This document shows positions 1 through 64,000 of a stretch of 64,000 nt of DNA, in pieces (position 1 is the first letter of the stretch; each line of letters begins with the position of its first letter). The stretch lies in contig NW_027590154.1 of the NCBI RefSeq assembly GCF_964213995.1, positions 930,001 to 994,000 on the forward strand, given 5' to 3'. A model generated the notes under the pieces. It did not search any database. It had not been told where the DNA came from and worked only from the letters and a program-made list of their open reading frames with translations. The stretch comes from Mustelus asterias (taxonomy: Eukaryota). A program made the position numbers and the translations under genes.

Positions 1-162
1 TGAAATAATAAAAGGCGTGAATGGCCAAAAGGCAGAGAAACTGAAATCAGAGGGCAGATTATTGTAGGTGGAGTTAAAAACGGGTGTCTAAATTTCCAAT
101 CCCGCCGCCCCCCCCCCCCCCCCCCACCCCACCTCCTCCGTTTCACAGAGTATACAACGAGA

Positions 163-666
163 ATGCAGCTCCTCAGCATACGTTGTGTGGGACGCATTCC
201 TTACAGGTAATTGCGGACCAAGCAGACTTCACCTTTTCTCTAATTTTCCACGCATATGTTAAATCAAATTTTAATCCGCAGCCCGTTTTATGTTTTTAAT
301 TCTAATATAACTTTTCAGATCAGGCTCATGGAGAGTTTGTCACTCAGCCTCTATCATCAGAGGTAAAGACAGATGGGGACGCGGTGATATTGACGTGTAA
401 CTATGAAACTACTGAAAGTGATTATGCATTGCACTGGAGCCAATAATACCCGGGTGCATAGCTCGAGTTCATGCTGTGGAGGAATACAAACAATGATGAA
501 TATAAAGCAGACTTTACTAAAAACCGTTTCTATGCCTCGCTAAAGATCACGATTAAATTCACCACTGTAACGATCTCGGGCCTGCAACTCACTGACGCTG
601 CTCTATATTATTGTGCTTTGTAAGTGTCACAATGATGAAAAGTAATCTCACCCCTGTGCAAAAGCT
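163..666 (+). pseudogene. TCR alpha/delta V pseudogene with 23-RSS
   Basis: Leader 163-206 is 44 nt, frameshifted relative to the 46-nt paralog at 17391. GT at 207, AG at 317-318. V exon reads DQAHGEFVTQP..VILTCNY..HWSQ*YPGA*LEF..LTDAALYYCAL*. RSS CACAATG(628-634)-23-GCAAAAGCT(658-666). Confidence 0.92.
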
Positions 667-1299
667 ATCTTTGGATAGTAGCTGGGAAATCCTGTGTGTT
701 AGAACTTGGGTGGAATCTTGGGCAGATGCAGCAACACTGAGCAACGACTCTATCAGAGGCTCAAACACACACCGAGAGGAAACCAAATTAACTTCGGACC
801 AAACTGTCACCTGGTTCCAGGAGCGGTGGAGAAAAGCAAACCACTGGACAGGCAGACTCAAAACAGAATCATAATTAATGACATCCGTTCTAACGCCACT
901 CTTACTATTTGCAGCTGCGTTAGTGTGATGAGTGCTGAGTTGGTAGTTAGTTAATCGCACCATCCCAAACTGAAATACAATTTCCCTACTTGAGAAATAA
1001 TTCTGTGATTGAAGATCAGAAGGTGGGAATGAAATGCTGGCCTGATAATGGTCAACAACAGTCAAAGAAATGGACAAGGAAAATATTCCAACATTGCGAG
1101 ATAGCAGGAAGGATAATGAAAACTGAGGGAAATCACAAATTCCGTTGGTTTTAAACACCCTTCATTAGCTTGTAAAATCTCCTGATTGTGTATAAACTGT
1201 GCCTGATACAGCAACATACTTTGATCAAAAATACTCTGTGAAAATAATGTGTCGGGTGGGGGTGGAGAATGTATTTAACTTCCAACCCATCTTCCTTCC

Positions 1300-2151
1300 A
1301 ACTCGCTGTTCAAGTTTGCGGCTGACACCACCGTAGTGGTTCGGGTCTCAAGCAATGATGAGACAGAGTACAGGAAAGGGATGGAGAATCTGGTAAACTG
1401 TTGCAACGGCAATAACCTCTCCCACAATGTCAACAAGACGAAGTAGAGAGTCGTCGACTTCAGGAAGCGTAGTGGCGAACATGCCTCTGCCTACACAAAC
1501 GGGGACGAAGTGGAAATGGTGGAGAGTTTCAAGTTACTCGATGTCCAGATCACCAACAACCTGCCCTGGTTCCCCCATGCAGACACTATAGTAAAGAATG
1601 CCTCTACTTTCTCAGAAGGCGAAGGAAATTTGCCATGTCTGATCCGACTCTCACAAACGTTTACAGATACTCCATAGAAAACATTTTTTCTGGTTGTATT
1701 AGGGCTTGGTAACTCTCCTCCCAAGACCAAGACCGCAAAAAGCTACAAAGAATTGTGAATGAAGCCGAGCCCAACACTCAAACCAGCCTCCCACCCATTG
1801 ACTCTCTGAATTTCCCGCTGCCTTGGGAAAGCAGCCAGTATATTCAAGGACCCCACGCACCAGAGATATTCAGTCTTCCACCTTATTTGATTGGGAAAAT
1901 GATACAGACGTCTGAGGGCAAGTACCAATTGACTCAAGAACAGCTTCTTCCTTGCTGCCATCAGACTTCTAAATGGACCTACCTCATATTAAGTTGATCT
2001 TTCTCTACACCCTAGCTATGACTGTAACACTATATTCTGCACTCTCTCATTTCCTTCTCTATCAACGGTACGCTTTGTCTATATAGCACGCAAGAAAAAT
2101 ACTTTTCTCTGTATGCTCATACATGTGACAATAATAAACCAAATCAAATCA
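1300..2151 (+). mobile_element. Decayed 3' fragment of a Rex1/Babar-like LINE
   Basis: Degenerate RT C-terminus (KFAADTTVV..SSNDETEYR..NVNKTK..VDFRKRSG..), followed by a 3' UTR ending in AATAAACCAAATCAAATCA. Confidence 0.75.
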
Positions 2152-3296
2152 CTTCATCATTATTCATTTGGATTTCAGGCCTTAATTCAGGCAATAGAAT
2201 ACAATTTAGCCACGTTTGTGAGGAAAACTTATTAAGTAACCGAAGTTACACGTAGAATCCAACAGTTAGTGGAAGAATGGATGTCAATACCGAAGGAGGT
2301 TTTGAATTATGATAAGGATGAGGGGTGATGCGGATCAATTCCCATAATGCTGCCTGATACTGCTGTTCTCCGGCTCTAGACTCCTCAGTCCGAGTGGAAA
2401 TACATGTCCCACACCAATGCACAACTGTTCGAAAGACAGAGACAGCAACCTCTCCAATAACACAGGTCAGGGAGGACAGAACAAAACGAGAACAACAAAC
2501 TGAAGTTATTGGCAGAGGAGCCAAAGAGGGATGAAGAGAGATATATATTTTAAAAATGTGTTTCTTGACGTTGACTTTCTTTTGAAATATAGTTTCCAGA
2601 TGCTTATCGCTGGGGGGATGGACAACGGATTCATTTTATTCAGCACTGTATCCCAAACCATCACTGCGACCACACCAAAAAATCAACTCAGAGGTTCAAG
2701 TTCAAAAATTGATAACATAAAATGGCATTTTTTCTGCATCACCCAGAAGAGGAAGATAGTACCCACAGGCCATACATTACACAAAAAATGAAAACAATTG
2801 CATGATGCAACAGATGAATTACGAAGAATTGTGGCCGCTTAGATCAGCGAGGACCAAATTGGTCAGTCAGTGTTGTGCATTCCCAAATGCTGATTGTCAT
2901 GTTTTGCGTGCTATTCGTTTCCTGTCATGGTGAAGTGTTTCTAGAATTGCTATCTTCTCTGTTTTATTCTGCTATCACCGCCTCACAGCACCTCTTCTCC
3001 AACTCTCGTACATAGCGAGCACACAAAACGCTATGAAAAATATTGTAGCTGAAAATATCGAGGTTCACGGTCATCCCGAAAAAGTAATATTTTGGCGAAG
3101 TCTTAGACCGATAGCTTTTTGAATTCCCTTGTTGAGTCAATGATTGAACAGGCTCATCATATCCGTCTTTCACCTTGCTTCACTACATTGCAATACATGA
3201 CAGTGTCTGCAAACTGAATCATACTGACAATTAGATTGCTGGAACCTATATTACCACCCACAGGTGCTTGAAACATTCCCCCCCCCCCAATATTTT

Positions 3297-3875
3297 CATA
3301 GAATCATAGAACCCTACAGCACAGAAAGAGGCCATTCGGCCCATCGAGTCTGCACCGACCACAATCCCACCCAGGCCCTACCCCCATATCCCTACATATT
3401 TACCCACGAATCCCTCTAACCTACGCATCTCAGGACACTAAGGGCAATTTTAGCATGGCCAATCAACCTAACCCGCACATCTTTGGAGTGTCAACCTGCA
3501 TATTGTATATGAAAATATTATAGAATCCCTCCAGTGCAGAAGGAAGCCATTCGGACAATCAAGTCTCCACCAACCTTCTGACAGAATGTCTTACACAGGC
3601 CCTCGCCCCCAAACTATCCCCGTAACCCCACACATTCAGCATGTCTAATCCATCTAACTACTCATCTTGGGACCCGAAGAGACTTTTTGTTATCATGGCC
3701 AATCCACCTGACTTGCACATCTTTGGACAGTGGGAGAAAATCGGAGCAACCGGAAGAAACCCACCCAGACACGGGAAGGATGCGCAAAATCTGCACAGAC
3801 AATCACCCAAGGCCAGACGCGAATCCAAGTCCCGGGTACTATTAAGCAGCAGGGTTAACCACTGTGGGACCATGG
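3297..3875 (-). mobile_element. Two adjacent HE1-like tRNA-derived SINE copies or fragments
   Basis: CATAGAAT-type tails at ~3297 and ~3518. The bodies match the reverse complement of the SINE at 58394-58711. Confidence 0.8.
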
Positions 3876-5331
3876 CATCCTCTGGAGATGCTCGCAAGAC
3901 ACATAAAAACAATTATTCATGTTCGCAAATATACACCACCTGCCTCTTCACGACTCTTCACATGCACGTGGCCATGAACGTTCAAGGTATTATTTGAACT
4001 TAAATTCGAATTATGCTCATTTGACATTTTAATCATTTGGGCCACACGAGGCAGTTTGGTGAAGTAACTCTGGAAATCTTTAATACTTTGTGGATACCTA
4101 TTAAATACAGGGCGGGACTTAGCTAGCGTGCTAAGGCTAGTTTGTCCTTGGGCGCAGGTTGACACTCAGTCTCTCTCTTCCCGTAACCTCAGCTTTCCTT
4201 TGGACAGCAGTCACTTGCTGCAGAAAGTGCTCAGTGAAAGTTTATGCCGATTAACTCATTCCAAGGTAGAACCCACAGGTGACCAATGAAGTTATTGCAT
4301 CACAATTAGCCTAGGTTGGCAGGGGCTAATTCTTAATTGCCCGACGGGGTGCGTTAGCAATTTGTGATTGGTCTGGGTGGGCAGTTAGCAATTGGGTTCT
4401 CGATGGTGATGGTTGTCTATTAATGCAATTTCTCATTGTGCCCTGACTGGCCCTCTAAGTATTAATTACTCGTGGAACCATCCCTCTCATGAACAGAATG
4501 TTCCCTTGCCCTTTTGTTAAGGATGCGGGAAATTTGCTGTCTTGTCGCCATGATTGATATCTTGAGCTGATCGTCTCAAAACCTCATTTAATTGATTTGC
4601 GTCAGACCCCTTTCAGCGACTCTATGTTTTGAATTTCGATGTTACTTTTCTCTATGATTTCGTGAAATAAGTTTCTTTACGTTTAAAACAAAAAATATGA
4701 AATGGTAAATTTGCTTATATCCTTAAATGCAATGAAGATATTTACAAATTACAAATATAAAATATATTGCTATTTATAGTATGTAAATGAGTGTACTTTT
4801 CATGTCTGCATTTACTAGATATAACACAGCAAGCAATATCTCATAATATTGAGTCAGGGAATGTCTCATTGATCTACAGGAAGTCATTAAAACTGGACCT
4901 TAGCAACGTGTTTTTGATCAGACAACTACTTTCCAAATGATGCTTGTGTCGCTTCAATCGGTGCTTGGTCTGAGTTCATTAAAAAATCAGAATTGCTTTG
5001 TAACATTACAAAGTTACGCAAGTTACACTAACTCTAACCAAAATACATATCAACGCTTGAAAGTGATTGGTCTGCTAAACATAGTACAGTACATTCAACT
5101 CACAGATATCAAAACTTAAAAGAATGACAGCGTTTTAAATTCTAAACTTGAAAAAAAACAAAGAGTTACATGGTGTGAAATAAAGTGACTTGCCTTAAAC
5201 ATGACGAGTTAAACTGCACTAAATCAATGCACAAAACTGAATGTTTTTTTTAAATTTTAAGGCCACCAGTTCTTTACCTTGTGTCAAGTTTGAGTGCGAA
5301 GCGACAACCAAGTCATGTGCAGTCACCTTTT

Positions 5332-7850
5332 CTATTGTTTAAAGTAACCAGTGATAATGGAGAAGGGACACAGAAGCACCTTCTTCAGCTCCCCTCGGAA
5401 TTTGGTCTGGGCCACAGAGTAGATGAAGACGTTATTGCAGGAACTGAGTAATTGAAGCATGTTGGTCGTCTCCTGAAAGATGTATTCTGGGTCATTGAAA
5501 TCTAAGCTGTTGAAGTAGCTCTCGCCTGTAATCTGCACATAGAGGAAATGTCCGAAGTAAGTCACCCACATGACGAGGAAGCTGAGGGAGATGGCAAAGA
5601 GCAGGACAATTGACTTCTTGCGGTTGGCCATCTCAGGGTCTTCCTGACTTTCGGAGCTCCGGAGCAGCCTTCGGGCTCTGCTCGCAGCTAAGATGTGTCT
5701 TACAGTCAGAGCGTTGAGCAAAAGGATGAGGATGAACGGGAGAAAAGGGGTTAAGACATGATCCAGCCAGTCAAAGGCCTGCCACGTCGGCGAGGCACTG
5801 AAGCTGGTCTTGATATCACAGAACCAGGCCACCCCATCCATGGTGAATAATGGTTGGTAGGTGAAATAGAATGGAATGTTCTTGATGCAGCTGAGGGCAC
5901 AGACTATGCCGATAACCAACAAGGCCGTTTTCTCTGTGCAGTATCTTATTTTCAGGTTCTGCCAGCAGATGGCCACATAACGATCAATGGTGAAAGCCAC
6001 TGTCAGCCAGACTGATCCATCCAGGCTGATAGAACCCAGAATCATGGTGTGCGCGCATGTTCGGTGAGTGAAAAGCACACTGTAGCCAAAGTAGATCCGT
6101 CCAATCCGGTTCAGGATGACACCAGTGATGATGACAAAGAAATCACTAACTGCTATCGCTACCAGATAGTAGGTGATGCACCGGGAGAGTCCACACCGAC
6201 CTCGGGATAAGATTATAATCGCCAAAACGTTGGCTGTGAGAGATAAGAAGAGAGAGATGTTGCTGAGCAGACGACAAGTTCGATGTGCTTACTAATGCAA
6301 TTGGTTATCAAATCCTTCCTGATCCGTCTCTTTGTTACCTCGAGACTCGGACTATTCGGAACTATTTTGTAATTTTTCAAAATTTAGCACTGGATTAAAC
6401 ATTTCCAAAACAGGAGACATTTCTATCAGTCCCAGTCCGAACTCCAATCTCTTGTCAGTGTGCCAATGCCCAGAGCTCGCTACCCAACAGGGCAGGCGAT
6501 GGCCTATTATTGTTAGAAATTCATGTAGAAATGTAACTAAAGATCTGGGGACCTGAGTTCGAATCCCCACAGGGAAGATGGTGGCATTTGAAATCAGTGT
6601 TAAAGTAATCTGGAATTAAGAATATACTTATTGCCATGAAACAATTATTGTTTGTTGGAAAAAAAATCTGGTTCACTAATGTCCTTAGGAAAGGAAATCT
6701 GCTGTCCTTATCTGGTCTGGCCTACATGTAACACCTAAGCCACAACAGCGTGTTCAGCTCTCAACTGCGTTCTGAAATGGCCTATCAAGCCACTCAGTTC
6801 ATGTGCGACTAAGGGTGGGTAATAAATGCTGACTAGCCAACGACGCCATGTCCCACGAATGAATTTTTTTAAAAACTTAAACTCGTCCAAAATACGCGCG
6901 TCAAACCTCGTATCTCTTGCAAGATGATTTTCATTGGCCTCATTTGTAAATCTCCCTTTCATTAATCTTTTGCTTTGAATATTAAATACCTCCACTCTCT
7001 CACCATCCCACCGCTACAACTATCTGAGATCACAGCATTTCTCCAATCATATATTTTGTATGTCCCCTCATATTAATCCCTCCATCGGTGATGGTTATTC
7101 CTTTCTTCAATTTTCTACATGCTATTTGGAATACGACGTTAACAATGGAGTCTGCCCGGTGGGATCTCACTGCACTGAAACCATTGCATCCTTCTAGCAA
7201 TCGCACAGTCAATTCATGTGATCACTGAATGCATCTTTTTTTTCCACAATTCATGTACTAGATGGTTGAACTGTGATAATTTATTCCCCACACTGCAATA
7301 ATATCAGTGCTCGAAAATGTAAGTTGCTACATTGCCAAAGCTCATATTCATGGTAAGATCCGTTGCTCCGAATTTTTCATAGTAACTTCGTTGCAGTGTT
7401 AATGTAGGCCTATGTGACAATAATGAATAAACTTGAACTTTAAATTTTAAATAACACTAAAACAGTAGGTTACATTTAGTAAATTAGAATAAAAGCCAAA
7501 TTTCAACAATAAAATAAATCAGTGTTCATACAAAGTCATACACTTCAGCTAGTGATTTAATAAATGGTATTTCTATGAATGTGCAGCTAAATAAATAAAA
7601 TGCTATATTGTAAGCTTCATAGTGTAAGTGCAACGAATGCACGGTAATTCATCATAAACGCGGTTGAAAGCACAGACGGTGCAGAAAATTAGAAAAAATA
7701 AGCTCGATTCTTAAAGAAGAGAAAAAAGAAATGTGTAGATTCAGAGAAAATAAATAATGTGATTTGGATTCATTACTTACCAGGGGCACCAATAACAGCG
7801 AGAATGGGATAGGAAATGGCAAAGAAGAGTCCATTCGCTGGCCCGTGCAT
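5332..7850 (-). CDS. Two-exon class A GPCR of the chondrichthyan GPR139-like family, 323 aa, intact; join(7850..7781, 6233..5332)
   Basis: Exon 1 MHGPANGLFFAISYPILAVIGAP ends at a phase-1 GTAAGT donor. A polypyrimidine-CAG acceptor at 6235-6234 opens exon 2 (ANVLAIIILSRGRCGLS..SVWLTVAFTIDRYVAIC..SSCNNVFIY). The spliced CDS is 972 nt, in frame, with 7 hydrophobic segments and a DRY motif. Confidence 0.92.
6480..6870 (+). mobile_element. tRNA-head SINE (second family) in the GPCR intron
   Basis: B-box-like GAGTTCGAATCC at ~6556 and tail ..GTCCCACGAATGAA. Related copies lie on the minus strand at ~26880-27225 and ~58970-59295. Confidence 0.7.
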
Positions 7851-9520
7851 TGTCTATCAGAAACTAACGGAATTAGCAAAGCGAAGGTCATTCGATCTGC
7901 GACACATTCAAGGTGTCTCTCACTTATTCTGACTGAACGTCTCCGGAGGGACCATTACATTGCAACATACACGTCAGTTACAGTTCACCAAACAAACAGA
8001 TGAAATCACAGTGTCATGCCTTCCATTTGTAACTTGCACAAGGGGGATGATTACATTTTATTCATGGATGAACTGATGGCTGCGAACTTGTGGTCCAGCC
8101 ACCCAGCCCCACCACAAGCCATGCCTTTCTGTCTTCCTCAGGGAGAAATGCTGGTGTTAGATATTTCCAACTCTGCCAACTTCCCAATCATTTCCTGCTT
8201 TCAGGTGTCAGGTTATGTCACGTGTGTGGTTTACTGGTAAGCATTTCAGTATTCCAGTCTTCAGTTTCATCTAAAAATGTTAACGATTTAATACTGAACT
8301 GTTTGAAAACTATTTTAGCTAACGGGGGCAGACAACTGAGCTGGAGACGATTGCATTAAAATCCTGGGCCATTTTGAAGGTTCAGAATTCTTCATTGGTA
8401 CTGCTAAACTGCAAATGCAGGAAGGACCTTAAGGTACTCCGGATCAGAATTTCTGATGCAGCAACAATTGGTATAAGATAAACAGATATATATATTTTAG
8501 GTGAAATAAAAACTGAGGCATGGCAAGCGAATATCAAACCATGCGTAGTGGCAACTGAGACGCTGGCAATTAAATGTAGAAAGATACACGCTCTGGGGTG
8601 ACAATAAAGGAAGAAACCAAATGCGACGTGCACAGCGAAAGGAGTAAAATGATATTTAGTTTCGTACAGTAGCAATTAATCGGACCTATTTTAATACAAA
8701 CTGAGATATACGTCGAATTCAGCAAGTAAGGTGTGGTCTTGTAGGCCTGACCTACTGAAACGGAGGTACGACCTAATGTTGTAAAGACTGACGAGGTCAC
8801 TATAGTTAATTCCTGGGCATGACACGGAACAGTGCAGTGAAAATAGGGACAAGGCCAACGCAATGCACAATGATATGTCGTCTCGTGCAATAATAACTGG
8901 GACGAGGCCGAGTCAATGTGATGTGAACGGAGACCTAGCTTACGTAAGAAGATGCATGATCCAGAGTAATATAAACAGCGATGAAGTCAAGTCAAAGAAT
9001 GAACGGCGACATGTTCTAGAGTAGTACTAAGTAACAACCTCTAGTGTAATTGAAACAAAGGGATAGACTGGTGCAGTGACAACGGGGAAAGTGAAAACAT
9101 AATGAAAACAGATAGAGGATCAACTTCGTTAACAGTTGTGATCGAGTTAATTGTCGTCCAGGTATAGATTGGAACTTGTGCAGTAATTTCTTGAATAGGT
9201 GACTGATGTATTAAGGCAGCATGCCATGGACGTGCATAATGATAAACAAGGTTTTCTGAAACTGAGGCAGAGCTAGTGTAATAATCACGGGACCAGAGAC
9301 GAGTAGAATAAAAAAAGTCTATAGAAACGTGGAATTAATGTGATGATGACATTAATATGATATTAGTACCAGGAGACAGGTACCAATGAAATCATGATGA
9401 AGGCTCGATCAACACTAACGGAGGCAGAGAGCTTAGTGTCATAATCAAGAAGGGGAATGCACAATAATAATCAGAGGGTTTGTGAAATGCTAACAGAGGT
9501 TCAAATTCCAAATCCAACTT

Positions 9521-9911
9521 TCAGCACCCGATTGTCCTTCTAGGAAAGGGGTGCCGATAAAGAGTTACGTTTTCTGAGAAGTGCTATGCTGAGCTGTAAA
9601 TTGTTCGGCAGGGAAACCAGTTAGTTAAAATGTGAGAGCAACAATTGTTTTTTTGCCTTGTACTGCAACAATAATCAACCTGGATTGTTGAATGTCAGGA
9701 CTCCAGCAATAGAATGAATCTATTCAAAGAAAGTGTCATTATAATGAGATTTATGCATTTGGATGGACAGAAGGACATTGCAGATATTCTGCTGTGCGGG
9801 GAGATGGATCACGACATACGGCTTGTATCTGTGAAGTGCGGTCAGGAGTTTTTCTGTGACTTACGGACGATCATGCTAGTGTACCGTACAATCAGCCAAT
9901 TTGTGTGAAGT
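9521..9911 (+). repeat. Local diverged duplication; partner at ~10909-11581 is split by a SINE
   Basis: GGGTG(T)CCGATAAAGAGTTA..CTGTAAATTGTTCGGCAGG..GACTTACGGACGATCATGCT..TGTGTGAAGT is shared with 11222-11581. 9521-9548 resembles ~10909-10937. Confidence 0.85.
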
Positions 9912-10031
9912 ATTGTGGTTACGAAGTCCCCTCTTGGTCTTTGTTGCTGTCTGCATGGCAGCCTATAATATTTAAGAGACACTTCCTACTGATTCTGTTA
10001 TTTCCTGGAGCCTCTAACCGCAGCCACAGGG

Positions 10032-10561
10032 TTTATTGATCAGAGAGTGTTGCTGGATTGGAGAATCGTAACAGACAACGAACGGTTTTTATAAGTTATA
10101 AGTTCATGGGCTTGATCTTCAAAACGAGCCCCATGTACAGAGCTCCCACAATCTTCATTGTCCTTCCTAGAGTTGGTTCATTCTCTGTCACTGCGGACAG
10201 TAACTCTGGATGTGGCAGAACTGAAAAATAATAAGTACTAAATGTAAACATTCTTTTAAATACAAAGCACAGGTTGTGCTGGTACAGGGAACATGTGTTT
10301 AAATGAGAGAGTTCACTCTGCGAGGATATTTTCAGTAGGGTGTATCATGTTGTAAATGGATCATCAGTTGCTGGATTGAGGGAAGCTGTCGGGTCGAAGG
10401 CTCCGGCATTCTGATCCGGCCGAGGTCCCGCCAACGCGTTCAGAGTGTTGGTAAACATAATCCCGGCAGAATTGAAAAAAAGCGTGAAAGAATACCTCAG
10501 ATAACAGCACATGATCCGGCCTCCCAACTCCTTACAGTTGGGGAAAGGAGGAGGACAGTTC
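10032..10561 (-). pseudogene. Possible decayed antigen-receptor C1 exon plus TM/cytoplasmic exon
   Basis: Exon-like 10561-10317 (GTVLLLSPT..GSCAVI*GILSRFF..) ends at a GTGAAC donor, followed by a 96-nt intron and a TTTTTCAG acceptor at 10222-10221. The next exon reads ..TMKIVGALYMGLVLK.., with AATAAA at 10037-10032. Similarity judged by eye only. Confidence 0.3.
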
Positions 10562-10754
10562 CAGTGACAGAAAAACGCTCCCACCATCCCCTCCTCAACA
10601 GACTCAGGTGTGCGGGGAATTCAGATCCGGATTACAGATCCATAGAGGCGATCGATATCTTTAGTTCCTTCTTTTAACATGAGTTATTTTCACAACACAT
10701 AACCAGAGACCGTGGATGCATGAGGAACATCCAACGCTGTCGTGCACACTGGAT

Positions 10755-10895
10755 AAAAGCAAGTCACTGCGGATGCTGGAATCGAAACCAAAAGAGAAAA
10801 TGCTGGAAAATCTCAGCAGGTCTGGCAGAATCTTAAGGAGAGAAAAGAGTTGAAGTTTCGAGTCCACATGATCCTTTGACAAAGATTTGTCAAAG
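10755..10895. mobile_element. Short interspersed repeat remnant, tentatively a Penelope-like element terminus; related copy at ~35815-35930
   Basis: AAAATGCTGGAAAATC(T/A)CAGCAGGTCTG..GGAGAGAAAAGAG..GTTTCGAGTCCA is shared between both sites. Confidence 0.5.
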
Positions 10896-10937
10896 TTCCA
10901 TTGCAACCGTCAGCACCAGATTTTCCTTCTGAGAAAA

Positions 10938-11220
10938 AGTAAAGTTTATTTATTAGTCACAAGTAAGGCTTACACTAACACTGCAATTAAGTTACTGTGA
11001 AATTCCCCCAGTCGCCACAGTCCAGCGCCTGTTCGGGTCAATGCACCTAACCAGCAAATCATTCATACTGTGGGAAGAAACCAGAGCACCCGGAGGAAAC
11101 CCCCGCAGACATGGGGAGAACGTGCAAACTCCACACAGACAGTGACCCAAGCCAGAAATCGAACCAGCGTTCCCAGCGCTGTGCAGCAACAGTGCTAACA
11201 CTGTGTTACCGTGCCGCCCA
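10938..11220 (-). mobile_element. tRNA-head SINE with HE1-like head and a different (Rex-like) tail
   Basis: Minus strand starts GGGCGGCACGGTAACACAGTGTTAGCACTG..GGTTCGATT and ends TGTGACTAATAAATAAACTTT. It interrupts the local duplication. Confidence 0.8.
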
Positions 11221-11914
11221 AGGGTGCCCATAAAGAGTTAAGTTTTCTGATGAGTTCTATGCTGATCTGTAAATTGTTCGGCAGGAAAGCCAGTGAGTTA
11301 AAATGTGAGATCAACATTTTTTACCTGGTGCTGCAACAATGACCAACTTGGATTTTTGAATGTTAGGACCCCAGCAATAAAAAGAAATCTAATCAAATGA
11401 AATGGTATTATAATGGGAGTTTTGCATTTGGATGGACAGTGGGACATTGCGGATATTCTGCTGTGCTGGGAGCTGGAACAGAACAGCGGGCTTGTGTCTG
11501 TGAAGTGCGGCCAAACGTTTTTCTATGACTTACGGACGATCATGCTCGTTTACCGTGCAATCAGTCAATGTGTGTGAAGTGGACACTGCCCTCTACAAAG
11601 CAACTCCAAGGGAGATAAGGTTAAGCATTGACAAACCGTGGGTCAGAACATCCGGTGGGGTCACGGGAAGAGTTTCTGGGTTTGGGAGCTTCGAGGCAGC
11701 AACAGCTGCGGAGCTTCAACTGCATGTTCACTCTTCCTGCAACTTTTAAATCCTCAAATGTCCTTTTTAGAAGTTGGGTGTGGCCCAATTTACCGTGGTG
11801 AGGGCCTCATCTAAATATTTTGGTCCACTTCTGAGATCCAGTCTCCCTGATCAGTCCAGCTCTGCTGCCTTCATCTCCCTGTCATATAAACCTTCAGCTC
11901 CAGGGAGCAGAGCG

Positions 11915-12353
11915 ATGGGAATCCTCCTTGTATTCGCCCTGTGTGTCTGCTTAGCCCGTGAGTACCGATCAAAATAACCAACATTGTGTGGATGGAAGCT
12001 AAAGTTCTCCAGTCCATCCCAATTATAGACACTGTCTGGGCCCCATTGTGTGGTTCGGCTCTGATGGTCCATTCAACTCTCTGTGTTTAATTTCCAGGAT
12101 CTTTCATTCAGTCAGTGATACAGAGCCCTGCTGCGGTGACCAGGAAGGAGTGTCAGTCTCTCACCATCACCTGCATTTTCCATGATATCGTTATAACTTA
12201 GGAAATGGACACTTCTTCGGACAAACTCAGACCCGGACAGGGTGGGAGCGGGTCTACAGCGGAGGGAGATTTGTAATGTCTATGAACAAAGCCGCAGAAG
12301 AGACGTTTTCACTGGAAATTCAGGATGTGAAAATTGTAGACACCGCCACCTAT
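11915..12353 (+). pseudogene. NAR-TCR-type (IgNAR-like) V pseudogene: leader plus truncated, frameshifted V exon
   Basis: TATAAA at ~11885. Leader MGILLVFALCVCLA (11915-11957) ends at GTGAGT; AG at 12096-12097. V reads SVIQSPAAVTRKECQSLTITCIF/fs/GHFFGQTQ..WERVYSGGRFVMSMNKAAEETFSLEIQDVKIVDTATY: short, CDR2-less NAR-like spacing with an extra FR1 Cys. The second Cys and the RSS are absent. Confidence 0.8.
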
Positions 12354-12370
12354 GATTGGAATGATTGATT

Positions 12371-12468
12371 GCATTTGCAAACGGTCACAAAATATGTGAC
12401 CCTGGTCTAAAACAGCTGGAAACAGGAACCACAGTAGCTGCTGTTTGTCTCAAGACTCCACAGTCCCA
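12371..12468 (+). pseudogene. Possible decayed NAR-TCR D segment
   Basis: ATATGTG(12392-12398), a ~31-nt core, then CACAGTA(12430-12436)-23-ACAGTCCCA. Both nonamers are poor matches. Confidence 0.3.
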
Positions 12469-12879
12469 GCAGGTACCCAATGGTAATCGCGAGGATGTTG
12501 CTGAATTTATACTTGAAGCACTGTGTAACTGGGATATTCACAGTGGGAGAGACCTCAGCAAATTTAAATAAAAATTAAATAACATTTCTCAGGGCCGGAT
12601 AGTGAATCATTGGGCTCATGTTAGTATCGCTGTTTTCTGGTTTAATGCCGTTTCAATCCGACCACTCATAGCGTTCTTTGTCATATATTTTTTTCGATTT
12701 ATATGAGGTGAATATTTCCTATCTGGGGTTATTCACGAAGAGCTCAGGGCATAACAAAGAACAGTTGGAACCAAAGGAGACTTCGAAACGTTTAACATTG
12801 TTTATTTATTTAAACCACCCGAGGAAATGCATCGTTCTGACTGTATGGTGGGATTTTTTTGGCAGTTTGAATTGTCGCT

Positions 12880-12958
12880 GGTTCTTGTACGGAGCGGTGT
12901 CACTATCGTACTATTATGATCCAAGATGGATCCGGGACGGAGGTGACAGTCATAGCTG
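12880..12958 (+). pseudogene. NAR-TCR-type J segment with 12-RSS (heptamer defective)
   Basis: GGTTCTTGT(12880-12888)-12-CACTATC(12901-12907). Coding TIMIQDGSGTEVTVIA, then a phase-1 GTAAGT donor at 12959. Confidence 0.82.
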
Positions 12959-13364
12959 GTAAGTGACTCCAAACCCCGCCGAGTTACGGATTTTCCCAGT
13001 TCGTGTTCACAGTCAGATTATTATTGGAATCTGAATCACTTCAATTCCATTGGAACGAAAACGGAACTGCTTCCTGTGGAATCTTTTCCATTGCAGATTT
13101 CGATTTGGGCGCAGGATACGTTTCTGGAGACGGGCCCAGTTCTGTCCTGGGAAACGTTTGTGTGTCACCTGATGGAAGAGGGTCGGTGCAGGGGGAGATG
13201 GGGGTGGGTATTGGCGTTGGTTGACAGCATCTGGGCCATTGCTGGTTTAACGTGCAGATGTGGGATACAAACATTGACATGGGCTTTCACATATTTAATC
13301 GCTTTTACTGAGCAGATTGTCGACACTCTAGACTCCACTCTTCGTGTTAACTGCAAGGGAAGGC

Positions 13365-14561
13365 ACTGAGAAACCTCTGAGAAATACTGCATGCATTGGT
13401 GATCATTTTCCAAAATTCGATTGACTCTGGAGGAGTTCCTACAGATTTAAGGATGGCAAGTGTAACCCCACTCTTTTAAAAGGGAGGAAGAGAGAAAAGG
13501 AATAATTACAGAGCATTTAGCCTGACATGCTATGAGGAGAGATTGGGTAGACTGGGGTTGTTCTCCTTGGAAAGACGGAGGATGAGGGGAGATCTAATAG
13601 AGGTGTACAACATTATGAAGGGTATAGATAGGGTGAACAGTGGGAAGCTTTTTCCCAGGTCGGAGGTGACGATCACGAGGGGTCACGGGCTCAAGCTGAG
13701 AGGGGCGAAGTATAACTCAGATATCAGAGGGACGTTTTTTACACAGAGGGTGGTGGGGGCCTGGAATGCGCTGCCAAGTAGGGTGGTGGAGGCAGGCACG
13801 CTGACATCGTTTAAGACTTACCTGGATAGTCACATGAGCAGCCTGGGAATGGAGGGATACAAACGATTGGTCTAGTTGGACCAAGGAGCGGCACAGGCTT
13901 GGAGGGCCGAAGGGCCTGTTTCCTGTGCTGTACTGTTCTTTGATCTCTTTGTTCTTTGACATCTGTGATGGGGAAGATACAGGTCTATTATAAAAGTCGT
14001 GACAACAGAATATTTGAAAAGAATTAACGGAATTGAAAAAAACATGGAACGATGAGAGGCAAGTCATGCTTAGCAAATCTACTGGAGTTTTCTGGAAGAT
14101 GTAAATAGTAAAACAGATAAGGGAGAACGAGTAGATGTAGTGTAGTTGCAGTTTCAGAAGCTTTTGATAAGACCTGCTAAAGAGGTTAGTGGCCAAATGT
14201 AAAGTATATGCGAGAAGTGGTATTGTATTGGCATGGGTCGAGAGTTGGTTGATGGACGGGGAACAGAGAGTGGGAATAAATGTGTGTTTTTCTGAGTGGC
14301 AGGCAGCGACGATTGGGATATCGCACGGACCAGTGGTGGGAGCAAAATATAAACATGATCTGGATGAGGGGATCAAAAGTAGCACTTCCAAGTTTGTTGA
14401 CGACACAATAATTGGTGGAATTGTGAGTTGTGTGGAGGATGGAAAGAGGTTTTAAAGAGATTTAAACAAGTTGAGCGAATTGCCAAACACATGGCTAAAT
14501 GTGACGTTATACCACTCAGTATCAAAAAAAAGTGGAGGAAAAGTATTATTTGAACGATGAT
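13365..14561 (+). mobile_element. Old decayed CR1 LINE, host of two younger insertions; continues at 53547 after copy B
   Basis: Degenerate RT motifs (..SLT|SV.GK.., KFVDDT, YYLNDD). Confidence 0.75.
13529..13956 (+). mobile_element. Young 5'-truncated CR1 3' fragment nested in the older CR1
   Basis: ORF LGLFSLERRRMRGDLIEVY.., (TTCTTTG)n tail, apparent target-site duplication TGACAT (13523-13528 / 13957-13962). Confidence 0.88.
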
Positions 14562-17167
14562 ATAGAAACATAGAAACATACAAAACTACAGCACAAAACA
14601 GGCCCTTCGGCCTCACAAGTTGTGCCGAACATATCCCTACCTTTTAGGCCTACCTATAACCTTCCATCCTATTAAGTCCCATGTACTCATCCAGGAGTCT
14701 CTTAAAAGACCGTATTGAGTTTGCCTCCACCACCACTGACGGCAGCCGATTCCACTCGCCCTCTGTGTCAAAAACTTCCCCCTAACATTTCCCCTGTACC
14801 TACACCACAGCACCTTAAACCTGTGTACTCTCGTAGCTGACATTTCCACCCTGGGAAAAAGCCTCTGAGAGTCCACCTGATCTATGCCTCGCAACACCTT
14901 ATATACCTCTATTAGGTCTCCACTCATCCTAAGTCTCTCCAAGGAGAAAAGACCGAGCTCCCTCAGCATATCCTCATAAGGCATGTCACTCAATCCAGCC
15001 AACATCCTTGTAAATGGCCTCTGCACCCTTTCAATCTTTTCCACATCCTTCCTGTAATGAGGCGACCAGAACTGATCACAGTTCTCCAAGTGGGGTCTGA
15101 CGAGGGTCTGATATAGCTGCATCATTATCCCCGGACTCATAGACTCAATCGCTCGATTGATAAAGGCCAGCACACCATACGCCTTCTGAACCACCTCCTC
15201 TACCTGCGGGGCCGATTTTAGAGTCCTGTGGACCAGGACCCCAAGGTCCTTCTGATCCTCTACAGTACTAAGAGTCTTTCCCTTTATATTGTACTCCTTC
15301 ATCCCATTTGACCTGCCAAAATGATTCGAAGTCCATCTGCCACTTCTCCGCCCAGTCTTGCATCCTATCTATGTCCCTCTGTAACTTCTGACATCCCTCC
15401 AGACTATCCACAACCCCACCAACCTTCGTGTCGTCGGCAAACTTACCAACCCATCCCTCCACTTCCTCATCCAGGTCATTTATGAAAATGCCAAACAGCA
15501 AGGGTCCCAGAACAGATCCCTGCGGCACACCACTGGTGACCGACCTCCATTTAGAAAAGGACCCATCTATACACACGCTCTGCCTCCTTTGGGCAAGCCA
15601 GTTCTGGATCCACAGGGCAGCAGCCCCTTGGATCTCATGCCCTCTCACTTTTTCTAGAAGCCTTGCATGGGGGACCTTATTGAACGCCTTGCTAAAATCC
15701 ATATAAACCACATCTACCGCTTTCCCTTCGTCAATGTGTTTAGTCACATTTTCGAAGAACTCCACCTTGACAAAGCCATGCTGAGTATTCTTGAGCATAC
15801 TAAACCTCTCTAAATGCTCATAAATCCTGTCCCCCAGGATCTTCTCCATCAGCTTACCAACCACTGAGGTTAGACTCAGCGGTCGGTAATTTCCTGGGCT
15901 ATCCCTATTCCCCTTCTTGAAAATAGTAACCACATCCGCAATCCTCCAATCCTCCGGCACCTCTCCCGTCTCCATCGATGACGCAAAGATCATCACCAGA
16001 GGCTCTGTAATCTCTTCCCTCGCCTCCAACAGTAACCTGGGGTACATCCCATCGGGACCCGGTGACTTATCGATCTTGATGCCATTCAAAGATTCCAGCA
16101 CATCCTCTTTGTTAAAGTCCACATACTCAGTTTTTTCAGTCCACCGCAAGCCCGCAGTACATCCACCCAGGTCCTTCTCCTCTGTGAAAACCGAGGCAAA
16201 ATACTCATTAAGCACCTCTGCCATTTCTACTGGTTCCGTACAGACTTTCCCGCCTTCACCTTTTATAGGCCCTATTCCTTCACGTCTCTTCCTTTTATTC
16301 TTCACATATTTATAGAATGCCTTAATCCTACCTGTCTTCCACAAGGCCTTCTCGTGACCCCTTCTGGCTCTCCTAATTTCCATCTTTAGTCCCTTCCTAC
16401 AAGTCGTATACTCACCTAGATCCCTATCTTCGCCAAGCTTTCTGAACCTTTTGTACGCTTTCCTTTTCTTCTCGACTAGGTCCCGCACAGCTTTTGTGCA
16501 CCACAGTTCCTTTAAACTACCAACTCCTCTCTGTCTGCTCGGAACATTGTCCTGTAGAACCCTAGACAGACATTCCTTGAAAAACTGCCAACTCTCTTCA
16601 GTAGATTTTCCCGAGAATACCTCCTTCCAATTTACTTCTCTAATTTGCTGCCTTATGTCTTCATATTTCCCCTTACTCCACATAAACGCTTTCCTAGCTT
16701 ACCTGATCCTCTCTTTTTCCAATGCAAGCATAAAGGAGATAGAGTTATGATCGCTATGCCCAAGATGCTCTCCCACTGAGAGATCTGACACCTGTCCACG
16801 CTCCTTGGTCAGTATCAGATCAAGTACAGCCTCTCCTCTTGTAGGCTTGTCCACATGTTGTGTCAGGAAAACCCTCCTGAACACACCTAACGAACTCCTC
16901 CCCATCCAATCCCCTTACCCTCGGGATATTCCAATCTATGTTTGGGAAATTCAAGTCTCCCATCACAACAACTCTGCTATTATTGCAACTCTCCAGGATC
17001 TGTTTCCCTATCTGCTCCTCCACCTCCCTGTCACTATTGGGCGGCCTATAGAAAACTCCCAGCAAAGTGATCGACCCCTTCCCACTCCGAACTTCCACCC
17101 ACAGAGACTCTGTAGACCATCCCTCCACAGCATACACCTTCTCTGCAGCTGTGACACTATTCCTGAT
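14562..17167 (-). mobile_element. CR1 LINE ORF2 (endonuclease + RT, frameshifted), cut by the duplication junction
   Basis: ORFs 14637-15302, 15268-16683 (KFADD, GVPQGSVLGP) and 16820-17176 (YRPP, GDLN). Tail (ATAGAAAC)n. Confidence 0.93.
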
Positions 17168-17390
17168 TCCTCCCATAAGGCACTGACTGTGACCCGGCTC
17201 TGAACGTTTCCAATCATTGGCAGTCAGCCAATGGCAGCCAGCTCACCAGCCTGCCTATTCTCAATGTCACTGGGAACATCAGGAAGTGAAATGAAAACAT
17301 CCTGAGACTCACAGCAGATTACTGAGGGCGGGGTTTAGAACGGGTGTCTTCAAAATCCCCAACTCCTCTTCGACAGAGCGGACAGAGACA

Positions 17391-17852
17391 ATGCGGCTGC
17401 TCAGCATCTGGGTTGTGTGGGCAATATTTCTGACAGGTAAATGTGGACCAAACACATTTCAACTTTGTTTTTACATTTTTGAAACATGGTGTAACACAAA
17501 ATTTTCAACAGTCGCCTGTCAGATACTTTTATATTTGTTTTTCAGATCTGATTCATGGAGATTCTGTCACTCAGTCGCCGTCCTCAGATGTTAGGACAGA
17601 AGGAGAAGCGGTGACTTTAAATTGTAAATATGATACTGAAGCGAGCTACTACTATCTATACTGGTACCGGCAGCACCCAGACTCACAGCCTGAGTTTATA
17701 CTTTCGAAATACTCTCGTGGCCGTGAAGATAAAGCCGATTTTGCCAAAAGCCGTTTCTCTGTTGAGCTCCAGACGGAGAATAAATTCAGCAGTTTAACCA
17801 TCTCGGGTCTGAAGCTGGCTGACGCCGCCGTGTATTACTGCGCTTTCAGACT
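17391..17852 (+). CDS. TCR alpha/delta V segment, apparently functional; join(17391..17436, 17546..17852)
   Basis: Leader MRLLSIWVVWAIFLT with GT/AG phase-1 splice sites. V reads DSVTQSP..VTLNCKY..LYWYRQHP..LKLADAAVYYCAFRL, with the conserved Cys, Trp and Cys and no stops. Confidence 0.95.
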
Positions 17853-17891
17853 CACAGTGACAGAAAACAAGCTCAGCCCTGTACAAAAACT
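17853..17891 (+). promoter_or_regulatory. 23-spacer recombination signal sequence
   Basis: CACAGTG-23 nt-ACAAAAACT directly after the V coding end. Confidence 0.95.
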
Positions 17892-18165
17892 GCCTATCAC
17901 TACAGAATGCAGCTCCTGTCTGTTGTCGCTTGTGTAAAATCGCGGTAGATGTAGCCACAATGTACAGCGAAAGGAAACCAAGCCAACCTCGAATGAAACT
18001 GTACCCAGGAGTAACTACACAAACAAACTGCCGATTTCAACCCGACAAACAGATCAGCACAGAGTCATATTTGAAGATACCCGTTCTAATCCCCGCCTTT
18101 AATAATTTGTTCTCTACCCTCGGGGTGTTCATGCCCCACTTCCGTGTTTGACTCTGGTTCTGTGA

Positions 18166-18181
18166 GACCACTTGGTGGCGA
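18166..18181 (+). promoter_or_regulatory. Candidate CTCF site 3' of the functional V
   Basis: GACCACTTGGTGGCGA resembles the CTCF core CCACYAGRKGGCR. Confidence 0.45.
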
Positions 18182-19275
18182 TCTGGTGCTGACATGGAAA
18201 GAAAAGCGTCCGAGTCTGGCTACAGTCAGCGTCTTGATAGGGGAATGGCCGCACTTTCAGAGACTGGGGGAAGTGGAAGAGGTGGTCGGGGAATGTAATC
18301 CTGGTCTGTAGATTATCATCAGCAAATTTTGGATTGTGAGGTGCTGACAGGAACCACACCAGCCCCCAGGGAACATTCCGAAGCTCAGTGGGCACTGGGG
18401 AAAATCTACTTGGGGTTGGTTTAAAGATCACAGTCACCACTTTGCGAAATCTATTCAATGTATATAAGTTTACTCTGATTCGGCACACACTCTGTTTAAG
18501 TAAACTGTGTGAGCAGGCCGCGGCCAAGGCCTCCAGAAAACTGGGAGAGGTGACGGAGAGAGGGTTGTTCAATGCTACAGTCACGGAAAGCACATCGAAA
18601 GGAAAAAAAGTACATTGAAGTAATGAAGTAGTTTTATGAAGGTTGCTCTCAGTATAACTGTACACTGGAGTTAACTAATACAATTCCGCAAGTGTTCCTG
18701 GCGTTGTTTTTGTTTTGAGACTGCCGGTGACTCTGACCTTGGAGGCAGAGTCTTTGATTTTGTTTCGCAATGAGAGCGCTGTCTGGAACTCCAGTGTCGC
18801 ATTTTTGTCCCGAATCTGCTACTTCTCTGCTTGCTGTGTCGCACAGAAATGCGGTGTCAGAGAAAACATCTCCCGCGACATTTCAAGGGGCCATTTTGTT
18901 TCCTTTATGAAAATCAGCAGATAACTTACCTTGTACGTTTGGATACATTTTTTCAGCCCTCAGCAAAGGCAACAGTCTGGAGAACGTATCCACAAGATAG
19001 ATCCCATCAGCTCCGAACAGAGGAGTTAAATGTCAGGCTCACTTCAAACTGAGCAATTGTGTACAACCCTTTAACGTGTGTTTGATAAACCAACCTTTTT
19101 AACATGTTCAATTTGGAAGTTTCGCCGCTTTACTGTTATTGTATTTCCCCGCTCTGTTTGATATGTCACTTCACAGAGAACATCTGAGAACATCTTTCTC
19201 GTTGACCCCCATCCCACACTCAGTCTGATTAGTGACAGTGACTCAAATACTCGGAACATCTTCATCCACATTCAA

Positions 19276-20556
19276 CACTTAGAACATTACAGCGCAGTAC
19301 AGGCCCTTCGGCCCTCGATGTTGCGCTGACCAGTGAAACCAATCTAAAGCCCCTCTAATCTACACTAGTCTAATATCATCCGTACGTTTATTCAATAACC
19401 ATTTGAATGCTCTTAATGTTGACGAGTCCACGACTGCTGCAGGCAGGGCATTCCACGCCCTTAATACTCTCTGAGTAAACAACCTAACTCTCACATCAGT
19501 CCTATATCTCTCACCCCTCAATTTAAACTATGTCCCCTCGTGTTAGCCATCACCATCCGAGGAAAAAGGCTCTCACTGTCCACCCTATCTAATCCTCTGA
19601 TCATATTGCATGCCTCTATTAAGTCACCTCTAACCTTCTTCTCTCTAACGAAAACAACCTCAAGTCCCTCAGCCTTTCCTCATACGATTTTCCCACCATA
19701 CCAGGCAACATCCTGGTAAATCTCCTCTGCACCCTTTCCAACACTTCCACATCTTTCCTATAATGCGGCCACCAGAACTGTACGCAATACTTCAAGTGCG
19801 GCTGCACCAGAGTTTTGTACAGTTGCAACATGACCTCATGGTTCTGAAACTCAATCCCTCTACCAATGAAAGCTAACACACCGTATGCTTTCTTAAGAAC
19901 CCTCTCAACCTGGGTGGCAACTTTCAGGGATCTATGCACATGGACCCCAGATCCCTCTGTTCATCCACAGTACCAAGTATCTTTCCATTAGCCCAGTACT
20001 CTGTATTCCTGTTGCTCCTTCCAAAGTGAATCATTTCACACTTTTCCGCATTAAATTCCATTTGCCACCTCTCAGCCCAGCTCTGCAGCTTATCTATGTC
20101 CCTCTGTAACCAGCCACTTCCCTCCGCACTGTCTACAACTCCACCGACTTTAGTGTCATCCGCAAATTTACTAATCCATCCTTCCACGCCCTCATCCAGG
20201 TCATTAATAAAAATGACAAACAGCAGTGGCCCCAAAACAGATGCTTGCGGTGCACCACTAGTAACTGAACTCCAGGATGAATATTTCCCATCAACCACCA
20301 CCCTCTGTTTTCCTACAGCTAGCCAATTCCTGATCCAAACCACTAAATCACCCTCAATCCTGTGTGCCCGTATTTTCTGCAATAGCTTACCATGGGGAAC
20401 CTTGTCAAACGCATTGCTGAAATCCATATACACCACATCAACCGCTTTACCCTCATCCACCTCTTTGGTCACCTTCTCAAAGAACTCAATAAGGTTTGTG
20501 AGGCACGACCTACCCTTCACAAAACCGTGCTGACTATCCCTAACCAAATTATTCCT
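19276..20556 (-). mobile_element. 5'-truncated CR1 LINE (RT half, frameshifted)
   Basis: ORFs 19924-20547 (QHGFVKGRSCLTNL..KFADD) and 19619-19939. The 3' tail is at ~19276. Confidence 0.92.
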
Positions 20557-20720
20557 TGCATTTCATTGTTCAAGGCGATTTCTTTCAGATCAATTGAAGG
20601 TAAAAGTGTCTCTTAGCTCAAGTAGGATCAAGCTGGCTGTGTTTACTCATCTCGCTCTGAACAGGAGAGTGCGTCGTCAATGTCTCAGTTCTCTGCAATC
20701 CACAATTGTGTTTAAGTTAG

Positions 20721-20738
20721 TGACATCACACCAATCAG
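20721..20738 (+). promoter_or_regulatory. CRE-like motif plus CCAAT in the V promoter
   Basis: TGACATCA-CA-CCAATCAG lies ~165 bp upstream of ATG 20887. Similar motifs sit upstream of minus-strand Vs: TGACGTCA at 24557-24564 and TGATGTCA at 25660-25667. Confidence 0.5.
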
Positions 20739-20886
20739 ATCCAGCGATCTCTGCTCTTCCTCCTATAGGTTCTGTAGGATGTGACGACAGACCAGCCTCA
20801 GCAAATGCTCTCAGCTTCATCTTGTTCGATATTTTGCAGCTTTCGGAGACACAAGAAGTCCGTGGAATCCAGGAACAGCAGCAGCA

Positions 20887-21943
20887 ATGTGGCTCTCCAT
20901 TCTCGCTGTGATCTGCATGACATTCATCGTCGGTAAGAAGTTTGAAACTTGAAAAAGGAGTGAACTGGAGTGTAATTTCTGCAGAAAGAAAAACAAATAT
21001 CGGGCCTGCCATAGAGCGCACTTGCGTCTTTGATCTTGGGTTTTACTTACAGGAGTATAGTTTGGCAAAACGCACAGCAAACCAGTACCAGAAGTGGGAG
21101 ATGACATCTATCAGAAAGCAATGTAAACATTATGATTAATTTCTCTTCTGACGAGAAGACTAAAGGGCAAACTGGTTGATGTGTTTGATGTATTTGATGT
21201 ATTTGCAATGAAGAAGAGGTTCAGTGTGGTGGACGTGGAGAGGATGATTCCACTTGGGGAGGATTCCAAATCGATGCCCCATAAATCTAAGTGAATCAAA
21301 ACGATCGACTGGAAATTGCAAGGAATCTTCTTCACAGGGAGTTCTGTAGAAGGTGACGCACATTAACACAATGAGCACTTGAGGAGAGGAGTAAAGACAC
21401 AGTTGGTGTAAACTAGTCAAACCACTCAGGGGGAAAGGGACAGAGGCATTTGAGATAAGGTGGGGTGGAGGATTCTCCTGGGGATTCTGAACGTGAACGT
21501 AGATCAGTTGGAGCGAATTTGTTATCATTTAATACCTATTTTTACGTTATATCGTCTGCGAATTTTCACCCTCGGTTCAGTTGAATGTTTTTCTTTCTTT
21601 AACCATGTGTTGGAGATTCTGTTACTCAGCGGGAATCCTCACTCACACGGACAGAGGGAGAAGATGTCACTTTAAGCTGCACCTATACCGACGATGCTTA
21701 TTATTTATTCTGGTACCGTCAATACCCAGGCAGACAGCCCGAATTTGCGTTCCGGAGGCAGACGGGCGGCGGTGCTGAATTGAAGGCGGATTTCGCTCAG
21801 ACCCGCTTTTCTGATACAATCCAGAAGTCAGACAAGTTGTCCCGATTGACCATCTCGGAGCTGCTGCTGTCTGACACCGCGGTCTATTGCTGTGCACAGA
21901 GTCTCACAGTGATGAGAATGAGTGCAATCCTCGCACAAAAACT
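20887..21943 (+). pseudogene. TCR alpha/delta V segment, open V frame but canonical splice acceptor missing (probable pseudogene)
   Basis: Leader MWLSILAVICMTFIV (20887-20932) ends at GTAAG. V reads PCVGDSVTQ..LSCTY..FWYRQYPG..DTAVYCCAQS. RSS CACAGTG(21905-21911)-23-ACAAAAACT. No AG follows the pyrimidine tract at ~21600. Confidence 0.88.
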
Positions 21944-22919
21944 GTCGCAGGTTTCTGGCTCGCACCTGCTGTTTGCTGAGTGCCGTTTATAACAGCGGGT
22001 CTCACACTGACACGTAAACATATTTGGAAGCAAACACCAAAAGCAATCCACATAAACGCCATTGAAAACCGTTCACATCGAAGGCAGATTCCTTCTCGTT
22101 CTTACATTCACTGTGCGAAGGAAGAATTGACTACTCTTCATTTGGGGGTCACTGGGAACTGGGCACTAACATTGGGAAGACAAAGCAAAACATCAGTCAT
22201 TCGTGTAAACAGAAGCCCGCCAGCTGAGGCTAACCAATCGTGACTAAATACCTCTCATTTAAACTCATTTACAAACTGAGAATGATTGACATAAAAAGTA
22301 CAAAAGGATTACTTCCAGTCATGATTAGAAGCTGATAAACAACAATGAATAGAGCAAATGATTTAAAATGAAAGAGCTGGTGTGGCCTAAGCACTGGAAG
22401 AGATGGTTTGAAAACCAACCAAGCATAGAAGCTGGATTGAAAAGACCGTCAGGAACTTTGCTAAAATCTTCAGAAGTGCCTTGGGAAATCGGAACACACC
22501 AGAGAAGTCTTTATGCCCATAAAAGTAAATTGCTTTTCCTGCACTTCACTCAGCGTCATTTACCTCCTGCTACATTTACCTGTTGCTTGCACTTCCGCTA
22601 ACATCTGGAGCACAGACAAATATCTGGCACAGCAATTATGTCAAAAATCTCCAATTTGCCAATTCGTAACAATTCTCTAAACACAACTTTGCATTAATGT
22701 ATTTGTTGTAAATGGAAAAGAGGAATCCTTCACCAGTGCTGCATCCGTTACTCAACGTTTGTTAATATTTTGTATCTCTTTTAAATCAGAACAATTCGCT
22801 GATAGATTTAGAAATTCCAGTTACTCAACCCTCCACTCCCACCACCACCCATCCCCCTGGCCCATCCTCCCGCCACCCGTTCCTTTTGACCCTCTATTCC
22901 CTTTGTCACACTGCGGCAG

Positions 22920-24149
22920 TGTATCTGTTCAATGTTTCCTCTAATTTCTGTCACGGTGTTTCTCAGTCCGCAGTAATACACTGCGGTACCAGACAGCCGC
23001 AGCTCACGGATGGCAAACTTCCCTTCATTTTTTGAAGTGGTCATGGATGCAAAAAGCTGGTCTGGTCTGAAAACATCGCCATGTTTATGGATGTTGATCA
23101 AGAATGTTGGGCTTTTTCCCGGTCCTGATAATACATAAGACCATAAGACCATAAGACATAGGAGCGGAAGTAAGGCCATTCGGCCCATCGAGTCCACTCC
23201 ACCATTCAATCATGGTTGATTTCAACTCCATTTACCCGCTCTCTCCCCATAGCCCTTAATTCCTCGAGAAATCAAGAATTTATCAATTTCTGTCTTGAAG
23301 ACGCTCAACGTCTCGGCCTCCACAGCCCTCTGTGGCAATGAATTCCACAGACCTACCACTCTCTGGCTGAAGAAATTTCTCCTCATCTCTGTTCTAAAGT
23401 GACTCCCTTTTATTCTAAGGCTGTGCCCCCGCGTCCTAGTCTCCCCTGCTAATGGAAACAACTTCCCTACGTCCATCCTATCTAAGCCGTTCATTATCTT
23501 GTAAGTTTCTATCAGATCTCCCCTCAACCTCCTAAACTCCAATGAATATAATCCCACGATCCTCAGACGTTCATCGTATGTCAGGCCTACCATTCCTGGG
23601 ATCATCCGTGTGAATCTCCGCTGGACCCGCTCCAGTGCCAGTATGTCCTTCCTGAGGTGTGGGGCCCAAAATTGCTCACAGTACTCCAAATGGGGCCTAA
23701 CCAGTGCTTTATAAAGCCTCAGAAGTACATCCCTGCTTTTGTATTCCAAGCCTCTTGAGATAAATGACAACATTACATTTGCTTTCTTAATTACGGACTC
23801 AACCTGCAAGTTTACCTTTAGAGAATCCTGGACTAGGACTCCCAAGTCCCTTTGCACTTTAGCATTATGAATTTTGTCACCGTTTAGAAAATAGTCCATG
23901 CCTCTATTCTTTTTTCCAAAGTGCATGACCTCGCACTTGCCCACGTTGAAGTTCATCAGCCACTTCTTGGACCACTCTCCTAAACTGTCTAAATCTTTCT
24001 GCAGCCTCCCCACCTCCTCAATACTACCTGTACAGCTGTAAGAAATGTGAATTAGCTGTGGTCGAATAGCTGAAATCATTCATTACCGAATCTCCTTCAA
24101 ACGTTGTCATAAAACGGCTCCTGTGGGCCAGAATCTGTATCAATAATAC
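22920..24149 (-). pseudogene. TCR alpha/delta V pseudogene split by a CR1 insertion
   Basis: Acceptor at 24151-24150. The 5' half is frameshifted (..FEGDSVMNDFSYSTT..); the 3' half reads PGKSPTFLI..LRLSGTAVYYCGLR. RSS CACCGTG-23-ACAGATACA. Confidence 0.85.
23135..24019 (-). mobile_element. Young 5'-truncated CR1 inserted in a V exon
   Basis: Open ORF end in 23222-24079, tail (CATAAGAC)n, apparent 5-bp target-site duplication AATAC (23130-23134 / 24020-24024). Confidence 0.92.
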
Positions 24150-25125
24150 CTGCAATTAATTATAAATGCAGTTTTTAAAAAAATTGTCAATGTTATCAAG
24201 GTAACGGAATTGATTGCAACCAGTGAAGAAACATGATATATGGGTGATTTCCAAGTCCGTGTCACGAACAAAGTGAAAATTATTCAATTTACTTACTTGC
24301 CAGTTAAGAGCGCTGCCGCTGTGGGGATTTCTGCAAAGTAAGAGTTAATTTGCTCACAGAGCTGATGCTGGATCTGAACTCAGTGAGTTAAAGCTCAATT
24401 GCTCGAGTTGGATTCCAGAAGTTGGTGAGTAATATCCGACCTCACTCGTCATTGGTTCATTCCTGACAGAGCCACCAGGAGACCCCCAATCAGCTCACGA
24501 GTCCTCTGTCCTACATTTCATCCAATCAGCTCAGAGTGTCTTTGTTCTTTCATCCATGACGTCAAAGCGAGGCGCGTGGAACAATTTGAATCTGTTCTCA
24601 AAACAATGAACTGGGCAGAAAAGCATTAGAGAATGGGGAATAGGAGCTCTAGTCAACCATTTGTTCCTTCACCAGGGCCCGCTACCGCTGTTCAGTAAGA
24701 TCATGGCTATTTTACCTTATATCCACTTTCCTGCAACATCCCCATATTCCTTATTTACGTTAATACCCATCAATCAATCGTCACCCTTCTTGAATAAACT
24801 ACGTCTCTCTGTGAAAGAGAATAGTAAATATGGGTATTAAAAGCAGTTTTGTTTCTTTATCAGCGTTAATCTTTGCGATGGATCATTTATGGGTAACAGT
24901 TCATGTTGTTCCGATAACAGCACCAGAGTTTCCCGATTCAAGACCTGCTCGGAGACTTGGTAAACTAGTATAATGACGGATTTTACAGAGAGCGACACAA
25001 TTCCGCCCTGCAGAAATAAATCATTCCGTCAAGTTGGCCTTTTTTATTGTGTTTCTGTTAAATTAACAGTTCACAATCCAGGTCACAGATCTGATGCAGT
25101 GAGAGGAGGTGAGAGTGCGTTTGTT

Positions 25126-25601
25126 GGTTTTTGTACGGACTGACTGTGCCTCTGTAACAGTGTGAGGATCAGCGCACAGTGATACACGTCAGAGTCAGAG
25201 ACACAGACCCGGGTGATATTTAACGGAACCGTTTTCTTGTCTTGCTCCAAATCAGCAGAAAACCGGTCAAGGAATTCGGGAGACGTATCCCCCTTCCGTT
25301 TGCCGTAACTCCTCAATAAATATCTCGGAACTTTCCCAGGATACTGGATGTACCGGAAGAGAATGTTGCCTGTATATTTTGTTTCGTAGCTGCAGTTCAG
25401 TATTACCGTCTGTCCTTCCTGAACTGTTAGTTCAGGCGGCTCCTGGGAAACTGAATCTTGGCCACTGGTTCCTGTAACAACATATGGAATGTGTGAGAAA
25501 TCTGTGAGTGAATATAACCCGTGAAACACGCACTGAGGATTTGCACTCAGACTCACCGGGCAGTGAGACCATTATTATGAGTAAACACTCAGGGGACACA
25601 T
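25126..25601 (-). pseudogene. TCR alpha/delta V pseudogene (leader frameshift, conserved Trp changed to Arg)
   Basis: Leader 25601-25557 is 45 nt with an in-frame TAA. V from 25471 reads QDSVSQEP..ILNCSY..LFRYIQYPG..DSDVYHCALI. RSS CACACTG-23-ACAAAAACC. Confidence 0.9.
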
Positions 25602-26094
25602 GGTTCCTGATTGGACAGTAAACAGCGAGACTCTTTAAAATATTTCGCTGCTTCTAGTCTGATGTCACAGATCAGATCAGAGGCAGCTTCTCTTATGGGG
25701 ACACTGAAGGGCGTTTCTTAGTGCTGCGAATGGCTGGTCTCTTAGCTCTGAAGTCAGCTGAGGGAAATCACGGTTAGTTGAGGGTATAATGGCTGACGCT
25801 CTCCAATCACAATCCCTGGCTGTGCGTATGTCTTTGAAGTCTCTTTCTCTGTCTGACATTTCTTCTGAACTCAACGTCGATCGCTTTCTCCCCAATGAAG
25901 GTAGAAGGTGAAATAAATATATTAAAGTAAGTCTCGATGTGCCGAAGGACATTTTCTGCGCTCCATACCTCTTAGACTATGTGACTCAATTCACAGGGAT
26001 ATTTAGTGCATGAACGTAATCAATAGTTTTACCTTTCAAAAGTGCTGGGGATATTAAATCACCCTACTGCACACAGATTGGGGCTGTTGTTGTA

Positions 26095-26113
26095 CTGCCC
26101 ACAGGAGGGCGCT
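26095..26113 (+). promoter_or_regulatory. Candidate CTCF site
   Basis: CTGCCCACAGGAGGGCGCT; the identical 19-mer occurs inverted at 27506-27524. Confidence 0.6.
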
Positions 26114-26472
26114 TCCACTTAATTATTATTTCTACCCCTGGAAATGCGACAACTCTGAAATTAGACCACTTTTAAAATGTGTCCCCTGGTAGATTGTCAG
26201 CTGTTCCAGAAATTTTACAAGTATCGATTGATAAACTTATTCATCCAGGAGATCTGCGAGTCTGTGCGAATGGACTCGGGAAATGATTGAATTTCACCCT
26301 AGAGGAATATTATCGCTAAATATCAACTTTCCAATCGTGACAATCATTCAGTTCGGCGAAAGATAGCCCCTCAGATGGGGCTGCATTGATGCATTCATTA
26401 TCTGTCCTGTTATATGAGATTCAACTCCATTTGTTGTCCTGATCCCAAACCCTTGATGATCATTCGGCGCCC

Positions 26473-27322
26473 AGTTTCTGTTTGTGGCCCGCGGGAGCCT
26501 CATTCACTGTGGGTCTCAGTGCATAGTAATACAAGGCGCTATCGGTCAGCTCCAATTTTCTCAAGGACAAGTGAAAAATGTTTAATTTCCGGTTGTGATT
26601 CCTGCTGAGGTGTTCAAAGCCGGGAGCCACCTTCTTATACTCATAACTATCGGCTTTGAGCAGATACTGGGGAACTCTGTGTGGATGCAGGCCATATCCT
26701 CTAGCTGAACTCGGTACAGAGTAACTGCAGAATATTGATGAATTTTCACCCTTTGCTGATTGAACTCCTGTTTCTGACTGGGACATTGAGTCTTCGCTAC
26801 TCATCTCTAAAAATGAACAGCAGACAAACAACTGGTTAGAAGGAGTAACGTGAGGAGGATGAGTACCCAAGATTGTATTTCTTTTTTATTCATTCGTGGG
26901 ACGTGGGCGTCGCTGACTCGCCAGCATTTAATGTCCATTCCTAGTTGCCCTTGAATTGAATGGTTTGCTCGGCCTTTTCAGAGTGCAGTGGAGAGTCAAC
27001 CATTTCGCTTTGGTTCTGGAGTCACATGTCGGCCAGACCGGTTAAGGATGGCAAAGTTCTTTCCGCAACGGGCATCAGTGAAGCAGCTATGTTTTTGTTC
27101 TGACAATCTACAATTGTTTCATGGTCATCAGCAGATTCTTAATTCTGGACTGGTTTTAACTTAATTCAAATTCCATGATCTGCCGTGGCCGGATTCGAAG
27201 CCCACTCCCCAGAACATTGAAATGAGAATAAATATGAGTGTTCTCGAATGCAGAGCAGAGGTTGAAATTGACCGACCTGTGATTAGGGCAATAAACAGTG
27301 GCAGACAGATTTTCACCCCCAT
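26473..27322 (-). pseudogene. TCR alpha/delta V pseudogene (lost the WYxQ motif and second Cys)
   Basis: Leader MGVKICLPLFIALIT (27322-27277); acceptor 26808-26807. V reads EDSMSQSE..IFCSY..LELTDSALYYYALRP. RSS CACAGTG-23-ACAGAAACT. Confidence 0.9.
26880..27225 (-). mobile_element. tRNA-head SINE in the V leader intron
   Basis: TTTTTATTCATTCGTGGGAC tail and GGATTCGAA B-box region; same family as 6480-6870. Confidence 0.72.
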
Positions 27323-27505
27323 GGTTCCAGTCTGAAATCCGGAAACAGAGACAGTGGCTGTATTAGACCTGCAATTGGAATTTCGTTATCAGCTGGGGGC
27401 GGGGGGTTATGAGTCAAATGCGATTTCTTCTCCCCACCCATTTTCACGTCTTCAAACACTGTCTTTCTCGAGAAGGGGATCATGATCTCTCATAACTAAT
27501 CGGAG

Positions 27506-27524
27506 AGCGCCCTCCTGTGGGCAG
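27506..27524 (-). promoter_or_regulatory. Candidate CTCF site in the V promoter
   Basis: AGCGCCCTCCTGTGGGCAG is the reverse complement of 26095-26113 and lies ~185 bp upstream of ATG 27322. Confidence 0.6.
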
Positions 27525-28289
27525 CATGGCCATATGTTGGAAACAGATACACACGTGCAAAAATACACGCTTGTTGAGATCCACATCTATCAGAGACAAA
27601 GGAGAACAGCACAATAAGTTTGTTTCATTGGGTGCCGGGGAGGAATAGGTGACAGAGACTTCGTAAATGTTCACAAGCAACTCATTGGGAGTGCAGCGTT
27701 GTTATACTGAAGAAAGTAAGGGGGATTCCATGTGTTGAAATAAATCCATTAAATTCTGCTCGTTCAGCCCGAACGTTTCAATGGAGAGGAGACACAAGAT
27801 GAAAAGCTTGTGACCTGTGTCGACATATTTTGACTAATTTGGACAGTGATGCTTTCGTCTTATCGAATCTTCTGGCATTCATTTTGGTGGATTTAGTTAT
27901 TTTCAAAGTACTGTCTGTCTGTCTATTTCACTATCTATACACTTGTATTTACCGATCTGTTGTTGCACTAATTCTCTTTGTATATCGATCCCAATGTGTC
28001 TATGTCTTTAGCTGTCTCACTCATCCCGTCAATCTATCAAAAACACCCCATTCTGTATCTGAATTTGTCAGCTTATCAATTCGTCCATCCTTTCGTCCGC
28101 TCCATCTATCCATCCATTGTTAACTGATGTTTCCCTTGCTTAACATGCCTGAATACCAGCAAAATGATCCAAAAATAGAAACAAAATAGCGTATATTTAG
28201 AAAACAATGTGAAATCGCGGGGAGGTGGTTGGTTGTTCCCTTTATTTTCTCTCACCATCTAAATTATGTGTTGGAACATTTGTTCGGAA

Positions 28290-29015
28290 GAGTCGCATAC
28301 AGAGGAATCTGGGCATGCTGGTCCACAGTTCCCTAAAAGGGGTAACACAGGTGGCCAAGGCGATTAATAAGGCATGTGGCATGCTTGCCTTCATCAGCCG
28401 GGACATGGAGTACAGGAGTTAGAAAATCATGTAGCAGTTGTATAAAACCTTGGTTAGTTCGCATTTCGAGTATTGCCTGCAGTTCTGGTCCCCACCCTAC
28501 CAGAAGGACGTGGAAGCTTTGGAGAGAATGCTAAGAAGGTTCACTAGGGTGTTGCCTGGTCTGGGGGGTGTTGGCAATGAGGAGAGGTTTAATTAGCTAG
28601 GTTTATTTTCACTGGAAAGACGGAAGCTGGGGGGAGACCTGACAGGAGTCTACAAAATTATGAGAGGCATAGGCAGGTTGGATAGTCAGAGGTCCTTTTT
28701 CCTAGAATGGAAGTGTCAATTCGAAAGAGGCACAAGTTCAAGGTGAGATGGGGAAAGTTTAAGGGAGAGGTGCGAGGGAAGTTTTTCATGCACATAGTGG
28801 TGGATGGCTGAAACGCGCTGCCAGAGCATGTGGTGGAAGCATACACATTAGCAACATTCCAGAGGCATCTGGATGGGTACATGAATATGGAGCAAATAGA
28901 GGGATACGGACCGAGTAAGGGCAAAGGGTTTCTTTTAGTTAGGGCATCATGATCGGCACACGTTTGGAGAGCCGAAGGCTCTATGCTGCAATTTTCTTTG
29001 TTCTCTTTTGTTCTT
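28290..29015 (+). mobile_element. Decayed CR1 3' fragment
   Basis: Degenerate ..GMLAFISR..FSLERR..GDL.. similarity and a TTCTTTGTTC tail. Confidence 0.82.
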
Positions 29016-29967
29016 GAAATAAACGTACATCTTTTGCTTGTAAATGCTTAATTAATACATCCAAATGCAGTTGCAAGAATTACATGCCTTGAGTGAAAGA
29101 TTGAAATAACGAATTACACATATTTATAGTTTTTCAGTAAGTTCTAAGGATTTACATACAACAAAGTTTTTTCCAACGGCGGTCACTGCCATAATGTAAG
29201 AGCCATTCGGTCGTTCGAGTCTGCACTGTCATTCAATAAGATCAGGACTGAACTGATGTAATAATCCTCAACTCCATTTTCCCGCCTTATCTCCATGACA
29301 TTTGATTCCATTACTGGTTAAAATCGGCCTATCTCAGCCCTGAACATACTTAAAGACTCAACCTCCACAACATTTTGCACAAATCATTCCACAAAATCAC
29401 TGTCCTCTCAGAAGAAATTCCTCCTCATATCGGTCTTCGATGGGCATCTTTTCCTACAAGGGGAAGCAACCTCTCACCATCTACTGTGCCAATACTCTTA
29501 AGATAAATCTCTTAAGGATATGCCAATTAGACATTAAACTGTGTCTCATCTTAATTTGAAATCAACCTCTTCAGAACAATAAGAGTTTAGTTTGTCGTTC
29601 GGATCTATTGAAGATCCAACTGTCCATACGTATATATCTTGCTCTCTGCTCAGTGGGATGGGGTGTTAACCTTCAACTTTCCTGAAAAGGCAGCGTTCGT
29701 GACCCAAATAGATTCATCTGCTTCAGCGATGACCTTCCTTCCATCATAATTTAGACAACGTTTCCCGACAATTCCATAATGCTCTGAAGCATTCCGAACC
29801 TCTGAGAAACTTAAATAGTCGATTTTGGCATGTAGGGATTGCAATGGTCGATATGTGGCAAACATCATTCGTGCCACAAAAAGTGTCAATCAGTCATCAT
29901 TTCCGACAACAGGGTTTCTAACATTCTACGATTTCACGTCAACTGCCTTTCCATCGCTGAATCCCCC

Positions 29968-32325
29968 CAGTAGGAAAATACTCAAACGGGGAATTAGAAG
30001 AGCAAAAAGGGGTCACGAAATGTTCTTGGCAGACAGGATTAAGGAGAATCCCAAGGCATTTTATTCATACGTTAGGAACAAAAGGGTTGTTAGGGAAAAA
30101 ATCGGACCTCTCAGGGACAAAAGTGGGGACTTATGCTTGGAGCCCAAAGAGGTAGGGGAGATCCTAAATGAATACTTTGCGTCGGTATTCACAAAGGAGA
30201 GGGATGTGTTGACTGGGAGTGTCTCGGAGGGGAGTGTTGAACCGTTGGAGAAAATCTCCATTACAAAGGAGGAAGTGTTAGGTTTGTTAGAGAATATAAA
30301 GACTGACAAATCCCCAGGGCCTGATGGAATCTATCCAAGGCTGCTCAGGGAGACGAGAGGTGAAATCGTTGGGCCTCTGACGCAAATCTTTGTCTCGTCA
30401 CTGGACACAGGTGAGGTCCCAGAGGATTGGAGGATAGCCAATGTGGTCCCGTTATTTAAGAAGGGTAGGAAGGATAACCCGGGTAATTATAGGCCGGTGA
30501 GCTTGACGTCCGTGGTGGGGAAGTTGTTGGAGAAGATTCTTAAAGATAGGATGCATGCGCATTTAGAAAGGAATAAACTCATTAACGATAGTCAACATGG
30601 TTTTGTGAGAGGGAGGTCATGCCTCACTAACCTGGTGGTGTTTTTTGAAGAAGTGACCAAAATGGTTGACGAAGGAAGGGCCGTGGATGTTGTCTATATG
30701 GACTTTAGTAAAGCGTTTGACAAAGTCCCTCATGGTAGGCTAGTGAAAAAGGTTGGATCCCATGGGATAAAGGGGGAGGTGGCTAGATGGGTGGAGAACT
30801 GGCTTGGTCATAGAAGACAGAGGGTGGTAGTGGAAGGGTCTTTTTCCGGCTGGAGGCCTGTGACTAGTGGTGTACCGCAGGGCTCTGTATTGGGACCTCT
30901 GCTGTTTGTGATTTATATAAATGATCTGGAAGAAGGAGTAACTGGGGTGATCAGTAAGTTTGCGGACGACACAAAACTGGCAGGACTTGCAGATAGTGAG
31001 GAACATAGTCAGAGGCTACAGAAGGATATAGATAGGCTGGAAATTTGGGCAAGGAAATGGCAGATGGAGTTCAATCCTGATAAATGCGAAGTGATGCATT
31101 TTGGTGGGAATAATGTAGGGAGGAGCTACACGATAAATGGAAGAACCATAAAGGGTGTAGAGACGCAGAGGGACCTGGGTGTGCAAGTCCACAGATCTTG
31201 GAAGGTGACGTCACAGGTGGAGAAGGTGGTGAAGAAGGCATATGGCATGCTTGCCTTTATAGGACTAGGCATAGAGTATAAAAGTTGGGGTCTGATGTTG
31301 CAGTTGTATAGAACGTTGGTTCGGCCGCATTTGGAATACTGCGTCCAGTTCTGGTCGCCACACTACCAGAAGGACGTGGAGGCTTTGGAGAGAGTACAGA
31401 GGAGGTTTCCCAGGATGTTGCCTGGTACGGAGGGGCTTGGTTATGAGGAGAGATTGGGGAAACTGGGGTTGTTCTCCTTGGAAAGACGGAGGATGAGGGG
31501 AGACTTAATAGAGGTGTATAAAATTATGAAATGCATGGATAGGGCGAACGGTGGGAAGCTTTTCCCCAGGTCGGTGGTGACGTTCACGAGGGGTCATAGG
31601 TTCAAGGTGAAGGGGGGGAGGTTTAACACAGATATCAGAAGGACATATTTCACACAGAGGGTCGTGGGGGCCTGGAATGTGTTGCCGGGCAAGGTGGTGG
31701 AGGCGGACACACTGGGAACGTTTAAGACTTATCTAGACAGCTATATGAACGGAGTGGGAATGGAGGGATACAAAAGAGTGGTCTAGTTTGGACCAGGGAG
31801 CGGCGCGGGCTAATTGTTCCTTGTTTCTCGTTTCAAGGCTTCATTCTATGATCATCTTGCTGGTGCCAGTACAGAGCGAGACTGCGGATAGTTGGGAACC
31901 TGTCTCGGGGGCAGGGAATTCATATGGTGTTCGTGGAAGTGGAAATGACTAGGGTTGGGAAGCATTTTCCGATCAGGGCCATTGTGATCTCCTGGACTCG
32001 TTTCGATCGCCTCAGGGGGTCGGAGAGGAATTTCCCAGATTTTGTTTCCCCCATATTGGCCCTGGGGTTTTTCACTCTGGGTTTTCGCCTCTCCCTGGAG
32101 ATCACATGGTCTGGAATGGGGGGGGTGGGGGTGAGTTAATAGGTTGTAATGAACAAAGCATCGTTGCTGTGAGGGACAGCTCGGTGGATAGGATATTGGT
32201 ATGTAGATAGGCTGGAAAATTGGGCGGGGATCCTGGATTCAGGATTCAATCCTGGGCCGGGGAGCGGCGCGGGCTTGGAGGGCCGAAGGGCCTGTTCCTG
32301 TGCTGTATTGTTCTTTGTTCTTTGT
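29968..32325 (+). mobile_element. Young 5'-truncated CR1 LINE with uninterrupted RT ORF and an expanded 3' UTR
   Basis: ORF to 31786 (KSPGPDG, QHGF, DFSKAFD, PQGSVLGP, KFADD) with no endonuclease domain. (TTCTTTG)n tail at ~32310. Confidence 0.95.
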
Positions 32326-33162
32326 TTGTACCTACACCCTGGCGCTTCCCATTGATCGATCTTTAAAACACTGGCTGCAAGAGCCTGTCAGACATGGGGA
32401 ATTTCCCTGACTCCCCAAAGTCTGACTGCTAACTACAAGGCACCGTCAAAAATGTGAAGGCATATTTTCTGTCTACTTAGATGAGTGGATCTCCAGCAAT
32501 CTCCAAATGCTCGATATCAGCCACAGCTACTTGACTGCTACCCCGCCGACCACCTTAAACATTCACTCCTTCCACTAAAAGCACACGAAGATAGCACCAT
32601 TCTACAAGGTGAAATGCAGCAAATCGCCAAGAGCACTTAGACAGCACCTTACAAACCTACCACCCAGAAAAAGAAGCACAACGCGGCAGGAGAGCCACAC
32701 CATCTCCAAGTTCCCGAACAAGAGTGCAGCTGTATAGAATGGCAGCTCACTCATTCCTCTTTAAGATCAATTAGGGATGAGCAACACATTCTAGCATCAT
32801 CTGAGGTGATGAAATCCTTTGTAAGTGTGAACGAAACTTAAACTTTGAGGGGGAGTCACCGTTCCCTAAAATGAAACTAAGGGCATTTAAGAGTACAGAA
32901 TACCCTGGAATAAAATCAAAAGCTCGAGCTATGGGCACAATATAACCAGAGAGTGCTTCATGTTCACGCTGTTCTTTCATTCCAAAGTCATGAACACAGG
33001 ATGGGTAATGTCTGTCACTCAGCACGGGCTGCTTCAATTTACTGATAGCTGGCTCACCACCCACCGGCCTCACAGCGCCCCCAGAGATACAGAAAGTGAG
33101 ATGTAGATACCTGAGTTTCCAACAGATTACCTCACCCCCATTTCACATTGCGGATAGCGGCA

Positions 33163-33668
33163 ATGCAGCTGCTCAGCATCTGGGTTGTGTGGGCAGGATT
33201 TATGACAGTTAATTGATGATTAAATGCATTTAATCTTTTCTCTGATTTATCAAGCATGGTTCAAACCTTACCAATGGCAATGGAAGCTTGATCTGTTTCT
33301 CTGTGATTGCCTTTTTTCCGGATCTAATTAATGCGGATTCTGTCACCCAGCTTCTCTCCTGAGGTGCTGAGACAGAACGAGAAGCGGTGGCAATGACCTG
33401 TACCGATGACACCACAAAGAGGAGCTACAGATTAGTTTGGCACTGTCAGCGCCCAGAGTTTCAGCCTGCGTTCATCGTGTGGTAAAGCTCTGGGGGCTCT
33501 AAATTTAAAGCAGATTTTTGCTAAAATCCGTTTGTCTGCTGAACTCCAGACCGGGACTAAATTCATCAGCTTAATCATCTCGTGTCTGCAGCTGACTGAC
33601 GCTGGCGGCCATGAATGCGCTTTCAGTCTCACAGTAATAGAATACAGTCTTATTGCCGTCCAGAAACC
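33163..33668 (+). pseudogene. TCR alpha/delta V pseudogene, paralog of 17391 and 163
   Basis: Leader MQLLSIWVVWAGFMT with donor GT changed to TT; acceptor AG changed to GG; stops and a frameshift; ends ..LQLTDAGGHECAFSL. RSS CACAGTA(33630-33636)-23-CCAGAAACC. Confidence 0.88.
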
Positions 33669-33939
33669 ATCAGCGGCAGGTCCTGCCTGCTGCGGGGGAA
33701 GATTCAGTCGCAATGAACAGTGCCGCCGTCGGACGCTCAAACACAGCGAGTGGAAACCAGATTAACCTCGGGCCAAACTGTCACTCAACCGTGACAAGGA
33801 GCGGCTGAGAAAACAAACTCACGAACCAATGGGACAGAGACATAGCACAGAACCTTGTTTGAAATTATACCTTCTCATTCCCACTCTCAACAAACCTCGG
33901 TCTTGTGAGACCTATCAGGGGTGAATCCAAGCATCCAGA

Positions 33940-34240
33940 GTGGCGCAGTGGTTAGCACTGCTGCCTGGGAGCTGCCTCGGTTCGATTCCCGGCTTGGGTC
34001 ACTGTCTGTGTGGCGATTGCACATTCTCCCCGTGTCTGAGCGGGTTTCCTCCAAGTGCTCCGGTTTTCTCCCACAGTCGAAAGATGCGCGAGTTAGGTTA
34101 ATTGGCCATGCTAAATTGCTCTTTATTGCCTTGGCTGTGTAGGCTAAAGGGATGTGTGAGGTCGTGGAATAAGGCCCAAATGGGATTGTTGGCGGTGCAG
34201 GCTCGATGGGCCGAATGGTCTCCTGCACTGTATGGTTTCT
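33940..34240 (+). mobile_element. HE1-like tRNA-derived SINE
   Basis: TGGCGCAGTGGTTAGCACTG A-box, GGTTCGATTCC B-box, and CR1-like tail GATGGGCCGAATGG..TTCTGTGATTC. Confidence 0.85.
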
Positions 34241-36181
34241 GTGATTCATTCCCGGCTGGGTTGCAGACAAAGTCCCTGCAGGGGGGAATGGATCGGCTGT
34301 TGCAGCGGTGGCAATGGAATCCTGATCTTTCAATGAGCAACGGTACAAAATATAAAATAAATGCAGGCTTTCCAATCAAATTTATTGCGCTCACAAATCA
34401 TTTACACTACATCTGTGCAGCAATAACTCGCACAAATTTCCAGATTAATTTGAGAACTCAGTATGTACAGTAATACCCAATATGTTGGCGTGATCACTGC
34501 AACAGATCAGTCACTAAACTACATGAGAATGAGGAGGGTCATTTGTTAATCTTAACTCACCAATTCTGGAATTCCCAAGAGTTTCTATTATTTCCTTAAG
34601 GGTAACTGTCCATTTTGTTGCTTTTCGAATGTGTCACTTCGACCAGATTCCATTGCAAGTGATGACCACTATCTGCGTAATGAGTTGTCTCCTATCTGAG
34701 CCCCAATTTTACCTTTTACGCCACTGAACCTATGTAAATTTACTGCCCCCGCACTGAATTTAAGGTAGAACTCAGGCTCAACCCTTTCCATACCCAATGC
34801 TACTTTGGGTATTTAGGCTTTGTTGAGGTATTTACGTTTTCTTACTTCCTGCAACGCTGCTTCGATATGATTCGTTTCTTTTTCCCCTTTACACCTGTTT
34901 CTCTCTTTTTCCCGACAGCGCCTCTGACACACCGGTCTCTCCCGGACCACTGCCTTCTTATGTTCCCAAGCTTCCTCATACTCTCTCCCTCGCAAAACCT
35001 GTCTGCATCGATTCCAGTTTCTGTGCTCCTTCATTATTGGAATAAGAAACAGAGTTCCCTTTGGCCATCCAACCCTGCCATGTCATCTGCAAAGGAACAT
35101 TTGTTCCTAAATCAATTGCCATAATGTTTCATAATAGACCGTTGTTTTTCTTTATCCTATCTGGCAATGTGAATGCCTTCTATTTTTCTGAATTATGTTC
35201 CTGTTTACCACTTCCTTCCCTAGTCACTCAACAACCTGCTATCCTTTTGCAAGTTCATTCTGTCTCTTAGATTATAACCCAATTCACTCCATATTTCCAG
35301 AAGGTCAGTATATGTTACACATGGTCCTTCTCCATATTACGAAAATGCAAATAGAACTCAGCGATTCAAAAAGTCGGCACATCAATATCATTTCCTGCTT
35401 CAATTGGCATCAGCACCAATTGTGACCTTGCCAGAAACGCCGAGAAAACTTGAAAATGTTTAAAAAGGAACCATGGGGAGGGATGGGGCGCGGTGGGGAG
35501 GGGGGGGGGGGGGTGGGGGAGGAGTGGTGGTCGGGGAGAGATAACTTGTACTTGAGTCATGTTTCCCACTATCCTGATAGTGAGACTAACGAAATTATTG
35601 AGAGAAAATTGGCAAACCGATTTGAACAATCTGAATTCCGTATCACAATCAGCAGACGAGGAATCATTCCCTCACCCGGGTCTGAATCCGAAACCATTCA
35701 CTCCGTAGAGATAGTGATCTGAATCCAGCTCAGGATGTTTCTAATTCCTGCCTACTATCTCACCACCCACCGTCTCACAGCACCATGGCGAGGAAGTGAG
35801 GCTATAGCATCTTGAGACTAAACGCGAAAATGCTGGAAAATCACAGCAGGTCTGACGCCATCTGTAAGGAGAGAAAAGAGCCGACGTTTCGAGTCCAGAT
35901 GATCCTTGGTCAAAGCTAAAATACATAGAAAGTGGGAGATGTTTATCCTTCAGGGTGAGAGAAGGAAAGATAAGTCATAGGTACAGAAACCGGGGAAAAG
36001 GCTGCTAATGGCAGTCCATTGAAATAATAAAAGGCGTGAATGGCCAAAAGGCAGAGAAACTGAAATCAGAGGGCAGATTATTGTAGGTGGAGTTAAAAAC
36101 GGGTGTCTAAATTTCCAATCCCGCCGCCCCCCCCCCCCCCCCCCACCCCACCTCCTCCGTTTCACAGAGTATACAACGAGA

Positions 36182-36685
36182 ATGCAGCTCCTCAGCATAC
36201 GTTGTGTGGGACGCATTCCTTACAGGTAATTGCGGACCAAGCAGACTTCACCTTTTCTCTAATTTTCCACGCATATGTTAAATCAAATTTTAATCCGCAG
36301 CCCGTTTTATGTTTTTAATTCTAATATAACTTTTCAGATCAGGCTCATGGAGAGTTTGTCACTCAGCCTCTATCATCAGAGGTAAAGACAGATGGGGACG
36401 CGGTGATATTGACGTGTAACTATGAAACTACTGAAAGTGATTATGCATTGCACTGGAGCCAATAATACCCGGGTGCATAGCTCGAGTTCATGCTGTGGAG
36501 GAATACAAACAATGATGAATATAAAGCAGACTTTACTAAAAACCGTTTCTATGCCTCGCTAAAGATCACGATTAAATTCACCACTGTAACGATCTCGGGC
36601 CTGCAACTCACTGACGCTGCTCTATATTATTGTGCTTTGTAAGTGTCACAATGATGAAAAGTAATCTCACCCCTGTGCAAAAGCT
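36182..36685 (+). pseudogene. TCR alpha/delta V pseudogene (duplicate of 163-666)
   Basis: Same sequence at +36019. Confidence 0.92.
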
Positions 36686-37318
36686 ATCTTTGGATAGTAG
36701 CTGGGAAATCCTGTGTGTTAGAACTTGGGTGGAATCTTGGGCAGATGCAGCAACACTGAGCAACGACTCTATCAGAGGCTCAAACACACACCGAGAGGAA
36801 ACCAAATTAACTTCGGACCAAACTGTCACCTGGTTCCAGGAGCGGTGGAGAAAAGCAAACCACTGGACAGGCAGACTCAAAACAGAATCATAATTAATGA
36901 CATCCGTTCTAACGCCACTCTTACTATTTGCAGCTGCGTTAGTGTGATGAGTGCTGAGTTGGTAGTTAGTTAATCGCACCATCCCAAACTGAAATACAAT
37001 TTCCCTACTTGAGAAATAATTCTGTGATTGAAGATCAGAAGGTGGGAATGAAATGCTGGCCTGATAATGGTCAACAACAGTCAAAGAAATGGACAAGGAA
37101 AATATTCCAACATTGCGAGATAGCAGGAAGGATAATGAAAACTGAGGGAAATCACAAATTCCGTTGGTTTTAAACACCCTTCATTAGCTTGTAAAATCTC
37201 CTGATTGTGTATAAACTGTGCCTGATACAGCAACATACTTTGATCAAAAATACTCTGTGAAAATAATGTGTCGGGTGGGGGTGGAGAATGTATTTAACTT
37301 CCAACCCATCTTCCTTCC

Positions 37319-38170
37319 AACTCGCTGTTCAAGTTTGCGGCTGACACCACCGTAGTGGTTCGGGTCTCAAGCAATGATGAGACAGAGTACAGGAAAGGGA
37401 TGGAGAATCTGGTAAACTGTTGCAACGGCAATAACCTCTCCCACAATGTCAACAAGACGAAGTAGAGAGTCGTCGACTTCAGGAAGCGTAGTGGCGAACA
37501 TGCCTCTGCCTACACAAACGGGGACGAAGTGGAAATGGTGGAGAGTTTCAAGTTACTCGATGTCCAGATCACCAACAACCTGCCCTGGTTCCCCCATGCA
37601 GACACTATAGTAAAGAATGCCTCTACTTTCTCAGAAGGCGAAGGAAATTTGCCATGTCTGATCCGACTCTCACAAACGTTTACAGATACTCCATAGAAAA
37701 CATTTTTTCTGGTTGTATTAGGGCTTGGTAACTCTCCTCCCAAGACCAAGACCGCAAAAAGCTACAAAGAATTGTGAATGAAGCCGAGCCCAACACTCAA
37801 ACCAGCCTCCCACCCATTGACTCTCTGAATTTCCCGCTGCCTTGGGAAAGCAGCCAGTATATTCAAGGACCCCACGCACCAGAGATATTCAGTCTTCCAC
37901 CTTATTTGATTGGGAAAATGATACAGACGTCTGAGGGCAAGTACCAATTGACTCAAGAACAGCTTCTTCCTTGCTGCCATCAGACTTCTAAATGGACCTA
38001 CCTCATATTAAGTTGATCTTTCTCTACACCCTAGCTATGACTGTAACACTATATTCTGCACTCTCTCATTTCCTTCTCTATCAACGGTACGCTTTGTCTA
38101 TATAGCACGCAAGAAAAATACTTTTCTCTGTATGCTCATACATGTGACAATAATAAACCAAATCAAATCA
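37319..38170 (+). mobile_element. Rex1/Babar-like LINE fragment (duplicate)
   Basis: Duplicate of 1300-2151. Confidence 0.75.
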
Positions 38171-39315
38171 CTTCATCATTATTCATTTGGATTTCAGGCC
38201 TTAATTCAGGCAATAGAATACAATTTAGCCACGTTTGTGAGGAAAACTTATTAAGTAACCGAAGTTACACGTAGAATCCAACAGTTAGTGGAAGAATGGA
38301 TGTCAATACCGAAGGAGGTTTTGAATTATGATAAGGATGAGGGGTGATGCGGATCAATTCCCATAATGCTGCCTGATACTGCTGTTCTCCGGCTCTAGAC
38401 TCCTCAGTCCGAGTGGAAATACATGTCCCACACCAATGCACAACTGTTCGAAAGACAGAGACAGCAACCTCTCCAATAACACAGGTCAGGGAGGACAGAA
38501 CAAAACGAGAACAACAAACTGAAGTTATTGGCAGAGGAGCCAAAGAGGGATGAAGAGAGATATATATTTTAAAAATGTGTTTCTTGACGTTGACTTTCTT
38601 TTGAAATATAGTTTCCAGATGCTTATCGCTGGGGGGATGGACAACGGATTCATTTTATTCAGCACTGTATCCCAAACCATCACTGCGACCACACCAAAAA
38701 ATCAACTCAGAGGTTCAAGTTCAAAAATTGATAACATAAAATGGCATTTTTTCTGCATCACCCAGAAGAGGAAGATAGTACCCACAGGCCATACATTACA
38801 CAAAAAATGAAAACAATTGCATGATGCAACAGATGAATTACGAAGAATTGTGGCCGCTTAGATCAGCGAGGACCAAATTGGTCAGTCAGTGTTGTGCATT
38901 CCCAAATGCTGATTGTCATGTTTTGCGTGCTATTCGTTTCCTGTCATGGTGAAGTGTTTCTAGAATTGCTATCTTCTCTGTTTTATTCTGCTATCACCGC
39001 CTCACAGCACCTCTTCTCCAACTCTCGTACATAGCGAGCACACAAAACGCTATGAAAAATATTGTAGCTGAAAATATCGAGGTTCACGGTCATCCCGAAA
39101 AAGTAATATTTTGGCGAAGTCTTAGACCGATAGCTTTTTGAATTCCCTTGTTGAGTCAATGATTGAACAGGCTCATCATATCCGTCTTTCACCTTGCTTC
39201 ACTACATTGCAATACATGACAGTGTCTGCAAACTGAATCATACTGACAATTAGATTGCTGGAACCTATATTACCACCCACAGGTGCTTGAAACATTCCCC
39301 CCCCCCCAATATTTT

Positions 39316-39894
39316 CATAGAATCATAGAACCCTACAGCACAGAAAGAGGCCATTCGGCCCATCGAGTCTGCACCGACCACAATCCCACCCAGGCCCTAC
39401 CCCCATATCCCTACATATTTACCCACGAATCCCTCTAACCTACGCATCTCAGGACACTAAGGGCAATTTTAGCATGGCCAATCAACCTAACCCGCACATC
39501 TTTGGAGTGTCAACCTGCATATTGTATATGAAAATATTATAGAATCCCTCCAGTGCAGAAGGAAGCCATTCGGACAATCAAGTCTCCACCAACCTTCTGA
39601 CAGAATGTCTTACACAGGCCCTCGCCCCCAAACTATCCCCGTAACCCCACACATTCAGCATGTCTAATCCATCTAACTACTCATCTTGGGACCCGAAGAG
39701 ACTTTTTGTTATCATGGCCAATCCACCTGACTTGCACATCTTTGGACAGTGGGAGAAAATCGGAGCAACCGGAAGAAACCCACCCAGACACGGGAAGGAT
39801 GCGCAAAATCTGCACAGACAATCACCCAAGGCCAGACGCGAATCCAAGTCCCGGGTACTATTAAGCAGCAGGGTTAACCACTGTGGGACCATGG
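39316..39894 (-). mobile_element. HE1-like SINE fragments (duplicate)
   Basis: Duplicate of 3297-3875. Confidence 0.8.
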
Positions 39895-41350
39895 CATCCT
39901 CTGGAGATGCTCGCAAGACACATAAAAACAATTATTCATGTTCGCAAATATACACCACCTGCCTCTTCACGACTCTTCACATGCACGTGGCCATGAACGT
40001 TCAAGGTATTATTTGAACTTAAATTCGAATTATGCTCATTTGACATTTTAATCATTTGGGCCACACGAGGCAGTTTGGTGAAGTAACTCTGGAAATCTTT
40101 AATACTTTGTGGATACCTATTAAATACAGGGCGGGACTTAGCTAGCGTGCTAAGGCTAGTTTGTCCTTGGGCGCAGGTTGACACTCAGTCTCTCTCTTCC
40201 CGTAACCTCAGCTTTCCTTTGGACAGCAGTCACTTGCTGCAGAAAGTGCTCAGTGAAAGTTTATGCCGATTAACTCATTCCAAGGTAGAACCCACAGGTG
40301 ACCAATGAAGTTATTGCATCACAATTAGCCTAGGTTGGCAGGGGCTAATTCTTAATTGCCCGACGGGGTGCGTTAGCAATTTGTGATTGGTCTGGGTGGG
40401 CAGTTAGCAATTGGGTTCTCGATGGTGATGGTTGTCTATTAATGCAATTTCTCATTGTGCCCTGACTGGCCCTCTAAGTATTAATTACTCGTGGAACCAT
40501 CCCTCTCATGAACAGAATGTTCCCTTGCCCTTTTGTTAAGGATGCGGGAAATTTGCTGTCTTGTCGCCATGATTGATATCTTGAGCTGATCGTCTCAAAA
40601 CCTCATTTAATTGATTTGCGTCAGACCCCTTTCAGCGACTCTATGTTTTGAATTTCGATGTTACTTTTCTCTATGATTTCGTGAAATAAGTTTCTTTACG
40701 TTTAAAACAAAAAATATGAAATGGTAAATTTGCTTATATCCTTAAATGCAATGAAGATATTTACAAATTACAAATATAAAATATATTGCTATTTATAGTA
40801 TGTAAATGAGTGTACTTTTCATGTCTGCATTTACTAGATATAACACAGCAAGCAATATCTCATAATATTGAGTCAGGGAATGTCTCATTGATCTACAGGA
40901 AGTCATTAAAACTGGACCTTAGCAACGTGTTTTTGATCAGACAACTACTTTCCAAATGATGCTTGTGTCGCTTCAATCGGTGCTTGGTCTGAGTTCATTA
41001 AAAAATCAGAATTGCTTTGTAACATTACAAAGTTACGCAAGTTACACTAACTCTAACCAAAATACATATCAACGCTTGAAAGTGATTGGTCTGCTAAACA
41101 TAGTACAGTACATTCAACTCACAGATATCAAAACTTAAAAGAATGACAGCGTTTTAAATTCTAAACTTGAAAAAAAACAAAGAGTTACATGGTGTGAAAT
41201 AAAGTGACTTGCCTTAAACATGACGAGTTAAACTGCACTAAATCAATGCACAAAACTGAATGTTTTTTTTAAATTTTAAGGCCACCAGTTCTTTACCTTG
41301 TGTCAAGTTTGAGTGCGAAGCGACAACCAAGTCATGTGCAGTCACCTTTT

Positions 41351-43869
41351 CTATTGTTTAAAGTAACCAGTGATAATGGAGAAGGGACACAGAAGCACCT
41401 TCTTCAGCTCCCCTCGGAATTTGGTCTGGGCCACAGAGTAGATGAAGACGTTATTGCAGGAACTGAGTAATTGAAGCATGTTGGTCGTCTCCTGAAAGAT
41501 GTATTCTGGGTCATTGAAATCTAAGCTGTTGAAGTAGCTCTCGCCTGTAATCTGCACATAGAGGAAATGTCCGAAGTAAGTCACCCACATGACGAGGAAG
41601 CTGAGGGAGATGGCAAAGAGCAGGACAATTGACTTCTTGCGGTTGGCCATCTCAGGGTCTTCCTGACTTTCGGAGCTCCGGAGCAGCCTTCGGGCTCTGC
41701 TCGCAGCTAAGATGTGTCTTACAGTCAGAGCGTTGAGCAAAAGGATGAGGATGAACGGGAGAAAAGGGGTTAAGACATGATCCAGCCAGTCAAAGGCCTG
41801 CCACGTCGGCGAGGCACTGAAGCTGGTCTTGATATCACAGAACCAGGCCACCCCATCCATGGTGAATAATGGTTGGTAGGTGAAATAGAATGGAATGTTC
41901 TTGATGCAGCTGAGGGCACAGACTATGCCGATAACCAACAAGGCCGTTTTCTCTGTGCAGTATCTTATTTTCAGGTTCTGCCAGCAGATGGCCACATAAC
42001 GATCAATGGTGAAAGCCACTGTCAGCCAGACTGATCCATCCAGGCTGATAGAACCCAGAATCATGGTGTGCGCGCATGTTCGGTGAGTGAAAAGCACACT
42101 GTAGCCAAAGTAGATCCGTCCAATCCGGTTCAGGATGACACCAGTGATGATGACAAAGAAATCACTAACTGCTATCGCTACCAGATAGTAGGTGATGCAC
42201 CGGGAGAGTCCACACCGACCTCGGGATAAGATTATAATCGCCAAAACGTTGGCTGTGAGAGATAAGAAGAGAGAGATGTTGCTGAGCAGACGACAAGTTC
42301 GATGTGCTTACTAATGCAATTGGTTATCAAATCCTTCCTGATCCGTCTCTTTGTTACCTCGAGACTCGGACTATTCGGAACTATTTTGTAATTTTTCAAA
42401 ATTTAGCACTGGATTAAACATTTCCAAAACAGGAGACATTTCTATCAGTCCCAGTCCGAACTCCAATCTCTTGTCAGTGTGCCAATGCCCAGAGCTCGCT
42501 ACCCAACAGGGCAGGCGATGGCCTATTATTGTTAGAAATTCATGTAGAAATGTAACTAAAGATCTGGGGACCTGAGTTCGAATCCCCACAGGGAAGATGG
42601 TGGCATTTGAAATCAGTGTTAAAGTAATCTGGAATTAAGAATATACTTATTGCCATGAAACAATTATTGTTTGTTGGAAAAAAAATCTGGTTCACTAATG
42701 TCCTTAGGAAAGGAAATCTGCTGTCCTTATCTGGTCTGGCCTACATGTAACACCTAAGCCACAACAGCGTGTTCAGCTCTCAACTGCGTTCTGAAATGGC
42801 CTATCAAGCCACTCAGTTCATGTGCGACTAAGGGTGGGTAATAAATGCTGACTAGCCAACGACGCCATGTCCCACGAATGAATTTTTTTAAAAACTTAAA
42901 CTCGTCCAAAATACGCGCGTCAAACCTCGTATCTCTTGCAAGATGATTTTCATTGGCCTCATTTGTAAATCTCCCTTTCATTAATCTTTTGCTTTGAATA
43001 TTAAATACCTCCACTCTCTCACCATCCCACCGCTACAACTATCTGAGATCACAGCATTTCTCCAATCATATATTTTGTATGTCCCCTCATATTAATCCCT
43101 CCATCGGTGATGGTTATTCCTTTCTTCAATTTTCTACATGCTATTTGGAATACGACGTTAACAATGGAGTCTGCCCGGTGGGATCTCACTGCACTGAAAC
43201 CATTGCATCCTTCTAGCAATCGCACAGTCAATTCATGTGATCACTGAATGCATCTTTTTTTTCCACAATTCATGTACTAGATGGTTGAACTGTGATAATT
43301 TATTCCCCACACTGCAATAATATCAGTGCTCGAAAATGTAAGTTGCTACATTGCCAAAGCTCATATTCATGGTAAGATCCGTTGCTCCGAATTTTTCATA
43401 GTAACTTCGTTGCAGTGTTAATGTAGGCCTATGTGACAATAATGAATAAACTTGAACTTTAAATTTTAAATAACACTAAAACAGTAGGTTACATTTAGTA
43501 AATTAGAATAAAAGCCAAATTTCAACAATAAAATAAATCAGTGTTCATACAAAGTCATACACTTCAGCTAGTGATTTAATAAATGGTATTTCTATGAATG
43601 TGCAGCTAAATAAATAAAATGCTATATTGTAAGCTTCATAGTGTAAGTGCAACGAATGCACGGTAATTCATCATAAACGCGGTTGAAAGCACAGACGGTG
43701 CAGAAAATTAGAAAAAATAAGCTCGATTCTTAAAGAAGAGAAAAAAGAAATGTGTAGATTCAGAGAAAATAAATAATGTGATTTGGATTCATTACTTACC
43801 AGGGGCACCAATAACAGCGAGAATGGGATAGGAAATGGCAAAGAAGAGTCCATTCGCTGGCCCGTGCAT
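41351..43869 (-). CDS. Two-exon GPR139-like GPCR, identical duplicate; join(43869..43800, 42252..41351)
   Basis: Same exons and translation as 5332-7850. Confidence 0.92.
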
Positions 43870-46800
43870 TGTCTATCAGAAACTAACGGAATTAGCAAAG
43901 CGAAGGTCATTCGATCTGCGACACATTCAAGGTGTCTCTCACTTATTCTGACTGAACGTCTCCGGAGGGACCATTACATTGCAACATACACGTCAGTTAC
44001 AGTTCACCAAACAAACAGATGAAATCACAGTGTCATGCCTTCCATTTGTAACTTGCACAAGGGGGATGATTACATTTTATTCATGGATGAACTGATGGCT
44101 GCGAACTTGTGGTCCAGCCACCCAGCCCCACCACAAGCCATGCCTTTCTGTCTTCCTCAGGGAGAAATGCTGGTGTTAGATATTTCCAACTCTGCCAACT
44201 TCCCAATCATTTCCTGCTTTCAGGTGTCAGGTTATGTCACGTGTGTGGTTTACTGGTAAGCATTTCAGTATTCCAGTCTTCAGTTTCATCTAAAAATGTT
44301 AACGATTTAATACTGAACTGTTTGAAAACTATTTTAGCTAACGGGGGCAGACAACTGAGCTGGAGACGATTGCATTAAAATCCTGGGCCATTTTGAAGGT
44401 TCAGAATTCTTCATTGGTACTGCTAAACTGCAAATGCAGGAAGGACCTTAAGGTACTCCGGATCAGAATTTCTGATGCAGCAACAATTGGTATAAGATAA
44501 ACAGATATATATATTTTAGGTGAAATAAAAACTGAGGCATGGCAAGCGAATATCAAACCATGCGTAGTGGCAACTGAGACGCTGGCAATTAAATGTAGAA
44601 AGATACACGCTCTGGGGTGACAATAAAGGAAGAAACCAAATGCGACGTGCACAGCGAAAGGAGTAAAATGATATTTAGTTTCGTACAGTAGCAATTAATC
44701 GGACCTATTTTAATACAAACTGAGATATACGTCGAATTCAGCAAGTAAGGTGTGGTCTTGTAGGCCTGACCTACTGAAACGGAGGTACGACCTAATGTTG
44801 TAAAGACTGACGAGGTCACTATAGTTAATTCCTGGGCATGACACGGAACAGTGCAGTGAAAATAGGGACAAGGCCAACGCAATGCACAATGATATGTCGT
44901 CTCGTGCAATAATAACTGGGACGAGGCCGAGTCAATGTGATGTGAACGGAGACCTAGCTTACGTAAGAAGATGCATGATCCAGAGTAATATAAACAGCGA
45001 TGAAGTCAAGTCAAAGAATGAACGGCGACATGTTCTAGAGTAGTACTAAGTAACAACCTCTAGTGTAATTGAAACAAAGGGATAGACTGGTGCAGTGACA
45101 ACGGGGAAAGTGAAAACATAATGAAAACAGATAGAGGATCAACTTCGTTAACAGTTGTGATCGAGTTAATTGTCGTCCAGGTATAGATTGGAACTTGTGC
45201 AGTAATTTCTTGAATAGGTGACTGATGTATTAAGGCAGCATGCCATGGACGTGCATAATGATAAACAAGGTTTTCTGAAACTGAGGCAGAGCTAGTGTAA
45301 TAATCACGGGACCAGAGACGAGTAGAATAAAAAAAGTCTATAGAAACGTGGAATTAATGTGATGATGACATTAATATGATATTAGTACCAGGAGACAGGT
45401 ACCAATGAAATCATGATGAAGGCTCGATCAACACTAACGGAGGCAGAGAGCTTAGTGTCATAATCAAGAAGGGGAATGCACAATAATAATCAGAGGGTTT
45501 GTGAAATGCTAACAGAGGTTCAAATTCCAAATCCAACTTTCAGCACCCGATTGTCCTTCTAGGAAAGGGGTGCCGATAAAGAGTTACGTTTTCTGAGAAG
45601 TGCTATGCTGAGCTGTAAATTGTTCGGCAGGGAAACCAGTTAGTTAAAATGTGAGAGCAACAATTGTTTTTTTGCCTTGTACTGCAACAATAATCAACCT
45701 GGATTGTTGAATGTCAGGACTCCAGCAATAGAATGAATCTATTCAAAGAAAGTGTCATTATAATGAGATTTATGCATTTGGATGGACAGAAGGACATTGC
45801 AGATATTCTGCTGTGCGGGGAGATGGATCACGACATACGGCTTGTATCTGTGAAGTGCGGTCAGGAGTTTTTCTGTGACTTACGGACGATCATGCTAGTG
45901 TACCGTACAATCAGCCAATTTGTGTGAAGTATTGTGGTTACGAAGTCCCCTCTTGGTCTTTGTTGCTGTCTGCATGGCAGCCTATAATATTTAAGAGACA
46001 CTTCCTACTGATTCTGTTATTTCCTGGAGCCTCTAACCGCAGCCACAGGGTTTATTGATCAGAGAGTGTTGCTGGATTGGAGAATCGTAACAGACAACGA
46101 ACGGTTTTTATAAGTTATAAGTTCATGGGCTTGATCTTCAAAACGAGCCCCATGTACAGAGCTCCCACAATCTTCATTGTCCTTCCTAGAGTTGGTTCAT
46201 TCTCTGTCACTGCGGACAGTAACTCTGGATGTGGCAGAACTGAAAAATAATAAGTACTAAATGTAAACATTCTTTTAAATACAAAGCACAGGTTGTGCTG
46301 GTACAGGGAACATGTGTTTAAATGAGAGAGTTCACTCTGCGAGGATATTTTCAGTAGGGTGTATCATGTTGTAAATGGATCATCAGTTGCTGGATTGAGG
46401 GAAGCTGTCGGGTCGAAGGCTCCGGCATTCTGATCCGGCCGAGGTCCCGCCAACGCGTTCAGAGTGTTGGTAAACATAATCCCGGCAGAATTGAAAAAAA
46501 GCGTGAAAGAATACCTCAGATAACAGCACATGATCCGGCCTCCCAACTCCTTACAGTTGGGGAAAGGAGGAGGACAGTTCCAGTGACAGAAAAACGCTCC
46601 CACCATCCCCTCCTCAACAGACTCAGGTGTGCGGGGAATTCAGATCCGGATTACAGATCCATAGAGGCGATCGATATCTTTAGTTCCTTCTTTTAACATG
46701 AGTTATTTTCACAACACATAACCAGAGACCGTGGATGCATGAGGAACATCCAACGCTGTCGTGCACACTGGATAAAAGCAAGTCACTGCGGATGCTGGAA

Positions 46801-46956
46801 TCGAAACCAAAAGAGAAAATGCTGGAAAATCTCAGCAGGTCTGGCAGAATCTTAAGGAGAGAAAAGAGTTGAAGTTTCGAGTCCACATGATCCTTTGACA
46901 AAGATTTGTCAAAGTTCCATTGCAACCGTCAGCACCAGATTTTCCTTCTGAGAAAA

Positions 46957-47239
46957 AGTAAAGTTTATTTATTAGTCACAAGTAAGGCTTACACTAACAC
47001 TGCAATTAAGTTACTGTGAAATTCCCCCAGTCGCCACAGTCCAGCGCCTGTTCGGGTCAATGCACCTAACCAGCAAATCATTCATACTGTGGGAAGAAAC
47101 CAGAGCACCCGGAGGAAACCCCCGCAGACATGGGGAGAACGTGCAAACTCCACACAGACAGTGACCCAAGCCAGAAATCGAACCAGCGTTCCCAGCGCTG
47201 TGCAGCAACAGTGCTAACACTGTGTTACCGTGCCGCCCA
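46957..47239 (-). mobile_element. tRNA-head SINE (duplicate)
   Basis: Duplicate of 10938-11220. Confidence 0.8.
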
Positions 47240-47933
47240 AGGGTGCCCATAAAGAGTTAAGTTTTCTGATGAGTTCTATGCTGATCTGTAAATTGTTCGG
47301 CAGGAAAGCCAGTGAGTTAAAATGTGAGATCAACATTTTTTACCTGGTGCTGCAACAATGACCAACTTGGATTTTTGAATGTTAGGACCCCAGCAATAAA
47401 AAGAAATCTAATCAAATGAAATGGTATTATAATGGGAGTTTTGCATTTGGATGGACAGTGGGACATTGCGGATATTCTGCTGTGCTGGGAGCTGGAACAG
47501 AACAGCGGGCTTGTGTCTGTGAAGTGCGGCCAAACGTTTTTCTATGACTTACGGACGATCATGCTCGTTTACCGTGCAATCAGTCAATGTGTGTGAAGTG
47601 GACACTGCCCTCTACAAAGCAACTCCAAGGGAGATAAGGTTAAGCATTGACAAACCGTGGGTCAGAACATCCGGTGGGGTCACGGGAAGAGTTTCTGGGT
47701 TTGGGAGCTTCGAGGCAGCAACAGCTGCGGAGCTTCAACTGCATGTTCACTCTTCCTGCAACTTTTAAATCCTCAAATGTCCTTTTTAGAAGTTGGGTGT
47801 GGCCCAATTTACCGTGGTGAGGGCCTCATCTAAATATTTTGGTCCACTTCTGAGATCCAGTCTCCCTGATCAGTCCAGCTCTGCTGCCTTCATCTCCCTG
47901 TCATATAAACCTTCAGCTCCAGGGAGCAGAGCG

Positions 47934-48372
47934 ATGGGAATCCTCCTTGTATTCGCCCTGTGTGTCTGCTTAGCCCGTGAGTACCGATCAAAATAACCAA
48001 CATTGTGTGGATGGAAGCTAAAGTTCTCCAGTCCATCCCAATTATAGACACTGTCTGGGCCCCATTGTGTGGTTCGGCTCTGATGGTCCATTCAACTCTC
48101 TGTGTTTAATTTCCAGGATCTTTCATTCAGTCAGTGATACAGAGCCCTGCTGCGGTGACCAGGAAGGAGTGTCAGTCTCTCACCATCACCTGCATTTTCC
48201 ATGATATCGTTATAACTTAGGAAATGGACACTTCTTCGGACAAACTCAGACCCGGACAGGGTGGGAGCGGGTCTACAGCGGAGGGAGATTTGTAATGTCT
48301 ATGAACAAAGCCGCAGAAGAGACGTTTTCACTGGAAATTCAGGATGTGAAAATTGTAGACACCGCCACCTAT
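47934..48372 (+). pseudogene. NAR-TCR-type V pseudogene (duplicate)
   Basis: Duplicate of 11915-12353. Confidence 0.8.
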
Positions 48373-48898
48373 GATTGGAATGATTGATTGCATTTGCAAA
48401 CGGTCACAAAATATGTGACCCTGGTCTAAAACAGCTGGAAACAGGAACCACAGTAGCTGCTGTTTGTCTCAAGACTCCACAGTCCCAGCAGGTACCCAAT
48501 GGTAATCGCGAGGATGTTGCTGAATTTATACTTGAAGCACTGTGTAACTGGGATATTCACAGTGGGAGAGACCTCAGCAAATTTAAATAAAAATTAAATA
48601 ACATTTCTCAGGGCCGGATAGTGAATCATTGGGCTCATGTTAGTATCGCTGTTTTCTGGTTTAATGCCGTTTCAATCCGACCACTCATAGCGTTCTTTGT
48701 CATATATTTTTTTCGATTTATATGAGGTGAATATTTCCTATCTGGGGTTATTCACGAAGAGCTCAGGGCATAACAAAGAACAGTTGGAACCAAAGGAGAC
48801 TTCGAAACGTTTAACATTGTTTATTTATTTAAACCACCCGAGGAAATGCATCGTTCTGACTGTATGGTGGGATTTTTTTGGCAGTTTGAATTGTCGCT

Positions 48899-48977
48899 GG
48901 TTCTTGTACGGAGCGGTGTCACTATCGTACTATTATGATCCAAGATGGATCCGGGACGGAGGTGACAGTCATAGCTG
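48899..48977 (+). pseudogene. NAR-TCR-type J segment with 12-RSS (duplicate)
   Basis: Duplicate of 12880-12958. Confidence 0.82.
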
Positions 48978-49383
48978 GTAAGTGACTCCAAACCCCGCCG
49001 AGTTACGGATTTTCCCAGTTCGTGTTCACAGTCAGATTATTATTGGAATCTGAATCACTTCAATTCCATTGGAACGAAAACGGAACTGCTTCCTGTGGAA
49101 TCTTTTCCATTGCAGATTTCGATTTGGGCGCAGGATACGTTTCTGGAGACGGGCCCAGTTCTGTCCTGGGAAACGTTTGTGTGTCACCTGATGGAAGAGG
49201 GTCGGTGCAGGGGGAGATGGGGGTGGGTATTGGCGTTGGTTGACAGCATCTGGGCCATTGCTGGTTTAACGTGCAGATGTGGGATACAAACATTGACATG
49301 GGCTTTCACATATTTAATCGCTTTTACTGAGCAGATTGTCGACACTCTAGACTCCACTCTTCGTGTTAACTGCAAGGGAAGGC

Positions 49384-50580
49384 ACTGAGAAACCTCTGAG
49401 AAATACTGCATGCATTGGTGATCATTTTCCAAAATTCGATTGACTCTGGAGGAGTTCCTACAGATTTAAGGATGGCAAGTGTAACCCCACTCTTTTAAAA
49501 GGGAGGAAGAGAGAAAAGGAATAATTACAGAGCATTTAGCCTGACATGCTATGAGGAGAGATTGGGTAGACTGGGGTTGTTCTCCTTGGAAAGACGGAGG
49601 ATGAGGGGAGATCTAATAGAGGTGTACAACATTATGAAGGGTATAGATAGGGTGAACAGTGGGAAGCTTTTTCCCAGGTCGGAGGTGACGATCACGAGGG
49701 GTCACGGGCTCAAGCTGAGAGGGGCGAAGTATAACTCAGATATCAGAGGGACGTTTTTTACACAGAGGGTGGTGGGGGCCTGGAATGCGCTGCCAAGTAG
49801 GGTGGTGGAGGCAGGCACGCTGACATCGTTTAAGACTTACCTGGATAGTCACATGAGCAGCCTGGGAATGGAGGGATACAAACGATTGGTCTAGTTGGAC
49901 CAAGGAGCGGCACAGGCTTGGAGGGCCGAAGGGCCTGTTTCCTGTGCTGTACTGTTCTTTGATCTCTTTGTTCTTTGACATCTGTGATGGGGAAGATACA
50001 GGTCTATTATAAAAGTCGTGACAACAGAATATTTGAAAAGAATTAACGGAATTGAAAAAAACATGGAACGATGAGAGGCAAGTCATGCTTAGCAAATCTA
50101 CTGGAGTTTTCTGGAAGATGTAAATAGTAAAACAGATAAGGGAGAACGAGTAGATGTAGTGTAGTTGCAGTTTCAGAAGCTTTTGATAAGACCTGCTAAA
50201 GAGGTTAGTGGCCAAATGTAAAGTATATGCGAGAAGTGGTATTGTATTGGCATGGGTCGAGAGTTGGTTGATGGACGGGGAACAGAGAGTGGGAATAAAT
50301 GTGTGTTTTTCTGAGTGGCAGGCAGCGACGATTGGGATATCGCACGGACCAGTGGTGGGAGCAAAATATAAACATGATCTGGATGAGGGGATCAAAAGTA
50401 GCACTTCCAAGTTTGTTGACGACACAATAATTGGTGGAATTGTGAGTTGTGTGGAGGATGGAAAGAGGTTTTAAAGAGATTTAAACAAGTTGAGCGAATT
50501 GCCAAACACATGGCTAAATGTGACGTTATACCACTCAGTATCAAAAAAAAGTGGAGGAAAAGTATTATTTGAACGATGAT
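49384..50580 (+). mobile_element. Old CR1 with nested young CR1 fragment at 49548-49975 (duplicate)
   Basis: Duplicate of 13365-14561. Confidence 0.8.
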
Positions 50581-53546
50581 ATAGAAACATAGAAACATAC
50601 AAAACTACAGCACAAAACAGGCCCTTCGGCCTCACAAGTTGTGCCGAACATATCCCTACCTTTTAGGCCTACCTATAACCTTCCATCCTATTAAGTCCCA
50701 TGTACTCATCCAGGAGTCTCTTAAAAGACCGTATTGAGTTTGCCTCCACCACCACTGACGGCAGCCGATTCCACTCGCCCTCTGTGTCAAAAACTTCCCC
50801 CTAACATTTCCCCTGTACCTACACCACAGCACCTTAAACCTGTGTACTCTCGTAGCTGACATTTCCACCCTGGGAAAAAGCCTCTGAGAGTCCACCTGAT
50901 CTATGCCTCGCAACACCTTATATACCTCTATTAGGTCTCCACTCATCCTAAGTCTCTCCAAGGAGAAAAGACCGAGCTCCCTCAGCATATCCTCATAAGG
51001 CATGTCACTCAATCCAGCCAACATCCTTGTAAATGGCCTCTGCACCCTTTCAATCTTTTCCACATCCTTCCTGTAATGAGGCGACCAGAACTGATCACAG
51101 TTCTCCAAGTGGGGTCTGACGAGGGTCTGATATAGCTGCATCATTATCCCCGGACTCATAGACTCAATCGCTCGATTGATAAAGGCCAGCACACCATACG
51201 CCTTCTGAACCACCTCCTCTACCTGCGGGGCCGATTTTAGAGTCCTGTGGACCAGGACCCCAAGGTCCTTCTGATCCTCTACAGTACTAAGAGTCTTTCC
51301 CTTTATATTGTACTCCTTCATCCCATTTGACCTGCCAAAATGATTCGAAGTCCATCTGCCACTTCTCCGCCCAGTCTTGCATCCTATCTATGTCCCTCTG
51401 TAACTTCTGACATCCCTCCAGACTATCCACAACCCCACCAACCTTCGTGTCGTCGGCAAACTTACCAACCCATCCCTCCACTTCCTCATCCAGGTCATTT
51501 ATGAAAATGCCAAACAGCAAGGGTCCCAGAACAGATCCCTGCGGCACACCACTGGTGACCGACCTCCATTTAGAAAAGGACCCATCTATACACACGCTCT
51601 GCCTCCTTTGGGCAAGCCAGTTCTGGATCCACAGGGCAGCAGCCCCTTGGATCTCATGCCCTCTCACTTTTTCTAGAAGCCTTGCATGGGGGACCTTATT
51701 GAACGCCTTGCTAAAATCCATATAAACCACATCTACCGCTTTCCCTTCGTCAATGTGTTTAGTCACATTTTCGAAGAACTCCACCTTGACAAAGCCATGC
51801 TGAGTATTCTTGAGCATACTAAACCTCTCTAAATGCTCATAAATCCTGTCCCCCAGGATCTTCTCCATCAGCTTACCAACCACTGAGGTTAGACTCAGCG
51901 GTCGGTAATTTCCTGGGCTATCCCTATTCCCCTTCTTGAAAATAGTAACCACATCCGCAATCCTCCAATCCTCCGGCACCTCTCCCGTCTCCATCGATGA
52001 CGCAAAGATCATCACCAGAGGCTCTGTAATCTCTTCCCTCGCCTCCAACAGTAACCTGGGGTACATCCCATCGGGACCCGGTGACTTATCGATCTTGATG
52101 CCATTCAAAGATTCCAGCACATCCTCTTTGTTAAAGTCCACATACTCAGTTTTTTCAGTCCACCGCAAGCCCGCAGTACATCCACCCAGGTCCTTCTCCT
52201 CTGTGAAAACCGAGGCAAAATACTCATTAAGCACCTCTGCCATTTCTACTGGTTCCGTACAGACTTTCCCGCCTTCACCTTTTATAGGCCCTATTCCTTC
52301 ACGTCTCTTCCTTTTATTCTTCACATATTTATAGAATGCCTTAATCCTACCTGTCTTCCACAAGGCCTTCTCGTGACCCCTTCTGGCTCTCCTAATTTCC
52401 ATCTTTAGTCCCTTCCTACAAGTCGTATACTCACCTAGATCCCTATCTTCGCCAAGCTTTCTGAACCTTTTGTACGCTTTCCTTTTCTTCTCGACTAGGT
52501 CCCGCACAGCTTTTGTGCACCACAGTTCCTTTAAACTACCAACTCCTCTCTGTCTGCTCGGAACATTGTCCTGTAGAACCCTAGACAGACATTCCTTGAA
52601 AAACTGCCAACTCTCTTCAGTAGATTTTCCCGAGAATACCTCCTTCCAATTTACTTCTCTAATTTGCTGCCTTATGTCTTCATATTTCCCCTTACTCCAC
52701 ATAAACGCTTTCCTAGCTTACCTGATCCTCTCTTTTTCCAATGCAAGCATAAAGGAGATAGAGTTATGATCGCTATGCCCAAGATGCTCTCCCACTGAGA
52801 GATCTGACACCTGTCCACGCTCCTTGGTCAGTATCAGATCAAGTACAGCCTCTCCTCTTGTAGGCTTGTCCACATGTTGTGTCAGGAAAACCCTCCTGAA
52901 CACACCTAACGAACTCCTCCCCATCCAATCCCCTTACCCTCGGGATATTCCAATCTATGTTTGGGAAATTCAAGTCTCCCATCACAACAACTCTGCTATT
53001 ATTGCAACTCTCCAGGATCTGTTTCCCTATCTGCTCCTCCACCTCCCTGTCACTATTGGGCGGCCTATAGAAAACTCCCAGCAAAGTGATCGACCCCTTC
53101 CCACTCCGAACTTCCACCCACAGAGACTCTGTAGACCATCCCTCCACAGCATACACCTTCTCTGCAGCTGTGACACTATTCCTGATCAGCAGTGCCACTC
53201 CACCCCCTCTCTTGCCTCCCTCCCTGTCCTTCCTGAAACATCTGAATCCCGGCACCTGTAGTATCCAGCCCTGTCCCTGAGACATCCAAGTCTCCGTAAT
53301 GGCCACCACATCACACTTCCAGGCATCGATCCACGCTCTGAGCACATCCCCTTTATTCACTATACTCCTGGCATTAAAGTAAACACATCTCAATCCTTTG
53401 TTCTGAGCTCTCCCCTTCTCTATCCCCAGTCCATCCTCCCTCTTGCACCGTCTATAACCCTTCTCTGTTTGCGAGCTAACTTCCTTGCTCCCAGTCACCT
53501 CGTCTTGATCCCCTCCCTCCAACCTATCTAGTTTAAACTCTCCCCA
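50581..53546 (-). mobile_element. CR1 LINE covering essentially the whole of ORF2 (frameshifted); uncut version of 14562-17167
   Basis: ORF 52839-53522 adds the endonuclease N-terminus (CVYFNARS..ITETW). Flanked by an ATATA-like target-site duplication within the older CR1. Confidence 0.93.
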
Positions 53547-54230
53547 TATATTGGGAGGAGTGGATGTACAAAGGGATCTCCAACACCAATCAGTGAAGGT
53601 GGAGAAGCGGGCACACTAAGCAATTGGAAAAAAAAATATTATGTTGGTCTTCATTGCAAGGGGATTTGAATTCAGAAGTAGGGACGTCTTACTACCGGCC
53701 CTTGTTGAGTCCACACCTGGATTATTGAGGGTAGTTTTGGTCTCACTCGGTAAGAAAGGACATACTTGCTATAGAGGGAGTACAGTGGATGTTCACTGGG
53801 CTTAAACCGGGGTTGGTGGGACTGACCTATGAGAGATTGGTTGGACTGGGCTTGTAATCACTGGAATTTAGAAGGATGAGAGAAGATCTGATTGAAACGT
53901 ATGGCATTCTAAGAGAGCTGGACAGCTTAGATGCAGGAAGGATGTTTTCCCCGGTTGGGACCTCGAGAACCAGGGGGTGCAGTATCAGGATATGGGATCC
54001 TGATTTAGGGCTGAGATGAGGAAATGTTTCTTCACTCCAAGCGTCTTGTACCTCTGGAAATCAGCTGCCACAGCAGACTGTGGTGGAAAAGTCACTGAAT
54101 GTATTGTAGAAGGAAATCGATTTTTCTTTTTAGATTTTAATGACACCAAGGGTGTTTGGAAAAGGAAGAAGATGGCTCTGAGGTCCTGGATCAGCCATGA
54201 CCATATTGAATGGCAGTGCAGGCTCGAAGC
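53547..54230 (+). mobile_element. 3' remainder of the old host CR1
   Basis: Resumes the host frame (YYLNDD|ILGGVDVQRDL) and ends with a GATCAGCCATGA..GAATGG-type 3' UTR. Confidence 0.75.
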
Positions 54231-56310
54231 AAGGCAGCAGATGCGCCAAGCTCACGCCTGGGCAGCAGTTTGTAATCTGAGTAATGCAATTTGAATGAGG
54301 TATCAGGTGAATAACCTGAACACGACTGCGGCCATTTTGGGTAACAACAGCCGCTACTTCAATACGTGACCCAGATCAAACGTGACACAACAGACTTCAG
54401 ATTGATAAATATTTGGAAACTTGTGGTTGAAATTAGTGAGATTTTACCAGTCATGTATTTAAATCTCCTTTACATAACCAATCACTTTGCTCTTTTTATT
54501 CGTTGTCAGACCGATATGTGAAAGCTTGGAACTGCAGACATTCCTCTATAGTGAGTGTAAATATTTGAGATGTGGGATTGCTGTAATTATGTATATCGCT
54601 AATTGCTGTTAACTGAAACAGTACAGTGCTGTTAGAGTCTTAGGAAGATGCCTTAATCCTATGAAGCGGAACGCGAACATTAATGAACAATTATAAACGG
54701 GGAGAATGTTTATTTAAAAGTAGCAATAAATAATTGATGCAAAAGGGGAGAACGATTGAATGATCTGCATTCACACCTGGGTAATGCGCGAGGCTTAGGA
54801 GAACATACCTCAAATGAGCTCCAATGTGTAAAGTTTAAGTCTATAAATTAAGTCAGGCTGGTCACAGTTACATAATATGTGGATCAGCCATTCGGGTTAA
54901 GAGGAAAATACATTTCTTCAGTCAAAAGATTGTTATAAATCTGTGGAACACAATATCTCACAGATATTGGACACTCAGTTGCCGAATGTATTAAAGGCAG
55001 TGCTCGATGGATTAATGGATACTCTAAGGTCACGGTGTGGGAGTGTGATGTTCAAGTAAGAGATCAGCCACAATACTACTGGGTGGGAAGCAGGTATTAA
55101 TGTTTTTGTGGACACCCCTGCTTGTTGACAGCTTTCATCGTTTACATGTCTGAGGAAATGTGCCAGCAATTGTCCACGTCTCTCTGGATGGGTTGAAAAC
55201 GTTGGGCGCCTTTTCTCTCGAAAACAGAGAACCATGAGGGGATTTCAGAGAATATCTTTTAAATTATGAGCAGGTTCAAGTTAGGAACGGGTTTTGCACG
55301 TGGCGAAAGTATTTATTTGTGGGTGAATGTAGAGCAAAAGCCATCAATATCTGATCCTGACTATCAGAAAAATATAGATATTCAGAAAAATAAATTTAAA
55401 CAAAGACACGTAAGAACCTGGAATTTGCTGCCATTGAGAGAAATTGGAGCAGAGAATATTGATACATTCATGGGAAGTCCTGGAAATACAGGAAGAGGGT
55501 GAAATAGACTGACACATGGAGGTGAGTGTAAATGGTGGAATGCCTTTCGGATAGAGAGATTGTCCTGGACTAGATACACAGCCATCTACCAGGTGGGTCA
55601 AATGGTCTGTTCCTCTTCTACAGTTTCTGTATCATGTAAACTGGGAGAGAACTCTGCACAGAGAATGCGGTGGAGAATTAGTTAATGGGCAAAAACAATT
55701 GAAATTGTCAGAGAGCCGGAAGAGGCAGTTCGCAGTGAGTAGCTGTAAAACCACCGTGAACAGACTGAACACAACGAACAAGTGAAAGACTTTGGGACAA
55801 GTTCCCACGTTTGCAAGAAACTCAAAGGAAATGTCAAATCAAATAAATTGAGTAAATTAATCATTTCAAATTGGAGAGACAGGAGAAATTTGGATGTAAT
55901 TGAAAAAGAGACGGAAAGAGCAAAAACAGATATAAACTGCCGGAAAATGTTAAAATGAAATAAATGTTTGACACTTGAACACTGATGTTCATCAATTGGT
56001 GCTGATGAATCTAGTTGATATATGTTGGGTCTTGCTGTGCGCACCACTAAAACGCAGTTGGCTTTTTCTCACTGAATCATTTTTTGGAAACTGATCACCT
56101 CACTGACTTTAACGTGTTCCTTCGAGTTTGTCTCTCACCAAGGATTTTCCCGATTACACGGTTACCCCCTTTTCCCAGAAAGGTATTTCCCCCCAGTCCT
56201 GTCTGGGACGTGGCTGAACTCAAGGCTGATCAGTGAAAGAGTCACTGCGCCACCCAGTGAATCATCTGTGTCGAGACACCTTCACTTCTGCCTTTTTTGA
56301 TGATAAACTC

Positions 56311-56733
56311 CAGAGACAGAATGACTGAACAGCGAGGAGAACCTCGGTGATTTGACACATGAACTGGTCGGTCACCCTCGAGTGTCAGGCAATTCTCATC
56401 AGCAAAGGCTCTGCTTCATCAGAGTCCGATGCAGCACAGTATATGGAAGAAGAAATCTTCCTTTACACCGTCCCACCTAACACTGCAAAGATCGCTGCAG
56501 CACAGGGTATCAGAGTAAATCTCTTTCCCGATTGTTCCATTAAATACTTCAAAGGCAGGGGCGCCACAGGCTAGATGATAAAACTCGGGGAGAACAGTGG
56601 GGTATTAAACATGAGAGACTTGGATGTTTACCGCAAAGACATGTAATCGAGTACACATTTCCAAATGATTGCCAGCGTTTAGGGCCTATGAGATACACTC
56701 GGGGAAAACACGCAGAAATTCCCAGATCCTGAG
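56311..56733 (+). pseudogene. Possible highly decayed single-exon VJ-type IgV domain
   Basis: A single frame with stops: SVTLEC..IFLY..YFKGR..NSGVLNMRDL..SSTHF..LGENTQKFPDPE, followed by GT. No RSS. Pattern match by eye only. Confidence 0.28.
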
Positions 56734-56990
56734 GTCAATCTGAAACAACAAATCAGCAGAAATTATGGGAGGTGTTCCCAGAGAGTACGGCTCATTCTGA
56801 CATAGACAGTCCAGCTTCGCATTTTGTCTTAAAGACACAAATAGATAGGTTGCCCCATGTTCTGTTGGAAATGCACACGCTCCACTTTCTGGTGAACACA
56901 GTGACTGTCTGCTTCAAGCTGTCCTTTTTGTATCAATTAACAATGTCCCTCTGATTCTTTTTCGATGAAGCATTATCCCCAATAAACGGC

Positions 56991-57503
56991 CATTTCCTCT
57001 GATACCATCGCCCTGAACTCACTGAGCATCACCCCAGGGACCCTCTCTCCCTGCTCCATTTCCTCTGATACCATCGCCCTGAACTCAATGAGCATCACCC
57101 CAGGGATCCTCTCTCCCTGCTCCATTCACCCTGACAGCATCGCCTTGAACTCACTGAGCATCACCCCAGGGATCTTCTCTCCCGGCTCCATTCCCTCTGA
57201 CTCAATCCCCTGAACTCACTGAACATCACCTCAGAGATCCTCTCTCCCGGCTCCATTCCCTCTGACTCAATCCCCTGAACTCACTGAACATCACCCCAGA
57301 GATCCTCTCTCCCGGCTCCATTCCCTCTGACAGCATCGCCCTTAACTCACTGAGCATCAGCCCAGGGATTTTCTCTCCCGACTCCATTCCCTCTGACTCC
57401 ATCCCCTGAACTCACTGAACATCACCTCAGGGATTCTTTCTGGCTACTACATTTCCGCTGTTACCATCCCCCCTCAACTCGCTAAATATCACCCCAGGGA
57501 TCT
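56991..57503. repeat. Minisatellite, ~7.8 units of 65-66 bp
   Basis: Unit CATTTCCTCTGATACCATCGCCCTGAACTCACTGAGCATCACCCCAGGGACCCTCTCTCCCTGCTC starts at 56991, 57057, 57123, 57189, 57254, 57319, 57385 and 57450. Confidence 0.93.
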
Positions 57504-58393
57504 ACCAGTGGCCATCAAACCTTCATGCCCTGACCATTCTCTCCACCTCTATCTTACCATGTTCTTTCGTCGTGTTGATATCAACATCTCCTGAGGATTC
57601 TGTTCTGGTCCTTTGGATTTTCCGACATTCCTGAAGCTGATAGCTTTACAATCTAAAGTCCTGGAGTTCAGCTCCAAGATTTGAATTCGTAACATATCAT
57701 ATCAACTTCGGAGAGAAAAGTATCAACGGCCTGCATGCCGGTTCAGTAGAATATCGCTGACTGGGTACAGTTAAAATTTAAACTTTCATTTTGCTCGAAT
57801 TTCTTTTACTCATCAAGTCCACCGCCCCACGCAGCAGTGGGCCGACCCTCCCTCACTCTGTTACTTTTACCCTCTGTCGGTATGACTCCCCATCTCTATG
57901 TACTTTTTCCAGGCTCGGGAGGTCTCACGTTGGTCAGGGCTACCGTTTGGTTCGAACACATGCGATACTGAATCTGGGGATGAGTGATCAGATAATGTAG
58001 AGGGAGATTTGTATTGCATCACACGTGTGCTATACCTGTCTTATAATGTGGTGCCAGATTGTAGAGGGATGTTTTCATTTTATCTGCGTATAACCTACTG
58101 GACTTATAATAAGCTTTGCTGATAATCAGTGCACACATACACACACATACTCATACATTATGGTTGTTATGAGTCTTTGCTAGTTGGGACGATGACAATA
58201 TTCCACTCGTAACAAATTCTTAATACAATCTTTTGAAAGATGGAATTATTAATATGAATAAAATGAACATGCATTAAGACACTGAATACCAGCAACCTGA
58301 AACAATTAAGTGCAGCCGTCATGCAAACAGCAACAGTTACAAATGATAAAACGAATAAAAAGTGAACAGTAATAATAATCCAACGTTAATAAT

Positions 58394-58711
58394 GGCGGCA
58401 CGGTAGCACAGTGGTTAGCACTGCTGCTTCACAGATCCAACGTCCCGGGATCGATTCCCGGCTCGGGTCACTGTCTGTGTGGAGTTTGCACATTCTCCTC
58501 GTGTCTGCGTGGGTTTCCTCCGGTTTCTTCCCACAGTCCAAAGATGTGTGGGTTAGGTTGATTGGCCAGGTTAAAAAAAAATTGCCCCTTAGAGTTCTGA
58601 GATGCGTGGATTAGCGGGTAAAATATGTGGGGGGAGGGCCTGGGTGGGATTGTGGTCGGTGCAGACTCGATGGGCCGAATGGCCTCCTTCTGCACTGTAG
58701 GGTTTCTATGA
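58394..58711 (+). mobile_element. Full-length HE1-like tRNA-derived SINE
   Basis: GGCGGCACGGTAGCACAGTGGTTAGCACTG head, GATCGATTCC B-box, CR1-like tail ..GTTTCTATG, flanked by TTAATAAT on both sides. Confidence 0.88.
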
Positions 58712-58969
58712 TTTAATAATAATTCGACAAAATATCATATCACAATTTTTGCTTAAAAAGGAAGAAATTTTTAGACTGCATTCCAATGGATGGTGCTCCA
58801 GCACTTCAGGTGTGGCCAAAGATATCCCAAACTGTCAGTGTGTTGGTACAACAGATGACAATTGGGACTACAGGAAATATGTTTGTCACTTCATACGATG
58901 GAGCATCGAGGAGCTTGCATCCAAATTGCAGACTTTGTGGCAAAGGAAATTTAGACAGTAAACATTTTT

Positions 58970-59295
58970 AAATTCATCCCATGGGACATGCGCATCGACT
59001 GCTGGCCAGAATTTTTTGCCCATCTCTATTTGCTCTTGGAGGCAAGTTGAGAGTCAACTACATTGTTGTGTCGGCAAGGACTCAGGTTTCATTCCTTAAA
59101 GGACATTAGTGAACCAGATGGGCTTATCCAACATTCGGCAATGGTTTCATGGTCATCAACAGATTTCTAATTCCAGATTTTGTTGTTGAATTCAAATGCA
59201 GCTGCCGCGACGGGATTCGAAACCTGGCACCCAGAAGATTAGCTGAATGTCTGGATTAATGGTCGAGCGATAATACTATTACAACATCGCCTCCA
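58970..59295 (-). mobile_element. Decayed tRNA-head SINE (second family)
   Basis: Homologous to 26880-27225. Confidence 0.65.
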
Positions 59296-59489
59296 CTGTG
59301 CCACTGTATTTCATGGTGTAATGAAATTGGCAAGTCCGAAGAAGGACGCTAATATTGAGTACAATAAGATTTGCTCCTAGACATGTCATCAGGAGATGTA
59401 ATGACATGTTGTTTATTTTGTGAACTGATGTTCGTCATATTATTAACCATACTGGAAATTATCTGGAATGTACCCGATTCTTGCACTTA

Positions 59490-60090
59490 CAAAGAACAAA
59501 GAACAATACAGCACAGGAACAGGCCCTTCGGCCCTCCAAACCCGTGCCGCTCCCTGGTCCAAACTAGACCATTCTTTGGTATCCCTCCATTCCCACTCCG
59601 TTCATATGGCTGTCTAGATAAGTCTTAAACGTTCCCAGTATGTCCGCCTCCACCACCTTGCCTGGCAGCGCATTCCAGGCCCCCACCACCCTCTGTGTAA
59701 AATATGTCCTTCTGATATCTGTGTTAATCCTCCCCCCCTTCACCTTGAACCTATGACCCCACGTGAACGTCACCACCGACCTGGGGAAAAGCTTCCCACC
59801 GTTCACCCTATCTATGCCTTTCATAATTTTATACACCTCTATTAAGTCTCCCCTCATCCTCCGTCTTTCCAGGGAGAACAACCCCAGTTTACCCAATCTC
59901 TCCTCATAACTAAGCCCCTCCATACCAGGCAACACCCTGGTCAACCTCCTCTGTACTCTCTCCAAAGCCTCTACGTCCTTCTGGTAGTGTGGCGACCAGA
60001 ACTGGACGCAGTATTCCAAATGCGGTCGAACCAACGTTCTATACATCTGCAACATCAGACCCCAACGTTTATACTCTATGCCCCGTCCTA
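59490..60090 (-). mobile_element. Young CR1 3' fragment, same subfamily as 29968-32325
   Basis: ORF 59564-60169 is near-identical to the C-terminus of the 653-aa ORF. (CAAAGAA)n tail. Confidence 0.92.
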
Positions 60091-60661
60091 TTGTCTTGAT
60101 GCTCTCTCCACTCACGTTGTTTTGTTTCTTAAAGACTTGATTAGTTGTAAGTATTCGCATTCCAACCATTATTCATGTAAATTGAGTTTGTGTCTTTCTA
60201 TGCCCTGTTTGTGAACACCCTCCTTTTATTCGTGTTAGTGCCAGATTGACAAAACTTCCTGATGAAGAATTGAACCTCCCAGCCTCCCTCTGTGTCAATA
60301 ATAATTCCTGCATCACAGTATCGACTGTACTTGAAATCAAATTCATTGGCTCTAAAACGCATTTGGAGATTCTAATGACGTTTGGTTCAAACATTCGGGT
60401 CGATGTTGTGACAAACTGCCAGAGATGAGTGAGATTGAAGGACAGGACTAATGTGATCAATATTACACCGCATATTGCACTAACTAGAAAGATATGTCAT
60501 CATTGCAGTTTATCAGTTTACACAGGTGTTGTGCCCCACCAATTCTTTAGGCGTGTGTCTTTGTGTATCATGAAATATGTATGTATGTATCGGCATGACA
60601 TGTTAGCATGTATGGTATTTAGAGTGCCCTTACTTGCAAAAAGCAAAAGAAAAATGGTGAT

Positions 60662-61033
60662 TTTACAGAGGTCGATAAAATAATGAGGGGCATAGTCGAG
60701 GTAGATAGTCAACATCTTTTCCCAAAGGTAGGGAAGTCTAAAACTAGAGGGCAAACGTTTAAGTGTGAGGGGAGAGATACAAAAGCGGCCAGAGGGGCAC
60801 TTTTTTCACTCAGAGGGTGGTGAGAGTCTGAAACGAGCTTCCAGAGTTAATATAGAGGCAGGTACAATTTTGTCTTTTAAGGAGAATTTAGACAGTTACT
60901 TCGGTAAGATGGGTAGAGAGGGATATGGGTCAAATGCGGGCAATTGGGACGAGATTAGAGGTAAAATCTGGGCGGTATGGACAAGTTAGGCCGAAGGGCC
61001 TGCTTCATGTTGTAAACCTCTATGACTCTATGA
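60662..61033 (+). mobile_element. CR1 3' fragment
   Basis: ..FFHSEGG..-type similarity and (CTCTATGA)n tail. Confidence 0.8.
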
Positions 61034-61769
61034 CACAAATCTTAATGTTTGCAATGGAACATTGATAATTGTATTGCACTCGGCACTGCCTTATTTATTA
61101 TTGCGCAAGGCCTTGCATTTGTTTGAATCACACAAGATCGAGTTCAGTTAGCAATGTATTTGAGACAGTGACTCCATTCATAGTCTGAGAATCTGCTTCA
61201 GCCTTAAATGAAGCAGAACGTGCTCAGGCCGGTATTACATTAGTTCCTACCTTTGCTATGAAAATAGTAAACCTTGCCTGAATTTTATAAAACCCAACAT
61301 TTTTAAAGGGGTTTTGATCCTGTTTTGTGATTACATCGGGGCATATTTTGGATCAGTTCCACTCTTTTGTTTCTATTATTCTCGACCATCCTATGTCATT
61401 GTTTCTGTTACAGGAGACCAAGTGTGAGGCACCCCCAATCCCATACCGCCCCCCCTCCTCCCCCCACCACCCCCCTCCAGCAGCACTCATTCACTCTCAA
61501 ACGGCAAGCAATGAATGGATGGGTGGCAATCAGTGATCCAAATGGGATTTGGACATGCCGCTGCACAACTCATCTGCAGCACTTCTTTAAAAAATACTTC
61601 ATACACTGTTAAAGATGATTCGGGAGGTCTCAGGTCGTGAATAACGCTATTGACATCCAGAAGATGAGAAAGAAAGAAAGAAAGAAAGATCCACAGGAGC
61701 AGGCTGAGTGTAAGAAAGATTGTGACTGCATTTTATTTATTTATTTTTCAGTTAAATTTGGCTTAAAAA

Positions 61770-64000
61770 TCGGAGGTTTTTTTCAAAACAGGGAGTAGGC
61801 CCAGGAGCAGCCTGGGGAATGTTTTTTGGAGGGTTTAAAAGCAGGCTGCACTTTTGAGCGAGCAGCGTCTGGAGCGGGCAGCGGACTGAGCGGGGAGCAG
61901 AGTGTGAGCTGTAAGGGCTTTGGCTCACAGGGCTTCGGCGAAGGCGAGGAAGTTTGTTTGCTTTTCTTCTGGTACACCCCCTTTTTTTGTTTTATCTCCC
62001 AAAAACTAAAAAGGACATGGCTGGTATGAGTGGGAGGCCAGTATACTGCATTCGGTGTGGGATGTGGGAGTTCCTGGAGACAACTTGCCTCCCGGAAATC
62101 CATATCTGTGCCAGATGTGTGGAACTGCAACTCCTGAAGGATCGTGTAAGGGAGCTGGAGCTGAGGCTCGATGAACTCAATTTAGTTAGGGAAAATGAGA
62201 GATTAATAGATAAAAGTTATAGTCAGGTAGTGACACCAGGGTCTCGGAAGGAAGACACGTGGGTCACAGTTAGGAGGGGTAATAGTCAGAAGGGTGATGT
62301 GCCAGAAAGTACCCCAGTGGCAGTCTCCCATAAAAGAAAGGCATGGGCAACAGATGGGAGAAGGGAAGAGAGTGAGCAGTCTGTGGAGGGATCCCCTGTG
62401 GTTGTCCCCCTCCAAAATAGGTATATTGTTTTGGATTCTGTGGAGGGGATGACGCTCCAGGGGTAAGCCACGAGGACCAGATCGCCTCCACGGAGACAGG
62501 CTCAGGCGTCCGGAAGGGAAAGAAGGGGTTTAGGAGAGCGATCGTTGTGGGGGACGCAATGGTTAGAGGCACGGACAGGCGGTTCTGTGGGAGTGAACGA
62601 GAATCCAGGATGGTAGTCTGCCTCCCTGGAGCCGGGGTGCTGGATGTCTCCGAGAGGGTAGGAAGCATATTTAAAAAGGAACGTAATCAAACGGATGTGA
62701 TTATACACATTGGTGAAAATGATGTCGGTCGGAAGAGCAGGGGGGTCATACGAGAGAAATTCAGGGAGTTGGGTGCGAGGCTAAAAAGTAAAGCCTCCAG
62801 GGTAGCAATCTCTGGACTGCTCCCGGTGTCTAGTGCAAGTGAGGCTCGGGACAGGGAGATTCTACAGTTGAACGCGTGGCTAAACGACTGGTGCAAGAGG
62901 GAGGGTTTTAAATTCATAGATAAATGGGAAATCCTCAAGTCAGGATGGCAACTGTACAGAAAGGATGAGTTACACCTTAACTGGAAGGGAGAAAATATCC
63001 TGGCTGGGCGTTTTCCTAGAGTGTTTCGACAGGATTTAACTAGTGTGGCGGGGGGTGGGGAACAAAACAGAAGGTCAGCAAATACTGAGGCTGGGGTTGA
63101 GCTGGGGGCCAGGGCAAGGCTAGCTAAGAAGAGGAGCACTCTGGAGGAGGATGACCTGAGTGGGCCTGGAGGTCTGGAGTGCATCTGCTTCAATGCGAGG
63201 AGCGTAACGGGTAAAACAGACGAACTTAGGGCCTTAATGCTTATGCAGAATTTGGATGTGGTTGCGGTGATGGAAACTTGGTTAAAAGAAGGACAGGACT
63301 GGCAGCTGAATATTCCGGGGTATAAGTGTTTTAGGCGAGACAGAGGAGGGGCTAAAAAAGGTGGGGGAGTAGCGATATTAGTTAAGGAGCATATTACCGT
63401 AGTGCAGAGGGTCGACAACATAGAGGGGTCATGTACTGAGTCGCTGTGGGAGGAACTCAGAAACAGGAAGGGTGCAGTCACTATGCTGGGGGTGTACTAC
63501 AGACCACCCAACAGCCCACGGGAAGTGGAGGAAAGGATATGTCAGGAGATTCTGGATAGGTGCAGAAAAAATAGGGTTGTTGTAGTGGGGGACTTTAATT
63601 TCCCTGGCACAGACTAGAAAGTGCTTAGAGCTGGGGGTGCGGACGGGGAGGAATTTGTAAAATGCGTACTGGAAGGTTCTTTGGAACAGTATGCAGATCG
63701 CCGGACTAGAGAGGGGGCTATACTGGACCTAGTTCTGGGAAATGAGCCCGGTCAGGTCGTCAAAGTTTCGGTAGGGGAACATGTGGCAAATAGTGACCAC
63801 AACTCTGTTAACTTTAGGATAGTAATGGACAAGGATGAGTGCTGTCCTACGGGCAGGGTGCTAAATTGGGGGGAGGCTAACTATAGCCGGATTAGGCAGG
63901 AATTGGTGGATGTTGATTGGGAGAGGATGTTCGAGGGTAAGTCCGCGTCTGGCATGTGGGAGTATTTTAAGGAACTATTGATAAGGCTGCAGGATAGGCA
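61770..64000 (+). mobile_element. 5' portion of a probably full-length CR1 LINE: 5' UTR, ORF1 (zinc finger/leucine zipper + SGNH esterase), start of ORF2 endonuclease; inactivated
   Basis: CIRCGMW..CARCVELQLL..LELRLDEL; GDAMVR..CLPGA..HIGENDV..DELHLN; CFNARS..ETW..YYRPP..GDFN. Frameshifts and a stop at ~63615. Confidence 0.93.

Follow-up and report, generated by a model that had tools for sequence, protein, structure and literature searches.

A block of the shark TCR alpha/delta V field is present on contig C122 as an exact head-to-tail duplication with a period of 36,019 bases, and this arrangement is probably a real and young germline copy-number gain. We favour this reading because the depth of the unit in sample S16 is about three times that of one paralogue copy, because short homologies are found at the join, and because the closest pair of sequences compared carries 10-22 differences per 36 kb. 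"The window" is the whole stretch of DNA analysed (64,000 bases), and unprefixed coordinates refer to it.

Structure and identity of the duplicated block

In the copy-versus-copy alignment, positions 1-17167 equal 36020-53186 with 0 mismatches and 0 gaps, as the original observation of a 17,167-bp repeat at a constant offset of 36,019 without indels had stated, and past 17167 the identity drops at once to about 0.25, which is chance level. The preceding copy, predicted to start about 18.9 kb before the window, was found by the upstream check at window position -18,853; with the flanks included, C122:911,147-947,167 equals C122:947,166-983,186 over 36,021 bases with 0 differences and a period of 36,019. 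The unit had been placed at 17168-53186, a geometry that holds except that the true unit, 17166-53186, is two bases longer, since the AT at 17166-17167 is common to both sides.

1..17167, no strand: tail of copy 1, which starts at window position -18,853 (C122:911,147)
17166..53186, no strand: copy 2, whole, 36,021 bases, identical to copy 1
17166..17167, no strand: duplication junction, microhomology AT (2 bases)

The two full copies on C122 overlap by two bases at the join without an N gap, and C122:20,001-1,130,427 (1.11 Mb) contains no N letters at all, which is meaningful provided that the genome copy keeps gaps as N. Head-to-tail copies, one novel join and natural flanks outside are the arrangement of a tandem duplication, and the polarity is given by paralogues that continue through the natural left flank and through the right flank and by the LINE at the unit's end, which keeps its two target-site repeats in copy 2 only.

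The identity extends, as claimed, across the three homopolymers of at least 10 bases in the unit (14 G, 18 C and 11 C), which are equal in both copies. The same observation bears on an assembly artefact, in which one real copy was written twice (homotype false duplication), e.g. through a chimeric read, or where an untrimmed contig overlap was closed gap-free. We regard this explanation as rather unlikely, but it would account for several features: one shared consensus written twice would give 0 differences even in G/C runs of 14-18 bases, whereas the C140/C71 pair, the most similar pair compared, differs at 7 long G/C runs in 80 kb; the unit is the only exact repeat of such size in the contig, the runner-up exact direct repeat in C122:20,001-1,130,427 having 1,195 bases; and the region is scattered over many unplaced contigs, several of them of round-thousand length. 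Against an artefact speaks the gap-free join. The description of the duplication as extremely recent agrees with the 0 differences but is weaker than it looks, since up to about 59,000 generations are allowed at a mutation rate of 7e-10 (shark rate).

Compared over 11 windows of 36,021 bases, the C140/C71 pair differs at 10-22 sites per window, and its longest identical run is 14.8 kb. Set against these values, the 0 differences of the unit led us to reject a heterotype false duplication (two alleles in tandem), a homozygous stretch aside. C108 and C138 were likewise rejected as the other haplotype, as they have about 95% identity and cover the right 16 kb only. Among the 40 candidates scored per genome search, there was neither a third near-identical copy of the unit nor a haplotig matching the unit or its right flank.

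Gene content of the unit

The cargo consists of six TCR alpha/delta-type V segments and a V fragment, a dead NAR V-J and an intact two-exon GPCR, which belongs to a large local family.

17391..17891, plus strand: V1, intact TCR alpha/delta-type V (leader 17391-17436, V exon 17546-17852, consensus-like 23-RSS at 17853)
21612..21943, plus strand: V2, open V exon and 23-RSS, AG acceptor absent from the usual place
22961..23137, minus strand: V fragment, interrupted by a LINE
25126..25600, minus strand: V3, open V exon and 23-RSS, stop in the leader, conserved Trp replaced
26473..26801, minus strand: V4, degenerate V, second Cys lost, without Pfam match, 23-RSS present
33163..33668, plus strand: V5, pseudogene with stops, frameshift and weak RSS
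36182..36680 (copy 1: 163-661), plus strand: V6, pseudogene with two stops
41351..43869 (copy 1: 5332-7850), minus strand: rhodopsin-family GPCR, intact, two exons, 323 aa
47934..48977 (copy 1: 11915-12958), plus strand: NAR-type leader, V and J with splice donor, dead NAR-TCR remnant

V1 is the one clearly intact V of the unit: the leader, an in-frame V exon with Cys/Trp/Cys and an RSS with a 23-base spacer are all present and jointly assign it to the alpha/delta type; in copy 2 it keeps only 225 bases of its native upstream DNA. V2, for which no leader was seen in 300 bases upstream, is probably non-functional, and V3 is a probable pseudogene. One V of the unit already has paralogues in the field with identities of about 95, 89-92 and 83-87%.

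NAR-TCR cassettes contain an N-terminal V related to the V of IgNAR (PMC3457774). Such a V is found in the unit: 25 of the 28 PDB matches with E<=0.1 bear VNAR, antigen-receptor or shark nanobody-type labels (best 1.5e-8), and its DNA is 78% identical to an open NAR V on the same contig. What is missing is an open NAR V that has an RSS, D and J of its own: the V has a frameshift, a lost second Cys and a stop; the J is present with a damaged heptamer, and no D segment was found in the cassette. Nor did four V queries, which a divergent V could escape, find a supporting TCR-delta V downstream of copy 2 until C122:1,060,900. The gene labels given originally are thus right for TCR V segments, a NAR-type V-J and a GPCR, but the NAR-TCR part is a frameshifted remnant for which no supporting V was found, and most V segments are dead. 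For this reason, the predicted gain in working genes is only a single V and a single GPCR; six dead V pieces and the dead NAR V-J would be passengers. Across the join, 4,587 bases separate the NAR J splice donor of copy 1 from the intact V1 exon downstream of it, and the two agree in strand and splice phase.

The junction and its possible formation

The join fuses the middle of an older LINE, which we take to be of the CR1 type from its tail and domains, to sequence that begins 225 bases before the leader of a TCR V, and the 41-mer across it occurs once in the assembly.

14564..17167, minus strand: CR1-type LINE of copy 1, cut by the junction inside the endonuclease domain
50583..53547, minus strand: LINE of copy 2 in the originally inserted form, with endonuclease and RT, 5'-truncated, ATAT on both sides

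Both target-site repeats of the LINE are found only in copy 2, while the LINE of copy 1 is without its last 380 bases and without the right target-site repeat; the LINE insertion predates the duplication. The identity to dispersed copies is 97-98%. A giant target-site duplication or another insertion-coupled event was rejected, as the LINE carries a 4-base target repeat of its own, has diverged by 2-3% from related elements and occurs in both copies. With a LINE on one side and V-upstream DNA on the other, the join is not a product of recombination between repeats, and NAHR between LINEs was rejected because a LINE occurs at one breakpoint only. A RAG-mediated join was rejected since neither breakpoint is flush with an RSS heptamer: the nearest RSS is 687 bases away, and the CACAGC-like hexamers 12-14 bases off were not called as RSS.

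Around the breakpoints 13 of 40 bases match, so that the microhomology is short and without long homology. Both parent sequences share the 6-mer GCTGTG in register 12 bases upstream of the join, and the 7-mer TATTCCT is common to both at the join, out of register. When about 20,000 position pairs were drawn at random, 0.85% had an in-register run of at least 6, 2.4% a shared word of at least 7 and 0.2% both; these measures were picked after the join had been seen (post hoc). Neither the two-base microhomology alone (16.5% of random pairs) nor the total number of matches around the join (19%) exceeds chance. With the same post hoc reservation, short homologies exceeding chance argue against an artefact.

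Non-recurrent microhomology-mediated tandem duplications (MMBIR/FoSTeS/MMEJ) are head-to-tail and show microhomology of a few bases without long repeats at the breakpoints, and the shark join shares these three properties. The duplication probably arose as a single event, through a template switch guided by microhomology or through end-joining, routes that sequence alone cannot separate. Replication (or repair) may have stalled inside the LINE and re-primed 36 kb back on a few matching bases, whereupon the block would have been copied again. On the reading favoured here, the join exists in the DNA of the animal.

Depth and bridging in public sequencing runs

Evidence on depth and bridging came from contigs assembled from public runs, with X1-X20 (share 0.09-0.26) left out. 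In S16, eight unit-specific pieces have depths of 27-33 as compared to 7.8-11.8 per assembled paralogue copy (six shared pieces). The ratio of the unit to one paralogue copy is 2.5-3.8 (mean 3.2), assuming that each assembled paralogue copy equals one haplotype copy present in S16; with a third fewer paralogue copies in that sample, the unit would simply be diploid. A single 787-base contig from another locus has a depth of 21 in S16, i.e. a unit/single-locus ratio of 1.4. Taken by paralogue-copy depth, the data suggest about three copies of the unit in S16, which argues against an artefact and would place the gain on one chromosome, with three copies per cell in this one deeply sequenced sample. 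Piece 1 of X21 was left out of the ratio, being partly off the stretch. The depths of X23 and X24 were dropped because of missing scaling with paralogue number (in X23, depth 8.7 on a piece common to 11.5 copies) and because of loose ends resembling transposase adapters.

An artefact would also agree with the bridging data, as no piece bridging the join was present in any of the four runs among the pieces (32 of 1,269) and loose ends (24 of 74) listed, while the natural left flank running into 17166 was carried by contigs in all four runs among the same pieces. This test is weak, since alternative paths were pruned, as shown by an X21 contig that crosses several sites of known variation between paralogues and no longer carries the base of the assembly at 17204. 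Metagenome contigs, an uninformative set, gave 0 matches to the junction pattern.

A real join with a wrong count of two, i.e. at least three identical tandem copies collapsed, or a somatic mosaic or circular form pulled into the contig, appears very improbable to us. By established assembly logic, reads shorter than the unit cannot count identical 36-kb units, and three copies on one chromosome would explain a depth ratio of about 3 as well as 2+1 does, but there is no direct sign of such a state, and a RAG excision circle is unlikely because neither breakpoint lies at an RSS.

Comparison with known systems

The type of event favoured here, a duplication of a TCR homology unit, is already known. 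In the bovine TRA/TRD locus, as far as described in PMC4289303, multi-gene TCR alpha/delta V blocks are replicated as homology units with their pseudogenes ("collateral" expansion). The shark unit is likewise a multi-gene V block with pseudogenes carried along; unlike the bovine blocks in that description, it is repeated with 100% identity, its single join can be read, and it includes a GPCR and a NAR V-J remnant. The human TRBV insertion/deletion polymorphism of about 21 kb (TRBV4-3, TRBV3-2, TRBV6-2/6-3), according to the portion of PMC8740489 concerned with it, segregates widely, results in two indistinguishable V genes and alters usage. Both cases involve a copy-number unit of tens of kb in a TCR V array, a putative polymorphism in the shark.

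False duplications, in the relevant parts of PMC9516828, usually show gaps, although some are joined by read-unsupported sequence instead, which would suit an artefact here; the homotype class lacks heterozygous k-mers. The shark copies resemble them in being adjacent and identical and differ in the absence of a gap and in an indirect depth estimate, from S16, that is not at half-level and points to a gain. Homotype cases in that account contain read errors or are of read length, whereas the shark unit is error-free over 36 kb. For elasmobranchs, PMC12227049 describes in its section 6 an antigen-receptor complex of TCR alpha/delta, NAR-TCR and IgH V segments. The shark field agrees with it in having mixed V types in both orientations, with NAR-type V and VH-like segments sharing one contig; copy-number units and interspersed GPCRs, as in the shark unit, do not appear in that section.

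Significance

If real, the duplication is a breakpoint-resolved case, of the youngest tier, of the block duplication behind the shark TCR/GPCR field. It would then supply a simple PCR marker by which copy-number variation can be followed in immune loci of sharks, and show a non-homologous route, neither repeat-mediated nor RAG-dependent, by which mostly dead cargo is copied. If false, it is a warning of false duplications without gaps, by which the V and GPCR counts of the assembly would be inflated. The textbook view is unchanged under either outcome. There is a slim chance that the duplication segregates and displays the birth of a two-V receptor layout (NAR-V-J followed by TCR-V, as in NAR-TCR); its breakpoint, both clean and datable, would serve to measure how often blocks are duplicated in shark receptor loci. 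In this unit the NAR V is dead; a like event with a live one would make a new NAR-TCR cassette in one step.

Structure of the duplication

Alignment of window 1-17167 with 36020-53186 gave 0 mismatches and 0 gaps, which confirms the perfect tandem repeat with an offset of 36,019 proposed in the original prediction. The preceding copy, predicted to start about 18.9 kb before the window, is present in full: with 100 kb of flank added on each side, positions 911,147-947,167 of the contig (C122) are identical to 947,166-983,186, with 36,021 bases per copy, 0 differences and a period of 36,019. The two copies overlap by AT (window 17166-17167). A scan of C122:20,001-1,130,427 found no N, the next-longest exact direct repeat in this range measures 1,195 bases, and the 41-base sequence of the join between the copies occurs only once in the assembly (genome size 3.68 Gb). 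Paralogous V loci extend through the natural left flank present before copy 1, and two other contigs, C108 and C138, each of which holds one copy of a paralogue, 95% identical, of the right-hand 16 kb, run into the flank behind copy 2. Since paralogues read through both flanks, the assembled structure is A-[unit][unit]-B with a single derived join.

Gene content of the unit

The features of the unit are as follows (coordinates of copy 2 where given).

TCR alpha/delta-type V segments, rhodopsin-family GPCR and NAR-type elements of the unit
V1: 17391-17891, + strand; intact (leader, in-frame V exon, 23-RSS)
V2: open exon, acceptor missing
V3: open exon, leader with stop
V4, V5, V6 and one V fragment: degenerate
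GPCR: 41351-43869, - strand; intact, two exons, 323 aa
NAR-type leader, V and J: 47934-48977, + strand (copy 1, 11915-12958); V frameshifted, second Cys lost

The remainder consists mostly of LINE fragments. Because of this, and because the other V pieces and the NAR V are damaged, the working gain would be one V and one GPCR. The NAR-type V is similar to shark VNAR structures (best E value 1.5e-8) and shows 78% DNA identity to an open NAR V elsewhere on C122. The proposed TCR V / NAR-TCR / GPCR content holds for the V segments and the GPCR, but the NAR part is a dead V-J, behind which a supporting V was looked for and not found. At C122:392,200-399,150, an open NAR V (+) faces a NAR J with stacked 23-RSSs, and among the J segments seen, this one resembles that of the window most closely.

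The occurrence of TCR V, IgNAR-like V and VH-like segments on C122 points to an elasmobranch antigen-receptor region, for which such mixed content is described in PMC12227049. The region is highly duplicated and spread over many contigs; genome searches yielded 25 further long matches to the V1 neighbourhood, which fall into three identity classes (about 95, 89-92 and 83-87%), and at least 40 matches to the GPCR. When window 32332-48600 was compared with C108:929,324-945,504, identity was 88% at both ends but 99.0-99.7% in a stretch of about 6 kb surrounding the GPCR (38,300-44,300), where identity to C138 is 97%; the peak against C108 looks like a recent gene conversion or exchange with the receptor gene at its centre.

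Anatomy of the join and proposed mechanism

Left of the join lies a minus-strand LINE, 97-98% similar to dispersed copies and broken within its endonuclease domain. In copy 2 it continues for a further 380 bases with ATAT at each side, in agreement with an empty site in C108, so the insertion is older than the duplication. The sequence right of the join begins 225 bases upstream of the V1 ATG. Neither long homology between the breakpoints nor an RSS flush with the join was found. Among about 20,000 random pairs, the 2-base overlap occurs in 16.5%, the total match count around the join in 19%, an in-register 6-mer in 0.85%, a shared 7-mer in 2.4% and both in 0.2%; the first two are frequent by chance, the others less so. 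As these measures were picked after the join had been seen, the short homologies lend modest support to a homology-guided biochemical event. The favoured mechanism is a single template switch or microhomology-mediated end-joining, by which 36 kb would have been re-copied. On that chromosome, the dose of one GPCR is predicted to be doubled, as is that of V1, provided that 225 bases of promoter suffice. As a by-product, the join places the NAR J donor of copy 1 upstream of the V1 acceptor, at a distance of 4,587 bases, on the same strand and with both in phase 1. This layout mimics NAR-TCR anatomy as outlined in PMC3457774, from which it differs in its dead NAR V and in the leader that V1 retains.

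Assembly evidence

Typical signs of a false duplication are heterozygous differences, gaps and half depth, although some such duplications are joined by unsupported sequence (PMC9516828); the duplication on C122 has neither a gap nor a difference between copies. The placement of two alleles in tandem is unlikely unless the stretch is homozygous, because the closest yardstick pair, contigs C140 and C71, carries 10-22 events per 36,021-base window (11 windows; longest identical run 14.8 kb) versus 0 here. This pair, either haplotypes or a very recent segmental duplication, shows 99.65% identity over 90.8 kb aligned, with 26 substitutions and 7 indels in the cleanest 80 kb, all 7 indels being located in homopolymer or dinucleotide runs. 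C140:582,156-672,885 is collinear with C71:15,789,252-15,880,000, with 99.96% identity for 80 kb, after which the final 11 kb differ by substitutions at about 2%. That the assembler wrote one consensus twice is less likely but plausible: the long G/C runs identical in both copies fit such an artefact, but also joint correction of reads from two identical copies. Assemblers may correct reads of identical copies together. Contigs C89, C106, C108, C112, C138, C140, C232 and C699 are each an exact multiple of 1,000 bases long; this suggests that sequences of this region were cut at map-bin positions during assembly.

Public runs and copy number

All 24 runs listed are available as contigs, the best being X21 and X22 (both from sample S16; shares 0.75 and 0.52), X23 and X24. 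None of the 32 pieces listed out of 1,269 (X21-X24 contigs on window 16900-18400) bridges the join, a weak indication of an artefact, and natural-flank contigs enter 17166 in 4/4 runs. The missing bridge weighs little, however, because alternative paths were pruned from the run contigs: that of X21 runs without a break across several variant sites known from the paralogues and has the paralogue base G at 17204, though unit-specific words occur at a depth of about 30. Where a repeat has a depth above 100,000, a short link leading out of it would be a candidate for pruning.

In S16, which may not be the assembled animal, unit-specific depth was 27-33 (8 pieces) and depth per assembled paralogue copy 7.8-11.8 (6 shared pieces), with copies counted from words of 20/25 paralogous loci. 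Unit depth equals 2.5-3.8 assembled paralogue copies (mean 3.2), on the assumption that each of these is one haplotype copy present in S16; one 787-base contig of another locus has a depth of 21, giving a unit ratio of 1.4. Excluded from the ratio were X23 and X24 (depth not scaling with paralogue number; adapter-like loose ends) and X21 piece 1 (partly off the stretch). The simplest reading is a depth of about 10 per haplotype and three unit copies, i.e., a heterozygous gain in S16; it would not hold if the number of paralogue copies in S16 were a third below that in the assembly. Overall, the duplication is probably a real, germline copy-number gain in the animal; an assembly artefact is less likely, and a real join with another copy number or of somatic origin is improbable.

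Age and comparison with other loci

At 7e-10 substitutions per base per generation, the rate measured in the epaulette shark (PMC10587355), 0 differences in 36,021 bases place the split at less than about 59,000 generations at 95% (29,000-297,000 across the rate interval), with an even chance of zero differences at about 14,000. The "extremely recent" copy of the original prediction is young for the locus, but within this limit not necessarily new in this animal, and gene conversion or consensus smoothing would push its age up. Bovine TRA/TRD likewise grew by the duplication of blocks in which pseudogenes were carried along (PMC4289303), and human TRB has a polymorphic 21-kb unit whose V genes cannot be told apart (PMC8740489); the shark duplication, if real, is a further instance of the block duplication known from TCR loci.

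Other features

C122:322,814-371,873 and 1,082,004-1,119,821 form a large inverted segmental duplication (89-98%), both arms of which end at a VH-like segment. Window 56990-57502 is a minisatellite (66-base period, 7.8 copies) within a 2.3-kb segment repeated at many sites of the gene field, and 62421-63617 contains a LINE whose esterase/OSK-like ORF1 continues into an endonuclease domain within a single open reading frame.

Follow-up and report, generated by a model that had tools for sequence, protein, structure and literature searches.

The window analysed here is a 64,000-nt stretch (positions 930001-994000) of C122, an unplaced scaffold (1.13 Mb) in a shark assembly of 3.68 Gb. Its minus strand carries a G protein-coupled receptor (GPCR) gene of two exons, which together comprise 972 nt and encode 323 amino acids followed by a stop (Table 1). 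An earlier note on this DNA had described a complete two-exon, 323-residue GPCR, and exon ends, splice sites and the match to Pfam 7tm_1 (E = 1e-24; 87.9 bits against a curated cut-off of 30.5) are in agreement with that description. A database protein model with 96% identity to the window GPCR has the same length of 323 aa and an identical exon-1 peptide, and exon 1 and the region upstream of it are ~70% conserved in older paralogs. Structure prediction for exon 2 returned a seven-helix class A fold (pLDDT 76; TM-score ~0.7 to peptide receptors). In an alignment of 39 family sequences, with Ballesteros numbering counted from DRY, W6.48 and Y7.53, the D/ERY motif, W6.48, C3.25 with its ECL2 cysteine, and Y7.53 are nearly invariant. 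The window GPCR is an intact class A (rhodopsin-like) receptor gene. All 120 protein relatives that carried a species name, among the matches listed, came from sharks, skates or rays. Four sequencing runs cover the intron and flanks and contain no splice joint, and therefore represent DNA, not RNA.

The DRY motif is kept and NVFIY stands in place of NPxxY, both as previously claimed and both read in exon 2. We rejected NVFIY as a sign of unusual signaling, given that the motif reads NFFLY in GPR139 itself and NPFIY or NTCIY in other subfamilies. In the 39-sequence alignment, an acidic residue at TM3 position 3.37 (35/39 sequences) and an invariant Glu at TM7 position 7.36 may anchor a basic ligand; the Arg common at 3.36 is absent from the window GPCR.

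The gene had been placed between a TCR V pseudogene and a NAR-TCR pseudocassette, and both neighbors were identified, 4.7 kb away on one side and 4.1 kb away on the other, respectively. The best PDB matches of the NAR-type V are shark VNARs, and the V is accompanied by the D and J expected of a NAR-TCR cassette, all three decayed. The supporting V-delta is absent after both NAR cassettes of the window and present in the paralogous block on C108, at 952,570. Within the 36-kb unit described below, 7/8 V-type segments are defective and a single one, at 17391-17891, has an undamaged leader, V exon and RSS, bearing out the picture of an intact GPCR among mostly decayed neighbors. The scaffold carries two further family members, 72% (C122:998,227; window-equivalent 68227-69123) and 58% identical (C122:840,663), the former with no V within 10 kb.

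Table 1. Features of the window (window positions, unless a contig is named) and of TCR clusters elsewhere in the assembly.
Feature	Position	Strand	Remarks
TCR alpha/delta-type V pseudogene	163..666	+	two stops in V exon; leader and 23-RSS present; transcribed toward GPCR (convergent)
Homogenized tract relative to C108 and C138 paralogs	2400..10400	.	0.3-3% divergence vs 4-12% outside; includes intron and flanks
GPCR exon 2	5332..6233	-	902 nt, AG acceptor; second half of TM1 to stop; C3.25, DRY, W6.48, NVFIY
GPCR intron	6234..7780	-	GT-AG, 1547 nt
GPCR exon 1	7781..7850	-	70 nt, ATG, GT donor; ends at phase-1 intron in TM1
NAR-type V-D-J pseudocassette (NAR-TCR type)	11915..12958	+	V, D, J, frameshifted; supporting V missing
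Second unit of exact 36,019-bp tandem duplication	17166..53186	.	first unit starts 18.9 kb left of window and ends at 17167
TCR alpha/delta V, intact	17391..17891	+	leader, V exon, consensus-like 23-RSS; identical copy 36 kb left
Five defective TCR V segments	21612..33668	both	starts 21612 +, 23125 -, 25460 -, 26792 -, 33330 +
V pseudogene, second copy	36182-36685		with the next NAR cassette copy, brackets second GPCR
Second GPCR copy	41351..43869	-	100% identical to first
NAR cassette, second copy	47934-48977		see V pseudogene, second copy
Decayed LINE (reverse-transcriptase) fragments	14600-17167, 19400-20600, 28300-31800, 59500-60100		one truncates V at 23125; another is the left arm of the tandem junction
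Tandem repeat	56990-57503		units of about 66 nt
Delta-C, three copies	C71:7.12-7.14, 11.02-11.05, 12.25-12.27 Mb		
Delta-C, scaffold examples	C138:193.6-218.4 kb; C436		16 scaffolds in all
Alpha J-C clusters	C71:18.37-18.43 Mb; C546:138-240 kb		
Fused V-D-delta	C71:11,023,666-11,023,820; C436:213,426-213,770		in C436, V belongs to a NAR-TCR cassette as its supporting V

Relation to GPR139 and selection

We next compared the family with receptors of known structure. Of all solved structures, human GPR139 scored best against a profile built from the 39 family members (E = 1e-18, compared with 2e-12 for the runner-up), making GPR139/GPR142 (PDB 7VUG, 9M42) the best solved-structure match of the family profile, by which the window GPCR can be assigned to the broad GPR139/GPR142 group. 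As a single sequence, it matched GPR139 with E = 1.7e-5, behind NTSR1; a fold search with its model placed GPR139 only at rank 50, and identity in the structural alignment was 21%. According to the available part of PMC7318219, GPR139 is a gene of two exons whose orthologs are 70-96% conserved (70% from human to zebrafish), and its pocket for L-Trp/L-Phe comprises E3.32, F3.33, H5.43, W6.48, R6.51 and N7.38. The window GPCR has G, S, an ambiguous residue, W, Y and N at these positions, with 2/6 clearly kept. The single-sequence ranking, the ~21% identity and the pocket therefore indicate a GPR139-related lineage and not a GPR139 ortholog, which we rejected. Of the earlier designation as GPR139-like, the nearest-neighbor relation of the family profile stands, whereas orthology by conservation and pocket does not.

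Both receptors share two exons, a TM7 motif without Pro, W6.48 and the N271 equivalent. They differ in that the similarity is remote, that E3.32, F3.33 and R6.51 are replaced in the shark receptor, and that the shark family has a TM3-ECL2 cysteine pair, whereas the aligned GPR139 is without C3.25. The shark family also runs to hundreds of copies, in contrast to the well-conserved GPR139 orthologs. Distant full-length relatives of the shark genes may be candidates for the fish and coelacanth GPR210-type orphans mentioned in the accessible part of PMC6504862.

The earlier note had held that a neutral dN/dS would count against it. Compared with ten paralogs at 70-81% identity, the window GPCR gave dN/dS values of 0.14-0.21 (long-term about 0.15), and recent copies, pooled over 19 groups, a value of about 0.42. 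These ratios point to long-term purifying selection on the lineage, with single young copies less constrained. Among eight clade representatives, rates expressed as a share of global dS were 0.63 for five TM3 pocket sites, 0.35 for ECL1 and upper TM3, 0.37 for the C-terminus, 0.26 for ECL3 and 0.20 for ECL2; in the other helices they were 0.09-0.13. Such a distribution is in keeping with ligand diversification, suggesting a ligand-sensing role with a diversifying pocket.

Co-duplication with V segments

The 36,019-bp tandem duplication holds two copies of all content, with zero mismatches, 2-nt junction microhomology and no gap, and its junction sequence was found once in the assembly. With exact copies and a junction that occurs once, the duplication is either very young or an artifact, and the second GPCR copy of the window could be an assembly artifact. 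Blocks of 16 kb comprising V pseudogene, GPCR and NAR cassette, ~95% alike, also lie on C108 and C138 and in part on C437. The paralog on C89 (81%) shares the upstream flank up to the NAR V, and that on C444 (60%) repeats the layout (V >< GPCR ... NAR-V). Co-duplication with V segments, as originally proposed, was therefore seen at 100%, about 95%, 81% and 60% identity. There is no fixed V partner, because any V-type segment lies within 10 kb of only 6/10 older paralogs (4/10 are without one) and V family and orientation vary.

It is very unlikely, in our estimate, that much of this co-duplication, together with the multiplicity of delta clusters described below, amounts to assembly redundancy in the form of uncollapsed haplotypes and a false tandem copy. 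The perfect 36-kb copy with its single junction would fit such an origin, as would the several scaffolds that carry copies identical or near-identical to C71, a 20.4-Mb contig; however, C122 and the C108/C138 blocks differ by 4-12% in their flanks.

Divergence between these blocks drops from 4-12% at the edges to 0.3-3% across about 8 kb centered on the GPCR, and this homogenized tract likely stems from gene conversion or ectopic exchange. Relative to the C108 copy, the window GPCR shows 6 replacement changes and 1 silent change, and it has three private amino-acid changes with no private silent change, so that this copy may be redundant and in the first stages of decay, not a maintained gene. 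We consider it unlikely that the gene is a recent, redundant duplicate drifting toward a pseudogene, intact through youth or a recent gene-conversion overwrite. This explanation gains from the homogenization of intron and flanks to the same extent as the exon, and from pocket residues unlike those of the family consensus, with S replacing Y at 3.33 and L replacing R at 3.36. On the other hand, the substitution counts are small (bootstrap interval 0.42-2.92), the same pocket changes are common to four open-frame copies, and in a related organism the stretch over the GPCR exon is 98-99% identical.

Twelve paralogs at 58-60% identity (C444, C1141, C153, C90, C160, C2969, C87, C71:16.06 Mb, C157, C122:840 kb, C110 and C166) each have, at a distance of 8-12 kb, a V from the family to which the intact V at 17391 belongs, judged by coordinates with two of the twelve inspected. 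This set is a second V-GPCR unit that was amplified independently.

Placement across the genome and in other sharks

We then determined where the family resides. Three query searches, each yielding the best 131-134 of about 6,000 candidates, identified at least 362 distinct loci. Based on matches from antigen-receptor gene searches, 111 contigs were labeled as antigen-receptor-bearing; C1, C6, C8, C13, C15, C16, C22, C24, C25, C68, C69, C185 and C373 were left unlabeled as presumed MHC, light-chain or other Ig-superfamily contigs. Antigen-receptor contigs hold 232/362 loci among the matches listed, a total biased by the choice of two of the three queries from within the complex, and 39 of the 40 loci closest to the window GPCR among the matches listed. 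With a query from another chromosome, the figure was 99 of the 131 best-listed loci. The enrichment at antigen-receptor loci predicted by the earlier note is thus evident in both the closest loci and the outside query, and 3/4 of the subfamilies sampled are concentrated on the antigen-receptor chromosome.

The proposed hitch-hiking of family members with V-bearing blocks is well supported. One large subfamily grew on other chromosomes without V segments, and family expansion therefore needs no V cassettes. The 84 weaker matches of the third query are dispersed, with 5/84 on antigen-receptor contigs and 45 on other large sequences. For 11 loci on other chromosomes, no V was present within ±5 kb, a window too small to discriminate. 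C71 contains 78 of the at least 362 loci, spread along the whole contig. Its first 4.6 Mb contain family loci and no V matches from the V searches, and 51 family loci, among the matches listed, lie between 4.7 Mb and the J-alpha cluster.

To place the gene among other sharks, a quick tree was built from 80 selected rows, with SH-aLRT support only and long outgroup branches, of which we used a single clade. In this 33-row clade (SH-aLRT 97), the window GPCR is grouped with sequences of eight other shark genera. Nine relatives from Heterodontus lie on a contig apparently common to two TCR V relatives. In the white shark, the accessions of four relatives are 27-161 numbers away from that of UrIg2, which marks the antigen-receptor chromosome, and the accessions of the epaulette-shark relatives bracket that of epaulette-shark UrIg2; the whale-shark accession checked was not adjacent to whale-shark UrIg2. 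These indirect signs suggest that the clade apparently resides on the antigen-receptor chromosome across several shark orders and that the linkage is old.

TCR clusters, V(D)J joining and interpretation

A TCR-delta C query recovered 19 copies, three on C71 and 16 on scaffolds, with an IgNAR C as the 20th match. The eight copies compared are all open and 88-99.97% alike, and each of the four delta clusters examined has its own J segments and TM exon. Two TCR-alpha C exons, 73% identical, each lie behind a J array; a Pfam PF09291 search did not recover TCR alpha C, and no delta-C was found in the 104 kb before J-alpha on C71. Many delta copies are considered real because of their divergence and cis position, although some are surely redundant. 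Against wholesale assembly redundancy, three delta clusters lie on C71 itself, and divergence reaches 12% among the eight delta-C and 27% in protein between the two alpha-C exons. Contigs of the related organism are also several-fold deeper on these loci (90-180 on the exon, mostly 15-25 on repeat-flank contigs), a weak hint in that depth does not give copy number. A multi-cluster organization with about 19 delta (D)-J-C and two alpha J-C clusters is likely real, and we hold this with good confidence.

In 2/4 delta clusters examined, a V coding end is fused to a D-delta remnant with extra bases, followed by the 23-RSS of the D, apparently a fixed RAG-type germline joint. The elasmobranch antigen-receptor complex (AgRC) described for four other species (Flajnik et al. 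2025, PMC12227049) shows, in the part of that paper available, a similar megabase-scale intermingling of TCR alpha/delta V with NAR-TCR, IgM and IgNAR clusters, with V in both orientations. It differs in having TCR alpha/delta as one translocon, compared with 19 delta-C and 2 alpha-C exons here. If confirmed, many delta clusters, some with germline-joined V-D, would break the single-translocon rule for shark TCR alpha/delta and account for the ability of V segments spread across megabases to find a partner.

The positions of these clusters bear on whether V(D)J joining can reach the receptor genes. C138 carries a minus-strand V at 468,649 (468.6 kb; V exon and RSS examined) whose frame is open and whose 23-RSS is good. 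This V points across a 97% paralog and a second family member toward a cluster at 218-194 kb that comprises a D, seven J-like segments and a delta C. On C71, a stop-free plus-strand V at 16.48 Mb (reading frame examined) is followed by four family loci, among the matches listed, before the J-alpha and C-alpha cluster. Deletion of paralogs by V(D)J joining on both contigs would thus be geometrically possible. The window likewise has a V with intact RSS distal to the GPCR, at 17391 on the plus strand and in its copy 36 kb to the left. In genome-wide searches, C122, whose end lies 136 kb to the right of the window, yielded neither C nor J of the delta or alpha type, and a delta cluster at its right end was rejected, the segments there being IgM-type V-J. 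Distal V segments of the kind called for by the earlier note are present on C138, C71 and in the window; a J-C partner was not found on C122 in these searches. We infer that C122 belongs to the chromosome of C71.

The clone-dependent receptor dosage in T cells that had been suggested lacks support, with no D-J-C found on C122 and hundreds of paralogs, although it is possible. Taken together, we assign a probability of roughly two-thirds to the reading that the gene is an intact GPR139-related passenger among V segments, copied and likely homogenized with them, and deleted or inverted in some T cells probably without consequence. Under this reading, segmental duplication would copy the GPCR together with its V and NAR neighbors, gene conversion would likely homogenize the GPCR tract between blocks, and selection on the GPCR itself would keep its frame open while V neighbors decay. 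What drives its spread would be the tendency of the antigen-receptor complex to duplicate, and not any functional link with a V segment.

Mammalian bystanders provide a precedent for such inertness. Human OR10G2 and OR4E2 lie among TRAV genes, as do mouse Olfr1507-1509 in the corresponding locus (PMC4574546, available part). Like the shark genes, these olfactory receptors are class A GPCRs among alpha/delta V segments, within intervals removable by V-J joining; unlike them, they belong to an unrelated GPCR family, and it is the shark family that co-duplicates with V and NAR cassettes. The scale also differs: mammals have two or three such genes, located at the 5' edge, vs 51 loci in the C71 interval given above and 232 on antigen-receptor contigs, among the matches listed. 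The trypsinogen genes inside mouse Tcrb are similarly a multi-copy non-immune family between V and D-J-C, and are reported in the available part of PMC10772921 not to be expressed in T cells. Whereas trypsinogens have been shown to be silent there, silence of the shark genes would follow by analogy.

By contrast, the old linkage to the antigen-receptor chromosome could mean co-regulation and not inertia. The clade might have been kept in the complex for leukocyte or lymphocyte expression under locus regulation, with V(D)J joining varying the receptor sets of clones. Conserved linkage, paralogs inside potential deletion intervals on C138 and C71, a variable pocket, and fused V-D joints indicating that V segments of the field recombined to the clusters are all consistent with an immune-linked family. 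We nevertheless regard it as improbable, considering that known TCR-locus bystanders are silent in T cells, that the family is highly redundant, and that C122 has no delta/alpha J-C found and an IgM-type cluster at its right end. A more far-reaching version is a long shot: were the delta and alpha clusters spread over a chromosome-scale V field with more than 200 lymphocyte-expressed receptor genes, each V(D)J event would remove or invert a different receptor subset, leaving each T-cell clone with a somatically carved second receptor repertoire.

The results show that several subfamilies of a large GPCR family, mislabeled GPR139 and functionally unstudied, are housed mainly in the shark antigen-receptor complex. 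This arrangement parallels the mammalian TRA/TRD olfactory receptors with an unrelated family and at far larger scale. Existing tissue RNA-seq could be used to test where the receptors act and whether V(D)J deletion affects their expression. The available portions of the text and supplements of PMC12227049 contain no GPR or GPCR terms, and those of PMC10751288, PMC7677710 and PMC10620051 no GPR terms. Bamboo-shark single-cell marker tables have no GPR139 among the entries listed, which is evidence neither way. In the open-access literature covered, we found no account of this receptor family, of its linkage to TCR genes or of several delta-C genes in a shark; subscription papers (e.g. on the nurse-shark delta locus) and some supplements may bear on this.

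On C71, a weak match at 987,847 was rejected as an alpha C and is an IgNAR-type C. The intervals C71:987.8-1001.3 kb and 1028-1029 kb contain IgNAR-type V and C exons beside a frameshifted family pseudogene.
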